This document shows, piece by piece, positions 1 to 64,000 of a stretch of DNA of 64,000 nucleotides. This DNA is from Diadema antillarum. Its lineage: Eukaryota. The DNA is taken from assembly GCF_040938485.1 (NCBI RefSeq), contig NW_027270978.1:310001-374000 (forward strand). Direction: 5' to 3'. Under the pieces are notes generated by a model. That model was not told the DNA's origin. It was given only the letters and a program-made list of their open reading frames with translations, and did no database searches. The translations under genes and the position numbers were made by a program. How positions within the stretch are numbered: the stretch's first letter is position 1; every line of letters starts with the position of its first letter.

Positions 1-304
1 AGTGAGCTTGTAGATATCATTACCTAAAAAAAGTTACATTTTACAGACAGATTTAGACATTCTCAAAGCTACTTTATAGCTGTTTCATCATTCTGAAGGA
101 ATGTATTGATGTTGATACTAAAGAGCATCAATTATCACCAATATAATCAATACATATTCCCCAATTACTTATCCATCCTGAAGTGTGGAAATAGCTTGGA
201 CTTTCATTACCCTTTGATAGTGTGTATTTGAAAACATTGTACCTTGTACAGCACCAGGTTCAACAGGCCACCAGATCTCTCTAAGTGTTGCATGACCGTG
301 AACT

Positions 305-1245
305 GGGATTCTATTATCCCTACAAGGTTGATAGAACCATGCTATTAAATTACTCTACAACAGTGGTCATTGTCAAAAGCTATCTAAGTATTAAAATCCT
401 AATTGCTTTCCATGAAGCCCCGAGAACAACAAGCTTTTACAGAAGAATGAAAGTGTTATGACAGCTTGAGAGCGTAATTTATACTGTACAACAGAACACT
501 AAAGACAGTACCTGGCATGGAACCAAAAAGTATAGAATGGATCGCAAAATGTGCTGTTGGCGAATGGAATACAGAAAGTGATACAGAAAGCAGAAAGTGT
601 AATGGAGGCAATCTAAATGAGGCAATTGCATGGGATTCTTTTATCCCTACAAGGTTGATGGAACCATGCTAATTACTCTACAATAGGCATTAATGTCAAA
701 ATTCATTCAAGTAAATCCTAACTGCTTTCCAGGAAGCCCCAAGAACAATAAGCTTTTACAGAAGAACGGAAGTGTTATGACAGATTGAGAACATAATTTA
801 TACTGTACAACAGAAGACTGAAGACAGTGGTATGGAACAAAAAAGTATAGAGTGGATCGCAAAATGTGTTGTTGGTGAAATGGAATACCAAAAGTGATAC
901 AGAAAGCAGAAAGTGTAATGGAGGCACTTTAAATGAGGCAATTGCATGGGATTCTTTTATCCCTACAAGGTTGATGGAACCATGCTAATTACTCTACAAT
1001 CGGCGTCGATGTCAAAATTCATTCAAGTAAATCCTAACTGCTTTCCAGGAAGCCCCAAGAACAATAAGGTTTTACAGAAGAACGGAAGTGTTATGACAGA
1101 TTGAGAACATAATTTATACTGTGCAACAGAACACTGACAGTGGTATGTAACCAAAAAGTATAGAGCTGATCGCAAAATGTGTTGTTGGTGAAATGGAATA
1201 CCAAAAGTGATACAGAAAACAGAAAGTGTAATGGAGGCAGTAATA
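305..1245. repeat. Tandem array, about 3 copies of a 316-327 bp unit
   Basis: Anchor atccctacaaggttgat recurs at 316, 643 and 959. Confidence 0.85.
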
Positions 1246-4200
1246 AATGAACTGAGAAAATAAAAAAGAACATACTGTCTCCCATTGAAAAAAAAAAATG
1301 CATATAATATACAAGTAGGATTCCTGCATGTATATGATAAAGATCCCATATAAAGTGCTTTAATAGAACACAAACAATGCTACAATTGTATTTTAATTGT
1401 TCCAGAGAAAGTGATACATGTGGAACTCACGAAATGTTACTGAACATGGAGAGTTGCGGATCCTAGAGATGGTGTTATACAGCACATAAACTGCTCTGGA
1501 CCTCACAGAAGATGTTATCTAATGTACAGGAAATGTTACAGAACTCAACAACAGGGTAGATTTTGGACAGAGTTGATGAAAGGTGACATTGATTCCGGAA
1601 GGCTTATTGGCCCATCAAAGGCATCCATTCGGCGGACTACACCTCACCCTATGGCTATACAGAACAATAGGCAGATTAATAAGATCATTTTCACGACACT
1701 CTTAACTCTCCTAATCCCCTTCCTCTCGCCACTACCCTCTCCTCTTCTTTTCTCCCTTCTTCCTTTTCTCTTCCCTCTCTGCTGAAAGAAGAGGGGCCTA
1801 GCCTATCTGCTGAGTTGTGTGAAAACATGAGGACAGGGGGATTGTTTTCACCCACCAGACAGTATGTGTATTGATCGGGACTAAAGAGGATCTTTCCCCC
1901 ACGCCTTTGTTACCAGTGCTCGGCATCGACCCAGGATTGGAAGTGTCCTCCGAGGGGGGAAAAGTGGGTAGGGAGACATATATAGATGCAGAACTTCATA
2001 CTAATTGTACACATTGTGCACATTGCAAAGCTACTGAAGCTCATTCTGACCGAAACACACATTATGAATAGCCCTACTCACCTATTCATAAACTAGTCTC
2101 ACCCTGAATCATACAGTCATACATTATAATCAGTCCGTTTTTCCCTCATAAAACCATTTTTCTGTTATATCAATGCCCTCCCTCTTATTCTGGGCTGCTG
2201 ACACTCAGAATGAGAGTGTTAAAATGTATGTTACATGAAGTGCTTGTGAGGATTTTAGGTATTTCCTTTGCATCAAGCTTTGGTATGGGAATCAAAACAA
2301 CTGAATCCTAAATGACACTATTGCATCTTTTTGCTCAAATGCTGTTGTGATCGTCTCGTCCATTAATTAAAAAGAATGAGTAACAATTAAATGGTATCTA
2401 TCTGTCAAATGAAAAACAGCTTTTTGGCATGTTTAATCATGCTAAATAAATACTCCATCTCAATACTCATTGCAAACTAAGTCACCCTTTATCCTTTCGT
2501 TCAAGGTGTTTGGATTTTTTTTTTTCTAAAGGGGCCCTAGGTGCTCCATTGATAACTTAATGACATCTGACACATTTAAAAGGATACAGTTCAGTAGCTG
2601 CATCCACAAACTAACGGCTGAATTCTAAATTTCGTTCTGTTATCCCATTATTAACCCTTTCTGTGCCAGGGACTTCAGACTGGTGTGTATAATGCTGTGG
2701 GGTTTCCTGTACCAATCAGCACTCCAGAGCACACAAAGGATTAAAGATTTCTAGGCACCTCAGGACATTGCGCAGACACTGGAGAGGAGCCAGCCAATCG
2801 AAGCATCTTCTTGCCATGTATCAGTATCACGTTTCAAGGGACAGGTGCATGCGAAGACGAAAGTCTGAGTTTCTTTGACAGGCACACATACAAAAAAAAA
2901 AAGGAGGATTGATAAGTCGCAGCTCCTCACCAGTAACTACAATCTCCCCCATCTCACCAGGATGAGCAATCTTCACTGTCTTGCTACCATCTTCCACACG
3001 GTGATAAAAAACAAGGATGGCTGAGGCCGGGGGAGCGTATCTGAAAGCCTCACTGACAAGTGGGCCGCGTTCTGAGATTGCCAAGTGCCGTCTCCCGTAT
3101 GGGAATCATGTTCAAAATTGTGTCTGCGGCTGGGGATTTGTTTATTGGTGCAAGACTGACAAGGATATACAAGTTGCTGAGGTCTAAACTATACTGCGAC
3201 TTCCAAGCATATCATCCTCTCCTTTCTTCATTAACCCACTGGTAGCCAATTCTCCACTGAACCTCTCTGCCATCTGGTCCAGAGTGTGTCAGACTGTCTG
3301 TGTGGTTTCACATGTATTTTCTTCTTGTGGTCCCTCTATAGCCCTCTTAGACAATTTAATATCTGCTTATTTTCAAATAAAATCACCAAACAAACAATCA
3401 ACAAGCACTCGTTCGCTGGATAATTCCTATTACATTCACACGCAACATCAGCTTTCTAAGGGTTCATACAGATATTTATCCTCATTTTCACATTTGACAA
3501 AAAAAAATGAATTAAACTAACAAAAGAAATTTGACATTTCTGTGGTAGTTTAAATTGGGTTGACAAGGGATGAAAAGGTACCTCTTCAGCTTTGAAATAT
3601 AGAGATAGATATAAAGATCGACAGATAGACTGAGAGAGAGAACAAGAGGAGGAAGGAGGATGGACAGTATATTCTACATATTCTCCTCTTGAATTTTCCA
3701 TATTCTCCACAGCTCCCTCCTACAGGTAGCAAGTACATTTCCTGTTGCTCATTACTCTAGTTTCTCATCTTATTTTCTTTTGATAATAACCAAACAAAGA
3801 TAAAAGATTTCTGCCTCTTTCATGTCATGTCATAATGACATTCTGTCAAGGCCTGTAGTGTACCACTCTTGGGCATCCAGCGGAAGAGGAGAGAGAAAAA
3901 AATGATGGAAAAGGAGACTGCATAATAAAGAGAATGCGGAGGATTAGCCTGATGAGACATGATTAACGACAGGTGACAAAATACCACCGCGGCTTTCGCC
4001 TCGCTAGACGCAATCTTGCCGCTCATCCGCCCGTTTCTCCACTGGCTACATGCCGGCATGCCATAGCCAAAATGACTCATGGACTTTAAGTGATCCCAAA
4101 AAGCGAAATGCCATTCTCTAACTTTCTGTAACTCCATGTAGCATCTACCTTTAATCAACATTTGGGTATTATTGCTACAATGTATGTGTGACAATGAATG

Positions 4201-5440
4201 GAATGTGCAATGCAGGTGCATATATTTCATGAAACCATTAGGAAATATAAAACAGTTATGTAAAAATTCTTTTTCGTTTCTAAATCTCTTCCCATGCGGT
4301 ACTTGTCACTTCTGGTCATTTATCTTTTTGCTTTTTTTGTTGAATTGTTTTTTACTTTTTAACAGAAGTTAAACTACTAATGCTAATGCTAAATTCCATA
4401 GAACCTGGCTGCCATGATTTGATGTTTATAAGATGAACTGTCATTCCACAATACATTTTGTATGTTCATGTTAAGAACCATCTCCCTTGCAGTGGCACAT
4501 GATAAAGCAAGTTATAATAATATGTGGTACTCAACAAGCCCAAGATGCCATACAGCCTAGGTTTACAGTAATTGAAAAGGGCAAAAAAAAAAAAAAAAAT
4601 GTGTTCCCATCATGCGAGATGGGTGAGCGGGAAACACAATTCTGCTGCATTTGTAACTATGGTGATGATGAGTGATGAATTCATCCCATCTTGAATTTCA
4701 CTGATGATGGGAAGATGGGCTGCCCATTGACAAGGAGGCTAATCCTTCATTCAAGCACCCAAAAATGGAATGCAGCTGCCAGTTCTTATTCCACTTTGCA
4801 GGCAAAACATGCGGCTTCTGGGGCAATGAATTGCGGCAAATCGAAAAAAATATATTTCTGCCGGATGTCTTCTGAACAAGGAAGTTGGACAAGACTTCAG
4901 TTTTTTGTCATCTCCAGTCATGATTACTAAATAGTAAGGAAGGCACTGAAAACTCCTTTGCATGGCTGCTGTCGAAGAAAAATGAAACACACTTTACAAA
5001 GTATGCTAGTCCAAAGTAGTCATGGACCTTGAAGGTCATACAATAAAGCACAATTAACTCCAATTTGGTATATTATTGTTCAAATACTTGCAAAACACAC
5101 ATACAGCTGGACTTTGCTTTACCTGAAAAAGAGGACTTTAGGCAATCCTTTCAGTGTATTACATTTTGTTGTGGGTAAAAACTTGTCGAAGAACTAGTCA
5201 TTTACCATCTTGGTGAAGCAATATATTTTTTAAAAAAAGGAAGATATTTGAAATGGCGGATGGGTCTCTTGTAAAACCCTTTGTTCTGTAGGAGGTTAAC
5301 TTGTATGAAGGTTGACTGTGTGGTAGGTTCAAACTAAAACTGCAGTCATCTACATGCAGTGACAATCATCAGGAGGATGAATTGGATAAGAGCACCCAGC
5401 ACATGGCAAGCACGCATCAGGAAAAGAGAAAGAATCTCAC

Positions 5441-6205
5441 CTGTGACTCTAACGGTGAACTGGATGGTTTGCGGGATGTCGGAGACTCTCAGACGTGGGT
5501 TCAGCCTAATTCCTCCAGTGGTCGTATTCAGCAGCAGGTGATCCTGATCGTTTCCGTTGATGATTTCGTATTCCAGGGTGTCGGACTCATCGGGATCTGT
5601 CGCGGGTACCCTTCCAATATCTCCCTCCAGGAAGTATCCTTCATAGTTGTTGAAAAAGATCTCAAAGTCCCCAAGAATGGGTGCGTTGTCGTTGACGTCC
5701 GTCACCCTGATGTAAACCGTTGCTTCTGCGAAAAAAGGAACGTTGGTCGCATGGACGACCACCTCGTACTGGTTGCGGGCCTCGTAGTCGAACATCTCCA
5801 ACGACGTGATCAGTCCAGAATCTGGGTTGATCTCGAAGAAATCCTGGTCGCCTCTGACAATGGTATACTGGATGAGTGAATTGAACCCGGAGTCTGGATC
5901 GGTCGCTGTCAGTTTCATCACCTGCTCTCCGGGTATGCGATTCTCTCTGATCGTGACAAAGTATTCCCGTTCAGAAAACGACGGAGGATTGTCGTTGGTG
6001 TCCGTGATTTCCACATCGACCATCACCGAGGTGCTCAGCGATGGAACGCCTTGGTCGTAGGCATTAGCCACCAGGTGGTACTCGGCCCGAGACTCGCGGT
6101 CCAGCATGGAAGCGACACGGATGACCCCAGACGTTTCATCTATGGTAAACCGCCCACCTCCATCATTCCCGCCTTCAAATGTGTACTTGACTGCACTGTT
6201 CATTC
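5441..6205 (-). CDS. CELSR: CELSR/Flamingo copy A, coding exon 2 (rest of EC7, EC8, EC9 cadherin repeats)
   Basis: ORF 5346..6230 encodes LDRE, DxNDN and DPD cadherin motifs and the CELSR-type EC9 (FNNYEGYF..GRVPATDPD). Acceptor ctcag|GA at 6206/6205, donor ACAG|gtgag at 5441/5440; 765 nt, phase 1 to 1. Later exons are not in the window. Confidence 0.9.
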
Positions 6206-7162
6206 CTGAGTTCAACAAAAATAAAAACAAACATGATATAAATACTACATAAATTCAGTTAGAAATATCAGATTCAGATTACATGATGAATAGAGAGCTC
6301 TGAACAACATTTAAATGACAATAACATATTACTGTCTGTTCCAACAGCTATGAAGAGCAATTCGAATTAAACTGAAGTGGAGACAATGGTGACGTGCCAT
6401 TTTGCTCATTCTACTTGGGCATTTAAAAGCTGTGAAAAGAATATGAAAAAGGGAGGGAAACACACAAATATATGTCAACAAAAAAGTGAAATATATATCA
6501 TATCACCGCATATCGTATTTTCTCACATCTGAGTCATTTATATCTGACATATCAAAATTCATCCAAACAATATATACAAAGGCATTTCAAACGCATCAAA
6601 ATTTGCACATGAAAACCAAATCATCTATTCATCAGTGTACCTTCCCCCCCCCCAAAAAAAAAAAAGGTTAAATGAAAATGATATTTCAAATGAACCATTT
6701 GCAGGTTCAAGCTTAACATTCTGTATTGTGTATGTGGCAGTAATGCCTTCATGTACAAACATATTTTTGTACTATGATCATACAATATTGACACAGTTAC
6801 ATGATTATGTTACTTTTGTGCATCATTAGCACTCCTACTGAGTAAACACAAGGGTGTTAAGAGAACAAAGAATGCCTCTCTATGACAATATGCACTTGGC
6901 AGAGCTTCGAGTAGGTTATCATTACTCAGACATTATGGCAATTTTGAGTCTCTTGAAAGACATGAACATCCAGACTTTGTACCTGATAAACAATAAGCTA
7001 AGAGCAGTGCTCAATGTTGTATTCAGTCATCACATTACATATTTGGGTTACTTAATTTTTTGTCCCCTTCCAAGTACCCACTGTTCCTAAACTTGTTGCC
7101 GGTCTGTGGTGGTGGCACCTAATGTTTGTCTACGCAAAATATTTGGTACATCTGCTCAAAGG

Positions 7163-7555
7163 TTAAAGGGACTGTACAGTACCGGTTGAGGTAGGGATTC
7201 ATGTTTTGAACATTCCTAAGTGAGATAATAAAAAGCCTCTTATGAAATATGAAAGAGCATGTAATTTTAAGAAGAATTCAATGTTTATTTGATGAAAATT
7301 GGTTTTCAAATGGCCGAGATATCCAAAAAAAAGTTCTAATAATAAAAGGCGACATGCCCCAACTTTATTAGTATCTCTTTGTTTCATCTTGTTTTTGGAT
7401 ATCTCAGCCATTCCAAAAACCGATTTTCATCGAATAAACTTTTGATACCCCTTAGAACTGCATGCTCTTTGACATCTCATAGAGTGGTTTTGAATATCTC
7501 ACAAAACGTTAAAAGCTAAATCTTCACCTCGACCAGAATTGTACACACCCTTTAA
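7163..7555. mobile_element. Non-autonomous TTAA-flanked DNA transposon (Kolobok-like MITE)
   Basis: ttaa|agggactgtacagtaccggttgagg ... cctcgaccagaattgtacacaccct|ttaa: imperfect TIRs with TTAA at both ends. Confidence 0.7.
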
Positions 7556-7756
7556 CATCACATTTCACATGAACACACTGTGCTTCAGCATTTTGCTGCA
7601 TTTTTTCATTAGCTCATGCAGAAAGTCTTCATTATGAATTCATGACCTTCAAAGAAAATATACTGTACAATGTAATTCTTCATCATATCCTTGTTTGATT
7701 ATTTGTCTATACCGTGTAGTTATGTATAGATGTCTACCACATGCTGTCAATCCACA

Positions 7757-7960
7757 ATAAATGGTTGTTATTTATCTGCATCATGTTTAGAATTACAAAA
7801 ATGGAAAGTGAAGATCTTATTCTACAAGTGTATGCCACACCTCACTAGCTTGTTCTTCAGATGTAAAATGGTTGTTATTTATCTGCATGTTTAGAATTAA
7901 AATGGAAAGTGAAGATCTTATTCTACAAGTGTATGCCACACCTCACTAGCTTGTTCTTCA
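7757..7960. repeat. Local tandem duplication, about 100 bp x2
   Basis: aaatggttgttatttatctgcat...cacctcactagcttgttcttca occurs twice. Confidence 0.8.
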
Positions 7961-10361
7961 CTTGTAAAATCATTTTATCAATTATGCAAATTTTGTTATT
8001 ACATGATGTATGATATCACTCAGATAGAGAAATCTCAGATGAATAAACAGATCTAACAAATTTGACTAAAAGCAAATAATATTGATTATTTCAGTGCTGA
8101 TGAATGATCTGTCATATAATTTCACCTGAAACTTGTTTTGATTGATAGAACTTGTACAAGTACATACAAAATAAATGTGCATGAAATCTCTCTTATATTA
8201 TACATCACTGCATTATTGCAATGAATTATGATAGATGACCTACTGTAGCAGTTACAATCTTGAGCCATATCAATATTTTTGTACAGCATATTTTCTATGT
8301 GTATGTGTGGTTTTGTTTGTTAGCTTGTGTGTTTATTTTTGTGGGGTTTTTCTCAGCTTGTTGTTTTATTTGGAGTTTGAGCCATTATCTTGTTCTTTTT
8401 TAATGCTTTCTGGTAATATTTTTTGTTTTAACATCCTGCATATGATGTGTTTGTGTGAATGAGGATTTTGTAGTTTTTTCTTTGTTGGTGGTCAAGCATA
8501 AAAGTTGGATCATTATTAAACATCATCTGAAAAATAAATGTGTGTCATCTGCACACAAGAAAAAATGTGAAGGAAATGGTATCAATGTCAGAACATCAAT
8601 TGGGAAATCTCTATTATAAAGGTAAATTGTAAAAAGAGCCATTGTATGGGCACAAACATGCATACTCCTTCATAACAAGCTTAATTTTTTTCATAGGTAG
8701 CCTTCCACTCTAAGCATCTGTGTCATACAGTAATCTGATAATCCATGCACGGTAACAGGAATGAAAGATCATGTCCACAAAGCTTCTTTCCTCGGATAAC
8801 ACCTCTTGCAAACATAGGGACAAAAGATATGAAAACACAGAGAGACACTCATATGAGAGAGAAGGCGAGGGGAAAAAAATCTGTCTCTGCCGGGTAAAGT
8901 GAACCCTTTGCAAAGTGCACACAAAATAAACTAATTATGAATTAACCAAAGAGGATCCATATCCAATTGTCTGTCCTCGCTCCCGTACCCCGCCTACACC
9001 AAGACTATTGAGCCGGTCCAAGAGAGTAGTGGGGGGAAGAGGCCGCATTTGAATATCAATCGCCCCCTTTGTGAATCAGTCTACCGAGCCGGGCCGACTG
9101 TGAAACCTCACACACCGATGGATCGCTGGAGCAATCAATGGAAATTATGCGACTCCCCGAGTTAGCTGTCCTTGGTAGCATTGCAAGTTATCTGTACGTG
9201 CGTACACAGAGGAGCACTTCACAATTGACTCATCAGGGAGTGTGTTTAGTCACACATGTGGTGCGTTAATCTTGTTACGCGAACGACGACTCTGGACTGG
9301 TCCCCCCAAACATGGTATCCGCTTTCTTCATATTTACTCTCCCGACACATGGACATTCTTTTTATCTTTCTCTTTTTCATGAAAAAAAAAGGTAGACTAT
9401 TGCATGAACATAAAAATATGTCATCAACTGAACGACAGAATTGGATTATAAAAGACAACAAACAATTGACTTGATACGAGTACAGTAAGGTTGAGAAAAA
9501 TGTGCACTTTTGTCAGAAGTACATTTCAAATATTTGCCATTGTACAACAATGTAATTTGAAACAGCAGAGTATCTTGTTTGATTGCATAAAGATGAATGC
9601 TTGCCCAGACTTCATGGCATGACACATTTAATAGGGTCAATGCCACTTTGCTATATATCTTCACTCTATAATTCTTTGGGTTTTATTCAAAGATCTATGT
9701 ATATTACATCCAAGGTCTGAAAATGTGAAGACAATAACATTTATGTTGTTTAAATGTGATTTTCATCAGCAATACATTTCATTTTTGTTTTCTTTGTGAT
9801 CAAGGAATGTGAAGACCCCCTGTGAACACATTCAATTCTATGTAGAAAAACACAGATAGGCAGTCATGACGCTAAATTTGCACGATTTGCTCAATACATT
9901 CCCTTTGTATTATAAACTCGTCTTTTTCCCCTTAATTGATTATACATAAATTACCCAAAATATGCATCAATATTTTCATTCTTTCTAACACAGTGAAAGA
10001 GCACTCAATTTTATTTATAGCTACTGCAGAAGGCAGGGGGATAATGCTATTTGTCAGTAACAATGTGCATTTTTCACCTTTAAAAAAAGATTAAATTTTG
10101 TAGAATTCTCTACATTTTCCTTAAATCATTCCACTATTGTGACATTAATGAAATGTTGTAGCCTTCTTATCCAACAATTATGATATGGATTGAACCAACA
10201 TATAAAAAAAAATAAGGCTTTTTTAATGGATTGGCAAATTTTCCTTAATAACTTTATTGAATTTTTCTGAATTTGCCAAATTATCTGATAAATGTTTGGG
10301 GGTAAATTTTCCCTTAGTTTAACAGATTTTGAACAATACTATCTTTTCTTCCAATCTTGTT

Positions 10362-10513
10362 GGGGGGCGTTTCATCAACGAGTTCGTCGGAGTTTTCACC
10401 GACGAAGGATTTATACTGACAACTGTCAAAAGCTAATGAAATCCTTGGTCTGATTGGCTGATAGCAAATTTGTCGGTGAAAACTCCGACGAACTCGTTGA
10501 TGAAACGCCCCCC
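10362..10513. mobile_element. MITE with 42-bp perfect TIRs (Harbinger-like ends)
   Basis: ggggggcgtttcatcaacgagttcgtcggagttttcaccgac at 10362 and its exact reverse complement at 10472-10513. Confidence 0.8.
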
Positions 10514-13500
10514 CCCCCCTGGTTGGTACTCTTTTAATTCATGAAATTTTATCTAGATGTACTTTTATCAATCCTAGTGGAAAAATACAAACCATAATGA
10601 AGCATGATCTGTATTATTTAGAAGTGAAATATAAGCAGAGATGAAGAGTACGGTACAGAAATGTGTGCATCCTTCAATTCAGGCATTAATAAAGTTCTGC
10701 TGATGCAGTGTATTGTGCTGTAGACTGCATTCCTATGAAACTTGATGCAGCAGTCGCCTTATTTTAAATCTCTGAGTCAGTTCACTCAAGAGTGGCATCC
10801 AGGCAGAAGTCACTCATTTCACTTTCCATCGGCCATCATCCACAATGCCTTCCTTCAAGCCACAGGGATGACCACTCCAACGCCTCCAGAGGGTCAGCCA
10901 GAGTCGACCGTACTGCTTGGTTGCTATGGCAACACATCAAGATGTGCATACACAAGGGGAATGCGTGCAGGATTTGTACCATATCTTGTGCGAAGAGTGT
11001 GTGGATGCCTATAACTAGCATTATTTACATTTGAAGAATACCTGCTATACGCTACAGCACAATGTGGGTTTTGGACTGCAGGACAGATATAATTGTGGAA
11101 TCAATGGTACCAAAAGAAGTTTGATTTCTCAACTGGACACGATGTAATTGACATTCTATTTCTGGTTGCATTGTAAGATTTGCTTGTTGACCACTTGACC
11201 AGCTGACAATTTTATCTAAGGCTCACTGGATGATTGACCATTACACATAATGCATTTTTATTCATTTGATTGTACAGCCAAACTTTAATTTACTGTACAG
11301 ATCCACACTGTGGCATTCCTTCCTTTAAAATTGAAAGAGGTAAATATATGTGTGGTTCAGTCAATATCATGTCTGCCTTGCTTTTAAATGGTTCCATGGG
11401 TTTGCGTTCAACTGAGCAATATTGTATGCCACTATGCCATCCTCTCTAGTAAGAGGCAAGCACTCTGATCAAAATCAGATTAAATGTAAGGAAGTTGTAA
11501 AAAGATTTGCTAAATTTTGCACAACAGTTCTTGTACAGTTGATATGAGTCTGCAAATGAGTGAGCTGATGATGTCATCATCTCATATAATTTCATTCATT
11601 GTATAAAAAATGTTTCAAAAATTCAGTTTTATAAAATTGTGCAAAACATAATGTTGTTCTTGAGTGACTTCAAAATAAGGATCAGTCTGATATCAGGATC
11701 TGAGAATTGCATTTGAACTAAAAACTTGAAATTTAGAGATTTTATGTAAAAATTTCATGGCAAGTTGTGAGGCAATGATATCATAAACCCACTACTGTAC
11801 ATTCATATTGACTGTTCAATCAGTGTTTTGTGAAAATTAGCAAAACTTCACAATTTCATATCTTCAATAATTTTTATCCTACTCTGATCACATCTTCACT
11901 GTTCTGCTCACATCTTCACTGTTCTGCTAGTGAAATTCTTTACTTTCTTTTCAGACTATTAGAGTGTTAACTGGTCCAGAATTCCCCTTAAAGGTCATGT
12001 GGGTGTGAGAATCACAGCTTATGAACGTAAAAAAGATCCCACTGACTTTCTTGGTGACTAGAGATTGTCAGAAAACATTAACCAGGCCCATTCACAAACA
12101 AGAGTTATTAGATGGAATTGAAGCACATTAATCACCAAACTGAGCATGCCTAAACAATGACCAGAGCATGACCCCGGGCACACAGTGCACAGACCACGCA
12201 TGGCAAGTTGCATTATGGGATTTAAAAAATTATGGATTATTGTTGTTGTTGTTTTTTGCATAGCAGTCTCACACTTAACTATTCAAGTTACACTGTAGAA
12301 GGATTTTCATATGACAATGCAAACAGCGATAGTTACATTTTTTTTTTTTTGTCAACACATACGAATTAGCTGTTTTACATCCATCTGGTTTCTTTTTTTT
12401 TTTAACACTGGCTTTTAGGCACGTATAAAAGGGACTAAATTGTGCCATTTATGCCCCAATCATTAACTGTCTGTACATTTTGTACATACATAGGTGTACA
12501 TTGGACACATTTTGCATTACATATCACCAGTTGTGCAGGATGTAGGCCTACAGTACAGTATGTTGGCCATAAATGCACCATTGTTCACACCAGTCATTTT
12601 CACATTGGTACAAAATGGAAGAATATAAATATTTATCCCGTGTGACATGGTTAGGATTGTCACCATAGCAGAAGTACGATCACAGATATAAATTTTAGGA
12701 GGACATGATTTGGAGAGTCCCATTCAAATACTGCATTTCCATTCACATTCAAATTGAATGAATCATCTATCAATACATGCTGTATTTGAATGGACCATCT
12801 CTCCATATTTGCTTAATGTGTGATAGATATCAAACCTACAAAGAAAAAAATCTCAAAGGATTCCATAGATTCAAATAATGCACATGCAAAGATAGGCATG
12901 AGAGAAAGAGAAAAAAAAAGAAAGAAAGGGGAGAGATACAGTGATAACAATATGTTCTTCCCTTCTTTGTGTCTGGCACCCTCTTACCTAAATCCCCTAG
13001 AAAATGATGGGTTTCTTTCTCAACCGTTATGCCCGCACACATTCTTCTTTCTTAACTTGCGGACACTTCACTGGCGCAGTGCAAACACACACGATTCAGA
13101 GTCCACTCCTGAGAGGGTCAACAGTGCGTGCCCTGCTTTGTCGTTTCACGCACACACATTATTCAGGCAGGTCCAATTCAATGGGGGAAAGAAGTTTTCC
13201 CCCAATTGCTCCTTCCAAGCCCACTGCACAAATAATTTCAGTAGAATTCCAAAGCCCAACAGCATGTGATTACAGTGTGTTTTAATGTTCTTCTTTCTTC
13301 CTGTTTTTTTATTTAATGCTTTGAAAAATTGTTCTCACAGTGTTGATGTATTAATGCATCCAGCAGCCACACAACCCTAATTGTAAATAGTCCTATATTG
13401 TTACTGATAGTGTATTAGGCTGTTACAGACAAAAGCATTTTGAACAGGACTTTGAATACTAAACTGCGCCTGTTGTATTTAATGCAATGTATTTAAGTGT

Positions 13501-14605
13501 ACAGAGAGTGTTTCCTTCCATAGTGTTGCAACGAATAGTTGAGGAATGTGGGGAATAGTGGTGGTTATTGGGAAGCAATTTTTCTTTCCTCACAAACTGG
13601 TGTCTTGATTTTAAGATCATCTCATAAAGAGTAGATGTTACATTATAAACAGTGTGTCTTGGATGTGTTTTTTATTTTGTTCTTTTTTGTTTTAAAAAGC
13701 AAACTTGCCTGGGATTGACATTTATTTTTTTTCCTGGCTTTCTTAGAAAGACTCCCTCTGGTCATAGCCATCATTGAATATACGCTGGTAGTTATAAAGC
13801 AATTGCATAAACTTTACCTTATTGTTCACATTTAAGAATTATTTCTTTTTTCAATAGCCTTATGAGAGAAACATACTTTATTTTCTTTTTGTCATGGTGG
13901 AGGTTGAAATCCAGATATACTGATAATCCCAACAACAGGGGGTTTTTTGTCTTATTTTTACATTATATATTCCTTTTTTTTCACTCCAACAATCAAATTT
14001 GAGGTGGTAAATGCATGTGATGATAGTATCTTAAAACTGTAATAAAGTCTTTACCCAGAACATTGGGGGAAAATCATATTCAAAATTGTCACGAGTGGGA
14101 AAAAAGCAAGACCTTCATAAGAAGAAATGTGAGAAAGGATGAATGTACTCATTTCTCAGTATTACACTCACTCAGAAAAATAAATGTAATAAGGCTTGTC
14201 ATAGCTCGCTTTAACTTCACAGGGCAATGACCGCCTATCTCGCAGAAACAAAATCCCCTAAAAATGGTTGTTATGCGCCGCAGGCTTTTAGGACAGCTTT
14301 GGTGAGCGCAACATGCCGCAGACGATACAGGCATATATGATCACATAGGCATGAGCTGTGAATCTGCCGGGCAACATCATTGGTTTACAGATTTTGCGTT
14401 GGGGCGAGATAGAATGGCAATCTGTCAGAGGGATGGAGGTGCCAACACAAGTGTGCACTATGCACACCGTGTTTCAATTACATGGACTCCATGATGGGTG
14501 CCCTGCAGCATTTATGCTGTGCACCTCCGGACAAGTATGTTACTCCTATAAATAATGCTAAGAGGACAATCATTTTGCCAACTTCAACCATCTCCCCCTC
14601 TCCCC

Positions 14606-14636
<31 letters not shown>

Positions 14637-15514
14637 ACACAAACACACAGGCCAAGATGTGAAAAAAAGTGTTCTTTCTATTTTTTTTTTCATTTGAAAC
14701 AATCCTATCCAGAGAAATGTACAAAGAATGTACATGAAGTATGCTGATGTCTTACAAATGAGAGGAATTTTCAACATGACAAGTTAGCCTACAAACAAAA
14801 ATTGCATACTTTGGGTAGTGGATTTATATTTCCACATGGTTCTATCTTTATCTGATGTAGTTATGGCAAATAATGTACACTATTACATGGACTGTACGTG
14901 TGTCTTGCATTTTTTGTGAAAACAAAACTTTTAACGGAAAAGGACTCTCCATTACAACTGTGATAAAGTTATAAAGAAGAAAGATGACCTGTTCTCTTTC
15001 ATATCAATTCCATACTTCTGTTACCCACATACAAGAATAACATTATTCAGTATCCTTCTTCATTCTGCTGGCCAAAGCACTCACTGTCATTGTCCAAAGT
15101 ATGATTTAGTAAAATTAAACACTTTGTTGACTTTAAAGTTTGGCAACATAAATGTTATGTCAAATGTTACAAACTATAATTGTGAATATTTCAATATAAG
15201 ATCATTTATTCCCTTCTGGACTATGTTTGCACTCATCTTGTAGTTTAATTTTTAATTCATTGGATTGTGGAGTGGAGAAGAAATACCAAGGTGCTTCATG
15301 GTTGCTTAATATACCACTTGTTACACTTTGAAGACATGTTGAGGAAGTATAATGTCAATTTTACGACTATAAACAAAGAGAAAGTGGTGACATATTCACA
15401 TTTGTAGTATATTCACATCATAATTTCATGCTGGCCTTAACGACCTGTTATTTCATAGTGCATACCACTAACACCTTGTTAATAATCCAATAGAGACGAT
15501 CAGTGAGAGATACT

Positions 15515-15990
15515 ACTATTATCAGAAATATTGGCGTGTCAAGGTTACTTGATGATGAGTTCGATCACAAAACTCCATTATTGCGTACTCTATTTTGTAT
15601 GAAAGTTGCTAACAACAGAAAATATTTAAGAAATATGGAATATTCTTGATCATAATTCAAAGAATATTCCCTTTTAAATGTAACAAGTGAGGTATCGTTT
15701 GAAAGGTTTTAAATTACTCTGTTGATCGACTAAACTGAAATGCTAAAATGCTAAAATGTACTATCATCAGAAATATTGGCATGTCAAGGTCACTTGATGA
15801 GTTCGATCGCAAAATTCCATTACTGCGTACTCTATTTTGTATGAAAGTTGCTAAACACAGAAAATATTTAAGAAATATGGAATATTCTTGATCATAATTT
15901 AAAGAATATTCCTTTTTAAATGTAACAAGTGAGGAATCATTTGAAAGGTTTTAAATCACTTTATTGATAGACTAAACTAAAATGCTAAAA
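15515..15990. repeat. Local tandem duplication, about 240 bp x2, next to the A exon 1 donor
   Basis: atcagaaatattggc...aaatgctaaaa repeated with few differences. Confidence 0.8.
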
Positions 15991-16085
15991 AATAATGCTT
16001 TACCCACTTTGTGATCAAAATCTTCATTATGGTTCCTAGTATGTTTCCTTTCATGCAAGACGATGAAATTTAAATACAAACTTAC

Positions 16086-18963
16086 CCTGATCCGCATCTG
16101 ATGCAGAGATAGTGGTGATACTGGTGAGTGGAGCTGAGTTTTCTTGGATTTCTGCTTCATACTTCGCTGTGGCAAAGACAGGAGCATTATCATTGATGTC
16201 TTGTATGGTAATTTGCACAAATGCTCTGGACTGCTGGGGGATGTCGCCGTGGTCACTGGCGGTCACATACAGCGTATAATGGGACGTTGCTTCACGGTCT
16301 AGCTCCACTCGGGTGCGTATCTCTCCCGATTCTGCATTGATTTCAAACTCCGGTACATTATCCATGCTGTAGCTTATTTCCGCATTGGATCCCGCATCAT
16401 TGTCGGAGGCCGAGACTTGGACGACGACGTGGCCAATGGAAACCGACTCGCTGACGTACACATTATACGGTGAGTTCTGAAATACAGGAGCATAGTTGTT
16501 GACATCGGTAACATTCACAAGGACTAGACAGGTGCTGTCGTACTGTCCATCAGAAGCGGTGACTGTGAGAGAATAGAAAGATTTGGAATTGTAATTCAGC
16601 TGAGAGGTAACTTGAATAGCTCCCTCGTTGTTTTGGCTCCTGATGCCGAATGGGATGCGTCTGTTGGGGTCCTCTGAATCGGCAATCCTGTACGAAATGG
16701 TGTTCTGCTCATCAGGGTCTGTTGCCACGACAGTTAGGACTTCATAGCCGCTGAACACATCCTCTCTCACTGAACCTGTATATCTCTCCTGCGGAAATGT
16801 GGGAGGGTTATCATTTACATCGGTGACTGTGATCATGACTGAAGCCGTCGCACTCCGTGGAATCTCCCCACCATCAACGGCAAGGACGTTAAATTCCCAC
16901 TGGTGATTCAACTCACGATCAAGGTTGATGACTGTAGTGATGGCGCCTGATGTTGGTCCGATATCGAACGGAAAGTTGTTCGGAGGATTAGGGATTGAGA
17001 ATGTTATCCTAGCATTATCTCCTTCATCATCATCTCTTGCATTGACAGACAGAATCGAGTAGTCCACACCAACATCCTCTCTCACGATTCCCTGGTACAC
17101 ATTCTGGGTGAATTGGGGTCCATTGTCATTAACGTCAATGACAGTCACAGTGACAGTGGTAGTATTCTCCCGCGGTGGATTGCCAGAATCTTGGGCACGT
17201 ATAGTCAGACGGTAGCTTCTAGCAGTTTCAAAGTCGAGCGCATTCTGAAGTGACAGGTATCCGTTGTTGGAGTCAATTCGGAAGCGCCCTTCAAAATTGC
17301 CATACGTCAAGCTGTAGTGGACTTCAGCGTTTGCACCTATATCGGCATCTGTGGCGATGACATGGAGAATCTGACTACCAGGGTCGTGCGGACCAACATC
17401 TTCCCTGACCGACACCTCATATGATGCTTGTGAAAATTGGGGAGAGTTGTCGTTGACATCTAGAACTGTCAGGGACACTTCTGCTGTAGAATTTCTCCTC
17501 ATTGGATTTGTTCCCATATCCTGCGCCATCACAATCAAGTTGTACCGTTCAATGCGCTCTCTGTCAAGCCTTTCTCGTGTTTTGATTTCTCCACTAGAGG
17601 GATTGATTGTGAACACGTTGTTGGGGCTTTGGCTATTCACAATGCTATACCGAATATTTGCATTGTCCCCGATGTCCCCGTCTGAGGCCTGAACTCTGGT
17701 TATCAGTGTTCCCGGATTTTGACTTTCACTGGTGGTAATAACATAGCTGGGCTGCTCAAATATGGGGGTGTGGTCATTGCGATCGTCCACATAAATGGTC
17801 AGGTAGGTAGTGGCAGATTTTGGTGGTGTGCCACCGTCAGTCGCAGTGAGACGAAATGTGTGGGATTCTATCGTTTCTCTGTCAAGAGCCATTGTCGTCA
17901 CTATCAGACCTGTGTCTGGATTGATGTCAAACATGGCTCCACTCCGAGCATCTGACTGAGCTGTCATGCTGTAAGTGAGTTGGCCATTGACACCATCATC
18001 ATTGTCAGTTGCCGTGATCGTTATTACCACATATCCGGGATCCTCATTCTCTGGGACTCTCTGTGTGTACACAGTACTGCTGAATGAAGGGAAGGTGTTT
18101 CGGACCTGCCGTCTAAAACGATTCAAAACGACCTTGCCGTGGCCAGATTTATCTCCACGTGATTGGTCACTTCTTTGATCCTGGTCTGCTGCTTGCAGCT
18201 CAATTGATATTGGAATCACTTCATCTTCCTCATCCCCAGAGCGGTAAAACTGACCCCTCGATAAACACGACTCCGGTATGTGCATCGATCCAAGTACGCT
18301 CTCTGACTGGTGCTGCAAAACACACAAGATATCCTGCTCCATGGTCAGAATGCCGCTTTTGGGGTCAACACCAAGCTGGTTTGTGTTAGTGTCAAGAAGG
18401 TCATACACCACCGGGCATCCTTTTAGAGATGATGGAAGGAAACTTCTCAACTGTAGTAGGATATCTCCAATAAACCAACATGTTCCTTCGGGATACTCAA
18501 CAAGAATTTGCTGAGGCTGAGTTGCTGTTAATGGAGTATGGCCATGTTGAGAATCAAAATCTTTTTTCCTCGCTTTCCTTGGATGGCAGCCATTCCCATG
18601 AACATGAATGGCTATTGGCACCAATGTAGATGATGACAGGCCATTTTTCATTTCTGTTTGATCAGATCTAGTCCTGCTTGTTCGTGCTTGTACATACAAA
18701 GTGAAAGGATTCTCATGGAGTAAGCTACAGTCTAATTCGCCACTGAGCGATACATCCCCAGTGCTGCTGTCAATTTGAACACGTTCCTTCGCATCCTCAC
18801 CTGTCAAAGTTGGATGCAACACGTATGTCCACTCACCGCTTAACGAAATATTAAATATAGAAATGTCAGGTTCGAGAAATGTCGAGACGTGAACGTTAAA
18901 TGCGGCTAAAGCCGAGCTGTGGAAAACAGCCGCCACCCACAAGATGCGGAGAAGGGACGCCAT
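16086..18963 (-). CDS. CELSR: CELSR/Flamingo copy A, large coding exon 1 (signal peptide, prodomain, RFRR furin site, EC1-EC6, start of EC7)
   Basis: 994-aa ORF 16051..19035. Signal-like MASLLRILWVAAVFHSSALA (ATG 18963; another in-frame ATG at 18981), RFRR|QVRN, six DxNDN-type linkers, donor GATCAGG|gtaagt at 16086/16085 (phase 1). A single huge first exon is typical of CELSR genes. Confidence 0.92.
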
Positions 18964-20316
18964 AGCGCCCCGCAACATCATTTCAAATACCGCTCCGCCT
19001 GTCGGTACGTTGCGACGACAAACCGCAGAATTCACTCTGGCTTCTCTGCTCTGGCCACGATTTATGGTATCCGAGTCCCGATATATTCCATGAAACTAAA
19101 TCACATAATGTTTATCCATCCGGAGGCATCACGTAACATACTTCCATGGTGTTTGAAAAGTTTTCCGAGCACTTTATTAACCCTTATGTCCTGTCTTCCG
19201 ACTTCATAAATCCGTTTCCACAGAACACGACGTTCTCACGGGAAGTACCAACGGACGTATTAGCAGAAGAGCAGAGAGAAGCGTTCCTATTGGGAGGGCT
19301 TCGGCGCGGCGGTCGCCAGTAGAAGGGGCTGATGCATGTACCCCAAACGCTGGTGGTGGTAGAGCGCTCCAGTGATGCGGCACCGCAAGGAGATCCGAAA
19401 AACATCACATATCGCACAGTGTACGAAGTGGAGAAACGTATTCACTCTCCGTGTGTTGTCACAAGATGGCAGCATAGTGTATACGATTCGTATGTAATGA
19501 AGAGCGGTATCTAGTAATATGTTCAACTTTCTATTTTACAATGATCTGATCCAGGTATTGTTTGCCAGGAAATGAGAAGATAAATGGCAGACATTAGTTT
19601 TTGTTTGCCGAGAAGATAAACCTATAGCAAATCATCTTCTTTACTGCTATGTCGTGATTTCAGTGTTCACTAACTGTCAGAACTCAAACCCTACAATGTC
19701 AACATAGATAATAAACACAATAGTAGTAGTAGAGGTAGTAGTAGTAGTAGCGGTGCTCATTGCGCTTCAAAGAAGAAGAGGAGGAAATAATACACTAGTA
19801 CATTTTACAAACATGACAGCAGGGAAGGGGAAAAAACAAATACATACTAGTTGAGGAACATAATTTTTTGTTGTGGATTTTACATTATGGATTACAGTTA
19901 TGTAATCCTCAGTGTGACAAGAACAAATTACGTTTGGTTTGACTGTTTCTGTAGATGACAGTTGGTGTACCGGAATGTTATGTTGATTCCACAGTCTTGG
20001 TCCCATAAGGGAGAAAGCACGATCCCAATCCATGTTTTATTTTGGATGTTTGTTCGTAACAGTGCATCGGAAAAAAAAAAGCAGCAGGTATGAATATTTC
20101 AACCGTTAAAGTTTTGTGACATCTTTATTTGGAAGATTACAAAACAGCGAATTCGAAAAATCCAAATGAGAAGATGAAAAGCATGAAAAAACATTTCAGC
20201 TGTAGTTTCAGACAGAAACTTTCTTATAAGATTTAAACTTATTCCTACTGCAACCCTTTTATTCCCGATTGATTCCTTCCTCTTGTCAGAGTCTCTTTCA
20301 TACAGCCCTTTTTCAC

Positions 20317-20351
<35 letters not shown>

Positions 20352-21019
20352 TATTATTTTGTTTTTATATGTGCATATATATAATAATATTGTGTATATA
20401 TAATCATATATATCATGTACTAGTATATATTATATTCTACATTATATATATGCATATGCATGCATATCAACATATGCATACATCTGTCCTTTAGGATTTT
20501 TTGCTTTTCCCCTTTTTTCATATATAACTACTATTATCATAATTATTACTATTATCAATATTATTATCATTATTATTATTTTACATATACTTTGAAATGT
20601 TTGGTAACTTGAATTTGTTGGTTGACTCTCACTTTCATTTTGTTGCCTCTTCTTGGTACACCAGGTTAGGGCTCGCTGCTTGCTCAGCCTCCCCCCCCCC
20701 CCCTTATGCTGTTGCTACATTTCACTCTTTTCCTTTCTTTATCCCTCTGTTGTTCCTTATCTTGTTTGACTTTGCCTCCCTATTCATCCTTATATCCTTC
20801 TCATGGTCCTCTGGATCATCACTGACCCTCCTCTGCTTTTGTCTGTCCCCCCTCCTGCTTTAATTACCCTCCCTTCATGCCCTTTACCTGTTGGGCTCCT
20901 TGCCCAAGACCTCCAACCCGTCCCTTTTGTTATCTATGTACTGTGTCCCTAGCCCTCCCTGACTGTTCTTGTTGTGTGTAGTCCTTATGTGATTGCTTGC
21001 CCTGTCTGTTTGTCATTTT

Positions 21020-21058
21020 GCCTCTGACGAAGATTCTGCTAGGATTGAAAGCTCAGGC
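21020..21058 (+). ncRNA. Minimal type I hammerhead ribozyme motif (Penelope-like element type)
   Basis: GCCU-CUGACGA-A-GAUUCU/gcu/AGGAUU-GAAA-GC-UC-AGGC: core boxes, helix I, helix II and a palindromic AGCU in place of helix III. Confidence 0.6.
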
Positions 21059-21388
21059 CCCTTTTGACTCCATTTTTACTCCATGGCTCACTACTATTGG
21101 ATAAGTAGTTTTCAGCAGCTTTTTTTTTTATCCGCAAAACTTTAATCACGCAACTGATATCTAATATTCCTGATTTTTTTTTCACCTATGACTTCACAAC
21201 TGGTACCGTCAGTAAACCTTTCAAAATAATGAAATAGTAAAGACCGGAAAGAAAACAGTAAATTATCATTCGTGCAGAGGGGAGAAGATGGGCTGAAACC
21301 GAACAAAGCTATATACTGCAACTTTGGCTGAAGCCTAACAGATTTTAACAAAATATCACCCTCTAAAGTTTAAGATCGCAACTCCTGG

Positions 21389-21855
21389 TTTTACAATAAT
21401 CATTATCAACAAACATGTCGGAAAAACAATAGCAGTGAGATTTGAATCAGTCATCTACTGCTTTCTGGGCAGCGACACCACCATCGGGCTATCACTTGTT
21501 GCTGGCAGTGACTCGATAAACTTGGAATAGATACCCAAGATCTGACTTTATTACGTTGAAATTCTTATTCAATTAAAACTGGTCTAAGGCGTATATATAG
21601 GACGACATTCTTTTTTACAATTTAATTACAATTTTACAATAATCATTATCAACAAACATGTCGGAAAAACAATAGCAGTGAGATTTGAATCAGTCATCTA
21701 CTGCTTTCTGGGCAGCGACACCACCATCGGGCTATCACTTGTTGCTGGCAGTGACTCGATAAACTTGGAATAGATACCCAGGATCTGACTTTATTACGTT
21801 GAAATTCTTATTCAATTAAAACTGGTCTAAGGCGTATATATAGGACGACATTCTC
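21389..21855. repeat. Near-perfect tandem duplication, about 240 bp x2, containing a degenerate tRNA-like A/B-box segment on the - strand
   Basis: ttttacaataatcattatcaacaaacatgtcgg...taggacgacattc occurs twice; the reverse complement contains TAGCCCGATGG and GATTCAAATC. Confidence 0.8.
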
Positions 21856-22301
21856 TTTTTTTGGGGGGGGGGGGATAAATTCCATTACACCACATCTTCT
21901 CTCCTCTGCGTGAATAAGTTCGTTTAATAACTACAGGAGCCAATAAATCAAATCAAATTATGCTAGAAAATTAAAATATGTGGAATTATCACTTCATTTC
22001 CTTTATGTTGTTCAACAACTGACATCTCAAACTGTTGTAGTATACTCTAATCCAGCTATGGATTAAACTAAAGCTTTAAGAATTCATTATTTTTTTTATT
22101 AGTTACGGACTACATAATGTATCTTTGTTCCTAAAACTTCAATGTCTTCTCCTACGATATATTTGAAATCACTGCATCGGCATACATATACGAGGGTAAA
22201 TTCCCATTTTGATAGAAAGGGCACTTGGTAAGCTTTCTTGAATTATCAGAGATAATGGAACAGAAAATCATCAGAATCTTTATCTTCGAGATGGCTGTAT
22301 A

Positions 22302-22454
22302 CAGGGGTAGATCCAGGAATTCCGTAAAGGGGGTGGGGGCGCTTTTACAAAATTAAAGGGGCACGCCCCCTTTTTTTCTTTTTATTTCTTTTGTTAAAAA
22401 AATGATAATAATAAGGGGGGCACTCCCGGTGTGCTCCCCCTGGATCCGCCACTG
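22302..22454. mobile_element. Short MITE (CAGGGG..GATCCAG ends)
   Basis: caggggtagatccagg ... cctggatccgccactg inverted termini. Confidence 0.65.
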
Positions 22455-24756
22455 GTATAGCAACTTGTCTGCAACCAATTAAGGTTTTGATTTGTTGATA
22501 GTTTTTTTTTTCGTCTGTATCACATTTAATTCGATGTATAATTATCGTAAGGTGCTACAATCATCAGTGTACATTCTTTTATCCTACATACTTTTACACA
22601 CCTTATTTTCTATTATTAAAAAAGTGATGTTTGTATATTCTTGTCGAAAAATGAAATAAAAATAGAAAATTGAATTGAAATTTACTGTGCTCTATATGGC
22701 AGACGTCAAGCTGAACTCAGTCAAGCGAATTTCTCATCCACCTGAATACGATGTTAAAGTTGAAGTTGTGCTCTCATTGCTTTTTTCTTTGATGAACTTC
22801 CCAAAGAAGATGTTCCCCACATTAAGTTTATAAGGATTACTGTTGACAATAATCGCTTGGAAATTCCAAGTCGGTAATATGTGCATATAGACCCCACAGT
22901 TATACCTCTAAACACTGGTGTTGTAAAACACAGATAGTTTCACCGCCAATTACTCCGCTACCCTGATTTCACTCTATTTACTTTATGGCTTGTTGACTTG
23001 GGGTAACATTCGTCATTTTTTCCAATGCTGCGATGCTTAGTAATAGACAGATTACGCCTCTTACAAAAACAACAGCAAACAAACAAACAGAGCAAAACAA
23101 AAACACACTCCGCATTATGTTTATCTCTTTCAGACGATCTCACACAGACTCACTTTTTTTTTCTTATTGAAAAAAAAATGAATGTTAAAAATGAAAGATT
23201 TATATTATTTCGACAAGGACCGTTTATGTTTATATCGGAGACAGCACTTCACCTGCCTTACTTACTACGTTTCATACAAATCTGTCAATTCATAAACATC
23301 CTACTAGGCGACTTGGAGAATAAAATTTACCTTTGTTACTGGTCACTGTTAGCGTAAAACACGTTCATTATACATGATTGGCCAAGATTTCGTAAAGCAC
23401 TGAGTGATGATATTAAAACTTGCTGTAAAAGCAAACTGAAGTGAATATTTTCGCAATCTTATGAATAAGTAATAATTTCGTGGATATATTAGTACGACAA
23501 AGATATTCGTATTTTGTGATCTGTGCATTTGACTCACTGTACCATCGTTGACCATCTGTCTTTCCTCTCTTCTTATTTTTCCTTCCTTCTCTCTTTTCTC
23601 AACTCGCCGTTTTCTTTGTATCTTATTCGTACTTACAGGTGCATGTGTCTTTGCTCATGTATCTGTTTTGTTATATCCTGTTAGTAAGTCTCGTCTCTGC
23701 CGGATTTATACACTTTATTTAGTTTAATCGCCCCCCTAAACAATATGGCATATTTTTGAATACATGATTAATTAGCTCAATGATTCTGTTTCAGTTTCAG
23801 TAAGTTTTATTTCTCCACTTGTATAAAAAATAGGTATGACAATATCAAACATATTATTCACAAGTCATGAAAATATAAACAAGAGTTCACATCACAAATA
23901 TACAATCATGTAAAATAATACATATATTTCACAGCAAATCTAAATCTTTAAATATAGGTGGAGGAGACCGTTATCAATAAGCGAATCGCTTGACTTGGAC
24001 AACGGCCTAAAAAATAATTAAGTAACGTACAGAATTTGGTGACCACGCAACTTTGTTTTGTTGGGGTTGTTTTTAATGTATGTATATTGACTGGAGGAAC
24101 TCACAATCTTCAAGCTTCATTTTTTAGTGGGTCCCAATCTCACTCCAAAACTTATAGTTATCAATCACTGAAATAATGTCTCACTTCTTAATTCTCATCA
24201 AATGTATGATATACCCTGCTATCCTATCATACTCATTTTTTATTTTTTTCCCTTTTTATTAACATTGTACGTTTGTGCTATTTATTATGTTGCAGATGGA
24301 GAAAAATAAATCTGAACTTGAACTTTAATTGCTGCTCATCGTGCACCTTCGGTTGATTTTGAGTTCCTCTCTATAACATTATCTGAATTCACTTACGCGT
24401 TGTGTAAGAAAATTACTATCAAACATACTCTGCTTTTTTTCACATCTCTTGTCTGTTCCGGAAATTTCGTATACCATCACTCTTCTACCACGCAACACAT
24501 ACTGCACTTGTTTGGTCGCTTCCCTGTTAATGGGAATGTATTGTTTTTAAACACATGCACGTTCTTCGTGGACCTGTATCATTTGTATTTTTGTTTGCCA
24601 AGGTGAAGTAAAACAAGGAATAGTTCGAATGTTCTCAATGACTTTTGACGAGTTTTATAGGAATTAGATATCACACACTGTTATGGTCTTGTTACTACGT
24701 AAACCTTGATGGACCGCTTGAATGAATTTAAATGCAGACAAACAACACAAACTTAC

Positions 24757-25738
24757 CCGCATCAACATCCAAAGCAGTTATTGTCATGAAACTGGAGGAA
24801 ATAAGGCTGTTTTCTTCAATTTCTCCTTCATAATGTGATGAAGCAAAAACAGGCGGGTTATCGTTTATGTCTTGAATGAAAATTTGAATGATTGCCCTGG
24901 ACTGCTGGGGGATATCTCCATGGTCACTGGCAGTCACAGTTAATGTATAGTGGGACACTGTTTCACGGTCTAGCTGCAAGCGGGTGTGTACCTCTCCTGA
25001 ATTTTCATTGATTTCAAACTCAGGTACATCATCCATGCTGTAGCTTATTTCAGCGTTGGAACCCGCATCACCATCGGAGGCCGAAACTTGAACAACAACA
25101 TTGCCAATGGGAACAGATTCACTAACGAACGCACTGTAAGTCGAGTTTTGGAAAATAGGTGCGTCATTCCTTGTATCTGTAATCTGACTCGTTATATTTA
25201 CAGGGATGGGCTGCTCAAATATGGGGGTGTGGTCATTGCGATCGTCAACATAAACGGTCAGGTGGGTGGTGGTAGCTTTTGGTGGTGTGCCGTGGTCAGT
25301 CGCAGTGAGACGAAATGTGTGGGATTCTATCGTTTCTCTGTCGAGAGCCATTGTCGTCATTATCAGACCTGTGTCTGGATTGATGTCAAACATGGCTCCA
25401 CTCCGAGCATCCGATTGAGCCGTCATGCTGTAGGTGAGTCGGCCGTTGTCACCATCATCATTGTCGGTTGCCGTGATCGTTGTCACGATATATCCAGGAT
25501 CCTCATTTTCAGGAACTCTCCGTACATACAACATGCTGTCAAACGAGGGGTTGGTATTTTGGACCTGTCGTCTGTATCGGTCCGAAACAAGTTTACTATG
25601 ACCAGACATCTCCCAAAGTGGCCTCACTCTTGTTTGACTTGTACTTTGTCTAAAATGTCCCACATGGACATTGAAGGTGGCAAAACTTTCGCCGTGTAGA
25701 ATGGTAGCAACTACCACCAAACCGAACAGGAACAACAT
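24757..25738 (-). CDS. CELSR copy B: orphan miniaturised exon 1 (signal peptide, short prodomain, RYRR, EC1, EC6, start of EC7); candidate alternative first exon of copy A
   Basis: Open frame of 327 codons + 1 nt, homologous to A exon 1 with two in-frame deletions. Canonical donor GATGCGG|gtaagt at the same position and phase as A. No exon-2 homolog between 19000 and 24750. Confidence 0.75.
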
Positions 25739-26378
25739 CACGACCCCTGTTGGAATCTCCCAAACACTAAAAATCAGTTTGTGTAATAAACACAGTATTA
25801 GTTGCCTGCAACAAATGTCGCACAATTAGAATGATTGAAACAATTATGATGGTACCTTGTTTTCATACTAAACATGCACACACTAGATAAAATCAGAAAG
25901 AGATTGTGGAGAGAGCGATTGGTTATTTTCTGCGAGGAGAGGTAATCTGAGAGGTAGGCTCCGCCCACAAAGTTCTTCCAAACTCGCCCATTGGCTCAAA
26001 TCAAGCCTGAAGTTTGTAAGAGACGGTTGTACGCTCCCCGGTGATTTGTCAGTGTCACGTTCTCTTGGTGCGCCCCCATGGAGTCGTACGCAGAGCAGAC
26101 CGGCGGAGGAAAGAGACTTTCTCCTACCAGATACAGCTTGCACTTGCATCACCTGTGACGAGTTTTAAAGCGGAATTTCGTGATAGCAGGCTGCTCAAAA
26201 GCCTTGGAAGACGAAACGCATTGCTTTCAATTCCAGTTTGAAGAACTGACTTACTTTGTCGGAACATTTCGATCAGCGAGATGACCAAATCATAATATTA
26301 TGTGACGCTTGCTGGAGGCCACGGATGCTGCCGAACATCAACTAAAGTCAAGTGGAAGAAAATTTATCGGGAGCCGTG
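25739..26378. promoter_or_regulatory. Putative bidirectional promoter between head-to-head mini exons B and C
   Basis: 640 nt between divergent ATGs; non-repetitive; GC box ctccgccc near 25960. Confidence 0.45.
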
Positions 26379-27348
26379 ATGTCGTATCTGTTCTCTTTGT
26401 TGGTGGTTGCTGCCATTTTGCATGGCGAAGTTTTTGCAGCCTTTAACGTTAATGCGGCAGAGTTTAGACAGAGTATAATTAGAAGTCAGAAGAGGAAAAT
26501 CTTGTCCGATAAACTTGTTTCTCATCGATACAGACGACAGGTTCAAAATACCAATCCTTCGTTTGACAGCACGATCTATGTACGAAGAGTTCCTGAAAAT
26601 GAGGATCCTGGGTATGTTGTGACAACGATGACGGCAACCGACAATGATCATGGCGACAACGGGCGGCTCACCTACAGCATGACGGCTCAATCGGATGCTC
26701 GGAGTGGAGCCATGTTTGACATCAATCCAGACACAGGTCTGATAGTGACAACAGTTGCTCTCGACAGAGAAACGATAGAGTCTCATACATTTCGTGTCAC
26801 TGCAACTGACCACGGCACACCACCAAAATCTGAAACCACCAACCTGACCATTCATGTGGACGATCGCAATGACCACAACCCCATATTTGAGCAGCCCATC
26901 CCTGTAAATATAACGAGTCAGGTTACAGATACAAGGAGTGACGCACCTATTTTCCAAAACTCGACTTACAGTGTGTCCGTCAGTGAATCTGTTCCCATTG
27001 GTCATGTTATTGTTCAAGTTTCAGTCTCTGGTGGTGATGCAGGATCCAATGCTGAAATAAGCTTCAGCATGGATGATGTACCGGAGTTTGAAATCAATGA
27101 ACATTCAGGAGAAGTACACACCCGTTTGCAGCTGGACCGTGAAACAGTGTCTCAATATGTATTAACTGTAACTGCCACTTACCATGGAGATATCCCCCAG
27201 CAGTCCAGCGCAAGCCTTCAAATTTCCATTGAAGATATCAATGATAATCCACCTATCTTTCCTACATCGCATTATGAAGGAGAAATTGAAGAGAACTGCC
27301 CTCTTTACTCCTCTGTGCTGACAATAACTGCTTTGGATGCTGATGCAG
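26379..27348 (+). CDS. CELSR-like copy C, exon 1 (miniaturised, same architecture as B)
   Basis: ORF 26352..27371; signal-like MSYLFSLLVVAAILHGEVFA, RYRR|QVQN, EC1 and EC6. The donor at the homologous position is GCAG|gcaaat (GC, non-canonical). Confidence 0.8.
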
Positions 27349-27734
27349 GCAAATTTCTGTTGTTTGTATAAGATTTTTACAATAATTTGGATTTTGACCC
27401 AGAAGATTGATTCCCATCGCTTTAAAGGCAGCTTTGTCGTATTTCTTGTTTGTTTGTTTGTTTGTTATTGTTTTTTCAAAAAAGAAAAAGTTCTCTTTTT
27501 TATGTACAGGTATGGAGTGGGGAAGACACATCATAGATAAAATAATGATACCAAACTTTTTATTTGGCAATAAAAATGACCCATTTTTCAATGCCGTGAT
27601 ATTGGCATGCACATACAACATACAGACTGAAATAAAAAGGAAGCTAGTCATATGTGGATTTACTTAACATGAAACAATACTCCAGTATCTTTTTCAGATG
27701 TAATTCTCTACAAATATATATACTCTGCAGTGAA

Positions 27735-27738
27735 TATA

Positions 27739-27788
<50 letters not shown>
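27735..27788. repeat. (TA)n microsatellite
   Basis: Direct reading. Confidence 0.9.
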
Positions 27789-27793
<5 letters not shown>

Positions 27794-28067
27794 CTGAAAT
27801 TGTTTAGGAGTGCTTCAAAAAGCTAAAAGATGCACTTTACTCCTGGTGTCCACCCTACTTTTAGTGACACAATTCATGATACACTGAGGAGTTGGATTAA
27901 TGCTTTACAGATGAGATTGAAGATCAAATATAGCTTTGAAGAATTCTGTGCATAATGACAGCACACAAGAGAGTACCCCAAACAGTAGAAATTTAACAGT
28001 GCTGCTGAACACTGAAAATTTTGAATGTGCGTGTGTGTGTTCATAGCAATGCATGAAGATGCTACTA

Positions 28068-29183
28068 CAGTACGTATCAAAATAAACGCAACAAGATTTG
28101 ATTTAAAAATTGTGAAGATTGTGTTTACACCAAAGTGAGTAGCAACATCTTAAAACCACATATCTCCTCTTTCCAATGATATCTTATTCATTCGTACACG
28201 GTCATGGATGGCTGAGTAATCATTCTTTTTGGACAAAGAGTCAAATTGGACTTGGGACCAAGTTTAGGCACTGCAAGAATCAGTGCACCTTATTAGAAAT
28301 TAACTAAACAAACGGAATAATGAAATTAATTTTAATGACATTAATGATCACAATTAATGAAATTAATGAAATTAATGATCGAAACTTACCATTGTCTTCT
28401 TTCGGATACTAGTATCTCTTTTTAACATTACATCCCATGCCCCTCAACATGGCCACCATTTCTTTCCACACAAAGATTAGCTCTTTTCTCCATCTCACGC
28501 ACAGCCCTGGGAATCATTTGGGCTTGGTGGCGTAGAGCTTCAAACTCATCAGTGATTCTTTGTCTCAGAGTTGCAATGTCAGGTGGAGGGGTAATGAACA
28601 CTTTGCTCTTGAGATAACCCAAAAGAAAAAAGTCACAAGTAAGATCCGGAGATCGTGGTGGCCACTCCACATCATGATACAAGGCAATCACCCGATTTCC
28701 AAATACCTCAGCCAATCTGTTTCTTACTGCAACTAGTCGATCGGCTGGTGCGCCATCCTGTGCCCGCCATATAGGCATCTGAACACACTCCTTTGTTGCA
28801 CAGGAAAATTTTCCATTAATTCAGGTATCACATTTCATTTAAAATTTGTAAGTATCCATTTCCGTTCATGTTGTTTTCAAAGAAGAAGGGCCCTAGGAGC
28901 AAACCGTTCCACAAAATCCAGAACAGACATTCAGCTTTTCTCTACGAAAATCGACGTCATAGTTGAATGCAGAAACTGAAACTTGGTCCCAAGTCCAATT
29001 TGACCCACTGTCCAAAAAGAATGATTACTCAGCCATCCATGACCGAGTAAGAATAAATAAGATATCATTGGAAAGAGGAGATATGTGGCTTTAAGATGTT
29101 GCTACTCGCTTTGTTGTAAAGTTAACACAATCTTCACAAATTTGAAATTAAATCTTGTTGCGTTTTTTTTTAAATACGCACTG
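28068..29183 (-). mobile_element. Internally deleted Tc1/mariner element (DD41D/rosa-like, about 200-bp TIRs) in intron 1 of copy C
   Basis: TA|CAGT...ACTG|TA ends; long TIRs 28068-~28265 and ~28979-29183; transposase remnant QDGAPA..WPPRSPDLT-CDFFLLGYLK in ORF 28428..28778. Confidence 0.9.
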
Positions 29184-29484
29184 TATATGTTGTTACCTAG
29201 TATACACAATGCACTGAATGCTTCACCTTATGCTCATTTAATGACCGTGCACTATTCTATATAGGCCTACCTGCAAAAACTGAAGACTTCTGTTTTAGTT
29301 TAATGACATATTCATCTCTTGACTGTCCATGATATTACAAGGAAATGATTATTATAAGAACTACAGGTAATATAGAACTCAGTTTTGGGTAAAAAGAAGA
29401 GAAATCTGTAATAATGATGGATTTTTATTCAATCTAAAGCAGTTCTAGTCTCTTCTCTTATTACTATTTTTTTTTTTTTTGCAG

Positions 29485-30250
29485 GATCAAATGGTGAAGT
29501 AAGGTATACTTTTGAAGGAGGCTCTGATGCAGATGGGCGGTTCATCATAGATGAGATGTCGGGCACTGTTCGTGTCGCCTTATTGCTGGACCGCGAGTCA
29601 GGGGCTGAGTATGAGTTGGTGGCATATGCTTATGACCAAGGTATTCCTTCATTGAGAACGGCAGTGCAAATCACTGTGGAAATCCTCGACGTCAATGACA
29701 ATCCACCATCATTTACCCGGAAGGAGTACTTCTTCACAGTCAAGGAGAATCGTGTTCCAGGGGAATGGGTGGGTGAAGTGACTGCCCTTGATCCGGATTC
29801 CCTAGATAATGGCCATATCAGGTACACCATCTTGGATGAAGATCTTTTCCCTTTTGAGGTACATTATGCGTCCGGGATGATCACTACACTGGATATACTT
29901 GACTATGAATCTCGCAGAGAGTATGAGCTTGTCATTCGCGCTATCAATGTACCATATTTTGCTGATGTGATCGTTCACATCGGTGTGACGGATTACAATG
30001 ATAATATGCCTATTCTGTATGACTTTATGATTTTTTTTGAATAGCTATGAAGGTATCTTTTATGAAGGTGATGTCGGAAAGGTGCCTGCAACAGATCCTG
30101 ACATTTCAGATGTGCTGTGGTACTCTATTATACGCGGAAACGACAACTATCATCTAATCTTGAATGAATCGACAGGTGGAATAAGGCTTAACCCGTATCT
30201 CCGCAGACGACTCCTACCTCAGACTATTGAATTCATAGTACAAGCATCTG
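29485..30250 (+). CDS. CELSR-like copy C, exon 2 (EC7-EC9), interrupted by a +1 T at 30031-30038
   Basis: Acceptor gcag|GA, donor TCTG|gtgagg. 766 nt versus 765 nt in A exon 2. ORFs 29556..30044 and 30037..30267 join if one T is removed. Confidence 0.85.
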
Positions 30251-30628
30251 GTGAGGACTATCTTTAAACTGACTTTTTTGTGTTACTGAAAGTCTATGTT
30301 TAGCTGATCACTATATTCCAGATTTTCTCTAAACAGGGCACTTCTATGATATGATAATTGCATGATATATATCCATTAGATTCATACTGACAACCAATGT
30401 AGAAAAAAATAAAGCTCACATATGTTTTTCTTTGAAAACAAGATTTTGCCCATGGTTCTGTCTTAGTTCATACAATACCATTATGCAGATGTGCTATTTA
30501 ACTTCCACTACTGAATCAGAGAATGCAGAAAATATTGGAAAAACTTCAGTAACACCAATAGGCTTTGACGCTCTTTTACAGTATTGAAAATGTTATCTCC
30601 ATTTCATCTTTTCTTCGTTCATTTATAG

Positions 30629-31249
30629 ACGGATTAAATGTAGTGGCAGCACTTGGCAAGTTCCACGTGTTCATAGTGACTGCTGACATGCTTGCCAACA
30701 GTGTGACGGTTCGCATGGAGGGCATTCACTCCAGCGAGTTCCTGTCCTCAAAGTTGGTCCGCTTCACGGAAACCATGGAGAGGATCATCCCCACACACCG
30801 GGACTTCATCCACATCTTCAGCATCCAGACAGAAGGTCCCGGACTCCTGAGCATCACCTTTGCGGCGCAGCGCCCCGACGGCACTTTCTTCACCTCTCAG
30901 CACCTCCAAGAAAGGATATACGTCAAACGAAGCCAGCTCTCCTCGGCGCTTGGTGCCACCGTTCTGCCGTTCAGTGACGACCTCTGTCTGCAGGAGATAT
31001 GCAGTGGCTTCCACCAGTGCGTGGCAACGGTCAGCTCCTGGACTCCAGGTGAGGTCATTGCCACTGCAACGGTGATCTTCCACTCCGTCCATCCCGAGAT
31101 CCACTACAGCTGTGTCTGTCCTCCAGGGTATACAGGAAACTACTGCCTCACAGAGGTTAACTTCTGCTACTCGAGCCCTTGCGCCAATGGAGGTACCTGT
31201 GTCCAGAAAGAGCAGGGGTACACTTGCTTGTGCCAAGATGGATTTACAG
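30629..31249 (+). CDS. CELSR-like copy C, exon 3 (membrane-adjacent/Flamingo-box region, EGF1, EGF2)
   Basis: DGLNVVAA..DMLANSVTVRM..DDLCLQEIC..CPPGYTGNYC..CYSSPCANGGTC; tag|AC acceptor, ACAG|gtaggc donor; 621 nt. Confidence 0.9.
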
Positions 31250-31633
31250 GTAGGCTACAGAATATATGCATACTAAAAATGTGTGCCATTCATTAGGAAG
31301 TCTTTTATTGTGTGTGTGTGTGGAGGGTGAGGGGGTTGGAAGTGGGAAGCGAAGATGAGAGAATAGAAAAATTTGAATGGAAAATTAAAAAGAAATGTAT
31401 TGTAAAGCATTACATTTTCAAGACCATGATTCAGGCCTCTTTCTGGAGAGTTCTTTATTATGTCCCATGAGGTACATAATTATAATGTACAAACATTGAC
31501 CATTGTTGAAGTTTTGCAATGTCTACGAGGTGTCTAAAATGGAATTTGATTTATAGATGTCTTCACATACTTGAGTATGTATTTCAGTCACTGAAGATTT
31601 TCCAAGGATAAAGGCACTCGATGGGATCCAAAC

Positions 31634-32010
31634 CAGGGCTGGCGGAGCGTTTTCAAAAGGTGGGGGCCACTTCCGGGTTTCATGAGCTAACAAAAAAAAA
31701 AAAAAGCCTTCAGCGCAACTTCTGGTGGCACTTCTAGGTTTCTTCGGCTGAGAAGCCACAACAACAACAGCAACAACAACAACAACAAAAAAAAAGGTCT
31801 TCAACCCCCCTCCCCCCCAAAAAAAATAACCTTACTGCGCTCACACTTCAAGGTCTATATTTATTTTTTGAGTGCCACTTATGCACTTCCGGGGTAAAAA
31901 AAGTGGGGGTGGGGGAGGGCCCAAAGTGGTGACACCTTATGTATTCCTTTGTATGGTGCAAAGGGGCCTAAGCGCCCCCCCCCCCGGCATCCCCGGTTTC
32001 GCCGGCCATG
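31634..32010. mobile_element. MITE-like dispersed repeat
   Basis: cagggctggcggagcg ... ggtttcgccggccatg imperfect inverted termini, poly-G/C internal tracts. Confidence 0.55.
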
Positions 32011-33949
32011 CAAACTTGGGACCTGTAATTGAAAAGTCAGGAGTCTCATCAACTATGCTGCAGTGCCCCCACAAAATTTATTCACAAATATTAGATGGAC
32101 TCCTCATATATTGTGTTATCACAAACACACTCGCACACACGCACACATTTCTAAAATTTGCCTTTGCCATCTGTAACAAATGGTACATTTCATATGATAA
32201 TGGTGGATGATTATTTTTTTGTTGCAAGTGAGTAATGGGAGTGAGTATATTATGTTGTAGATTTTGATCTCATTTGGTAGATTCAACTGAGTTACCATAC
32301 ATCTAGTAACATGCTAACTGATTTCAGACTCATTGATGAGGATGCAATTGTATCTCTGATGCTGTGAATCAGGCAAAGTATATCAAGTGAAGTATCCAAA
32401 CAGCAATATATCAGATTCATATCAACTATTTCCAGAGACCTACTCTTGACTGAATTGAGAGGTCTGCTGGTGTTGCTCAGCTTCAGTCAATGGATACTGC
32501 AAAGATTTGATGGTACAGAGACGTGATTATGTTACATATGGGTCAGTTAAACAGAAGCTGCAATATGAACAAATCAAATTTCTGTTTTCTGTTTCTTGAA
32601 GTGGCACATCTTATTTGTTCTAAGTCTCTCTTATAACTACTCATCACTTGGACTGCTGGTAGCAGCTCCTCTTGAAAATCACTCCACCGCCTACACCTGC
32701 CTTGGTGTACGTGCGCTTGTGTGAGTGCGTGGAAATGTTCGTGTTTCTCCATCTGGTTTTTATCACTCTTGTATTATGCTACCCTGCAAATTAATCTTAG
32801 ATATAAAAACAACATTACAAATTCTGTTTGAACCCATGCCAAATGTTAAAATTCACTGTTTCCTTCAGAGAGCAGAGTTTGAAACCTCTAGGGTTCTTCA
32901 GGGTTTAACAGCTCTTCACTGCACTGAAAATGTGAGGGTAGGATGATATTTTGACCGATTTACCGGTACTATAGAGTGCCACCTTGAATCGAGAAGGTCA
33001 GAATGAAGTGGCATCTTTTGTGAAGTTGATCTTATTTCAGTGAGCTTGCAAGTTTTCCTGTGCAAATGATGATATCTGGGACCAGTTGAGATTATGAGAG
33101 TGCACTGTACACCATAGTGAAATGATTATGCTTATGTGTGTTTATTTCTTGTCACACTTTATGCTTATCTTTTTCATCTGCCTTTTGCCATATATTAGTT
33201 TGGTTCCCTTTAACATCCCTGAATTGTTTTTGTATGTACTGATTCTATTCTTATGTGCTGACAACAACAGTGTCCTGTGTACAACAAGTGTGTTCAGGAT
33301 CTTGAAGGAATTCAAACTAAGTTTCCCCATAATTAGTGACATTTTGATGATGTGATTTTGTGATGATGGAATTTTGTCACATATCATCTTGCTATCTCGA
33401 ATCAGCTCCTCAGAATTTCATTACATATGTGATATATCTGGATTCAGTGTATATGTAGAGAAACTGAGATTATATGGAACTGATTCATTCATTAAGTTTG
33501 CACAAGATCAAAAAGACATCTATACCAAAATGTGCCAATTTGAGATAGAAAAAGGAACTGCAACAATGTGTTGCTGATTTAAAGGACACGTAGGAACTTC
33601 ATTGTCTTCTGAAATATATCGACTTGTTAAGAATTAGCTGCAAATCAAGCATGTAGGGTCTTTTGAAAAATCTGCATAAATTCATCATGAATAAAAAAAA
33701 AACCAACAACAACTTTGTTCTTCTAAAGGTTTCATTAATCCAAAACAAAGTAAGGTTCGTAATTCTGAATGTCTGTTAGTACGCACCTTTTTAAAATTTT
33801 CAGATTAATAAACCTTCAAAATATCAAACTTTTGAAATAATGAATCTGTTTTCATTTTTGGATTAACCAATCTTTGGAATTATCAACACCATACCAAGTA
33901 TTAGCCCTCAATTTGTTATGACTTTGTTGTTGTTGTTGAAATGATTCAG

Positions 33950-34121
33950 GTGTAAACTGTGAGACAGAAAACTACTTTGGTGGAGAGTTTGATTGGATCT
34001 GCCATGACCTTGACCTCTCTGATGGACCCTACTGCAAGATGAGAACACGGAGCTTCATGGGGGATTCACTTATGATGTTCCCCTCCCTAACTCAGAGAGT
34101 GAGGTTCCAACTGTCCGTAAG
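33950..34121 (+). CDS. CELSR-like copy C, exon 4 (shortened EGF3, start of LamG1)
   Basis: GVNCETENYFGGEFDWICHDLDLSDGPYCKMRTRSFMGDSLMMFPSLTQRVRFQLSV; cag|GT acceptor, AG|gttaga donor; phase 1 to 2. Confidence 0.8.
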
Positions 34122-34526
34122 GTTAGAATTGGATTGCCTTTTCCATGAGTATTTCAGTTTTCATACAATTAGATATCTTGTGTGTATGTACCACACAATG
34201 ATAGCATAGAACTCTGTGTGCACATAATCATAAGTGGTGGTAAAAGTAGGGAAGATAGTTTTTTATGGAGCAATTGCACAGCACACCACACATCCCCCCA
34301 AATTACGACGATACAAGTCATTGATGGACTTTACTGGAAAGGAAGATGAAGAAGGAGAAGAGAGGTTGTTAAGTTAAACATATTCATATGCACACATGTA
34401 TTCATGTGTGTGCATATATATCTTATATAAAGGGTTGGTGAATGTTAGTGAAGGGGGAAAGAAGTCAGAGTTCACTTTCTGCGGTCTGAAACTGAATCAT
34501 AGTGAGTGATTCATTCTCCTGTTAAG

Positions 34527-34731
34527 CTTTGCCACCCGCAAGCCGAGTGGAATGATCTTCTATAATGGATGCTACAACCAGCAGCATGACTTCATCGCCC
34601 TTGAGATCGTCGACGATCAGGTGCAGTTCTCCTTCTCGACAGGAAGTGATGTCACCACGGTAACGGCCAGCAGAGTGGGAGGAGTCAGTGACGAGCAGTG
34701 GCACACGGTTGTCATCGAATACTATTTGATG
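34527..34731 (+). CDS. CELSR-like copy C, exon 5 (LamG1)
   Basis: SFATRKPSGMIFYNGCYNQQHDFIALEIVDDQVQFSFSTG..GGVSDEQWHTV; phase 2 to 0. Confidence 0.88.
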
Positions 34732-35037
34732 GTAGGTACCATGGTACTATTTGATGGTTGGTGTGTTCAGTCAATTTTTATATGTGCAACAATTTAATCG
34801 TGAATTGCGTCCTCGGTGATTCCTGTCACCCGTGTACTTTCTGTTTAGTCCACAGTTGAAGAATTTTCCTTCCCTTAGAATACTACCCTACCACAATGAC
34901 TACATTATATTTGTAGTAAATTTTTTTTTTGTCACTATCGCAGAGATTGTGGAATTGAAATTCTACATTATGTTACATTTCTGGAATATATGTAATCTTT
35001 ATTAAGTGTGTATATTTATTGTTATTGATACTAACAG

Positions 35038-35147
35038 ACTGCTACCATTATTCTGGATGAATGCGACGCGGCCATTGCTCTCGCATATGACGGTGATCAC
35101 CCTGACTACAGCTGTGCTGCCTCAGCAACTGGGAGTGGGGAGTACAG
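35038..35147 (+). CDS. CELSR-like copy C, exon 6 (LamG1)
   Basis: TATIILDECDAAIALAYDGDHPDYSCAASATGSGEYR, matching the CELSR DxCD..NYSCAA motif; cag| acceptor, AG|gtaatg donor. Confidence 0.82.
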
Positions 35148-35274
35148 GTAATGGTGGTGGGGGGGGGGGGGGAGGTATGCATAAAATAATGTGCTACTTC
35201 TGATCTGACATCAACTGTGTTTGTTTGTTTGTTTGTTTGTTTGTTTGATTGTTTGTTCACTTCCATCTGAGAAG

Positions 35275-35597
35275 ATGGCTGGATAGCCCATATTCAGCTA
35301 TGCTAAACTGGTCTTCCATGGGGTCCAGTTGGATGTGAGGTGGGACCACTTCACTGGGTTAAACACCCTGCTCTTTGCGATGAATGAATAAAGCGGGATC
35401 TTTTACGTGCATGAGCTGTGACTCTCTCATACACGGTACCTCCGTTTTATGTCCTATCCGAGGGACAGAGTGTTTTGCCTCTTGCTAGAGGGGACGGTAT
35501 GTTTACACACAACATTGCTCAGTCCAGACTTGGGTTTGAACCCGGGTCCTTAGGATCGTGAGGCAGACGTGCTACCGACTGAACCAACTCACCGCCC
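35275..35597 (-). mobile_element. tRNA-derived SINE
   Basis: Reverse complement begins GGCGGTGAGTTGGTTCAGTCGG (A box) and contains GGTTCAAACCC (B box). The core resembles Nin/Deu-type SINE domains (recollection, not aligned). Confidence 0.7.
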
Positions 35598-36020
35598 TGC
35601 GTATGTGTCATGTTCTTTAAATGAAAATGACACATGTTCTCTAAATGACAGATTTCTGTCAATTTGCTACATTTTTGTCAGTAGCAAAGCATAGCCCAGT
35701 GTGTAGAATGTGTAGAGCAATTACTTCCACAAGGCAGACCGCAGTATGGGTATGCATAGGGTTAAATCTGAGATGTATTCATAACCTAATAAAGTAGGAT
35801 AAAAAATGGTAAAATGAGAAAGTATTTTTGTCTCATACTGATTCATAATGTGGCTTGCAAGGATGTATATTACAATTGACACTAAGCTCCACAGTTTAGA
35901 CCCTTGTAAAAGTAGTTTGCTTTTGGTTTGGGTTATTGTTTAATTTCAAACAAGAACAAACTTATACACAACATGACATACTTGGATACATATCCAAAGT
36001 GCAGTATCAGATACAGAGTA

Positions 36021-36678
36021 TACTGATAGTGAACATTTTAGCATTATTGTTTGCAGTGATGGTATTTGAATCGATGTGCATGAATAAAAGGTGAAATAAT
36101 AGCTTTACAAGAGTTGCTACACACTGTACATCTCAGTGTTATTTGAAATTTACTTCTTGTTTCATGAACCCCACTGTATACTTTGCCAAGTTTGACTATC
36201 TCATTTTACATTAATAACGTAATACCTATGTGCTTTTGAATACTGATAGTGAACATTTTAGCATTATTGTTTGCAGTGATGGTATTTGAATCGATGTGCA
36301 TGAATAAAAGGTGAAATAATAGCTTTACAAGAGTTGCTACACACTGTACATCTCAGTGTTATTTGAAATTTACTTCTTGTTTCATGAACCCCACTGTATA
36401 CTTTGCCAAGTTTGACTATCTCATTTTACATTAATAACGTAATACCTATGTGCTTTTGAATACTGATAGTGAACATTTTAGCATTATTGTTTGCAGTGAT
36501 GGTATTTGAATCGATGTGCATGAATAAAAGGTGAAATAATAGCTTTACAAGAGTTGCTACACACTGTACATCTCAGTGTTATTTGAAATTTACTTCTTGT
36601 TTCATGAACCCCACTGTATACTTTGCCAAGTTTGACTATCTCATTTTACATTAATAACGTAATACCTATGTGCTTTTG
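36021..36678. repeat. Three essentially identical 220-bp tandem copies
   Basis: tactgatagtgaacatttt starts at 36021, 36241 and 36461. Confidence 0.92.
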
Positions 36679-37205
36679 TGGTTTGAATTTGTTGATTTCA
36701 TTCAGAATTAGTCCCTGTTAATGTCAAGACGCCCTCATGCTCTTTTTAGAGAGTGATAAATTCTAATCAGGATGAAAACATTCTATATGTTTTCATTTTC
36801 ACTTAAGTCAATTAAATAGAGATAGGTGGTCAATTCATTTGTGATGTTAAACACAAAAAATTAGATTTCTACATGGTTATTCTTTTGAAAAACACCATTC
36901 AAATTCATTTTTCAAGTCTATTCATTTTATTTATCAGAAGAATGTAATCTAACAAAATGTTTGCATTTCATATACACATCAGAACATAGTGTAAATATAA
37001 CAAAGCATGTAACAAAAATACAAAAAGATGATACCAGATTGAGAAATACAATTCCCTTTCTTTCAAGGTTAATTGACTTAAGTAGTCCTCTAATATGATT
37101 GTTTGTCTTCATTGTCAAAAAAAATGAGAGATTTTTATTTTTTATTTCTTTATCCTTTTGTGTTTGCAGGGCACTAAAACATCTTTCAATTTATTCTATC
37201 TGTAG

Positions 37206-37501
37206 GTTGTTGGACCTGACTGGACCATTCTTTCTGGGCAATCTTCCAGACATCTCCAACTCCAGCCGAGCTCAGGGGGAGGATTTGGACTTTGACGGTT
37301 GCATCCGGGACGTCTACATCGACAACGAGCTCCTCGATCTCGCCACCAACGTGGAGGACGTGGGCACCCAACCCGGCTGCCCGCACAAGTCCGACTTCTG
37401 CGAGTCAGACCCCTGTCACACGGGAGCCACTTGTGAGAGCGGATGGGACCGCTACACCTGTCACTGTTCCTCCCAGAGTGGAGGGGTTAATTGCCAGGAA
37501 A
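37206..37501 (+). CDS. CELSR-like copy C, exon 7 (end of LamG1, EGF4)
   Basis: LDLTGPFFLGNLP..FDGCIRDVYIDNELLDL..GCPHKSDFCESDPCHTGATC..CQE; phase 2 to 1. Confidence 0.88.
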
Positions 37502-38521
37502 GTAGGTTCTGTCTGTCGGCAATTTCTCTTGTCCCTAACAATGCCTCTTTTTTGGTATTACACAATGATTAATGCTTTGCTCTCCAAAGTGTGACTTTTG
37601 ATGCATCCGCCTGATGCACCAAGTGTAGCTTGTGGCACAAATGCAAGTGCAGTGCATAAAGCCAGTAAAATACATAGGATGTGATACATCGTGCTTTCTT
37701 CTATACCCATCATTGCACAGAGTTCTGACACTTCTTGGAAGACAACAAAGATGAATTAAGTCACAACTGGTATAAACAATTTATCCTGGTCTGCACAGCT
37801 TATATTCAGTGTCTGTAAAATCAGTCGGATGGTGTGGAGTTTTGCTCACAGTGCATCAAATAAAAAATAATGAACAATGTCATGCCTGGATTGTAGGTGT
37901 ATTTCTGTGAGCTCACATTTGTCTGCAGGAAATCTCAAATAATGTCAGTAATTCTATTGATATCATTCTATCCATAAAGAAACAGGATCTTTAGTAGATA
38001 AATGTTTTTAAAAAAGATCTGATTGCAAGAACTTATCTCAAATATGATATGTAGAACATTCTTTGGAAAGATGCAGCATTAATTTATGCCATTTTTTCCA
38101 GAAGATTCCATTTGGTGGCAGTATTAGAGCATTTGTCAACTTTGACCTAAAACTACCACTGAGTGAAGCGATCTGGAGTGAAAGTGGTCAGCAGAATTAT
38201 TCTCATGTCATTGTCTTTGCATTTAATCATATTTTTCTCTTTATCTGTACAAAACAGGAAATGCAAACATATTGGTCATGAATTGCGTATATCACTGTGA
38301 CTAGAAATTTTAAACCTTTACATATATTTTTTTTTTGATACCATGTGCAGTCTTGTTTTTTCCTTCTTCTTTCCCACTCCTTATTCTACTTCCTTTATCC
38401 CTTCCTCTTTTCCTTCTTCATCTTTCTCATTTTCATCTGTCTTATATGAGTAAAAATATGTTATATATTGCAATTGTATGATCTTACGATGAGTAGTATT
38501 GTTTTTTTTTCCATGTTGAAG

Positions 38522-38685
38522 CCATGTTAGATCCTGTTCATGTCAAAAATGATGGCTACATGACCTTTGACACCAATGAGACAATCACCCTATCGTGGAC
38601 CAATCACATCGCTTTCCGCACCAGGGACCCCAGTGGAGTCTTGATGTTTCTTGAGTTGACAAATGATGCCAACATTCGAATTGAG
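38522..38685 (+). CDS. CELSR-like copy C, exon 8 (LamG2)
   Basis: TMLDPVHVKNDGYMTF..WTNHIAFRTRDPSGVLM..IRIE; donor GAG|gtttgt. An alternative in-frame acceptor exists at 38531. Confidence 0.8.
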
Positions 38686-39842
38686 GTTTGTTTTGGGAGA
38701 CACACAAATGAAATATCCAAACACATCTTTTATACTATGTCTGTCTTAGGACATTCAACGTAATGCAATGCAATTGCACAATGCAATAGCTTATAAATAC
38801 GAGTCTACACTCCTTCCTAGGTAGCTGTATCTCATAGATTCTTCTTTTTTTATCTGCAAAGGTAGTGTGGGTTATTTTTTTTTCTCTCTCTCTGATGTGG
38901 TAGATCATGGATGGTGTGACATCCTGTAAGCCTGTAAAATGCCTTCTTCTCCTGTTTGTGGGACATTTTAAGAGTTTTATTGCAAAATGAGCTAACTCCA
39001 TTCTCGTTAAGTTGAGACATTTGTGATTAAAGCTGCTAAAAAACAAAGAAAATAATAAAGTACAGGATATATTTAATCATGACTTCCAAGATATTCCTTG
39101 TTATGTCACAAGTGAAGTGTTACTGGAAAGGATTAATTTTGCTCGATCTGATGATGGACTTACATGTACTTTAAAATGTTTAGAAATGGTGCCTAGCTCA
39201 TTTGCGATAAAAGTCTTAATTTATTGAACATGTGATAAGAGCAGCAAATGGTAGTTCTCGATATACAGCAGAAAGAAAGAACTGAATATCTAACGAACTG
39301 TTCACAGACTATCAGAAATATAGAACATAGAAGATTTGCATCTTCAAAGAGTTTCCAATCACTCTGACAGGCCACGTAGCAGGACGGTGCACCTTGCAGT
39401 CTAGGCTGAAAGACACAAAACATTTCTCTATTGAGATCTCAAACCCTTGTATACTTGATTGTTTTTGCTTCCATCTAGTATTGAGCTCACTCTTGCACAC
39501 CTGTCTAAGTCTTATGGTCTAATTAGGGTGCATTAAATGGATATCATTATTTTTTTGTGGTATACATTATAGAATGTGTCTTCTTCCTCGTATCAGTTAG
39601 AATGGAAATACTGTGGGAAGATCTTTGTGGTTCAAAAGTCTTCATCAGGTGGTATATTGCCAAGTTGGAGCCAATTAACTTTATTGAATTTGGCAGAGTA
39701 ACAAGTAGTGAATGTAAGTTTACCCGCGGAAGACGAGTCCCGCGTATACTCAGGCAGGTGTCTATAGGAAATGTGTGTTGTAGCAAAATTGGCCTATTCT
39801 CAACGGGTTAATGAAGCATGATAAAATTGTATATCTTATGTG

Positions 39843-40206
39843 CAGAGACCCCAACTCTCCTGCTTTCGACGGGAGATCTCCCGCCGAAAGCCCAGTTTTG
39901 CAAAATCTCCCGTTCTCCTGCTTGAGTTTTAATTTCTCCCGCCCTGGCTCTGTGTCTCCCACTTGAAATGATTTCTTACTTAATTTCATCGTACGTTGAA
40001 AAATGAGCCGTAGATAACACAAGAGAGCATCTAGAATCCTAGAGTTTCCAGGGTCCGCTAAGGGCCCTGGATCCCTGCTGCAAGGAATTTCGCACTTCGC
40101 GCTCGTGATGTGCGAGAAGCGCACATCAACTTTGAGTCTCCCGTTTGCTAGGGGTTTCAGGAGGGAGAATCTCCAGATTAGAAGGTGCTTGGGGTTGGAG
40201 TCTCTG
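39843..40206. mobile_element. MITE with CAGAGAC..CCAAC termini and a 6-bp flanking direct repeat
   Basis: tatgtg|cagagaccccaac ... gttggagtctctg|tatgtg. Confidence 0.7.
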
Positions 40207-40299
40207 TATGTGTGTTGAGACACACCCTGCGTGTGTAAGCAAAAGGCTAAATTCAACATGTTGTTCCTAAAGAGTCTCATTGTTTGGCCCCCCCTGCAG

Positions 40300-40446
40300 T
40301 TGGTCGATGGCTACATCCACTACGTCACCAGCTCAGTCAGTGTCCAGCTTGACCAGCGACCAGTCAGTGACGGGGAGTGGCATGACTTCTTGGCAGAGTG
40401 GGAGAATAACACAGTGATTCTCTCAGTGGATTTTGATTGGGACCTG
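40300..40446 (+). CDS. CELSR-like copy C, exon 9 (LamG2)
   Basis: LVDGYIHY..PVSDGEWHDFLAEW..LSVDFDWDL; cag| acceptor and |gtgagt donor; phase 0 to 0. Confidence 0.85.
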
Positions 40447-40913
40447 GTGAGTGTCCATGAGGAGACACTTTCAGCTAAGCTTTGTACTTGTTTAACAGAA
40501 TTTTAGAATTGAAAAGTCGTCCATTTAGTAATAGCACATACTCTCCAACATTCTTGAAAAGAATGTTGGTAAAGGTAAAATAACAGTTATTGTTTAGATG
40601 AACACATGTTGCACATTGAGGCTGACTTCAGTGTATGAAATGAAATAAGACAACTTATACATGTAGAACAGTGAGCTCCATATATCTATAAAAAATGATA
40701 AAAAGTAAAGGCAGTTTAAAGGGTTTACATGTTTCCCAGTGTTTTCTAACAACAATTATATCTGTTAATTGTTTGTTCCTTCGGACGTGAATTAATGATG
40801 GTGCCATGGTCCTTGGTCATATCGCCATGTTTGCTATCTTATGTAGATATTAAGTCCTTATGTTCAGAGAGGTGTGTAAACTCCAGTCTAATGAACATTT
40901 CCTGTACTAACAG

Positions 40914-41024
40914 AGGTCTGTTCGAGCCATGGACAGCCTTGACGGAGAGAGGGTGATCAGAGTGACGCTGGGAGGGATGTTGACAGAGGGCGCTCTCACC
41001 AATGGCTTCGCTGGATGCCTAATG
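40914..41024 (+). CDS. CELSR-like copy C, exon 10 (end of LamG2)
   Basis: RSVRAMDSLDGERVIRVTLGGMLTEGALTNGFAGCLM (LamG GFxGC motif); phase 0 to 0. Confidence 0.8.
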
Positions 41025-41694
41025 GTATTGTTTCTGTCATCTCACCAGTGTGTTGATGACTGTGGGATAAATTATATCTTGCTAAGTGAAATAACCGGTA
41101 GTATGAAAGTAGCATGAACATGGAGTGTGTAGATGTAGGTTTTATTGCATGACATCACAGGACCCATTGAATATTCATGATCTCCTTAGGAAGCCATAGT
41201 TCAGAGATGAAACATCTCAGATGAATAAATGTATCAACAACCAGCTCGTTATTTTCATTTCAGATTCCAATCAAGAATAGCATAAATTTGAATGTAATTG
41301 AATTGAACATTGACTTTTGCAGTTTTGTATTCCATTATCCAAGTACTTGTATTCCATTTGATCTCATTCCCTTTTGAAGTTTTAAGTTTATTACTATTTA
41401 TCTTCACATTTTTATATTGCATAATACATTACAAAAGAAACATGCATGAATACATAATAAAAGGTACCAGAAAATAGCATGAATGCTAATCAAGTCTGAT
41501 ACTTATTACAAAGGTTATAAAAAGGTAGTATGTACAGTACAATGTATAGCTCTAGTTTGAAAATACATGAAACATGAACATATTTACAACTTTTTACATC
41601 ATAATACATTTGAGTTGAAAACTCGACGTGATAATACATGTACATCTTCTTTTGATCCCCTGTGCCCCTCCATCCTACCCAACCCTACCCCTAG

Positions 41695-41854
41695 GGAATG
41701 TCCATCGGTGGTAGCCCCCTGGACCCTGCCGTGGGGGCAAGGACCAATGTGGAGGATGTCTGCAATGCCCCAGACTCCTGCCTGGATGCAGACTGCCCCA
41801 CCCACAGCCAGTGTGTGGATCTGTGGGACCTACATGAGTGCCGTTGTGACAAAG
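41695..41854 (+). CDS. CELSR-like copy C, exon 11 (EGF5)
   Basis: GMSIGG..NVEDVCNAPDSCLDADCPTHSQCVDLWDLHECRCDKG; phase 0 to 1. Confidence 0.87.
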
Positions 41855-42553
41855 GTGGGCTTTTCTCCCACACAGGTTCCATCTTGATCCATCCACAGTC
41901 TGTCATAATTCTCCCAAACCACTGTTATTCTATTTTTCACTGGCATTTTAAATCATTATAATGTATTATCATTGCTCTCAGCTTCCAAGGATCAGACAAA
42001 AAACAGTGGAAATTGTAATGATTGTAGTAGACTATATAAGTTAGTCTGGCAAAAGCTTTGGGCATACCTAAATATATAAAATAAAATCTAGTAAAAGCTT
42101 GGGTTCTAAATAGATCACAATAAAAGTGATGGGAAAAGCAGATAAAAAGTGACTTTTCATTCACATTCATTATTAAGTTGCCATTTTCAGCAGCTCTCTA
42201 ATATATCTCTATCCAGAGTCTGTGTAATTCTGGTAAGTCTGTTTCATTCTTGTTTGAGGCAGCTGACAATATTTGTCGTTTTTGTTGTTGCTGATGAGTC
42301 TTTAGTACCGGTACTGGATAGTAATTTTTGAAGTAGCTCAGAGTGTGAGCTATACCTTGATGGGTAGGGCTTAAGTGCACACTAGGCATGTGGGATCAGT
42401 AGTGTTATGTCATATAACAACATGTATAGAGCTCATGAATAATAATGTATTGTACAGCACTGGAGAAGTTGGAGCAGCAACTCGTGATAACATTTGCGCA
42501 AACTTGATTCTTTAAATAAAACAAAATGGGGGCATTTTCAACTTCTTTTTCAG

Positions 42554-42813
42554 GTCATTTTGGCCCTGAATGCTTGTCAGCGTGTGAACTGGGTGCGTGC
42601 CAGCATGGCTCCACCTGTGACCTTTCTCCGGAGACAGATCTTGGCTACAGCTGCACCTGCTCGGAGCGTTTCTATGGCGACCACTGCCAGCACATGGTTG
42701 AAGAGTGCCCAGATGACTGGTGGGGATACCCGGTCTGCGGCCCCTGCGAGTGTGATGAGGACATGGGATTTGACCCCACTTGCAACAAGACCACAGGGGA
42801 ATGTCACTGCCAG
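42554..42813 (+). CDS. CELSR-like copy C, exon 12 (EGF6 and CPxxWWG laminin-type EGF region)
   Basis: GHFGPECLSACELGACQHGSTC..ECPDDWWGYPVCGPCECDEDMGFDPTCNKTTGECHCQ, a diagnostic CELSR motif. Confidence 0.92.
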
Positions 42814-43472
42814 GTAAGGACAAGGAGACTGGGACCTGGAAGCCGGATTGTAGACTAGAATATTGGACTTTACCAAAAAGAGAACACTTTTTTATCTCTT
42901 AAAAAAAAAATCATTTGAACTACATGTTGTAGCCTGTCTAGATCGTATGATTTATATGAAATGTCTCACACATAATCATCTAAAGCCAAACAACAAAGCT
43001 GTTTTGTGACTTCTTTCTAAGTCTAAGAATTTGGTACTGTCAAATGTATGAGGTTCCATTTCTGTTTGTTATCAGGTATAAGCACAAAAGGAGTATTATG
43101 CTATTCTGGCTATTTTTCTGATTAGTATAAGATTAGAAGTGTAAAAATGTTTCTTGACAATATTTCTGAAAAGAAATGTTTCATAATTACTGTTGCTGTC
43201 CCCTAGTTCTGTAACGGTATCCTTGTATTTGATTTTTTTTTAATCATTTGCTTGTTAAGCTACAAATGACCTTTCTTGGATGTGAAGGCATTGACATACC
43301 ACGAGGAAGAGAAAAGATGACTAAAAAAAATGAAACAACAATACCACTCAAACTTCCTGATTTGATATTCTACAGCAATGAATATTCCCTATGTATATTC
43401 CATTGTGAAGTCATATACCATTATTGTCAAATTTCATTGAAAGTGGTGTTGCATTTGACTCCTCCTACACAG

Positions 43473-43656
43473 GAACACTTCTACCGCCTTTCAGACAGTG
43501 ACACCTGTTACCCCTGTGGTTGCTATGAGGTTGGATCCTCCAGTCAAGACTGTGACCAACAGACCGGTCAGTGCTCCTGCAGGAGGGGGGTTAATGGCCG
43601 GCGATGCGATGCCTGTGATGACCCCCATGCTGAAGTCACAACCAGTGGATGCGAAG
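43473..43656 (+). CDS. CELSR-like copy C, exon 13 (laminin-type EGF)
   Basis: EHFYRLSDSDTCYPCGCYEVGSSSQDCDQQTGQCSCRRGVNGRRCDACDDPHAEVTTSGCE; phase 0 to 1. Confidence 0.9.
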
Positions 43657-43816
43657 GTAGTAACCTTGACCAGCTGAAACTATTTTCTTCTAGTTGATGT
43701 CCAATAAATGAACAGTGACCTTATGTTAGGATTTTTTAGAAATGTGCTTAGAGGTAACAGACATGGCTCATTAAATGATGTACACATAGGAAAACATTTT
43801 ATTTTTATTTTTTGAA

Positions 43817-43980
43817 CAGGGGTCAATTTCATGAAAGTCTTATGAGAGACTTTTGCTCACATGACACAATTATGACAGACTTCATGAAATGGATTTTACT
43901 TTTTTACATAGCTACATATGAGCAACTTCTGAGATTAATGTAAAGGCTTCTTTGTGATGACTTTATGAAACAGACCCCTG
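43817..43980. mobile_element. Short MITE (CAGGGGTC..TTTCAT ends)
   Basis: caggggtcaatttcatgaaagtc ... gactttatgaaacagacccctg. Confidence 0.65.
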
Positions 43981-44961
43981 GTAGATTAAAAAGTTTGGTT
44001 TTTAATGCCATCATCATTCAGTATTATAAATTGGGCTTCAGAATCTCTGCAATCTGATTGGTCAATTGTCAAGCATTGATTTTTACTGATCCACACTGAG
44101 CCATGCGTCCGGTAAAATCCGAATGCATGGCTCAAGTCTTGTATAGTGTTATAGGTGTACCAGATGCATGATGGGGAAAATGGTTGTATTTCATGAATTT
44201 ACAGGGCCCATTTTAAAACACAAATGATGCACAGGCCTATTTCGTGGATCAGTGAGAAATAGATGCTCTCGTTTAACTTTGGAACAGTCTAAAACCCACC
44301 TGCTGCACTCGTAGGTTTAAACAGTTCCAAAATTAAACTCGCGCATCCAATTCTCACCAATCCACTCTGTCCTGTGCATCATTTGTATACTATCTTTGAA
44401 TTATGAGTACTTGGTGTAACTTTTGATATACATCTCGAGTAAGATGAGACATACCATCACGATTTGCTGGGTAAAAAGTTTGTATGGAAATTGTTCACAT
44501 GGTAGACATCTGCCCATCTGAAAATGATTTGGGAGAATTCAGAAAGAGATATGTTTTTAGTACTTGTTTATGAGATGTTATCATACTTCACGTAACAATA
44601 TCACATTCCAGGACTCTGGCTGTGAAGCTGTAGTGTCCTAAGCACATGAAAAACACAAGCACACATATGCACAAAATACCACATGAAGAATTAGGAGATA
44701 AATTTTGCTGTAAACAGGAATATATAGACCAGATATATAAAAAAGAAAGAAAGAATTGCACAATACTTGTATATGGATAATTTCTTCTGCTACCATCAGC
44801 GCAGTATAAAACATTGGGCATTGCAAGTGCATACATAAAAGAATTGCCATAAACATACGTACCACTGTAATTTTCACATAGTGTGTGTTGGTGTTTTCTT
44901 TAATGTTATCCAAATTATTGTCCTTAAAATACTAATTGTATATGTTTCACATAGATAACTG

Positions 44962-45004
<43 letters not shown>

Positions 45005-45016
45005 TTCCCTCCTCAG

Positions 45017-45204
45017 TTATCCATGGATTCTGTCCCAAACACTTTGATGAGGGTCTCTGGTGGCCTAGAACCCAATGGGGCGGGACAGCAACCCTAGACT
45101 GCCCACGAGGGAGCTACGGCACTGCAACGCGTTCGTGCAACTTTGAAAAAAGATGGCAGATGCCAAATCTATCGAACTGCACCTTGGAATACATGTATAG
45201 GTAG
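45017..45204 (+). CDS. CELSR-like copy C, exon 14 (HormR domain), last recognisable exon; in-frame TAG follows directly
   Basis: VIHGFCPKHFDEGLWWPRTQWGG..CPRGSYGTATRSC..WQMPNLSNCT, then TAT AG|G TAG. This reads as either a donor at 45200/45201 or a stop ending at 45204. Confidence 0.85.
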
Positions 45205-45459
45205 GCTATGTTTGTTGAGATGCAACAGCTTGTATGGCACCTTGCAACCACAGAGAAAAAATAGGCACTGGGATTGATCAGAAAAGTGGGTGCATAAGAA
45301 AGATTAACTACACAATGTATTTGACCATGGAAAAAGAGTTAAAAAAATCACAGCCACAGTGATGATGCTCTAATACTTAGCATTTGATAGCATTACTGTT
45401 GAATTGGGCAAGGAACATTGCCTTACCCCTTTGTGGACAACAGACCTCCTGCCTGGTTA

Positions 45460-45630
45460 CAGTGCACTCCCGTTATAACAAAATTTTGGTTACAACAGTA
45501 TAAAAATCCAGGTAGCAAAATTATCAGCTCTTATGTTTTTCATTGTGTATTTGTTCAGTTGTAACAAAATTTTGATATAACGAAAGAAAACTGCTGGTCT
45601 AGAGGACTTCGTTATAATGGGAGTCCACTG
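45460..45630. mobile_element. Pogo/Tigger-like MITE with TA TSD
   Basis: ta|cagtgcactcccgttataac ... gttataatgggagtccactg|ta; a related copy lies at 60102-60284. Confidence 0.75.
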
Positions 45631-46896
45631 TATAATGGATGGTTTGAAAGCTTTGAGGACTATATCCTGATGCTCTTGCTCAGTAACACTAAACCATCAA
45701 AGGTGAAATGTAATTCTCAGGAGGGCTTAAACTTAATCTTCCACCATTTGGAACTTGCATGCAAAATATTGAAAGGGTGTATATCAGGAAATTTGCCAGG
45801 CTGATAAGATTTGCTGAAATAAACAATAGCTTTGGAGTATTTTGTAATCAATGTATAAAACATTTTGTCGTAGCCACGATTGGATATGCTCAGGATTTCA
45901 ATCAATCAATATCAATATATATCATCTTTATTGATTTCTTTATTCATTTATTTATTTATTTTTATTTATTTATTCGTGTATTTGTTTTATGATGATTGAG
46001 ATGAATAAACAAATTGAATTGAATTGAATTGAATTGAATTTACTAATCTCTTTATGCATATGTGTGCATTTTTGTATGTACACATGTATGTACACAGAGT
46101 AGCTCATTTTCAAAGCAGCGTAAATGGATGGATTGACTGAAATCTGAAAACAGCTCCAAATATGCAAGATAGAGATTACTCATTGCAGTTTTGAACACAA
46201 AATAGTTGGTACTTGTAGTAACAGTAGTTGTAACGATAATAGTAGGTCCCTATGGACAGTGGCAATAATGACCTGTTTCATTTATTGTCATTATGGTTTT
46301 CCTACTTATATTATCAGTAGGAAAAACATATATATATTTTTATTAGTATTATCAATTCATTTTACCTTAAATTTGTTGATCTGAAGTTTCATTATTTTGA
46401 ATAAACACACATACTGTGCATGTGAGGTATCAAATGTTCCATCATCTCTTTTCTTGAGAAGCAGGAGTGTATTGTTTTAATGGGCGACAAATGTGGCTGA
46501 TGTATATGAGTGAATTAGTCTTATCGTTTAAAACCTTGAGCTAAACGTTTGTTTTTGTCAACACTGGTTTTTAATCGCACCTTTTTAAAGGGATTGTCTC
46601 AGTAAAAAACCTACAATAACGCCCCAAGTCTCAAATAAACAAACCTGCAAAAGTGTCATTTCCCTTACCAGCCAGTGAGTGGCATTTAATTTGTGCTAGA
46701 GCATGCACTTACCAGTGTGAATGCTTTGCTTGTTTTTCCAGATCATGTCAGGAAATCGATATTAAGCACAAAACAAATCTAAGTTGACTGAGGAAGCATC
46801 ACCTTTCTAACAGTTTTAACAAATAGTGTCCTTCCAAATACTGTCCCTACCTTAACAGGCTCACTCAATATAGCTGTACAGTGGTCTTTTGTAATA

Positions 46897-47069
46897 CAGT
46901 CAACCTTGCTTAAGTCAACCTTGCATAAGTCGAATAATCGCCTCAGTCGAAGGTCTTTTCAAGTCCTCTTCTCTTTATGCTACATAGATTTTAATCCCTC
47001 ATTAAGTCAAATTTTAAGTGGAAGCTATTTCTTCAGTCCAAATAGACTCAACTTAGGCGAAGTTGACTG
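46897..47069. mobile_element. Tc1/pogo-like MITE with TA TSD
   Basis: ta|cagtcaaccttgcttaagt ... acttaggcgaagttgactg|ta. Confidence 0.72.
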
Positions 47070-49479
47070 TACACAGAACATCGATACAACAAATTACCAC
47101 TATCACAATGTAAGTGATTTTTATTTTCTTTTTTCTTTTTAAATGAGAAAAGAAAGATGCATAAAAATATGATCGCTGTTTAGCATTGATCTTTAATGCA
47201 CATCTGTTCATCACAAATTATTTACAACACCAATGGAAAGATGAAATGATGATGTGGTACAAGTACCCTGGTACAAGCTGTAGTCACAATTGGACACTTA
47301 TTACAAGAAGGGGGATGATAAATCCTCCATTTTTCTTTCGTACTAACAGCCCTCATTTTGACAGCGGGGGAGTGGATATCAAAACAGAAAATAAGTCACT
47401 TCCAAATGCAAAATAATGTGAAAAAAAGTGCATAAATAAAAAAACTAAGAACAATGTCAGGAGAAAGTTAAAATCTTCAAAACAACATGAAAATACCTTG
47501 ATACATTTGCATGAAATGCATTGTCACAATGAACAACAGAAATATTTCTCACTTACATTGTAGCTCTGCCATAGCTGGAGGTAGTTTGAACCTATAATTT
47601 ACACATTCTGTCTTTAAGACACTAAATGCTACAATATGCAACTTGGGTCACCACTAGACAAAGGTAGAAAGATGGAACTGTAATGCACTTGTGGTGTAGA
47701 TTTATCGGTATCCCGAAATGTGTTTCTATGAGTGACTGCATGTGTGCCCCATTGAATTATGACTGCAGGTCAATGTTCACGATATGTGTATTGGTTGGTA
47801 ATTTTCAAACATTTTCTTCCGGCACAAATCATTTACTCTTCACTAACTTCATTTAAAAGTCATGACCTGTGCAGATTAAATTAATTGAAGTTATCAGCAA
47901 GCAGGCAAAAAGAGCAAAAGAGCAAGCATAACAGGCAAAAAATGGAGAGCATGGGGGGGGGGGGGGGCAAGGGAGAAAGCAGGTAAAAATATAAACATAT
48001 AAAAACAAAAGATTGTTAAAATGAGACACAGATGTGGAGAAAAGTCAACATCTTTGCCTCCGTTGATTCAGGTGTACGAATATCAGTATGTTACTGACTC
48101 ATACACATAGCCTATCCTGGCTGCAATAACCTCAATAAAATCATATTTCCTCATTGATTTGTCGGCCAACAAGCAATTTACAAAACACACTGATGACAAC
48201 AGTAAAAGCACCACAGCTGCAAAGGAAGCAAGTGAGCAAGCATAGTGACCAGAAAAGCAAACCAGCAATGCTGTTAAAAAAAGAAAAGAAAATAAAACTG
48301 CACACCAATCAAAAATTGTTCCATCAAAGCAAAAGGGAGGAGCAACAAAATTTACCATCTTTTTGACATTCTGAATACATCAATGATACATTTCTGGGTT
48401 CATACACTCAGTTTGGAGAAATGTTATTGCTTAATTGTTACCCAACCATAACATTTGATGTTCCAAATCAAACGTATGTTCCTCTTTGTTACTCGTCTAG
48501 CAGCACACAATTTACCAAAGTTCACAAGCCATCAACCTTTTGAAGATTTAACATATAACCTTTTACAAAGTGTATACCTAGTTGATGCACATTCTCACTG
48601 AAGTAAACTGCTGTACATATTTTCATCCATATTCATCTCATCATTTTTAATGCAGAACTTGTCCGCCCAACACCTCATGATCAATATGTGTTACACAAAT
48701 CTTGCCTCACCATCGACATAAATTTCTTGCATGATACCCAATGAAAAACTGACCCATTAAATCTCCTGTTATCAAACCCAAGAGAACAAATTTTGCTCTA
48801 GTGCATTGTAAGAATCTCCACAAGAGACTTTTCAAAACCCTGTACCGTTCCTAAAAAAATTAAATTCACCAAAGTGACCACTACCCATTTTAATCCAATG
48901 CACCTCATCATCCATGTGTCTTCATCATTTGGAGGTTGACACATCTTAATACTGTTTATCTTGAGCATATTCCACATTATCGAGCAAAAGATGGCAGATG
49001 AAATCTTCACATTCATGAATACAACCAAACTTCATTTCTTCATCTGAGAAACCTATCTTGTAAGGTTGTAGCTCTAATTGAATAAGGCTGCAATAGGGAC
49101 ACAGAATGCCAATAGAACATCAATAACTTAAAATTTGTCTCATGAACTTGGCATGATGCATATACATCCGTGTATTTTGGAAGCAATTGGTCCTTTAGAA
49201 CAAAGCAGTAATTTTTCTCTCAACTAAAAGATGGTTTTGCAGTTTCTGTTCTTAGATGGGAATGACAATCTCAGGACGGCATGGTGACACTAAATTTACA
49301 ACAACAAAATTACAGGAAGAAATATGAAAATAGTCGTTCTCATTCCTTGATCTTGCGTCAAATATCTGCAAACAAAGTTGGAACCCTAGGCAGGCCTTTC
49401 AACAAGAGCTACGACCTTTGTAAAGATTTCTTTACAATTCTTTGATCGTTGCTCCACCACCAGTAGACACTGTAAAACC

Positions 49480-49557
49480 TCATTCTCCCTTGAATTTTGG
49501 CTTTCTCTTTTCCTTGAAAGCAATGAGACCCTCCATGCGATCCTGAGTCGGAATGAC
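49480..49557 (-). CDS. AUH: AUH-like methylglutaconyl-CoA hydratase, last coding exon
   Basis: [25 protein letters not shown], the AUH-type C-terminus. Confidence 0.9.
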
Positions 49558-50404
49558 CTGCAGAAAGACACGAGTATTTGAGAGAGACAAAGAACAAAGA
49601 AAGACAAAAAACTATTAAAAAATAATGAATTACTGTTTTCAGATTTTGAAGATGTATGTAAATGTGTTTCAAAATGAATTTACAGTAGGTATTAATGACA
49701 TTTTCATTTTTTAAAAACAATATTCACACTTTGTAAGCACTATGTGCTTTTGAGAAAGATATTCACGTAGTTTAAAAGTGAAATCACCCACTGCAAATCT
49801 CACAACAGAAATACTGGTAATAATAGATAGCAATGATTCAGTGGATTCATTCAAGTTGAAACTTGCAAAGAGTGGAGGGGGTGCATTGACAACTCACTGA
49901 AATCAAGATATCAGACTACAAACATTGCACACACATTACATTGAAGAGATGACAGATACACCTGTACTGTACAAATCCCAAGCTAACCCCTCACTTAGCT
50001 ACATTCATGCATGTATACTCACAAACTATAGAATGTGTAACTTGTGCTCTACACATCGCAAAATGCCCTACTCCTGCATCCTAATAATCATCACACAATA
50101 TTGTTCTGAGACCTATAAATTCACAGTGCAGACTGGACAAAACACAACTACTGGGACCATAAGTTAGTATATTTCTATCACTCTACACTTTGGCCTCTTA
50201 ACAAAGTGAGGAATTTTACTTTCTGACAATCAAATCGGGATCCATCTTTCATTTCAACATAGACCTGGCACTGGTGAATTACCATCACTGCACTAGCTTG
50301 CTTAATTAAATCAGAAAAGAAGAAAAATGAAAGAAAGAACAGAGGAAAGGGAGAAAGACAAGAAGGATGGAAAAAAGAAAGGATGACAGATAGTGAAGCC
50401 CTAC

Positions 50405-50452
50405 CTGAGCATAGTAGGCTTCTTCAAATGCCAGTCCTGTTGCCAGATCGAC
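50405..50452 (-). CDS. AUH: AUH exon 8
   Basis: VDLATGLAFEEAYYAQ; cag|/|gtag sites; 48 nt. Confidence 0.9.
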
Positions 50453-50797
50453 CTGTATATAGGGAAAAATGATGAAGACATGAACATGGTCAGGACTGAC
50501 GCAGGTAATGTTTGTTAAAATATATGATCTTCTTTGTTTGTCATGATGGCAAACCAGTATTAATTGGCAGTACAGCAAGTCATATGATCATTAGCTGATC
50601 ACGTTTGGCTTTCACATCTGCATATCATTCCGACAAAAGTGGGAAAAACAAACAAACAAAACTGTGATCAAAAATCATACTCCCTCCCTGTCACAGGAAA
50701 GATATAATCACCTGAAAACAAAATTCATAGTTGATGAAAATGGCAACTCATTTTAATTATGCTTTTTCCCCCAGTTAGACGGAGAATTTGTGATTAC

Positions 50798-50848
50798 CTC
50801 ATTTCCTTTGTTCACAGCTTTCTTCACCATTCTCAAGGCGATTGGACC
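50798..50848 (-). CDS. AUH: AUH exon 7
   Basis: GPIALRMVKKAVNKGNE; 51 nt. Confidence 0.9.
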
Positions 50849-50871
50849 CTGGAAAAAAAGAAACAAGGAAA

Positions 50872-51963
50872 AGTAGAAATTACGCGGTGCGTAATATATG
50901 TCCTCGCCGGAAGTAGCATTTAGTAGCAAAATGTACAATATAGGTAAAGAGATCAAGGTCAAAGGTCAAAGAAGTCAAAGGTCAAAATTCTGTGTTGAAG
51001 TTTTGAAGCCCTCACCTAGTGCCATCACATAAAGCAAACGGAATCGAAATCGGGTTAGAAATGGCGAAGGAGTAGCATTTTGTAGCCAATGTACAATATA
51101 GGTCAAAAAATCAAGGTCAAAGGTCAAAGAAGTCAAAGGTCAAAATTCTGTGTAGAAGTTTTGAAGCCCTCACCTAGTGCCATCACCTAAAGCACACTGA
51201 ATTGAAATCAGGTTACAAATGGCGAAGGAGTAGCATTTTGTAGCAAAATGTACAATATAGGTCAAAAATCAAGGTCAAAGGTCAAAGAAGTCAAAGGTCA
51301 AAATTCTGTGTAGCAGTTTTGAAGCCCTCACCTAGTGCCATCACCTAAAGCACACGGAATTGAAATCAGGTTACAAATGGCGAAGGAGTAGCATTTTGTA
51401 GCAAAATGTACAATATAGGTCAAAAATCAAGGTCAAAGGTCAAAGAAGTCAAAGGTCAAAATTTTGTGTAGAAGTTTTGAAGCCCTCACCTAGTGCCATC
51501 ACATAAAGCAAACGGGATCGAAATTGGGTTAGAAATGGCGAAGGAGTAGCATTTTGAAGCAAAATGTACAATATAGGTCAAAGGTCAAGGTCAAAGGTCA
51601 CAACTGAAATTCTGTGTAGAAGTTTCAAAGCTCCCATATAGTGCTATCATACAAAGCAAACAGAATCAAAATCTGGTTAGAAATGGCGAAGGAGTAGCAT
51701 TTTGAGGCAAAATGTACAATATAGGTCAAAGGTCAAGGTCAAAGGTCACAACTGAAATTCTGTGTAGAAGTTTCAAAGCTCCCATGTAGTGCTATCATAT
51801 AAAGCAAACAGAATCAAAATCGGCTCATAAATGACAGAGAAGTAGCAAATTGAACATTTTGATCACACACGGACGCACAGACGGACGGACGGACACACAG
51901 ACACACACACGTACGGAGCCCGTTTCATAGTCCCCTGCTCGAACTCGTTCGGCGGGGACAAAA
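50872..51963 (+). mobile_element. Helitron-derived (Tsp/DINE-1/HINE-like) element with internal 148-159 bp tandem repeats
   Basis: gtagca anchor at 50913, 51072, 51230, 51388, 51546, 51694 and 51842; GGTCAAAGGTCA motifs; (GACG/GACA)n microsatellite; terminal hairpin gtcccc..ggggac followed by an A-run. Confidence 0.7.
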
Positions 51964-52070
51964 AGCAAGGAGGAAATATAATTAGATAATTGTACTCATG
52001 CAAATCCATGGTTAGATATTTCTTTAACTCACTTTTCTGTTGGTGACATGAGGTCTGAAATGCAACTTAA

Positions 52071-52786
52071 CCCTATTCTAACGGGGGGCTGAAATTACCC
52101 CCCCCCCCCCCCCCCCCCCCCGCCTCGACATTTCGCACCATGATTCCGCAACTCACAAAGATTTCATGACTTTTTTTCATTTAAGTCTCCCACATATTTG
52201 CATATATGCATGTCGACCTAAAAACAGCTCAAATTCACGATATCGGGTGCAAATCCAATGCAAATTGAGGGTTTGTTTTTTAGTTAAATTTTATAAAATT
52301 GATATAAACTAAATTATTTCCACTTTTAATAATTGGAATTAATCAATTCTAATGTAGATAAGCTTGAAAAAGTGCCTACAACAAATTTTGGTCAAAAAAC
52401 AATAGAATACATTAAGAAATTAACAAAACAATAAAAAACAAAAGAAATTGACTTTGATTGTCCTATTTTCTTTCAAGAAAATTGTTTGGTGTGTCTTAAG
52501 GAATTCTGACACTAAAAATTAGCAATCCTTCAGTCTTTTTAATGGAGTTACAGATGAAAGTACAAATTCTATGCATAAATTTACAAAATCAATTTATCAA
52601 AAATAGAAAATCAATATTTTTCTATTATGTGACCATGTAATCTCGAAATTGACATCTGGCTCTATGTTCAGGCAAAATTTTGCGGCGATCCCGTCATCAG
52701 CGGCCAAGATCTGAAGGGGGGGGGGTCAAATTGACCCCCCCCCCCCAGTTAAAAACTTGGTCTCAAATAGCCCAGTTAGAATAGGG
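52071..52786. mobile_element. Non-autonomous piggyBac-like element
   Basis: ttaa|ccctattctaac ... gttagaataggg|ttaa. Confidence 0.8.
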
Positions 52787-53409
52787 TTAAGTAATGACAG
52801 TTTTACTAAAGGGCCAAACAGTACACTGTTTTAACTTTATATGAAATTGCACTGGGGAGCAGTCTGTTTCCTTATTTATGTGCAGATTAAAAGACTTGCT
52901 TCTGTATGAAACCTCCTGCATCATATCCATGGCAGACTTTGACTTTCATTCACTCGATTTTACTCCAAATTAGGGCATACACACTTTCTATTTCAAAAGG
53001 AGAATGGCAACGAAAACTGCGTGTTACACAATGTACCTGTGATTACCAAGCTAGAAAGGACTACCCATAAAGGTGACCACAAGAAAGCAAATCATCACTT
53101 ATAGGTCATAAGAGTACTCATACGATTCTACAGAAACAAGATTGACAAAGAAAGGTGTTGACAGCTGCACACAGTGAAACTGTACTAATATTAGGTAGAG
53201 ACAAGAGTTGTGTGTGTATATGTGCTGGTGTATAATCAGCCCGCTGGTGTGTTACACTTATAATTTGTCTTCATGCACATGCATGCGAACTTGTGTATGT
53301 TGGCATGCATGGGTGTGTTTGTGTGTATGCAGGTAGGGGAGAGGCGTATGGATGTGTGCATCGTATTCTTCTTAGATATCAGTCAACGAAAGCCAATTGG
53401 TAGTCGTAC

Positions 53410-53597
53410 CTGTGTCGCTATCTCTCGGGCCAGGGCAAGGGACCGGGTGTAGGCAGCTTCTTTGCTGTCATCCTGGTCAACACAGTGGTTGACTAGTCCA
53501 ATGCGGGCTGCTTCCTGTCCGTCCACCACTCGCCCGGTGAACATGAGCTCCTTGGCTACCGATGGACCAACCAATCTGGGCAGCCGCTGTGTTCCAC
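53410..53597 (-). CDS. AUH: AUH exon 6
   Basis: GGTQRLPRLVGPSVAKELMFTGRVVDGQEAARIGLVNH..AREIATQ, crotonase core; 188 nt. Confidence 0.93.
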
Positions 53598-53708
53598 CTT
53601 CACAAAGATAAAACCACAAAAGATATATAAATGCATTGTCCTCTCATTTCCTGTCTCCTTTATTTTTTCTCTGATTCTGGATAGGCCGATCCCCACTTCT
53701 TCTTTAAA

Positions 53709-54775
53709 AACAAGCCAAGTACCAAATTGTGTCTCGCCCATTCGCGTACAAGAAATTAATATTTTTCTAACTCCCAGAAGTTCATTGACCCACCTATGAC
53801 CTTTGACCTTGTGGTGACCTTCAACTCCCCAAGGGACATTTACCATCCAAGTCTGGTCACAAACGGACAAAGGGATCAAAAGTTATGAGCCATAATCGAA
53901 ACGCGCCATAAAAACTTAACAATGGGCCCTAAAAATTTGTTGACCCCTTTCTGTGACCTTTGACCTTGTGATGACCTTTCATTCCCCAAGGGACATCTAC
54001 CGTCCAAGTTTGGTCACAAACGGACTTAGGGATCAAAAGTTATGAGCCACATTCGAAATGCGCCACAAAAACTTAACATTGGGCCCTAAAAGTTTGTTGA
54101 CCCCTTTCTGTGACCTTTGACCTTGTGATGACCTTCAACTCCCAAGGGACATCTATCATCCAAGTTTGGTCACAAACGGACAAATGGATCAAAAGTTATG
54201 AGCCACAATCAAAACGCGCCCTAAAAACTTAACATTGGACCCAAAAGTACGTTGACCCCTGCCTGTGACCTTTGACCTTGTGATGACCTTCACCTTCCCA
54301 AGGGACATCTACCATCCAAGTTTGGTCACAAACGGACAAAGGGATCAAAAGTTATAAGCCATAATCAAAACGCGCCACAAAAACTTAACATTGGGCCCAA
54401 AAAGTTTGTTGTCCCCTGTCTGTGACCTTTGACCTTGAGGTAACCTTCAACTTCCCAAGGGACATGTACCATCTAAGTTTGCTCACAAACAGACAGATAC
54501 ATCAAAATTTACGAGCCATAAACGAAACGCGCCCTAAAAAGTTAACATTGGGCCCTAAAGTTCATTGACCTCTGCCGGTGACCTTTGACCTTGAGGAGCC
54601 CTTCATGTTTGGTAAAATGTGTAACTTCCCTCCAAGTTTGATTGAAATTGAAATCCTCAGTAGAGAGTTACTAAAGTTTTTGTGGCGTTACGGACAGACG
54701 ACGTACGGACGGACGACGGACGGACGGACGACGGACCTTTATCTCCCCACACCTCCGGTGGGCTCAACAAAAAAA
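53709..54775 (+). mobile_element. Second Helitron-derived minisatellite element (about 157-bp unit)
   Basis: tgacctttgacc anchor at 53797, 53954, 54111, 54266, 54423 and 54579; (GACG)n microsatellite; short 3' hairpin and A-run. Confidence 0.7.
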
Positions 54776-54825
54776 CTGAAATACAGAAATTAATTATAAT
54801 GTAGCATAAGTGATACAGCCGTATC

Positions 54826-55003
54826 AGGGAATACCCCTCCTCCCCCAAGGACAATTACCCCCGGCCAAAATACTGGTTAGTGATAAAGTTAGAATAGAGA
54901 TTACTGTTAGGGTTAGATTTAAGGTTAGAGTTTGGGTTAGGGTTAGGATTCGGGTCAGGGGAAGGGTCTGGGGTAATTCCCAGGAGGTAATTTCCCTGGA
55001 CCC
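54826..55003. repeat. Degenerate TTAGGG-like dispersed repeat
   Basis: gttagggttagatttaaggttagagttttgggttagggttagg core. Confidence 0.6.
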
Positions 55004-55676
55004 CATACAGCTCTTCTGCTCACCAAACCCAATGTATGATATACTAGTACTACATATTTTGAGCAGAAGTACTAAACACAAAGTGCACGTAAACAAAATG
55101 TTTTTCTCAGTATGGATATTTAATAAAGGTTGTAGGTGATCTGCGTACCCTAAGCGGAGCCTGTTCCCATGTGGGACTATACTGTTTCCAATTGAAGGCT
55201 CCTTCAGTTTTCAGGAATAAACCCTTATGTGAGATATGCACTAAAGAAATTGAAGTTGACATCTGAATGTAAAATATCAACTTATTCTCACATCTTAATA
55301 TAATGTTGGTTGGTTCACTGAAACACACAGGAAATGATGAAAATTGACAACGCCTATGTGGGTTGAAATTCCTCTGAACTCTACAGGTATGTGTGGCAAA
55401 ATAAATCCACACAATTTATTTGCTGTTTTGTTGACAATTATCATAACAAACTAATTTCTCCTTCAAAAGATTTGGTTTTTGAAGCACTACTCACTCTATA
55501 CATAAAATGTATATGCATTTATATCATTTTCACATCCAATCAATGAAGATACACCTAAGATGTATATCTCCATTCATGACATTTTCACATCCAAGCAATG
55601 AAATTTTACTACATATTCACTGATTTCAACAACTTGAAGGGATTTTCAGAGTCCCTCATGACAATCATTCACATAC

Positions 55677-55733
55677 CTCCTCCTGGAATAATGGCGAGTT
55701 TGGCTTCCACTAGTCCCATTTTGGCACTTGAAG
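55677..55733 (-). CDS. AUH: AUH exon 5 (second catalytic Glu, GLVE)
   Basis: ASSAKMGLVEAKLAIIPGGG; 57 nt; phase 1 to 1. Confidence 0.92.
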
Positions 55734-56359
55734 CTGCAAGAGAGAAACAGCACATCAGAATCGCTTCAATTTGCTGCCAGTGAACATACAATATGCCAAT
55801 GAATACATGGACTGAGAAATGGACTACACACTGCAAAAGTCAAGATATTGGTAAGATGTTTAGGTACAGCCAACAAACTATGCATTCATAGAGAAATATA
55901 AAATTCTATTGGACGAATATCAAGTTCATTTCCTGAACCAATAAAAAAGGTAACGTGATATAAATAAAGCATACAGTATTACACTGAGATATTGTGTTCT
56001 CTGATTCATATAGTGGATTAAATGCATGCCACTCTTGCAATGCTGTCAAAAAAAAAAAAAAAGACAGACAAACATTCACAGGCCTATTTTGTGACATTAG
56101 TCTGTACAGAAACATGCTGTCAAAAGCCTCTTGAACAAAAGTTTCTGTCAGCAAGATAAGTTCATTTTGATATGAAATACTACAGACCTACACATGGAAT
56201 ATTTTGCAGTCTGGAAGCTTTGTTTGTGTGCACACGTGTATGTTTTTCTTTTCAATTTAATGCATCACTGAATTTGCATGACAATGATACAGACGAATGG
56301 AGGAGACAAAGGAACACATACAAGAATACCTTTACCCTTGAAATCACTAACAAGCAAGT

Positions 56360-56791
56360 TACTGTAAAAGTGGTTTCTTTCGCGGTGGTTTTATTTTCGC
56401 GCTTTTCGCGCTTTGAGGTTGAACCACGAATTTAACATCACGCGAAAATGTTTTGAACTCGCCGTTTGTTACAACGCTATTGCGCACATGCACACACGAA
56501 GATTCCGCGCACTGAGTGTATTGATGGTCAACACACACACAGCGATACCGCACAATCTTATAAAGTACTTGAGAGACGGGATTTCAGGTAAGTCTGTCTT
56601 TAATTCTAATTTCTATTTGATAAATAAAAGAATAATTGGATTACAGTTTGGGTCTTCATGTGCAAAATAAAGCTTTTGCCGACTGTGAATTCACAGATTT
56701 TGCCGACCGCGAATTTAAACACACGCGAAAAAGTCGGCACCGATGGAAACCACGAAAGTATCTGTACGCAAAAGAAACCACTTTTACAGTA
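56360..56791. mobile_element. MITE with TACTGTAAAAGTGG termini
   Basis: tactgtaaaagtggtttcttt ... aaagaaaccacttttacagta. Confidence 0.78.
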
Positions 56792-57667
56792 ACTGAAAGC
56801 AATCCAGCATGACAAATTAATCACCTAAAATTTCCACAGCACAATACAAACATCACAGTCATTTCACTCATTAGCAACACTAGCAGAGCTCACCGGTACC
56901 AACGTACATGCATTATGCTCATGACTGTGGTTTCTTTTGGATGAAATGAGTAGAGCATTTTGGACTTTGACACAAGGCTATACTGAATATGAAATATAAT
57001 ATTTACACAATATTCACTATGGCAACACCAATTTCATTTCTTATAAATTTCATTTATTCATTATTTTTTTCTGATCTACAACTAACAAGGCTATTTCAGA
57101 GTGCTAAAACATTGGCAAAGTAAGCACATGAGCAACCAAGTATGAACAAAAAAGTAATATGCTGGCCCACATGTAAAACAGGAAGCAAGAAAGTATAATG
57201 ATAGTACATCTCGGCTCTAAAGGAGCAATACAAGGACAAAAATTCCCAAATATAGTGTCAATATAAGCATGGTCATTAATTTCAAAACTCTGGAGAAGAC
57301 GAAAAAATGTTGAAATGAAATAAGGTGTAATAACAAAGTTGCAAATGTAGCTCTATCAAATCCGCAATGAGCAAGAAAAAGATATGTACATATAGAGGTG
57401 GAAAGGTTGGTATTCTATAAGTGAGCACATCAGAAGTCTGCAGCAGAGGACTGGAGCAATCTGAAGTCAGAGTCCTGGTTACCTTAAAATGGATAGAATG
57501 GCAGTAGTAAAGAAAGATAAAGGTGTGCTGAGTCTACATTCTGGCAAATGCACAAGCACAATCAGCATAGCAAACAAAACCTATCAAGGAAACAGCATGA
57601 TATCATCAAGCCAGCCCAGGAGAAAACATGCATGTTTGTTTGTCATTGGATTAATGGACTGTCTCAC

Positions 57668-57847
57668 CAGCTACCATCATGTCACATGACAGGGCCATCT
57701 CTAGGCCGCCGCCCACGGCAACGCCGTCAAGAGCCGCTATGGTAGGCATGGGCAGGTCACCGAACTCGAGGATGGTCTTGCGCAATCGTGCGACAAACGG
57801 ACCAACTTCTTCCTGTGGCATCTTTATTCGTTCCTTCAGGTCGGCTC
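57668..57847 (-). CDS. AUH: AUH exon 4b (one of two tandem alternative copies)
   Basis: [60 protein letters not shown]; 180 nt; cag|/|gtgag sites. Confidence 0.9.
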
Positions 57848-57932
57848 CTGGGGGAACGTAAAAACACAGTCGGGAGAGGGAGATAACACATCAGTGCTAT
57901 CAACTGCGAAAGCGAAACTGCAAACAACTTAC

Positions 57933-58112
57933 AGGCGACTCTCATGTCGCAGCTTAGTGCCATCTCCATTCCCCCGCCCACGGCGACCCCGTCGATGGCA
58001 GCTATGGTCGGCATGGGCAAGTCACCCAGATCCAGAATCAGCTGGCGCCCTCTACTGACGGCTGGGCCCACCTCGTGCTCCTTCATCATGATACGCTCTT
58101 TCAAATCCGCAC
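57933..58112 (-). CDS. AUH: AUH exon 4a (one of two tandem alternative copies)
   Basis: [60 protein letters not shown]; 180 nt; tag|/|gtaagt sites. Confidence 0.88.
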
Positions 58113-58164
58113 CTAAAGTGTCGGCACATTGGATCACAATATACGTTCCTTGGCATTTCAGGAC

Positions 58165-58377
58165 TACTGTAAAAGTGGAAATTTTCGCGGTGTTGAAATT
58201 TTCGTGCATTTCGCGCAACCAGAAACTAGCGTGAAAATAAAAGCACGCGAATACTTTTGCTTGCCATATGTTTCAGTAGTTTATGTCTTGATTCTGCGGA
58301 ATTAAAAACACGCGAAACTCTTCTTAGCCGGCTGAGCGCAAAAAGTTAATCGCCGGAAAATGTCCACTTTTACAGTA
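58165..58377. mobile_element. MITE of the same TACTGTAAAAGTGG family, about 52 nt from the AUH exon 4a acceptor
   Basis: tactgtaaaagtgga ... tccacttttacagta. Confidence 0.78.
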
Positions 58378-58822
58378 TCTACTTCTCAAAGCAAATTTCT
58401 GCATACCTGTACTACTTACATTGCCCTTTAGAGAGCTAAATATGGGAACTAGTGACACATATAATTATAATTGTCCATGTCAATGGTTTTACATATCAAC
58501 ATACTGATCAGAGCCCTTCTTCCAAGCTCAGCAGATCAAAAATGATAATGATGGACTATTATCAAAATAATCTGAAGAACCATGATATCTAATTTTGGTA
58601 AAAAATGGGAACATTTGCAGAAAAACATGCTCTATCATTTCAGAAAAAAACTTCAAAATATACTATCTAACTTTACATAACTAAAGACATATTGTACTAA
58701 TGCACAAGTCATCAGACTCACTTATTATGGCTTTGAGGTTGAGTAATATAAAATGTCATCTCAAATGAAAGAAGACTACAATGTATTTAATGAAAGCAAA
58801 GGATGAATTCATGGATCCAAAC

Positions 58823-58910
58823 CTGCACAGAAAATTCCAGGGACTTCACTTCTGATGACAACTGCTCTGACATTGTTATCAAACTTTACCGACATCACCG
58901 CCTCTTCCAT
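58823..58910 (-). CDS. AUH: AUH exon 3
   Basis: MEEAVMSVKFDNNVRAVVIRSEVPGIFCAG; 88 nt. Confidence 0.9.
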
Positions 58911-59730
58911 CTAGAATGTAAAGACAATTTCAATTTAAATTTATTTTCAGCTTTCATATCAAAATGTCACATAATACAAAAACTACAAAGTCTTACAAAT
59001 TAGGTGAAATGTGCTGGGGCTGTATCCTTTTGTTATTTAGACTAGCAGCCAACAAACAGAATCGAAAATCACGACTTTTTCTTACAATATCTAATGTTTT
59101 AAATAGGCATAGAATATTTCCCAAAGTTTGTTGAGAGTAAAAGCAACTTTTGTACAACCCAAATGGCATCAAGAAGTCTGATTATTGCACTGACAGCTTG
59201 TACAGTAAAAGTTACTATCATTTTCATTTGGAAATTGCTATAGCAACAGGGCCCAGCAGGTCTCAAAACTCAAATAGAGTGTATATTGTATGCTGAGAAT
59301 TGAGGTGTTCCTCCTTTATTTTGATTTTTTGCTGAATGTGTAAAAAACAAACAAACAAACAAACAAACAAACAAACAAAGGGTCCAGCAGGTCTCAAAAC
59401 TCATAAAGAAGGTATACTTTATGCTTGGAGGATCGAGTTGTTCCTCTTTTATTTTGATTTCTTGCCAAATATGTAAAAAACAAACAAAGAGTGTACAGGT
59501 ATCTGTAGAATCTAAGCCATATACATAAAGACATTTACAAAGATAATTTCTTATTCTGATGCACCAGATACTGGTATATCTTTATATACGTGTAGCTGGC
59601 ACATGTATTGCAAATTTCATGATCTGGATTTGTCTTTCATCCCTTCCTTCACTGGAATGATGAACTTTTGTCACGGGTGTTTTATTTGAGAGAAAATATT
59701 TCATAAATACAAATATCAAAGGATACTTAC

Positions 59731-59798
59731 TAGTCTTAGAAGGTTTTTGCTGATTGCATTCTTGGCTTCAGGTCTGTTCAGTCCAAGGACAACAATTT
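59731..59798 (-). CDS. AUH: AUH exon 2
   Basis: EIVVLGLNRPEAKNAISKNLLRL; 68 nt. Confidence 0.9.
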
Positions 59799-60101
59799 CT
59801 GTTGTTAGAAAAAAAAAAGCAATTTTATCAACAAACTGCTATGGGCGCATTATAACATTCCACACTTTTTCTCACAAATTTTGAAGCAACTAATAGTGTA
59901 ATGCCCTATTATGCAGTATTCATGTGTGTTTGTAAATGACACATTCAAGGTGGAAGGATACTTGGCGATTGTGAAAAACAATATCTAGGGTCTAACTGCC
60001 AAGTAAATGTTGTACAAGGTCACTTCTGCAAATATTGTTATGGTTCACTTTCCCACTGTCCGGTGATGATATACCGGTACATATCTACTTTAAATGGTAT
60101 A

Positions 60102-60284
60102 CAGTGCAATTCCAATATAACAAACATGGTTTTAACAAAATTCCGGTTACAACGCAATAAGAATCAGGTCCAACATTATCCTTTCTATGTTTTTTATTGT
60201 TTATTTGTTTGGTTACAACGAAATTTCAATATGATGAAAGAAAATTACCGGTCCCAAGGACTTCTTTACAACAGGAGTCCACTG
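60102..60284. mobile_element. Pogo/Tigger-like MITE (same family as 45460-45630)
   Basis: ta|cagtgcaattcc ... ggagtccactg|ta. Confidence 0.68.
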
Positions 60285-61469
60285 TAATTTGAAATGTAGT
60301 ATGCCTACATATACATTGTGCGAAATTTTAGTGAAGGGTAAACAGAATTTTTGTCTACAAGAGAAATAGATACAGATTTACAATTCTTGTAACCATAAAA
60401 TCTTCAATCTGAACATAGACCATTTGTGTGTGCCCGTCTCAAACCCTCAAAAAGTTGCAGATTAGGGTTCTCAGTTATGGACCAAAATGGCCATTTGGGT
60501 TGACTGACTCAAACTTTTAATGTTTGTCTTGCATGGGAGGGTAATCCCTTCTCTACCTTTTATCAAAATTTGGCAACAGAGAGAGAAAAAAAAAAAATTC
60601 AGGTATTTGCAGACAGTTTTTCTGGACCATTTTTTAATCTTTTTTTTTTTTTTTTACAGGTGCTGCTTCGCTTCATTTTTCACTGATACTTCCGCACAGC
60701 ACGCCTGAGTGACCATATCTTTAAATCCTCTTTTCTCCTTTTTGTATGAAACTGCATCTCCTAACTCTCTAGTCTTACACAGACATCTCATCCGGTCAAT
60801 GGATTTGAAATTTGTGCACAAACCCGTGATGTGTGCGCATGCGCTGGCAGTCAATTCAGTGTAGCTCTCCCAGGTTCCTCTCGACCGGTTCACATTAAGT
60901 CATCAATTCGAACAGAAAGGGACGTTTGGCAGAACCAAACGTTGCACGTTACCTGTTGTCAACACTTTAACTTCACCTGTAAGTCTTCAAATTGAAGAAA
61001 TTTTTCGATTTTAAGTTGATATTTATCCGCGATACTATCCCTGTCATGATCCTGAATGCTACAGTCCGCAGCCTCATTACGCTACGTAGTATACGTTTGG
61101 GGCTGCTGCCCAGTGCTGGTCGCATTTACATCTTTTAATTGCATTTGGACCTAGGCCTATCATAAATGACAAATCGTCCATGAGTTGCCAACTTTATAGA
61201 TAACAGAAGTCATATAAAACAGACAGTGTTCTAGTTGTCTAGTGACGTGTCTGACTGTCTATATTGTTTCTACTAAACGAGCATAGTCCCGGTAGCGTAG
61301 AGGGCGCTGTTGATGATACTGCCGATCACCATTAGCATTGAGATACGAAGATTACCGAAGTTGAGCTGTCATCAAGAGTATTGTAAAGTGCGTAGCTGTT
61401 GCCAAGTAACATTGCCTTCATTGTCTTTTCTGCGCATCGTGCAGTCTGTAGTAATGCAAGGGTGCGTGC

Positions 61470-62115
61470 ATATCAGTTCGGGAAACCCACTCACAAGGGG
61501 GGCCCCTCCTTATAAGTAACCTGTCCCCCTTATAAGTAACCCCCGGGGCACCCCTTATAAGGAGTCTCCACGCTTTTTTGCAATGCAACGCGAAAATGAA
61601 AGGACTGCGGCAATTCGCTTGATTATGTCCATAAAGCTTCACAAGTTTCCTAGTTACTCACGAAATTTGAGCAAAATCGGTTCGAGGCATCATATCTAAA
61701 ATCATGGATTTAAATGCGATGTCAAACGACCCATGCGAATGCTGAAATGCGAGCGATTACTGGCGCGAGTGTCGCCAGGCGCGGCGGCGCGGCAATGCTT
61801 GAGTGCAGACGTGGCGACTGAGTACGGAGACTTTCGTTCATTCAGGTGGCTTTAAATGAAGGAAAAATAACAAAAGTAACGAAATAGTCAACCACCTACC
61901 TTTGCAATTGGTATGCATATATACAAAAGGATACGTTCCCATAGGGTTGTCCAGTTGAAGTCGTCCCTAAACAAAAATTTTAAGTTGAAACTTGCAAGTT
62001 TCGCCGATGAAGCTTGAAATTTCCAACAGCTCCCGCATTCAGCACGTTGTTCAGCGCAGCTCTGCGCAGCTATAAGGAGGGGCCCCCCTTGTGAGTGGGT
62101 TTCCCGAACTGATAT
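61470..62115. mobile_element. About 650-bp non-autonomous DNA transposon with 45-bp perfect TIRs in AUH intron 1
   Basis: atatcagttcgggaaacccactcacaaggggggcccctccttata at 61470-61514 and its exact reverse complement at 62071-62115. Confidence 0.82.
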
Positions 62116-62661
62116 GTATGTGCTTGTTTAATATTATGACATCACGAAAGAAGTTTGCTAAAGCTGTCATCCCCCTCAGCTGAATCATGAGCTGAACTGT
62201 GATCCGACCACTGACTAACGTTACAGTGAATCGGACTTCTTCGGACTCGGGGAAGTGGGCCAAATACAAAGCGTAAGCGCTAAAGAGGAGTCGATAGCGT
62301 AGGTCTCTATAAATTTAAGCATTTTGATAAGTAGGAAACTTGCGCCGTGCGCCCTAACACAGTCACCGGGACCATGCACATTTGAACCATGGGGGCATGA
62401 TGATGGAGCCCTATAAAATTAGTAATGCTGCAGCTAGGTTCAGTATGCATGCATCCGCATACACGCACTGGCTGTTGTTTATTTGCACTGCACTGCTGCA
62501 GCTGCAGAGCTGTAGCGAGTAGGCCTCCTGCAGCAAGCTACAGAGCATGCCGCGCCGCCGCGTTCAGCCCGCTGCGCTGCTGCGCGCTAGCTGGCGCTGC
62601 ATAGCAGCACAGCATGATTAGAATCAATCTGTTTAAAAACTTGAAGTAAAATGTGACAAAC

Positions 62662-62818
62662 CTCCATCGTCGAGGTAATTAACACGTAGGTCATCGGGGG
62701 ATGAACTATATCTACACGTTTGAGTAAGCAGATATTGTCTCCTTACGACTGCTCGCGACTTTAGCAAACCAGAACTGGCAGAAGATCGCAGCAGGAGTTT
62801 CGCCATGTAAGTCGCCAT
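62662..62818 (-). CDS. AUH: AUH exon 1 (mitochondrial targeting-like peptide)
   Basis: MATYMAKLLLRSSASSGLLKSRAVVRRQYLLTQTCRYSSSPDDLRVNYLDDG: R/S/L-rich and acid-free N-terminus; donor GGAG|gtttgt, phase compatible with exon 2. Total about 304 aa with one exon 4. Confidence 0.82.
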
Positions 62819-63340
62819 CTTGAAAACCACGCCTCCTCCTCGCTCGGCTTGCCAGTTGCCTTGATATGCAGGTGGTATTAAAGAAAAAATAATAATTCTA
62901 ATGCAAATTAAAAAACAGAAGATATCCATTTCATTTTGTTCAGTTAGATATTTACTATATTTTGATTAATATTAATGTTTTGGGCAATTACCTTCAAATG
63001 GGACAAAATCATCTCACTTTCCCATTCGATTGTCATGATTGTAAGTTGTGCATCATATCATATCATGCAGCGCACGCACGCAGCGCATGCAGCGCGCGCA
63101 TACGAGTGAATGAACGTACTGTACATACAAGTACCAGGGAGGTGCAATACGTGCACCTCCCTGGTACGTCGTACCATATACTGTAGTGTGGCTGTGAAAA
63201 TCAACTCGCAAGGATCCAGGAGGATCGAGACGCCCTAGAAATCGGCGACAGACCGTGAAACTTTTACGTGCTACGAACAGAAAGAATCGTGGGAGAATTT
63301 CAAACATTTTCTTCTTCGAACAGGGGAGATGCAGAAGAAG
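62819..63340. promoter_or_regulatory. Bidirectional promoter region between AUH and p38 MAPK
   Basis: Divergent ATGs about 520 nt apart; CpG-rich; NRF1-like GCGCATGC near 63083, YY1-like AAGATGGCG at the AUH start, perfect 16-bp palindrome at 63131-63167. Confidence 0.55.
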
Positions 63341-63480
63341 ATGTCTGCTTCCAATCCCAATGCTCCGCTGCCGTTGCCGCCGGGATATCATCGCATGGAA
63401 CTGAACAAAACCGAGTGGGAAGTCCCTGATCGGTACGTGCAGTTGGAGCCTGTGGGATCAGGCGCCTACGGACAAGTATG
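63341..63480 (+). CDS. MAPK14: p38 MAP kinase (MAPK14-like), coding exon 1
   Basis: [46 protein letters not shown]: the p38 ELNKTxWEVPxRY signature and Gly loop; donor TG|gtgagt (phase 2). An upstream in-frame ATG exists at 63329. Confidence 0.93.
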
Positions 63481-64000
63481 GTGAGTACAGTACATATGGA
63501 TATTTCTGCTGCTGCCGTCGAGTCTACACGGGACACCATGCACCACCACCAAGCACCACCCGTGCTGCATGCTGAGTGCTTCATAGTTCATGTCCAATGT
63601 AGCTGGCAGAAGCACTGTAAATTACTGTGCAGGGCAGGGGGGGGGGGCATGTTTGAATGGGTTGTTTTGGTTGTGTTGATTTATTGTTGTCTTGATTTAT
63701 CGCCTTCATAGGATAGATAAAACCTAAAACTTTCGGCTTGTAACGCCCTACAATGTACATCTTTGAAAACTGGGAGTGGGAGTATTAAAAAACCCCAGTT
63801 TTCAGCCAGCCTCCAATCCATGTTTATGGCTCCAGATTCCGGACACTTCCTTCACTTATCACAAGCCAGCAAATTCTACTGTCACAAAACATGCATATAA
63901 TTTCACATCATTTCACATAATAACTGGCACTCTCTTTCACAACAGCTAACAGGAAAGTACCTGAGCTGAGGGAAATGTTGCAATTATTTCAAAGTTAAGG

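Follow-up and report, generated by a model that had tools for sequence, protein, structure and literature searches.

Gene content and conservation of the locus

The window of Diadema antillarum DNA considered here (the whole analysed stretch of 64,000 nt, assembly GCA_040938485.1) contains exons 1 and 2 of a CELSR/Flamingo gene (A), an orphan first exon (B) and a 14-exon gene (C), the coordinates of which are collected in Table 1. B and C are arranged head-to-head, and the next gene after C is AUH, in tail-to-tail orientation. All exons proposed in a first, sequence-only reading of this DNA are present at the expected coordinates, both as open reading frames and in a projection onto the window of the D. 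setosum RefSeq protein for C (P0183), with its own locus as the starting point. This projection supplied the exon coordinates of C and gave the same ends, including position 45204. As also proposed, the three first exons (A1, B and C1) finish in the same phase, phase 1.

Table 1. Features of the CELSR locus in the D. antillarum window.
Feature	Position	Strand	Description
A exon 2	5441..6205	-	Rest of EC7, EC8, EC9 (CELSR-type ninth cadherin); AG acceptor, GT donor
A coding exon 1	16086..18981	-	Signal peptide, ~270-aa N-terminal region, RFRRQ, EC1-EC6, EC7 start
Exon B	24757..25738	-	327 codons: signal peptide, RYRRQ, EC1, EC5-tail stub, EC6, EC7 start; donor GG/GTAAGT
B/C spacer	25739..26378		640 bp between divergent start codons; candidate shared bidirectional promoter
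C exon 1	26379..27348	+	323 codons + 1 nt; inverted copy of B; donor 27349-27350
C exon 2	29485..30250	+	EC7-EC9; 766 nt in window, 765 in D. setosum
T8 run	30031-30038	+	+1 frameshift in C exon 2, window allele
C exon 3	30629..31249	+	Flamingo-box/Ig_Shg-like domain, EGF repeats
C exon 4	33950..34121	+	EGF, LamG1 start
C exon 5	34527..34731	+	LamG1
C exon 6	35038..35147	+	LamG1
C exon 7	37206..37501	+	LamG1 end, EGF
C exon 8	38522..38685	+	LamG2
C exon 9	40300..40446	+	LamG2
C exon 10	40914..41024	+	LamG2
C exon 11	41695..41854	+	EGF
C exon 12	42554..42813	+	EGF, laminin-type EGF
C exon 13	43473..43656	+	Laminin-type EGF
C exon 14	45017..45204	+	HormR, ending ...NCTLEYMYR; TAG stop 45202-45204
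Putative GAIN-start vestige	45205..45258	+	In-frame, weak; ancestral exon continuation just past the C stop
Candidate C 3' UTR	45205..47604	+	2.4-kb block; AATAAA at 45818 and 46004

The B-C-AUH order is also found in D. setosum (L002/L004), where the DNA between B and A is collinear up to ~1 kb from the expected start of A1, and the complete A-B-C-AUH order occurs again on a second D. antillarum contig (L005). It is considered likely that the three-part locus is real and conserved in the genus Diadema, with A as the ordinary receptor, C as an old duplicate of secreted type and B as an inverted copy of C exon 1. An assembly artefact, i.e. a haplotype mis-join or a false inverted duplication in an uncollapsed assembly, can be given almost no credence: GCA_040938485.1 does keep both haplotypes, with 84% duplicated BUSCOs, but the mis-join that had been raised as a possible refutation is contradicted by the identical head-to-head B-C pair, with the same flanks, in the independent chromosome assembly of D. 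setosum and on the second D. antillarum contig. This recurrence also bears out the conserved synteny that had been suggested as a check. Furthermore, B and C are 14% diverged rather than identical, and short-read contigs from two DNA samples cover exon B, C exon 1 and the spacer. The reads mapped to the window came from four runs, all of DNA, and inform on presence and polymorphism only. The B/C spacer lies outside the inverted repeat and could act as a promoter for both genes; its identity to D. setosum is 93.7% over aligned columns and 86.4% counting gaps, which is within the noncoding range.

Gene A

The reading of gene A as the canonical receptor is supported, as it is called in the genome's own annotation as a 3034-aa product, with LamG and 13 further Pfam hits, and is orthologous to the 'CELSR2-like' gene of L. 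pictus. The open frame of A1 spans 16054-19035 on the minus strand, and the start, earlier placed at an ATG at 18963, is annotated six codons upstream at 18981. A1 contains six Cadherin stretches by Pfam and is 67% identical to the L. pictus protein (P0044), and A exon 2 is 77-81% identical to L. pictus exon 2. Taken together, the two exons encode nine ECs with DxNDN-type linkers, recognised by Pfam as eight Cadherin domains and the CELSR ninth cadherin. Exon 3 of A was sought in positions 1-5440 of the window and is absent from them. An apparent tblastn extension of A exon 2 as coding sequence to position 5220 was rejected as spurious, since it crosses a stop. An exhaustive representative search with A1 returned one true ortholog (P0044) and no CELSR tail among 150 hits, which were dominated by FAT and dachsous giants. 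The CELSR model of L. variegatus (P0270) carries the EGF/LamG array, HormR, GAIN/GPS and 7tm_2 by Pfam, which, together with the annotated 3034-aa product, gives indirect support for these domains in A, where they would be encoded from exon 3 onward, past the left edge of the window.

Gene C, a CELSR paralog without a GPCR half

Judged by its domains, C derives from CELSR and is not a GPCR. Pfam analysis of the D. setosum protein identified four Cadherin stretches followed by the CELSR ninth cadherin, an Ig_Shg-like domain, EGF repeats, two LamG domains, EGF_laminin and HRM, in CELSR order from the cadherin repeats to HormR, with five of the nine ECs present. The count of five ECs given in the sequence-only reading agrees with this, B and C each keeping EC1, a stub of ~15 aa from the tail of EC5, then EC6 and the beginning of EC7, and exon 2 adding the rest of EC7, EC8 and EC9. 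The best solved relative is the mouse CELSR1 extracellular region (8vy2), to which C is collinear from EC6 to HormR (residues 539-1868, E = 0). GAIN, GPS and 7tm_2 gave no Pfam match either in the D. setosum protein or in the 63 plus-strand ORFs of at least 50 aa between 45098 and 63000, and residues 892-1790 of L. variegatus CELSR had no tblastn match (E <= 1) in the window or at the D. setosum locus. The only hydrophobic segment of C is its signal peptide. A GPI anchor was considered and rejected, as the C-terminus (...EYMYR) has no hydrophobic tail. Having no membrane anchor, the C product should, from its sequence, be secreted, and the earlier proposal of a head-to-head, GPCR-less paralog is thereby borne out in the form of a predicted secreted 5-EC ectodomain ending at HormR. 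In an AlphaFold2 model, EC1 and EC6 are predicted confidently, with 17 residues at pLDDT <50 between them, and the stub linking the two repeats is probably floppy.

All acceptors of C are AG, and both D. setosum and the second D. antillarum contig conserve every intron. The stop is at the same position in the three copies. A weak tblastn match of L. variegatus CELSR crosses this stop and ends at 45258, which suggests that the ancestral exon once continued into the start of GAIN. The block that follows the stop is 93.5-96.6% identical to D. setosum, against a noncoding median of 89.8%, and may represent the 3' UTR of C.

Two C alleles

In D. setosum, C is represented by a RefSeq protein of 1454 aa (XP_072174166), and an intact protein of the same length, with GT at every donor, is encoded on the second D. 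antillarum contig. The allele in the window departs from this at two sites, to which the LOW QUALITY PROTEIN flag carried by its product at NCBI could be traced. C exon 2 is not a single open frame in the window, being interrupted by the +1 shift at the T8 run; the sequence at this place is ATATTTTT in D. setosum as well as in the other D. antillarum contig, and both remain in frame. A contig from an independent DNA sample, spanning 29572-30203, is one letter shorter across this site, and the site was not among the indels tabulated from the mapped DNA reads. The donor of C exon 1, in turn, is GC in the window allele and not GT, the only departure from GT among its donors, whereas the D. setosum gene and the second contig have GT; the RefSeq model of the window allele bypasses the GC donor by means of a cryptic donor 70 codons upstream. 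The window allele is either damaged, by the frameshift and the GC donor, or mis-assembled at the T run, and the allelic contig is intact. The C proteins of the two D. antillarum copies are 7.6% different, which is unusual for a strongly constrained gene.

Selection on C and its age

Low dN/dS indicates that C has been kept by purifying selection. Comparison of the window with D. setosum gave dS 0.178, dN 0.050 and omega 0.28 (p 1e-26), with no stops in 1450 codons, instead of the dN/dS near 1 with accumulating stops that had been named as a possible refutation, and comparison with the second D. antillarum contig gave omega 0.32. For these estimates one base beside the T run was removed to hold the frame, and for the protein tree the break was entered as X. 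The exons of C are 92.8% identical between the window and D. setosum, compared with 86% for the introns. That C is instead a decaying pseudogene, at least in D. antillarum, would fit the frameshift, the GT to GC change and the LOW QUALITY flag of the window allele, as well as the replacement of two conserved Asp residues in EC6. It is, however, very unlikely in view of the intact second copy, the low omega values and the shorter independent contig over the T run; derived changes are even between the two species (22 versus 21) rather than in excess in D. antillarum, and the single frameshift affects one allele only, which is not the neutral pattern. The frame has, moreover, been open for a very long time. 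Synonymous sites in exon 2 are saturated between A and C (pS 0.76), and the comparison of A with L. pictus shows the same saturation, so that C is an old paralog; the two exons are 59-65% identical at the protein level. C falls within the echinoid CELSR clade (support 100/98), and the exon-2 tree is compatible with an origin of C either before or after the Diadema-Lytechinus split (AU test, p 0.21). Among the proteins searched, no C-like gene was found outside Diadema, and the 10 kb upstream of the L. pictus ortholog contain no copy of B or C.

Exon B and gene conversion

Exon B lies 5.8 kb upstream of A1, with which it shares strand and phase. Its identity to C exon 1 is 86% for the DNA and 75-78% for the protein, in a stretch of 1005 nt whose limits nearly coincide with those of the exon, and the two share two deletions relative to A, that of the N-terminal domain and that of EC2-EC5. 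From the distribution of variable sites, gene conversion accounts for part of the similarity of B and C: within codons 125-283, 16 sites group the sequences by species and 3 by gene, whereas at the ends they group by gene. The dS between A and B/C is 0.36-0.63 in EC1, ~0.98 in EC6-7 and saturated in exon 2. On these patterns, the central parts of B and C evolve in concert by gene conversion, with A joining in the EC1 stretch, and the locus provides a clean case of exon-limited conversion among three cadherin first exons. The inverted repeat could in principle also be a source of hairpin RNA, a transcript spanning the two arms folding into a stem of ~860 bp and giving rise to small RNAs against CELSR, as its arms are 858 nt long, 89% complementary, 914 nt apart and kept alike by conversion. 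Such a role is nevertheless highly improbable, given that long open frames, a signal peptide and splice donors have been retained in each arm, and that the substitutions in the arms are biased to synonymous sites.

B is open, with its signal peptide and donor kept, in the window, in D. setosum and on the second D. antillarum contig (RefSeq-type models P0389, P0390 and P0433, the last from the second contig), and could either serve A as a spare first exon or be no more than a conversion partner of C. The former would require transcription to run from the B/C spacer through A1, which has no acceptor, and the B donor to be spliced to the acceptor of A exon 2, yielding a membrane-bound 5-EC CELSR without the N-terminal region and EC2-5. 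Such a working alternative first exon, which would be compatible with the three-part locus set out above, is possible but doubtful. It would agree with the position of B upstream of A1 in the same strand and phase, with the perfect donor, identical in D. setosum, and with the open frame and signal peptide retained in three independent copies. The length differences between B and C are all in frame, no indel separates B of the window from that of D. setosum over 982 nt, compared with ~0.17 gaps per substitution in the noncoding flanks, and no second exon of B's own was found anywhere in the window. A1 and B also resemble a first-exon array, as they follow one another on the same strand and each supplies a start codon, a signal peptide and a same-phase donor. 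However, the NCBI annotation of D. antillarum, which drew on 12 adult RNA-seq runs (PMC13511894), gives no isoform joining B to A exon 2 on either contig. Instead, B is modelled as a separate small gene in both D. antillarum contigs and in D. setosum: the D. antillarum models consist of a single read-through exon (293 or 336 aa), and the D. setosum model joins B to a 91-nt terminal exon inside a species-specific insertion of ~10 kb, an exon that was sought in the window and is absent from it. The overall omega of B is 0.40, but that of the parts not shared with C by conversion is 0.71 and not significant (p 0.56), and much of B could stay open through conversion alone, given that C, the donor of the sequence, is under selection.

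Along the same lines, B may be a non-functional by-product, an inverted partial duplicate of C exon 1 that has stayed open through repeated overwriting by C and, in EC1, by A, a reading with somewhat less than even odds. It would account for the concerted evolution of codons 125-283, where the paralog dS within D. setosum (0.047 in the centre) is lower than the ortholog dS, for private ends without significant constraint, for homology that stops at the exon borders with no downstream exon, and for gene models that disagree between species. On the other hand, the private N-terminal 48 and C-terminal ~45 codons group by gene, so that they have not been refreshed by conversion, and they are still open, with the signal peptide and donor in three copies, despite a dS to C of 0.28-0.56; the sole indel relative to C is of 12 nt and in frame. 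Altogether, B does not show the stops and frameshifts of a neutral pseudogene, being open in all three copies, and the constraint on its private ends is not significant.

Origin and proposed function

No adhesion GPCR is more conserved than CELSR/Flamingo, which forms the adhesive core of planar cell polarity (PCP), and the mechanism of its ectodomain is being resolved only now. C arose as an old duplicate of A that kept the intron-exon layout, lost the ~270-aa N-terminal region, and lost EC2-EC5 by an in-frame deletion within exon 1 that left a short EC1-EC6 stub. A stop within an ancestral exon truncated it after HormR, so that GAIN with the cleavage site, the seven helices and the tail were lost. 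The resulting product comprises the signal peptide, RYRRQ, EC1, EC6-EC9, the Flamingo box, the EGF/LamG array and HormR, and B is an inverted duplicate of C exon 1 only, placed 640 bp away and pointing towards A.

Adhesion by mouse CELSR1 requires CADH1-8, and its CADH9-GAIN module is closed by a contact between CADH9 and GAIN (PMC12038025). Lacking EC2-5 and GAIN, C is by analogy unlikely to assemble into the antiparallel dimer of normal adhesion. More probably, C would act as a soluble binder of, or competitor for, the partners of A, through the open EGF/LamG/HormR surface together with EC1 and EC6-9, and it may be speculated that the products of the locus tune or antagonise PCP adhesion. 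In a further elaboration, one bidirectional promoter would drive a matched pair, a membrane-bound 5-EC Flamingo made from B and A and the soluble C, with conversion keeping their heads identical. This is regarded as improbable; if true, a receptor/decoy (or receptor/ligand) module would be built into the locus on top of the planar-polarity receptor, and a CELSR gene would make use of first-exon choice as protocadherins do. Diadema C offers a natural dissection, in which the EC1/EC6-9 head and the EGF/LamG/HormR array are set apart from adhesion and signalling. Should C bind the complete receptor or the partners of that receptor, this would be the first case of a CELSR gene with a dedicated soluble regulator encoded next to it.

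Comparison with known systems

The sequence-only reading knew of no described CELSR arrangement of this kind, and the same was found in the literature searched, automatic RefSeq models existing for all three genes. Those for C (XP_072174166, XP_071495430 and XP_071485697) and B (XP_072174156 and XP_071495274) had no published description in the searchable literature. All three genes are automatically named 'cadherin EGF LAG seven-pass G-type receptor 2-like' or '3-like', names that are misleading for B and C, as neither is a seven-pass receptor. Gene A shares the N-terminal layout of the CELSR/Flamingo/Starry night family (ADGRC), and C shares the large exon 1 and the phases of the CELSR gene layout. 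With mouse CELSR1 (PDB 8vy2, PMC12038025), C is collinear from EC6 through the Flamingo box, EGF/LamG and laminin-EGF to HormR, but it differs in having no EC2-5, GAIN, GPS or 7TM, so that the compact module closed by CADH9 and GAIN is impossible and four of the repeats in the antiparallel CADH1-8 overlap are missing.

Soluble adhesion-GPCR ectodomains are already known as a class, and what is new here is their form as a dedicated paralog beside CELSR. In a human and mouse survey, soluble N termini were reported for about half of the adhesion GPCR genes, as isoforms arising from alternative splicing or intron retention (PMC11039983). C is likewise predicted to be a secreted ectodomain made without GPS cleavage; unlike these isoforms, it is a separate, old and selected paralog with its own promoter region and a remodelled cadherin array.

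B and A1, for their part, can be compared with the clustered protocadherins and UGT1A, which are variable first-exon arrays. As in these arrays, B and A1 are large cadherin first exons with signal peptides, placed in tandem with same-phase donors before a downstream exon that they could share, and their coding parts, but not their flanks, are homogenised by conversion. They differ from such arrays in that there are only two candidate variable exons, and in that C exon 1 faces the opposite way and heads a gene of its own.

Organization of the CELSR locus

The long open frames reported at this locus by the sequence-only reading were confirmed at their positions, and its interpretation of A as the canonical CELSR/Flamingo gene was right. 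The three first exons, A1, B and C1, share phase 1 at their 3' ends. B and C1 share 75-78% protein identity and 86% DNA identity over 1005 nt, in a match nearly coextensive with the exon; neither the introns nor the 640-bp B/C spacer can be aligned. Both lack the N-terminal region of A and nearly everything between the beginning of cadherin repeat (EC) 2 and the end of EC5, so that each runs from EC1 through a ~15-aa remnant of EC5 and its linker into EC6 and the first part of EC7. Exon 2 contributes the remainder of EC7, EC8 and EC9, and the earlier count of five repeats (EC1, EC6, EC7 split over exons 1 and 2, EC8 and EC9) is correct.

Table. Coding features of the CELSR locus (window positions).
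Feature	Position	Strand	Description
A1 open frame	16054-19035	minus	signal peptide, ~270-aa N-terminal region, RFRRQ, EC1 to start of EC7
A2	5441-6205	minus	homologous to C2, 59-65% protein identity
B	24757-25738	minus	intact open frame
C1	26379-27348	plus	intact open frame
C2	29485-30250	plus	homologous to A2

The genome's own gene call begins A six codons upstream (18964-18981, minus strand; MLRGAMASLL...) of the ATG chosen from sequence alone, and the start of the L. pictus ortholog is also six residues further upstream. Canonical CELSR models end after exon 2 both on a second D. antillarum contig (L005 1-2811; 1248 aa) and in L. pictus (L001 10001-18471; 1301 aa, running into intron 2), and the L. 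variegatus model, P0270 (1790 aa), is without cadherins. These models would reflect either a very long intron 2 that breaks predictions or a cadherin-only short isoform of A.

The window belongs to contig JBFRCO010000090.1 of assembly GCA_040938485.1, which retains both haplotypes (duplicated BUSCOs, 84%; QV 44.5) and whose NCBI annotation drew on 12 RNA-seq runs from adults (PMC13511894). In D. setosum, the B/C pair is also head-to-head with AUH behind C, and on the A side of B the spacer, past a ~10-kb insertion, stays collinear with the window up to ~1 kb from the expected A1 start. The order A1-B-C-AUH is likewise unchanged on the second D. antillarum contig (JBFRCO010000020.1). Recurrence in D. 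setosum and on this second contig ruled out an artefactual origin of the B/C arrangement. In L. pictus, the 10 kb preceding the A ortholog contain no B/C copy. Two direct copies of 228 nt each (21389-21859; 99% identity, 243 nt spacing) occur in the A1/B spacer. On the 3' side of C lie AUH, on the minus strand, and then the first exon of a p38-MAPK-like gene, where an open frame named by eye (63239-63481, plus strand) is presumably a p38-type MAP kinase N-terminus. Two similar enoyl-CoA-hydratase (AUH) exon-like ORFs are adjacent and in tandem at 57654-58272 on the minus strand (...DLKERI..EEVGP...).

Gene C lacks the GPCR half

A protein search identified the D. setosum RefSeq protein XP_072174166 ('CELSR2-like', 1454 aa) as the ortholog of C, at 87-97% per exon. 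Its 14 exons, taken from its own locus and projected onto the window, match exactly the 14 C exons of the sequence-only reading; in the window, all acceptors are AG, and the donors are GT apart from that of exon 1, which is GC in the window and GT in D. setosum and on the second contig. Pfam domains of C comprise four Cadherin matches, the CELSR ninth cadherin, an Ig_Shg/Flamingo-box-like domain, EGF, two LamG, laminin-EGF and HRM, with nothing after HRM, and among solved structures the best match is to the mouse CELSR1 ectodomain (8vy2), collinear from EC6 to HormR. The sole hydrophobic segment of C is the signal peptide. P0270, which has GAIN, GPS and 7tm_2, matches C exons 3-14, and its part past residue 891 matches neither the window nor the D. 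setosum locus including 10 kb of downstream flank; nor did GAIN, GPS or 7tm_2 match any of the 63 plus-strand ORFs of at least 50 aa in 45098-63000. The stop of C lies directly after HormR at a position common to three copies (following EYMYR, EYMYMYK and EYMYK), and a weak in-frame tblastn match for 18 further codons suggests that it arose within the ancestral exon. The 2.4 kb 3' of the stop, with 93.5-96.6% identity to D. setosum vs a noncoding median of 89.8%, would suit a candidate 3' UTR. The interpretation of C as a CELSR paralog without the GPCR half thus holds.

Two introns of C have features of their own. Intron 2 (30251-30628, 378 nt) is 96.6% identical to D. setosum, a value higher than in the exons on either side of it and greatly exceeding the 86% average of the introns. 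Intron 1 contains a high-copy repeat (28066-29255) with 142-nt inverted ends (28124-28265 and 28979-29120, 94% complementary), which is probably a small DNA transposon, since its contig word depth is 500-5000 vs ~25 in the flanks.

Age and allelic state of C

Between the window and D. setosum, C has a dS of 0.178, a dN of 0.050 and an omega of 0.28 (p 1e-26), with 0 stops in 1450 codons; between the window and the second contig, omega is 0.32. Derived amino-acid changes are even between the two species (22 vs 21), and exons are 92.8% identical vs ~86% for introns. Synonymous sites of exon 2 are saturated between A and C (pS 0.76), and equally so between A and L. pictus. A protein tree for the exon 2 region places C on a long stem inside the echinoid CELSR clade (support 100/98), and the AU test does not separate an origin before the Lytechinus split from a later one (p 0.21). 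C is therefore an old gene kept open, and no recent copy on its way out.

The window's own allele has C2 +1 out of frame at a T8 run (30031-30038), where D. setosum and the second contig have ATATTTTT. The NCBI model of this allele (XP_071485697, 1380 aa, LOW QUALITY PROTEIN) mends the frameshift and omits 70 codons via a cryptic donor. In an independent DNA sample, the contig over 29572-30203 is one letter shorter, which fits an intact allele, the T8 site itself being absent from the indel table. The frameshift either marks a null allele of recent origin or comes from a consensus error in the homopolymer; as a gene, C is intact in D. antillarum.

Over A1 and the spacer upstream of it, identity between the two D. 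antillarum contigs is 99.5%. Over C (window 26379-45204 vs L005 10001-31789), divergence is 3-14% in DNA and 7.6% in protein (dS 0.106), and in some 150-codon stretches the distance between the two contigs equals or exceeds that of either to D. setosum, a pattern suggestive of deep haplotypes, of introgression or of an unrecognised duplication.

Gene conversion and the status of B

When the four B/C exons from both species are compared, codons 2-48 and 289-329 have sites that group by gene, and codons 125-283 have 16 that group by species and 3 that group by gene. In D. setosum, the central part of B and C has a dS of 0.047, which is less than the dS between orthologs. The dS between A and B/C is 0.36-0.63 in EC1 and about 0.98 in EC6-7, with exon 2 saturated, a gradient indicating that exon 1 of B/C also took in A sequence, most recently in EC1.

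A function for B is unproven. All three copies keep the 327-codon frame, the signal peptide, RYRRQ and the GG/GTAAGT donor, length differences to C are in frame, and between species there are 0 indels in 982 nt and an overall omega of 0.40, all of which would favour a functional exon; however, conversion from C can account for much of this conservation, omega in B's private ends is 0.71 (not significant), and the gene models disagree between contigs and species. Both D. antillarum models are read-through; one contig's starts at an internal Met (293 aa) and the other's at the first Met (336 aa). The D. setosum RefSeq model (XP_072174156, 314 aa) places its 91-nt terminal exon within that species' private insertion (L004 11918-22095), which lies directly downstream of B, is absent from D. 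antillarum and holds no ORF of at least 150 aa. A join of B to A2 appears in none of the gene models, and the short receptor proposed on that basis, while allowed by the anatomy, is unproven.

Proposed role of C

Adhesion by mouse CELSR1 requires CADH1-8 and proceeds via an antiparallel dimer (PMC12038025). Compared with mouse CELSR1, C is without EC2-5 and GAIN, and in its AlphaFold2 model EC1 and EC6 are confident, with 17 low-confidence residues between them. These features argue for a product that would be secreted and either non-adhesive or adhesive in a different way, with its EGF/LamG/HormR array open. Most economically, we infer that C would act as a soluble binder of, or competitor for, the partners of A. 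In adhesion GPCRs, soluble N termini commonly arise as splice isoforms (PMC11039983); the outcome would be alike in Diadema, but there it is fixed in a separate gene, C.

What the first reader, a model, noticed from the sequence alone, without database searches (positions are those of the whole stretch)
24757..25738. Orphan exon B is positioned and phased to be an alternative first exon of CELSR copy A
Seen: B lies 5.8 kb upstream of A on the same strand and has its own ATG, signal peptide and RYRR site. It has an uninterrupted frame and a canonical GTAAGT donor in phase 1, at exactly the codon where A exon 1 ends (DVDAG versus DADQG). No exon 2 of its own follows it. The intron start is also homologous (A gtaagtttgt-atttaaatttcat; B gtaagtttgt[13 nt]atttaaattcat), which indicates DNA-level duplication. 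Inference: splicing to the A exon 2 acceptor at 6205, across an intron of about 18.5 kb that skips A exon 1, gives an in-frame short CELSR. This resembles the variable-first-exon/constant-exon logic established for clustered protocadherins.
Basis: partly seen in the sequence, partly recalled or inferred. Interest (0 to 1): 0.8.

Follow-up and report, generated by a model that had tools for sequence, protein, structure and literature searches.

The report
Spare CELSR first exon, use unproven
In the sea urchin Diadema antillarum, an intact extra copy of a shortened CELSR (Flamingo) first exon lies upstream of the full-length receptor gene and could splice in frame to its second exon, but no RNA data were available to show that it does.

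Summary
Exon B (25738..24757, minus strand) has an ATG, a signal peptide, an RYRR site, two cadherin repeats plus the first part of a third, and a G|GTAAGT donor in phase 1. Joining it to the A exon-2 acceptor at 6205 reads through in frame. No cadherin exon lies between B and A exon 1.

B's closest relative is not A exon 1. It is exon 1 of the head-to-head paralog C (26379..27347, plus strand; 86% nt identity). B and C1 are the arms of a 1-kb inverted repeat around a 622-nt spacer. The arrangement is kept in both D. antillarum haplotypes and in D. setosum. The phase match to A exon 2 is therefore inherited and is not independent evidence of use.

The middle of B is homogenised with C1 and A1 by gene conversion. 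Even so, B has no stop or indel in three sequences, whereas noncoding flanks carry about 1 indel per 100 nt. Changes unique to B are biased toward synonymous in D. antillarum.

B-to-A2 splicing could not be tested: no RNA run was listed. RefSeq models B as a separate gene three times and never joins it to A. My estimate is about 0.35 that B is a real alternative first exon of A. The scan holds other first-reader notes on this same window.

The parts
24757..25738 (-). Exon B. ATG at 25738, signal peptide, RYRR site, EC1, a 13-aa junction, the last full cadherin repeat of A exon 1, and 35 residues of a split repeat. The last base, G at 24757, is in phase 1.
24726..24756 (-). B donor GTAAGT and the intron start. 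These 31 nt are identical in both D. antillarum haplotypes and in D. setosum. Read-through gives GKFVLFVCI and a stop at 24730-24728.
25748..26369 (.). A 622-nt spacer between the inverted arms B and C1. It is a candidate shared (bidirectional) promoter. It carries two CCAAT boxes in B orientation about 180 and 255 nt upstream of the B ATG. The two species are 93% identical here.
   Evidence: promoter role is inferred
26379..27348 (+). Exon 1 of paralog C (C1), the other arm of the inverted repeat. It has the same short architecture as B. Its donor in this haplotype is G|GCAAAT.
16086..18981 (-). Exon 1 of the canonical CELSR gene A. It encodes 965 aa with six cadherin repeats and the start of a seventh. 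The donor G|GTAAGT is in phase 1.
5441..6205 (-). A exon 2. The acceptor AG is at 6207-6206, the exon enters and leaves in phase 1, and the donor GT is at 5440-5439. It completes the split cadherin repeat.
19036..24756 (-). The B-to-A1 interval. It holds no cadherin-like exon. D. setosum carries a 10.2-kb transposon insertion at the point matching window position about 23685.

Best explanation
The window is from Diadema antillarum. Exon B is one arm of an old inverted duplication of the shortened first exon shared with the head-to-head paralog C. The two arms, B and C1, flank a 622-nt spacer that probably holds a shared promoter.

B has been kept as an intact coding first exon. It retains the signal peptide, a furin-type RYRR site, all calcium-binding motifs and a consensus phase-1 donor. 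Two forces appear to maintain it: purifying selection, and ongoing gene conversion with C1 and A1.

B stops in the middle of a cadherin domain and has no exon 2 of its own. The only partner in cis that completes that domain in frame is exon 2 of gene A. I therefore take the most likely function to be an alternative first exon. Transcripts starting at the spacer would splice 24757 to 6205 and remove A exon 1 as intron. The product would be about 2,396 aa with five cadherin repeats (EC1, EC6-9) instead of nine, and without the roughly 270-aa region that precedes the RFRR site in A.

Shown: the anatomy, the conservation, the gene conversion and the in-frame junction. Inferred: promoter activity, transcription through A exon 1, and the B-to-A2 splice itself.
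For: 1. Anatomy and in-frame junction.
2. B and C1 form an inverted repeat (arms 24738-25747 and 26370-27367).
3. The same arrangement, with B intact, occurs in D. setosum (L001) and in the second D. antillarum haplotype (L004). The 31 nt at the donor are identical in all three.
4. There are no indels in 982 nt of B, against 20 gap events in 1,996 nt of aligned noncoding flank. About 9.8 would be expected (P about 5e-5).
5. The unconverted ends (codons 1-49 and 286-328) have stayed open over dS of about 0.58 from C1, with only one in-frame 12-nt indel. Under neutrality P(no frameshift) is about 4e-5.
6. Changes unique to B relative to A1 and C1 have N:S of 14:11 (window haplotype) and 12:14 (other haplotype), against about 3.4:1 expected if neutral.
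7. B changes more slowly than C1 at the protein level (9 versus 20 unique changes, p = 0.04).
8. The exon ends inside a cadherin repeat. C shows that a short exon 1 followed by an exon 2 gives a long open frame (1,454 aa).
9. The D. setosum RefSeq model uses the B donor.
Against: 1. There is no RNA evidence. No sequencing run was listed, and no Diadema transcript fragments turned up in two word searches.
2. Three RefSeq models treat B as a separate gene: 293 aa and 336 aa read-through models in D. antillarum, and a 314-aa model in D. setosum spliced to another exon. D. antillarum was annotated with 12 adult-tissue RNA-seq runs (PMC13511894), yet B was not joined to A.
3. Two of these models start at Met43 and so lack the signal peptide.
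4. B is no better conserved at the nucleotide level than its flanks (93.4% versus 92.5-93.9%).
5. In the unconverted ends, B's pN/pS of 0.60 cannot be told from 1.
6. In D. setosum the B-unique changes look neutral (14 N: 4 S).
7. Gene conversion from selected paralogs can mimic constraint.
8. No B-like exon lies within 10 kb upstream of A1 in Lytechinus pictus.
Confidence: 0.35

Rival explanations
1. B is a non-functional leftover of the inverted duplication. Repeated gene conversion from the selected paralogs C1 and A1 keeps it looking intact. Any transcription is by-product divergent transcription from C's promoter, and no B-containing protein matters.
For: Gene conversion tracts are evident. 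Species-specific shared sites sit at codons 124-282. D. setosum B and C1 are 97-100% identical over codons 150-270. A C1-like tract is polymorphic in B of the second haplotype. B's total divergence equals that of its flanks. The unconverted ends give pN/pS of 0.60, not significant. D. setosum B-unique changes are 14 N: 4 S. No annotation joins B to A.
Against: The ends show orthology-type site patterns rather than conversion, yet they kept the ATG, signal peptide, RYRR site, frame and donor over dS of about 0.58. D. antillarum changes unique to B cannot have been imported from A1 or C1, and they are still biased toward synonymous. All calcium-binding motifs are intact in the three B sequences, while the window-haplotype C1 has lost some.
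Confidence: 0.27
2. B is a small gene of its own. It would encode a secreted protein of two cadherin repeats that ends by read-through into the intron (336 aa, tail GKFVLFVCI), or, in D. setosum, in a transposon-borne 33-aa exon.
For: This is how RefSeq models it in both haplotypes and in D. setosum. The 31 nt that encode the read-through tail are identical in all three sequences. PolyA-like hexamers lie 430-510 nt downstream of the donor.
Against: The product would end with a 35-residue fragment of a cadherin repeat that cannot fold alone. Two of the three models start at Met43 and lack the signal peptide. The D. setosum 3' exon lies in a 10.2-kb insertion with terminal inverted repeats and a 3-bp target duplication. 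It is therefore derived and cannot be the ancestral partner. Conservation of the tail cannot be separated from conservation of the donor.
Confidence: 0.2
3. B is spliced to something else: a cryptic exon in the B-A1 interval, or an acceptor just upstream of or inside A exon 1.
For: In D. setosum the modelled partner is simply the first good acceptor downstream.
Against: The AG sites just upstream of the A1 ATG lack a pyrimidine tract, and read from phase 1 they run into stops (read by eye). No conserved coding-like block lies in the interval.
Confidence: 0.1

Closest known systems
Clustered protocadherin (Pcdh alpha/gamma) and UGT1A variable-first-exon / constant-exon loci
   Same: Paralogous first exons lie on one strand upstream of shared downstream exons. 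Each has its own ATG and signal peptide. Their donors are in the same phase, so any of them would splice in frame to the first shared exon. The downstream first exon would be removed as intron.
   Different: There are only two candidate first exons here. They encode only the N-terminal part of the ectodomain, not a whole ectodomain plus transmembrane segment. B's promoter would be shared head-to-head with another gene. No conserved promoter element or splicing has been shown. B arose as an inverted copy of the neighbouring gene's exon, not by tandem expansion.
Inverted-repeat (palindrome) arms that evolve in concert by gene conversion, as in sex-chromosome palindromes
   Same: Two arms of about 1 kb flank a short spacer. 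Site patterns group the copies by species rather than by copy, and near-identical tracts occur within one species.
   Different: The arms are short and limited to one exon. Their ends escape conversion. A third partner in direct orientation, A exon 1, also exchanges sequence with them.
Alternative-promoter isoforms with shortened ectodomains (for example alpha- versus beta-neurexins)
   Same: A second promoter would give the same receptor body with a much shorter extracellular part.
   Different: In this locus the short form would come from an upstream duplicated exon, not from an internal promoter, and it is unproven.

Membership tests
Variable-first-exon / constant-exon gene organisation (clustered protocadherin type) | Two or more paralogous first exons on the same strand upstream of shared exons | tested here: met
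   B (25738-24757) and A1 (18981-16086) are both on the minus strand, upstream of A exon 2 at 6205.
Variable-first-exon / constant-exon gene organisation (clustered protocadherin type) | Each first exon is spliced to the first constant exon in mature mRNA | not testable with these tools
   No sequencing run was listed. No transcript fragments were found. RefSeq models do not join B to A.
Variable-first-exon / constant-exon gene organisation (clustered protocadherin type) | Donor phase is compatible with the constant-exon acceptor | tested here: met
   Donor and acceptor are both phase 1, and G|GA gives Gly. The match is inherited from A1 and C1.
Variable-first-exon / constant-exon gene organisation (clustered protocadherin type) | Each variable exon has its own promoter | tested here: inconclusive
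   The 622-nt spacer has CCAAT boxes and is shared head-to-head with C1. It is no more conserved than its flanks. There are no start-site data.
Variable-first-exon / constant-exon gene organisation (clustered protocadherin type) | Each variable exon encodes a whole ectodomain plus transmembrane segment | tested here: not met
   B encodes only a signal peptide, pro-region, two cadherin repeats and a fragment of a third.
CELSR/Flamingo first exon | Signal peptide, cadherin repeats, and homology to exon 1 of a gene with cadherin, EGF, laminin-G and further domains | tested here: met
   Pfam finds Cadherin twice in B. B is 85.5% and 76.5% identical at the nt level to A1 segments. A's product is 3,034 aa with Cadherin, CELSR2_9th and Laminin_G hits, and with further families that the output did not list.
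Pseudogenised (dead) exon | Stop codons, frameshifts, or loss of the start codon or splice site | tested here: not met
   None is present in the window haplotype, the second haplotype or D. setosum.
Pseudogenised (dead) exon | Neutral ratio of non-synonymous to synonymous change | tested here: inconclusive
   pN/pS is 0.42 overall and 0.60 (not significant) in the unconverted ends. B-unique N:S is 14:11 and 12:14 in D. antillarum but 14:4 in D. setosum. Gene conversion confounds these ratios.
Inverted repeat under concerted evolution | Reverse-complement arms whose copies are more alike within a species than orthologs are between species over part of their length | tested here: met
   The arms are 858 nt at 89% plus 109 nt at 75%. 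Sixteen sites group by species at codons 124-282. D. setosum B and C1 are 97-100% identical at codons 150-270.

The most novel reading that the evidence does not exclude
A sea-urchin CELSR locus uses a duplicated, shortened first exon as a second, independently promoted start. One adhesion-GPCR body would then be made with either a nine-cadherin or a five-cadherin ectodomain. The short first exon exists as a head-to-head pair that serves two genes from one bidirectional promoter: A through B, and the 7TM-less paralog C through C1. Gene conversion keeps the two alike. This would be a minimal protocadherin-like choice system outside the protocadherins.
Probability: 0.2. Interest if true: 0.7.

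Novelty: new member of a known kind. Interest (0 to 1): 0.42.

Why it matters
If B really feeds into gene A, a planar-polarity and adhesion receptor would gain a second ectodomain form through choice of first exon. That principle is so far tied mainly to clustered protocadherins and UGT1A, and this locus would show it at its simplest two-exon stage. Even without that, the locus is a clean natural example of three paralogous first exons exchanging sequence by gene conversion. One of them has been kept open for a long time with no annotated partner. The practical lesson for annotation is that all three RefSeq models of B are probably wrong at one or both ends.

Tried and rejected
1. RNA evidence. 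The look-up of sequencing runs on exon B listed no run, so read laying had no valid run id and was not used.

2. Transcript fragments in the protein collection. The search with B found only the genome-derived models. The search with A exon 2 found nothing above 79% identity.

3. Search with A exon 1, meant to recover protein ids for paralog C so that long proteins with a B-like N-terminus could be searched. C was not among the 120 hits listed. Proteins of about 2,400 aa, the size of a B-A2 isoform, therefore could not be searched. The absence of such a model in the results means nothing.

4. The 'VNSAV' upstream of the A1 ATG resembles the 'MNSAV' that starts exon 2. I rejected it as chance because the codons differ.

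5. An in-frame acceptor into A exon 1 from B. None was found by eye.

6. The bacterial-type promoter/terminator scan of the spacer is irrelevant for a eukaryote and found nothing.

7. PolyA hexamers downstream of B are frequent, as expected in AT-rich DNA, and do not discriminate between readings.

8. I considered whether the D. setosum 3' exon could be B's ancestral partner. I rejected this because the exon lies inside an insertion with terminal inverted repeats and a target-site duplication.

9. The large representative search was not run. Giant multi-repeat cadherins would swamp the top hits, and it carries no names or genomic context.

Full report
**What and where.** The window is part of contig JBFRCO010000090.1 of assembly GCA_040938485.1. 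This is Diadema antillarum, a largely uncollapsed diploid assembly annotated by NCBI with 12 adult-tissue RNA-seq runs (PMC13511894). Three related pieces lie together:
- Gene A is a canonical CELSR/Flamingo on the minus strand. Its exon 1 spans 18981..16086, its exon 2 spans 6205..5441, and its RefSeq product is 3,034 aa.
- Exon B lies at 25738..24757 on the minus strand.
- Gene C is a head-to-head paralog on the plus strand. Its exon 1 (C1) spans 26379..27348 and its exon 2 starts at 29485. Its product is 1,380 aa in this haplotype and 1,454 aa in the other haplotype and in D. setosum.

**Check of the observation.** All sequence statements are right.
- B opens at ATG 25738 and runs 327 codons without a stop.
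- It encodes a signal peptide homologous to those of A1 and C1, an RYRR site, two Pfam cadherin domains and the first 35 residues of a third. It ends ...DVDA-G|GTAAGT in phase 1.
- A exon 1 ends ...DADQ-G|GTAAGT in the same phase, and the intron starts are homologous as quoted.
- The A exon-2 acceptor is cag|GAATGAACAG at 6205, so the B-A2 junction reads G-MNSAVKYTF in frame.
- tblastn finds no cadherin-like exon between B and A1.
- The distances are 5,776 nt from B to the A1 ATG and 18,551 nt for the proposed intron.

**What B is.** B's closest relative is C1, not A1. The match is 85.8% nt over 1,005 nt and 78.6% aa over all 327 residues, on the opposite strand.
- The two are the arms of an inverted repeat (24738-25747 and 26370-27367) around a 622-nt spacer.
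- Homology starts about 9 nt before the ATG and stops about 20 nt into the intron.
- Both arms carry the same two deletions relative to A1. One removes the roughly 270-aa region before the RFRR site. The other removes EC2 to most of EC5, leaving EC1, a 13-aa junction, EC6 and the start of EC7.
- A exon 2 and C exon 2 are saturated at synonymous sites (pS 0.72-0.75). The unconverted ends of B and C1 have pS of about 0.41. The B/C1 duplication is therefore younger than the A/C duplication, and the short architecture predates it.
- It follows that B's donor phase, its position at the DxDxG codon and the homologous intron start are inherited. They are not independent evidence of use.

**Conservation.**
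- D. setosum (L001, chromosome OZ188187.1) has the same arrangement: C1, a 601-nt spacer, then B. B is open from the same ATG, and the 31 nt around the donor are identical.
- The second D. antillarum haplotype (L004) also has B intact.
- No B-like exon lies within 10 kb upstream of the A1 ortholog in Lytechinus pictus.

**Is B under selection?** The picture is mixed, and gene conversion confounds it.
- Among the four sequences compared (B and C1 from each species), sites that group by copy sit at codons 1-47 and 288-328. Sites that group by species sit at codons 124-282.
- D. setosum B and C1 are 97-100% identical at codons 150-270.
- A C1-like tract is polymorphic in B of the second haplotype, and an A1-like block is present in D. 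antillarum B. This agrees with the earlier first-reader note on a conversion-like tract.
- B's total divergence between species (6.6%) equals that of its noncoding flanks (6-7.5%; other noncoding blocks 5-10%).
- pN/pS between orthologs is 0.42 overall (p = 0.0009) but 0.60 (not significant) in the unconverted ends.

Other results point to constraint.
- There are no indels in 982 nt across three sequences, against 20 gap events in 1,996 nt of aligned flank (P about 5e-5).
- The unconverted ends have stayed open, with the ATG, signal peptide, RYRR site and donor, over dS of about 0.58. Under neutrality P(no frameshift) is about 4e-5 and P(no stop) is about 0.08.
- Changes unique to B relative to both A1 and C1 cannot have been imported from either. 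Their N:S is 14:11 and 12:14 in D. antillarum, against about 3.4:1 if neutral, but 14:4 in D. setosum.
- B has fewer unique amino-acid changes than C1 (9 versus 20, p = 0.04). It keeps every calcium-binding motif, while the window-haplotype C1 has lost some.

I put the chance that B is, or recently was, a selected coding exon at about 0.6.

**What B could join to.**
- B ends inside a cadherin repeat, so any product without a matching exon 2 carries a fragment that cannot fold.
- C shows that a short exon 1 followed by an exon 2 gives a long open frame.
- On B's strand, the only exon that completes the repeat in phase is A exon 2.
- A1 has no convincing acceptor upstream of its ATG. A transcript started at the spacer would therefore hold two donors (24757 and 16086) and one acceptor (6205). 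Use of the cap-proximal donor would give the short receptor, as in protocadherin clusters. That comparison rests on established knowledge, not on a test here.

**Existing annotation does not support the join.**
- RefSeq has B as its own gene three times. P0001 (293 aa) runs from Met43 and reads through to the intronic stop, in this haplotype. XP_071495274.1 (336 aa) runs from ATG1 and reads through, in the other haplotype. XP_072174156.1 (314 aa, D. setosum) runs from Met43 and is spliced at DVDAG to a 33-aa exon 5.9 kb downstream.
- That D. setosum exon lies in a 10.2-kb insertion absent from D. antillarum. The insertion is bounded by terminal inverted repeats (ACACTAAGAAAAAA.../...TTTTTTCTTAGTGT) and a 3-bp target duplication, so it is derived.
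- The D. setosum model suggests, but does not prove, that the B donor is used there.
[quoted passage not shown] Gene A itself is modelled as a fragment (1,248 aa) on the second haplotype. The annotation is therefore weak negative evidence.

**RNA evidence.** No sequencing run was listed for exon B, so read laying could not be used. Word searches with B and with A exon 2 gave no Diadema transcript fragments. Proteins the size of a B-A2 isoform were outside the length range of every query I could reference. No literature on CELSR alternative first exons of this kind was found.

| Reading | Estimate |
|---|---|
| B is an alternative first exon of A | 0.35 |
| B is a relic kept intact by gene conversion | 0.27 |
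| B is a stand-alone truncated product | 0.20 |
| B has some other splice partner | 0.10 |

The new points are these: B is the inverted twin of C1; the three first exons exchange sequence; and the phase match is inherited. Other first-reader notes on this same window (s1-229746, s1-229771, s1-229972) describe the same locus.

Noticed in passing
window 27349-27354: In this haplotype the donor of C exon 1 is G|GCAAAT, a GC donor with a weak +5. The second D. antillarum haplotype and D. setosum both have G|GTAAAT.
   Followed up: partly
window 30031-30038: C exon 2 carries a run of eight T where the other haplotype has ATATTTTT. This 1-nt excess shifts the frame (DFMIFFE-stop versus DFEIFLNSYEG in the other haplotype and D. 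setosum). It probably explains the 1,380-aa versus 1,454-aa RefSeq products. It could be a real disabled allele or a homopolymer error.
   Followed up: partly
window 26379-27348: The window-haplotype C1 has lost conserved cadherin residues (SASDGD to SVSGGD, SDHG to TYHG). Together with the GC donor and the frameshift, this suggests that the C allele on this haplotype is decaying.
   Followed up: no
window 25360-27750 versus L004: The two D. antillarum haplotypes differ by 6-11% across the C1 intron, C1 and the spacer. From inside exon B (last difference at 25360) onward they are 99-100% identical. In the C1 intron the window haplotype is closer to D. setosum (93.9%) than to the other haplotype (88.7%). 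Possible causes are deep coalescence, introgression or conversion.
   Followed up: partly
window 27769-29449: About 1.7 kb of C intron 1 is present in this haplotype and absent from the other (L004 position 7977).
   Followed up: no
L001 11919-22094 (D. setosum): A 10.2-kb insertion with 14-nt terminal inverted repeats containing CACTA and a 3-bp target duplication. It has no long ORF and carries the 33-aa exon that RefSeq attaches to B.
   Followed up: partly
window 21389-21860: A 243-nt unit is repeated 1.9 times at 99% identity in the B-A1 interval.
   Followed up: no
window 25905-26000 (minus strand): Two CCAAT boxes (gagCCAATggg, aaCCAATcgc) lie about 255 and 180 nt upstream of the B ATG in the spacer shared with C1.
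   Followed up: no

Follow-up and report, generated by a model that had tools for sequence, protein, structure and literature searches.

We identified in Diadema antillarum a 14-exon gene, referred to herein as copy C, that lies at 26379-45204 on the + strand of the 64-kb stretch of DNA analysed (the window). Its CELSR-derived product of 1450 aa runs from a signal peptide through five cadherin repeats, an EGF/LamG block, laminin-EGF and HormR to a stop codon. The explanation that we favour, with a probability of roughly 0.7, is that copy C is a real gene, found only in Diadema, which encodes a receptor-less CELSR ectodomain and originated by partial duplication of the neighbouring gene A, a CELSR/Flamingo receptor on the same contig (XP_071485724.1; 3034 aa). 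As sequence, copy C is already known from RefSeq gene models in both D. antillarum haplotigs and in D. setosum; no published description of it was found in the literature, and protein searches found no orthologue outside Diadema. An exhaustive protein search with exon 3 was dominated by multi-EGF proteins, with 4 of 150 matches being useful, and these four supplied the full-length CELSRs used in later searches.

Gene structure and predicted product of copy C

The exons of copy C were located by transfer from its D. setosum orthologue, which has 14 GT-AG exons and a translation exactly equal to XP_072174166.1. The transfer confirmed the 14 exons of the initial annotation, with chaining phases and no internal stop once one T of a T8 run at 30031-30038 is dropped (a removal made for analysis only), and gave a coding sequence of 1450 codons plus a stop just past HormR, in keeping with the product of about 1450 aa ending at HormR that had been proposed.

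26379..27348, + strand: exon 1, with the ATG, signal peptide (residues 1-22) and RYRR furin-like site
29485..30250, + strand: exon 2, remainder of EC7, EC8 and CELSR-type ninth cadherin; holds the frameshift described below
30629..31249, + strand: exon 3, Ig-like (Ig_Shg-type) domain and EGF (Pfam EGF 5.2e-12, Ig_Shg 4.4e-6)
33950..34121, + strand: exon 4, EGF-like segment of 57 aa (tblastn to P0158, 90% identity)
34527..34731, + strand: exon 5, first part of LamG1 (Pfam Laminin_G_2 4.5e-15)
35038..35147, + strand: exon 6, middle part of LamG1 (tblastn to P0158, 82.5% identity)
37206..37501, + strand: exon 7, end of LamG1 and EGF (Pfam)
38522..38685, + strand: exon 8, start of LamG2 (exon map)
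40300..40446, + strand: exon 9, LamG2 (Pfam Laminin_G_2 4.2e-6)
40914..41024, + strand: exon 10, end of LamG2 (exon map)
41695..41854, + strand: exon 11, EGF (exon map)
42554..42813, + strand: exon 12, EGF and start of laminin-type EGF (Pfam)
43473..43656, + strand: exon 13, laminin-type EGF (Pfam EGF_laminin 4.8e-9)
45017..45204, + strand: exon 14, complete HormR with 4/4 cysteines (Pfam HRM 2.9e-11)

Exon 1 (Pfam Cadherin 1.7e-45) also encodes cadherin EC1 joined to an EC6-like repeat and then the start of EC7; EC2-EC5 of gene A are absent from it, leaving a 404-aa gap in the alignment to A. For exon 2 (Pfam Cadherin 4.1e-29, Cadherin_CELSR2_9th 1.5e-10), the protein identity to gene A of 55-60% estimated initially was borne out by tblastx (58-65%) and by the D. 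setosum sequence (62%). The whole product gave four Cadherin matches plus Cadherin_CELSR2_9th at 5.5e-21, an array of five repeats rather than nine, and Pfam matches in exon order place an EGF/LamG/EGF/LamG/EGF/laminin-EGF block before HormR. After HormR, exon 14 encodes a seven-residue tail, TLEYMYR, followed by a TAG stop at 45202-45204; the TAT AGG TAG originally read there is present at 45196-45204. A hydropathy scan found only one strong hydrophobic segment, at residues 4-22 (Kyte-Doolittle peak 2.1), whereas gene A has seven more. Since copy C has a signal peptide and no further hydrophobic segment, its product should be secreted.

Copy C is flanked on both sides by genes on the opposite strand:

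24738..25742, - strand: copy B, a head-to-head duplicate of copy C exon 1
49480..58272, - strand: AUH (enoyl-CoA hydratase; Pfam ECH_1), convergent, with the 3' end of its CDS near 49480

Copy B is 85.8% identical to copy C exon 1 in nucleotides and 84% in protein, with the similarity confined to the exon. It carries the same EC2-EC5 deletion but, unlike copy C, consists of a single exon, which RefSeq models as a gene of 293-336 aa. The order B(-) / C(+) / AUH(-) is conserved in 3/3 C loci. Beyond AUH, a stretch inspected by eye resembles a same-strand MAP-kinase first exon.

Proposed origin from gene A and the 3' end of copy C

Copy C shares 62% identity with gene A across 1418 aa and is colinear with it to the NCT after HormR. 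It nonetheless occupies a locus of its own on the strand opposite to A, has a distinct ATG and 14 exons, and spans 19 kb versus 168 kb for gene A. Intron positions and phases are common to both genes and exons 9-13 have exactly the lengths of their counterparts in A (147, 111, 160, 260 and 184 nt), the C-terminal part of gene A having been taken from another contig for the exon comparison. Two exons form conversion-like patches: exon 9, whose D. setosum protein sequence is 91% identical to that of gene A, and exon 11, with 96% protein and 92% nucleotide identity and an A-like identity that continues for 21 nt into one flanking intron and 14 nt into the other. In trees, the C clade is nested in echinoid CELSRs with support of 99/97 to 100/100. 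An attempt to date the duplication more closely was abandoned: trees from all exons join copy C and Diadema A as sisters at 98/94, but without the A-like exons this sisterhood dissolves into a trichotomy with Lytechinus A, and the duplication can therefore be placed only "within echinoids".

We propose that copy C arose by partial DNA-level duplication of gene A, in which the duplicated segment, or a later deletion, would end inside the HormR exon, so that the GAIN domain, GPS cleavage site, seven helices and cytoplasmic tail would never have been part of C. The predicted protein would keep A's signal peptide, furin-like site, a fusion of EC1 to EC6-EC9 and the entire EGF/LamG/laminin-EGF/HormR block, and would end a few residues past the last HormR cysteine.

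The absence of a GAIN/GPS/7TM exon before the 3' end of AUH, claimed in the initial annotation, holds across the whole 64-kb window, where no such coding sequence was found on either strand. Using two full-length CELSRs as tblastn queries, we found no GAIN/GPS/7TM match at E<1 in the window, and the 895 aa of gene A that follow HormR gave a best E of 4.3; nothing significant was found downstream of copy C to the window end. A GAIN-7TM profile HMM run against 2879 six-frame ORFs of the window gave a best E of 2.9, while as a positive control the same HMM recovered 11/11 such exons of gene A (1e-7 to 1e-47). Pfam GAIN or GPS had no match in P0271, P0272 or P0158, and the secretin-type seven-transmembrane domain (PF00002) was absent from copy C by tblastn, HMM and Pfam. 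Homology between A and C stops inside the HormR exon at 45189..45204, 24-25 nt short of A's exon-end donor, and this donor would thus never have been part of C; the last codons and stop of copy C are sequence non-homologous to gene A. On this sequence evidence, the truncation of copy C is structural.

These results bear on two ways in which copy C could extend past its stop. A spliced downstream exon, beginning from the GT at 45201, could add a short tail, an anchor or another module and so leave the product membrane-tethered or extended. In the window allele, AG|GTAGGC (45199-45206) makes a fair donor, its GT is retained in 3/3 C sequences, and a spliced short alternative tail is formally possible; yet the site lies in sequence non-homologous to A, and so is not the ancestral donor, and in the other two C sequences the base before the GT is A, not G. 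Moreover, all three independent RefSeq models of C terminate at the same TAG, this in-frame TAG is kept although the codons before it differ by substitution and a 6-nt indel, and tblastn and HMM found no CELSR-like coding sequence 3' of C within the window, all of which makes such an extension improbable. Less probable still is that copy C belongs to an ordinary receptor gene, with GAIN and 7TM exons at a great distance 3', past AUH and the next gene. The single point in its favour is that the window ends at 64 kb, and against it stand the missing ancestral HormR-exon donor, 19 kb of downstream sequence without GAIN/7TM, the convergent AUH followed by the putative MAP-kinase first exon, and the D. 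setosum and second-haplotig gene models, which terminate at the same place. A search for transcript-derived protein fragments of the C terminus matched only distant CELSRs, and a look-up of RNA runs for 42500-45300 listed none.

Two AATAAA hexamers noted initially, at 45818 and 46004, are present in the window but are conserved in neither D. setosum nor the other haplotig. The candidate poly(A) signals lie further downstream:

46400..46639, + strand: two AATAAA hexamers, at 46400 and 46634, conserved in 3/3 C loci

We also considered a conserved 3' UTR at 45.0-47.5 kb, where divergence from D. setosum is 3-5% versus 9.6% in introns. This was rejected, as the other D. antillarum haplotig differs by 13-23% over this interval and in part cannot be aligned; with the two haplotigs so different after the stop, no conserved 3' UTR can be claimed, and the low D. 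setosum divergence reflects shared deep haplotypes, not constraint.

Lesions of the window allele and selection on copy C

The window allele carries a +1 frameshift in the T8 run at 30031-30038 (+ strand), where both other C sequences have ATATTTTTG and stay in frame; gene A is continuous across the site, so the frameshift is real relative to A. A second lesion, overlooked in the initial annotation, is a GC exon-1 donor at 27349-27350 (CAG|gcaaat), which is GT (gtaaat) in the other haplotig and D. setosum. The RefSeq model of this allele (XP_071485697.1, flagged LOW QUALITY PROTEIN) instead uses a cryptic donor after 27138, with the loss of 70 aa. Both lesions are confined to the window allele among the three C sequences. 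Copy C on the other D. antillarum haplotig (XP_071495430.1, on JBFRCO010000020.1) and in D. setosum (XP_072174166.1) is intact at 1454 aa, with the same 14 exons, the same stop and 13/13 introns GT-AG. The two lesions are possibly disabling and, given the RefSeq flag, the window allele may have been recently disabled; it may represent a null allele of recent origin or, in part, an error of the assembly.

Selection on copy C was assessed from the same three sequences. Pairwise dN/dS was 0.27-0.40, and omega was 0.30-0.35 on each of the three C branches, whose N:S counts of 43:38, 64:52 and 116:109 differ from the neutral N fraction of 0.78 (P = 7e-7, 5e-8 and 3e-18); the window allele's own branch is also under constraint (P = 7e-7). 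Cysteines are invariant in 59/61 columns, compared with 199/1450 columns variable overall (P = 0.012). The frame is kept across 38% A-C protein divergence, in agreement with the earlier remark that it had survived long divergence. With omega of about 0.3 on every branch and nearly all cysteines invariant, copy C has, by these measures, been a working gene under purifying selection, not an old pseudogene; omega is not near 1 and the lesions are not common to the copies, as they would be in an unprocessed pseudogene.

We regard it as unlikely, but less so than an extension past the stop, that copy C is dying or dead: an unprocessed partial duplicate that has lost its use, with the window lesions marking the onset of decay. 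The frameshift, the GC donor and the LOW QUALITY PROTEIN flag are consistent with such decay, as is the lack of an orthologue found outside Diadema. So too are the rate of protein evolution, about 8-10x faster than that of gene A, with a C branch about 10x longer than A's in the tree, and the divergence between the two D. antillarum haplotigs, which is not lower in exons (5.0%) than in introns (4.2%). Against decay argue the constraint on all three branches, the window allele's included, the two of three C sequences that are fully intact with every intron GT-AG, the preserved cysteines and the maintained frame. The initial annotation had offered a soluble ectodomain or a recently disabled paralog; both are supported, the former at the level of the gene, which is intact in D. 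setosum and the other haplotig, and the latter at the level of the window allele, with its frameshift and GT>GC donor. The decoy or ligand function also suggested there is conjectural.

Comparison with known systems and a possible role

Copy C has the same domain order as CELSR/Flamingo/ADGRC proteins from the ninth cadherin to HormR, and its residues 180-1448 match the 8VY2 chain of the mouse CELSR1 extracellular region (PDB 8VY2; PMC12038025). Its kinship with the family is also seen in the intron positions shared with A and in its nesting within echinoid CELSRs. Copy C differs from these receptors in having no GAIN, GPS, 7TM or tail and five cadherins (EC1 + EC6-EC9) versus nine, and it is without the ~250-aa pre-cadherin region of gene A. 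In CELSR1, contacts between CADH9 and GAIN hold together a compact CADH9-GAIN module, and adhesion requires CADH1-8 (PMC12038025); by comparison, copy C has only one side of the CADH9/GAIN interface, and half of the adhesive array is missing from it.

Soluble, N-terminus-only isoforms of adhesion GPCRs (aGPCRs) have been described, with a 7TM-independent 'trans' function (PMC11039983; PMC3776922; bioRxiv 10.1101/2023.02.18.529090), and in the tabulation of PMC11039983, mRNAs for helix-less ectodomains come from about half of the aGPCR genes. Like these isoforms, copy C encodes a signal-peptide ectodomain without helices that results from a premature stop, not GPS cleavage, and the absence of a membrane anchor is predicted from hydropathy and the TLEYMYR terminus. 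Those isoforms, however, arise at the receptor gene through splice variation, retained introns or early termination, whereas copy C is a distinct opposite-strand gene that has its own start, is fixed in two species and evolves independently.

The likeliest role of copy C, as we infer, would be to join or compete in Flamingo ectodomain contacts as a soluble protein, which resembles the 'trans' function that N termini of adhesion GPCRs exert without the 7TM. More tentatively, copy C may be a secreted 'trans-only' gene whose product binds the receptor A ectodomain and tunes planar-polarity adhesion, its contacts being matched by conversion from A. Patchy gene conversion (EC1, exons 9 and 11) would keep the contact surfaces of copy C receptor-matched while the remainder of the protein would evolve fast.

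The three RefSeq entries for copy C are named seven-pass receptors though they are without such a part, and that of the window contig is based on a damaged allele. Adhesion GPCRs are thought to act in two ways, by seven-helix signalling and, independently of the helices, via their large outer part; in CELSR/Flamingo, the core planar-polarity adhesion receptor, the helix-independent mode is difficult to single out by experiment. A gene restricted to a shortened CELSR outer part would be this mode naturally separated, and copy C fits this description: purifying selection has maintained it in two Diadema species beside its parent, with which it exchanges sequence patches. It also suggests that a partial duplication ending just past a domain boundary can at once give a folded, secretable product. 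If the 'trans-only' reading is true, copy C would be a natural experiment that parts the adhesive function of CELSR from its signalling function.

Exon structure and 3′ end of copy C

The D. setosum orthologue of copy C (XP_072174166.1, 1454 aa) is encoded at its locus by 14 GT-AG exons whose translation is exactly that protein. Transfer of these exons to the window, which contains no N, placed 14 exons running from an ATG at 26379 to a TAG at 45202–45204. The initial annotation had described 14 correctly phased exons without an internal stop once one T is removed at 30031–30038, and the transfer agreed: this T8 run is the sole frame break, and with one T dropped, in the analysis script only, the coding sequence has 1450 codons and zero internal stops. 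The other two C sequences show ATATTTTTG at this position, and the reading frame of gene A, the neighbouring full CELSR receptor, is continuous there. Pfam searches of + strand stop-to-stop ORFs across 26.3–45.2 kb found, in order, cadherin repeats and a CELSR-type ninth cadherin, an Ig-like domain and EGF, then LamG, EGF, LamG and EGF, and finally a laminin-type EGF and the HormR domain. The by-eye estimate of exon 2 identity to A also held (58–65%; 62% in D. setosum), and the terminal codons TAT AGG TAG and the AATAAA motifs at 45818 and 46004 are present. Overlooked in that reading was the exon-1 donor of the window allele, which is GC (CAG|gcaaat at 27349) against gtaaat in both other C sequences. 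In XP_071485697.1, the RefSeq model of this allele, a cryptic donor after 27138 replaces it, costing 70 residues; this and the frameshift repair account for the model's 1380 aa and its 'LOW QUALITY PROTEIN' flag. The locus of that model matches window 16379–55204 without a difference, which places the window at bases 310001–374000 of contig JBFRCO010000090.1 (GCA_040938485.1).

The sequence of C is already in RefSeq, as three accessions named seven-pass receptors; we found no published description of it in the literature searched, and an echinoderm cadherin survey omitted CELSRs entirely (PMC10734073). Other features in and around the locus are as follows.

Window 24728–25609 (−): copy B, a duplicate of C exon 1 and a RefSeq gene of its own, 293 aa
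L002 (C locus on the other D. antillarum haplotig) 8348–9358: copy B, RefSeq model of 336 aa
L001 (D. setosum C locus) 2415–9270: copy B, RefSeq spliced product of 314 aa
Window 36020–36678: tandem repeat, three perfect 220-bp copies, in intron 6 of copy C
Window 63239–63481 (+): candidate first coding exon, p38-type MAP kinase-like on a by-eye reading of the ORF (81 aa; no Pfam match)

Three lines of evidence indicate that C really ends at HormR. Full-length CELSRs of Antedon and Saccoglossus matched every C exon through HormR by tblastn and nothing beyond. The initial annotation had reported no GAIN/GPS/7TM exon after HormR and proposed a tblastn check; run on the window with gene A's own 895 post-HormR residues, this gave a best E of 4.3. 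A GAIN-to-7TM profile HMM built from ten deuterostome CELSRs reached a best E of 2.9 among all 2879 six-frame window ORFs of at least 15 aa, and as a positive control the same HMM found 11 of 11 GAIN-7TM exons of gene A (1e-7 to 1e-47), the smallest of them 22–26 aa. At the boundary itself, the HormR exon of gene A, for which we mapped 30 exons on another contig, is 197 nt long and ends ...CAGAACACA|gtgagt; the C alignment runs only to AACTGCACCTTGGA, and A's final 24 nt and donor have no counterpart in C. Since the last five to seven codons of C (YMYR, YMYK or YMYMYK, with TAG) are unrelated to A, the 'AG|GTAGGC' there is a chance GT rather than an ancestral donor. The truncation falls four residues past the last HormR cysteine, and the domain is therefore whole. 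Finally, the same TAG ends the D. setosum and second-haplotig (XP_071495430.1) models despite a 6-nt indel immediately before it, and at all three C loci the gene that follows is AUH, in convergent orientation.

Origin of copy C from gene A

The introns of C sit at the same positions and in the same phases as those of A, exons 9–13 have exactly A's lengths (147, 111, 160, 260 and 184 nt), and so do exons 5 and 6; C is therefore a DNA-level duplicate, and a retrocopy origin was rejected. The C locus is compact (19 kb versus 168 kb for A), lacking A's pre-cadherin region, about 404 residues matching A's EC2–EC5 (EC, cadherin repeat), and all of A past HormR. Nucleotide similarity between the two is confined to exons, as expected of an old duplication. 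By maximum likelihood the three C sequences formed one clade within echinoid CELSRs, on a stem branch about ten times A's length. With all columns C was sister to Diadema A (98/94); with A-like exons left out, its placement relative to Lytechinus A was unresolved, so the duplication is dated only to within echinoids. When C was used to search, no receptor-less orthologue turned up beyond Diadema, and the next best match was the Lytechinus receptor (60%).

Similarity to A is uneven along C: identity is 92% in exon 11, where it extends over a few intron bases, 91% at the protein level in exon 9 and 83.5% in an A-like tract of exon 1 (26524–26898), but only about 70% in exons 10 and 14. This pattern of sequence identity indicates patchy gene conversion. 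Against the gene A contig, exons 11 (41674–41868) and 9 (40298–40454) are 92% identical in nucleotides and 91–96% in protein, compared with 70–85% in nucleotides for other exons; A and Lytechinus A are only 60–64% identical in exons 9 and 11. The two exons thus suggest that A and C have evolved in concert in Diadema.

Coding constraint and haplotype divergence

The evidence favours a gene rather than a pseudogene. Measured as the initial annotation had proposed, pairwise dN/dS was 0.27–0.37 for the window allele against D. setosum and 0.31–0.40 for one D. antillarum haplotig against the other, and it stayed below 0.5 in every 200-codon window. Relative to a neutral N fraction of 0.78, nonsynonymous changes were deficient on all three branches: N:S was 43:38 for the window allele (P = 7e-7), 64:52 for the other haplotig (P = 5e-8) and 116:109 for D. 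setosum plus stem (P = 3e-18). Constraint is not relaxed on the branch of the window allele itself, so the two lesions of that allele are either recent or not genuine. Cysteine columns are invariant in 59 of 61 cases, with 199 of 1450 columns variable overall (P = 0.012). Caution is warranted in that the C protein changes 8–10 times faster than A, 7% of residues differ between the two haplotigs' C proteins, and exon divergence between haplotigs is not below intron divergence.

Across 16171–50758, the D. antillarum haplotigs diverge in a mosaic fashion, by 0.04% at 19.1–24.7 kb, 1.2% in the gene A big exon, 4–5% over copy C and about 2% at 47.5–50 kb. Directly 3′ of the C stop, 45205–47130 is ~4% from D. 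setosum and 13–23% from the other D. antillarum haplotig, to which 45423–46182 is unalignable, a pattern that indicates either deep haplotypes, which may be trans-species, or else structural variation. Because post-stop sequence differs so strongly between haplotigs, conservation is no guide to the C 3′ UTR; the AATAAA motifs at 46400 and 46634 are the only ones common to all three C loci. A dispersed 160-bp repeat (78% identical) lies in this flank (45472–45632) and at 60129–60286.

Predicted product of copy C

The sole strong hydrophobic segment of C, residues 4–22, is homologous to A's signal peptide; A has seven further hydrophobic peaks, none of which has an equal in C, and the terminal TLEYMYR lacks hydrophobic character. 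On this basis we predict a secreted protein. An RYRR motif at residues 50–53, aligned with A's RFRR, is kept in all C sequences. PDB 8VY2 matches C residues 180–1448. In mouse CELSR1, adhesion needs CADH1–8; the stretch from CADH9 to GAIN folds into a compact module, chiefly through contacts between CADH9 and GAIN, and adhesion is enhanced when these contacts are weakened (PMC12038025). By comparison, C retains EC1 plus EC6–EC9, and CADH9 to HormR without GAIN. If soluble, a protein built of these parts could engage receptor A, or A's partners, without signalling. Other adhesion GPCRs are known to have soluble N termini, and 7TM-independent 'trans' functions, as isoforms (PMC11039983; see also PMC3776922 and bioRxiv 10.1101/2023.02.18.529090).

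Follow-up and report, generated by a model that had tools for sequence, protein, structure and literature searches.

The window analyzed here, a stretch of 64,000 nt of genomic DNA from the sea urchin Diadema antillarum, contains on its minus strand a gene whose nine coding exons we placed between positions 62818 and 49480 by alignment of retrieved AUH proteins. The gene is the orthologue of AUH (3-methylglutaconyl-CoA hydratase), and its fourth exon is present in two versions, here called 4a and 4b. The product spliced with exon 4a has 304 amino acids and corresponds letter for letter to XP_071495285.1 of D. antillarum, which is named 'methylglutaconyl-CoA hydratase, mitochondrial-like' in RefSeq, and the product spliced with exon 4b is the same as XP_071485711.1 from exon 3 on. 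When the 59-aa peptides of the two exons were searched singly, they matched Pfam ECH_1 at profile positions 57-115 with 38.2 and 35.1 bits, above the curated cut-off of 27 bits. The best PDB match of each exon was human AUH (1HZD, residues 74-132, with 71 and 72 bits), which reads EVGPFVSK in the segment matching exon 4, and 1HZD was also the best PDB match of the whole 4a model. The profile, the catalytic residues and the fold assign the product to the crotonase / enoyl-CoA hydratase superfamily.

Features of the AUH locus, in window positions (exons in order of transcription, followed by neighbouring elements)
Feature	Position	Strand	Length	Description
AUH coding exon 1	62662-62818	minus		ATG at 62818; presequence; ends in phase 1
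AUH exon 2	59731-59798	minus	68 nt	
AUH exon 3	58823-58910	minus	88 nt	ends ...IFCA plus base 1 of a Gly codon completed by either exon 4
AUH exon 4a	58112-57933	minus	180 nt	phase 1-1; AG before, donor GTAAGT; ADLKER...GPAVSRGR...GGGME
Intron between 4a and 4b	57932-57848	minus	85 nt	
AUH exon 4b	57847-57668	minus	180 nt	phase 1-1; AG before, donor GTGAGA; ADLKER...GPFVARLR...GGGLE
AUH exon 5	55677-55733	minus	57 nt	phase 1-1; second catalytic Glu (LVEAK)
AUH exon 6	53410-53597	minus	188 nt	
AUH exon 7	50798-50848	minus	51 nt	
AUH exon 8	50405-50452	minus	48 nt	
AUH exon 9	49480-49557	minus		includes the stop codon
p38 MAPK-like kinase, first coding exon	63329-63484	plus		
MITE-like element	58165-58377			intron 3
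MITE-like element	56357-56794			intron after 4b
Tandem repeat	53797-54593			157-nt unit; intron between exons 5 and 6
Internally repeated stretch	about 50912-51854			intron between exons 6 and 7

Repeated sequence is found in the introns on either side of exon 6, and the tandem array between exons 5 and 6, with 87% matches, comprises 5.1 copies of its unit. Upstream of the gene and in head-to-head orientation to it, at a distance of about 510 nt from its start codon, lies the first coding exon of a p38 MAPK-like kinase, and in the allelic contig described below a Pkinase gene is found at the matching place beside AUH. This arrangement suggests that the two genes share a bidirectional promoter.

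The preliminary description of this DNA reported two homologous exons of 180 nt, both in phase 1 to 1, open and flanked by AG and GT, at a distance of 85 nt from each other, and its coordinates and quoted motifs proved to be exact. Both exons have GT-AG splice sites and are open in the frame fixed by exons 3 and 5; their phase follows from the fact that the last base of exon 3 is base 1 of a Gly codon and that exon 5 starts with two codon-completing bases. As a result, the codon at the junction with exon 5 encodes Ser when 4a is used and Ala when 4b is used, Ala being also the residue of human AUH. The two exons are identical at 120 of 180 nucleotides (67%) and at 45 of 59 amino acids (76%), and a tblastn search of one exon against the other inside the window gave an E value of about 2e-26, far beyond chance. 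Exons 4a and 4b, which are adjacent, homologous, equal in length and phase and provided with their own splice sites, are a tandem exon duplication. No third copy of exon 4 was found inside the window, where the sole trace was a 17-nt match to the start of 4a at 57350-57366 (16/17, E 0.11), on the same strand as exon 4b and about 300 nt downstream of it. This match is too weak to be called a relic, and could be due to chance or be the last remnant of a third copy.

The D. antillarum assembly (GCA_040938485.1) holds the locus in two allelic contigs. Positions 46480-61910 of the window are 100% identical to contig JBFRCO010000090.1, and the second contig, JBFRCO010000020.1, is about 97.7% identical across its longest aligned blocks, and its intron 1 is much longer. 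Both contigs contain 4a and 4b, with a spacing of 85 nt in each. RefSeq has annotated on JBFRCO010000090.1 the 229-aa model XP_071485711.1, which uses 4b and is truncated, starting at exon 3 although the window has intact exons 1 and 2, and on JBFRCO010000020.1 the 304-aa model XP_071495285.1, which uses 4a. The allelic contigs were thus handled differently and the isoform pair is missing for this species, an omission that is correctable.

Such isoform pairs, with exon 4 and the Ser/Ala junction codon as their sole difference, are found in the RefSeq annotation of four other species: D. setosum (X2/X1), Lytechinus variegatus (X1/X2), Strongylocentrotus purpuratus (X1/X2) and L. pictus, in which X1 and X3 versus X2 and X4 represent two N-termini combined with the two forms of exon 4. 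Exon 4a is the one used in D. setosum X2, Lytechinus X1/X3 and S. purpuratus X1, and the two S. purpuratus forms are encoded by XP_003723843.1 and XP_782821.1. Altogether, the 11 RefSeq models, which represent five urchin species, all contain exactly one copy of exon 4, and a model with both copies or with neither is not among them. The NCBI pipeline normally gives alternative variants only with transcript support. Additionally, in a transcript-like contig from a distant species (L003), 313 codons run uninterrupted and a 4a-type segment is joined to sequence of the exon 3 and exon 5 types.

Comparison among sea urchins indicates that the duplication is ancient. The preliminary description proposed to look for both exons across echinoderms and hemichordates. 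Among sea urchins, the same exon order, with 180 nt in each exon and AG/GT at their borders, is found in the two contigs of D. antillarum, in D. setosum, in S. purpuratus and in two urchin-like contigs (L001 and L002). In the tree of exon 4 peptides, the echinoid 4a sequences form a clade with support 96/93 and the 4b sequences a clade with support 89/84. Since Diadema and the camarodonts are present in each of these clades, the duplication is older than the split between them, which goes back some 200-270 million years. The comparison of 4a with 4b shows saturation at synonymous sites (pS 0.81, with pN 0.18) and a dN/dS of 0.05 in the C-terminal half; between species, the dN/dS of orthologous exons is 0.05-0.11 for each exon. 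A dead exon would not be intact after so much synonymous change, and the substitution data indicate that strong purifying selection has acted on both exons from a time before Diadema and the camarodonts separated. Within the helix that the segment encodes (positions 13-29), 2 columns are variable among the 4a exons versus 8 among the 4b exons. Outside the urchins, an AUH expressed by a distant species (P0288) carries the KEHEVGPAVSRGR signature as in 4a, and the grouping of its exon with echinoid 4a was not rejected (AU p 0.75). The whole-protein tree did not place P0288 with the urchins.

These observations point to a gene in which exon 3 would be joined to either 4a or 4b and then to exon 5, the two copies being spliced singly, with two 304-residue mitochondrial AUH isoforms as the outcome. 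We regard it as highly probable that 4a and 4b are tandem duplicates spliced one at a time to give two AUH isoforms, the exclusivity being drawn from the RefSeq models. The earlier proposal that the exons are mutually exclusive is therefore upheld at the level of public gene models, each of which includes a single copy. Transcripts with double inclusion or double skipping may still occur at a low level, since 180 is a multiple of 3 and they would remain in frame and escape nonsense-mediated decay.

Two other explanations of the pair have to be weighed. If only one exon were truly used, the other would be a silent or rarely spliced relic that had been modelled through protein homology, and the pyrimidine tract at the 3' splice site of 4a, which is weak in every species examined, would agree with this. 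However, both exons are intact in six genomes or contigs, at exactly 180 nt and with AG/GT, and a relic would not retain the low dN/dS of each exon at nearly saturated synonymous sites. It is moreover 4a whose helix is the more conserved of the two, and the 4a-type exon of L003 is part of a complete reading frame, so that we consider this explanation very improbable. The inclusion of both exons together, constitutively or often, would produce a protein with a tandem repeat of 60 residues; the reading frame would be kept by the 180-nt length, and an intron of 85 nt is long enough for splicing in many animals. In contrast to this expectation, no RefSeq model of the five species has both exons, and the single-copy AUH proteins of other animals align to both exons across the same residues. 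The segment, in addition, supplies the crotonase fold with a core strand, helix alpha3 and the catalytic loop, and for this reason a tandem repeat of it would disrupt the fold. There is very little chance that double inclusion is constitutive or frequent, slightly less even than that of a single exon in use, and splicing of one copy at a time is the explanation that we retain. A protein prediction from another organism (P0001, 272 aa) does show the crotonase segment twice in tandem, with about 70 residues repeated, and is either a gene model in which both copies of a duplicated exon were included or an assembly artefact.

How exclusion could be achieved was also considered. Nonsense-mediated decay cannot enforce it, since double inclusion or skipping stays in frame. 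The intron between the two exons measures 85 nt in both contigs of D. antillarum, 84 nt in D. setosum, 93 nt in S. purpuratus, 92 nt in L002 and 382 nt in L001. In the window its 3' half is long and pyrimidine-rich, and a CTGAT motif resembling a branch point is located about 42 nt from the 4a donor. In some vertebrate genes, a distant branch point followed by a long pyrimidine tract in a short intron sterically blocks the joining of neighbouring exons, and the short intron of 84-93 nt, with its distant branch point, could in the same way block double inclusion in Diadema and S. purpuratus. Steric blocking cannot be a general mechanism, given the 382 nt of the L001 intron. No convincing competing RNA structure was detected: the fold of 57640-58140 reached only z = -1.96, and the inverted repeats that were found belong to MITE-like elements of the flanking introns. 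These two elements bracket the exon pair and possess related terminal inverted repeats (TACTGTAAAAGTGG...), their arms being about 80% complementary between the elements.

To describe what the exchange of exons changes in the protein, we compared the two versions across seven species or contigs, and only four positions were diagnostic: position 17 (Ala in 4a, Phe in 4b), position 21 (Gly in 4a, Leu in 4b), position 28 (Leu in 4a, Phe or Tyr in 4b) and position 60, which is the junction codon with Ser or Ala. AlphaFold2 gives the same fold for both isoforms, with pLDDT above 90 outside the presequence, and locates positions 17, 21 and 28 at i, i+4 and i+11 of a single 19-residue helix alpha3 in both of them (residues 116-134 in the 4a protein and 113-131 in D. 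setosum X1). Superposition of the 4a model on 1HZD gave a TM score of 0.97, an rmsd of 1.1 A and 62% identity, and crotonase structures were matched at probability 1.00. Both exons share the Arg of ADLKER, the Ala and Gly of the oxyanion hole and, in GGG[M/L]E, the first catalytic Glu.

The oxyanion hole and catalytic Glu residues of the crotonase Ms3HPCD are Ala65, Gly110, Glu113 and Glu133 (PMC6048173). With a constant offset of 64, Ala1, Gly46 and Glu49 of the exons correspond to Ala65, Gly110 and Glu113 of this enzyme; the alignment with its structure (5ZAI) covers positions 17-59, so that Ala1 is equated with Ala65 from the offset, the register being backed by Gly110 and Glu113. Position 17 of the exons aligns with Phe81 of Ms3HPCD, a residue described as sitting at the acyl-pocket bottom in a study which concludes that helix alpha3, together with pocket residues, sets specificity in the crotonase family (PMC6048173). 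This correspondence supports the view that the exchange alters the acyl pocket. Human AUH and the bacterial LiuC have Phe at position 17 and a hydrophobic residue at position 21, as 4b does, and for that reason 4b is the canonical version and 4a the derived one. The preliminary description had placed the change from Phe to Ala in the substrate pocket and proposed that this and the change from Leu to Gly enlarge it. The former agrees with the alignment of the site to the pocket bottom, and the argument is weaker for the latter, because Ms3HPCD has Gly at site 21 and a small pocket. Ala at site 17 is likewise found in a homologue from Bacillus anthracis (3KQF), and Ala17 and Gly21 alone are consequently no proof of a larger pocket or of a new specificity.

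Two readings of this difference deserve similar attention. Exon 4a could reshape the bottom of the acyl pocket and thereby change substrate preference or kinetics, which we hold as a tentative proposal with somewhat less than an even chance of being right. Alternatively, the exons may be exclusive and the isoforms may differ in stability, hexamer assembly, regulation, mitochondrial sub-location or the RNA binding of AUH, and this too is a serious possibility, if not a probable one. It agrees with the identity of the catalytic and oxyanion residues and of the ADLKER Arg in the two exons, and with the presence of Ala17 or Gly21, one without the other, in enzymes whose pocket is ordinary or small. 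The single exon of a plankton contig (L004) shows Thr17/Gly21 and no other form, so that small residues at these sites need not imply a second activity. Against it, the fixed differences include three side chains along helix alpha3, one of which maps to the pocket bottom, and the RNA-binding lysines of human AUH are part of a preceding helix, for which the urchin gene has exons 2-3. A still stronger version of the change in the acyl pocket, in which 4a would be a separate enzyme whose altered pocket takes a substrate other than 3-methylglutaconyl-CoA, and would be older than the echinoids in view of P0288, seems to us unlikely. If it were true, the choice of an exon would have given one gene two crotonase activities over several hundred million years.

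The 4a/4b pair was found only in echinoids. Several sequences from elsewhere were examined as candidates for a comparable pair or isoform and rejected. The two isoforms of the amphioxus Branchiostoma lanceolatum (X1 and X2) differ only at the N-terminal exon, and the plankton exon with GPTVAKGR (P0148/L004) is single-copy in its contig. Proteins of the P0465 type, with GPAVARGR, were discarded as an animal isoform, as they are encoded by intronless ORFs in compact Tara Oceans contigs. Among the Tara Oceans sequences, four contigs (L007-L010) contain intronless AUH-like ORFs of 304 aa with Ala17/Gly21, in compact same-strand arrays beside an RNase H gene, and their proteins group weakly near the sea urchins in the protein tree; a compact eukaryote, a virus and a mobile element are the candidates for their source.

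A full-text literature search returned no paper that ties AUH or methylglutaconyl-CoA hydratase to mutually exclusive exons or to sea urchins. The earlier statement that no such report is known for AUH accordingly holds for papers and fails for databases, since RefSeq already lists both forms in four species. Mutually exclusive tandem exons are well known; it is rarer for such an exchange to affect the active site of an enzyme of core metabolism, and these cases are directly testable. In AUH, the exchange concerns a few residues of a helix that structural work elsewhere has tied to substrate choice in crotonases, and the near invariance of 4a among urchins makes the pair an experiment of nature on the part that pocket residues play in crotonase specificity. 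It also suggests that AUH may serve a second reaction in sea urchins.

The AUH pair can be compared with the mutually exclusive exons that arose by tandem duplication in human genes (PMC9741552, PMC8373072), such as 7a/7b of ATE1 (PMC7797038). Like these, the two AUH exons are adjacent and equal in length and phase, occur as one copy per gene model, and are ancient and under purifying selection; apart from the exchanged segment, the isoforms do not differ, as in the known cases. Human AUH was absent from the cases that we found, and in the urchin gene the swapped segment is part of a crotonase active site. The human enzyme (1HZD, 2ZQQ) has the same catalytic motifs as urchin AUH and shares with 4b Phe17 and the Ala that follows ...RVA. 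Among the retrieved vertebrate AUH proteins the segment has a single form, in which the Ala17, Gly21 and Leu28 of 4a are not seen. Ms3HPCD (5ZAI) and MxLiuC (5JBX) are short-chain crotonases, and the Arg of ADLKER in urchin AUH corresponds to Arg69 of LiuC. In these enzymes, however, the different helices belong to separate genes of different organisms, whereas the two versions of the helix in sea urchins are provided by one gene through the choice of splicing.
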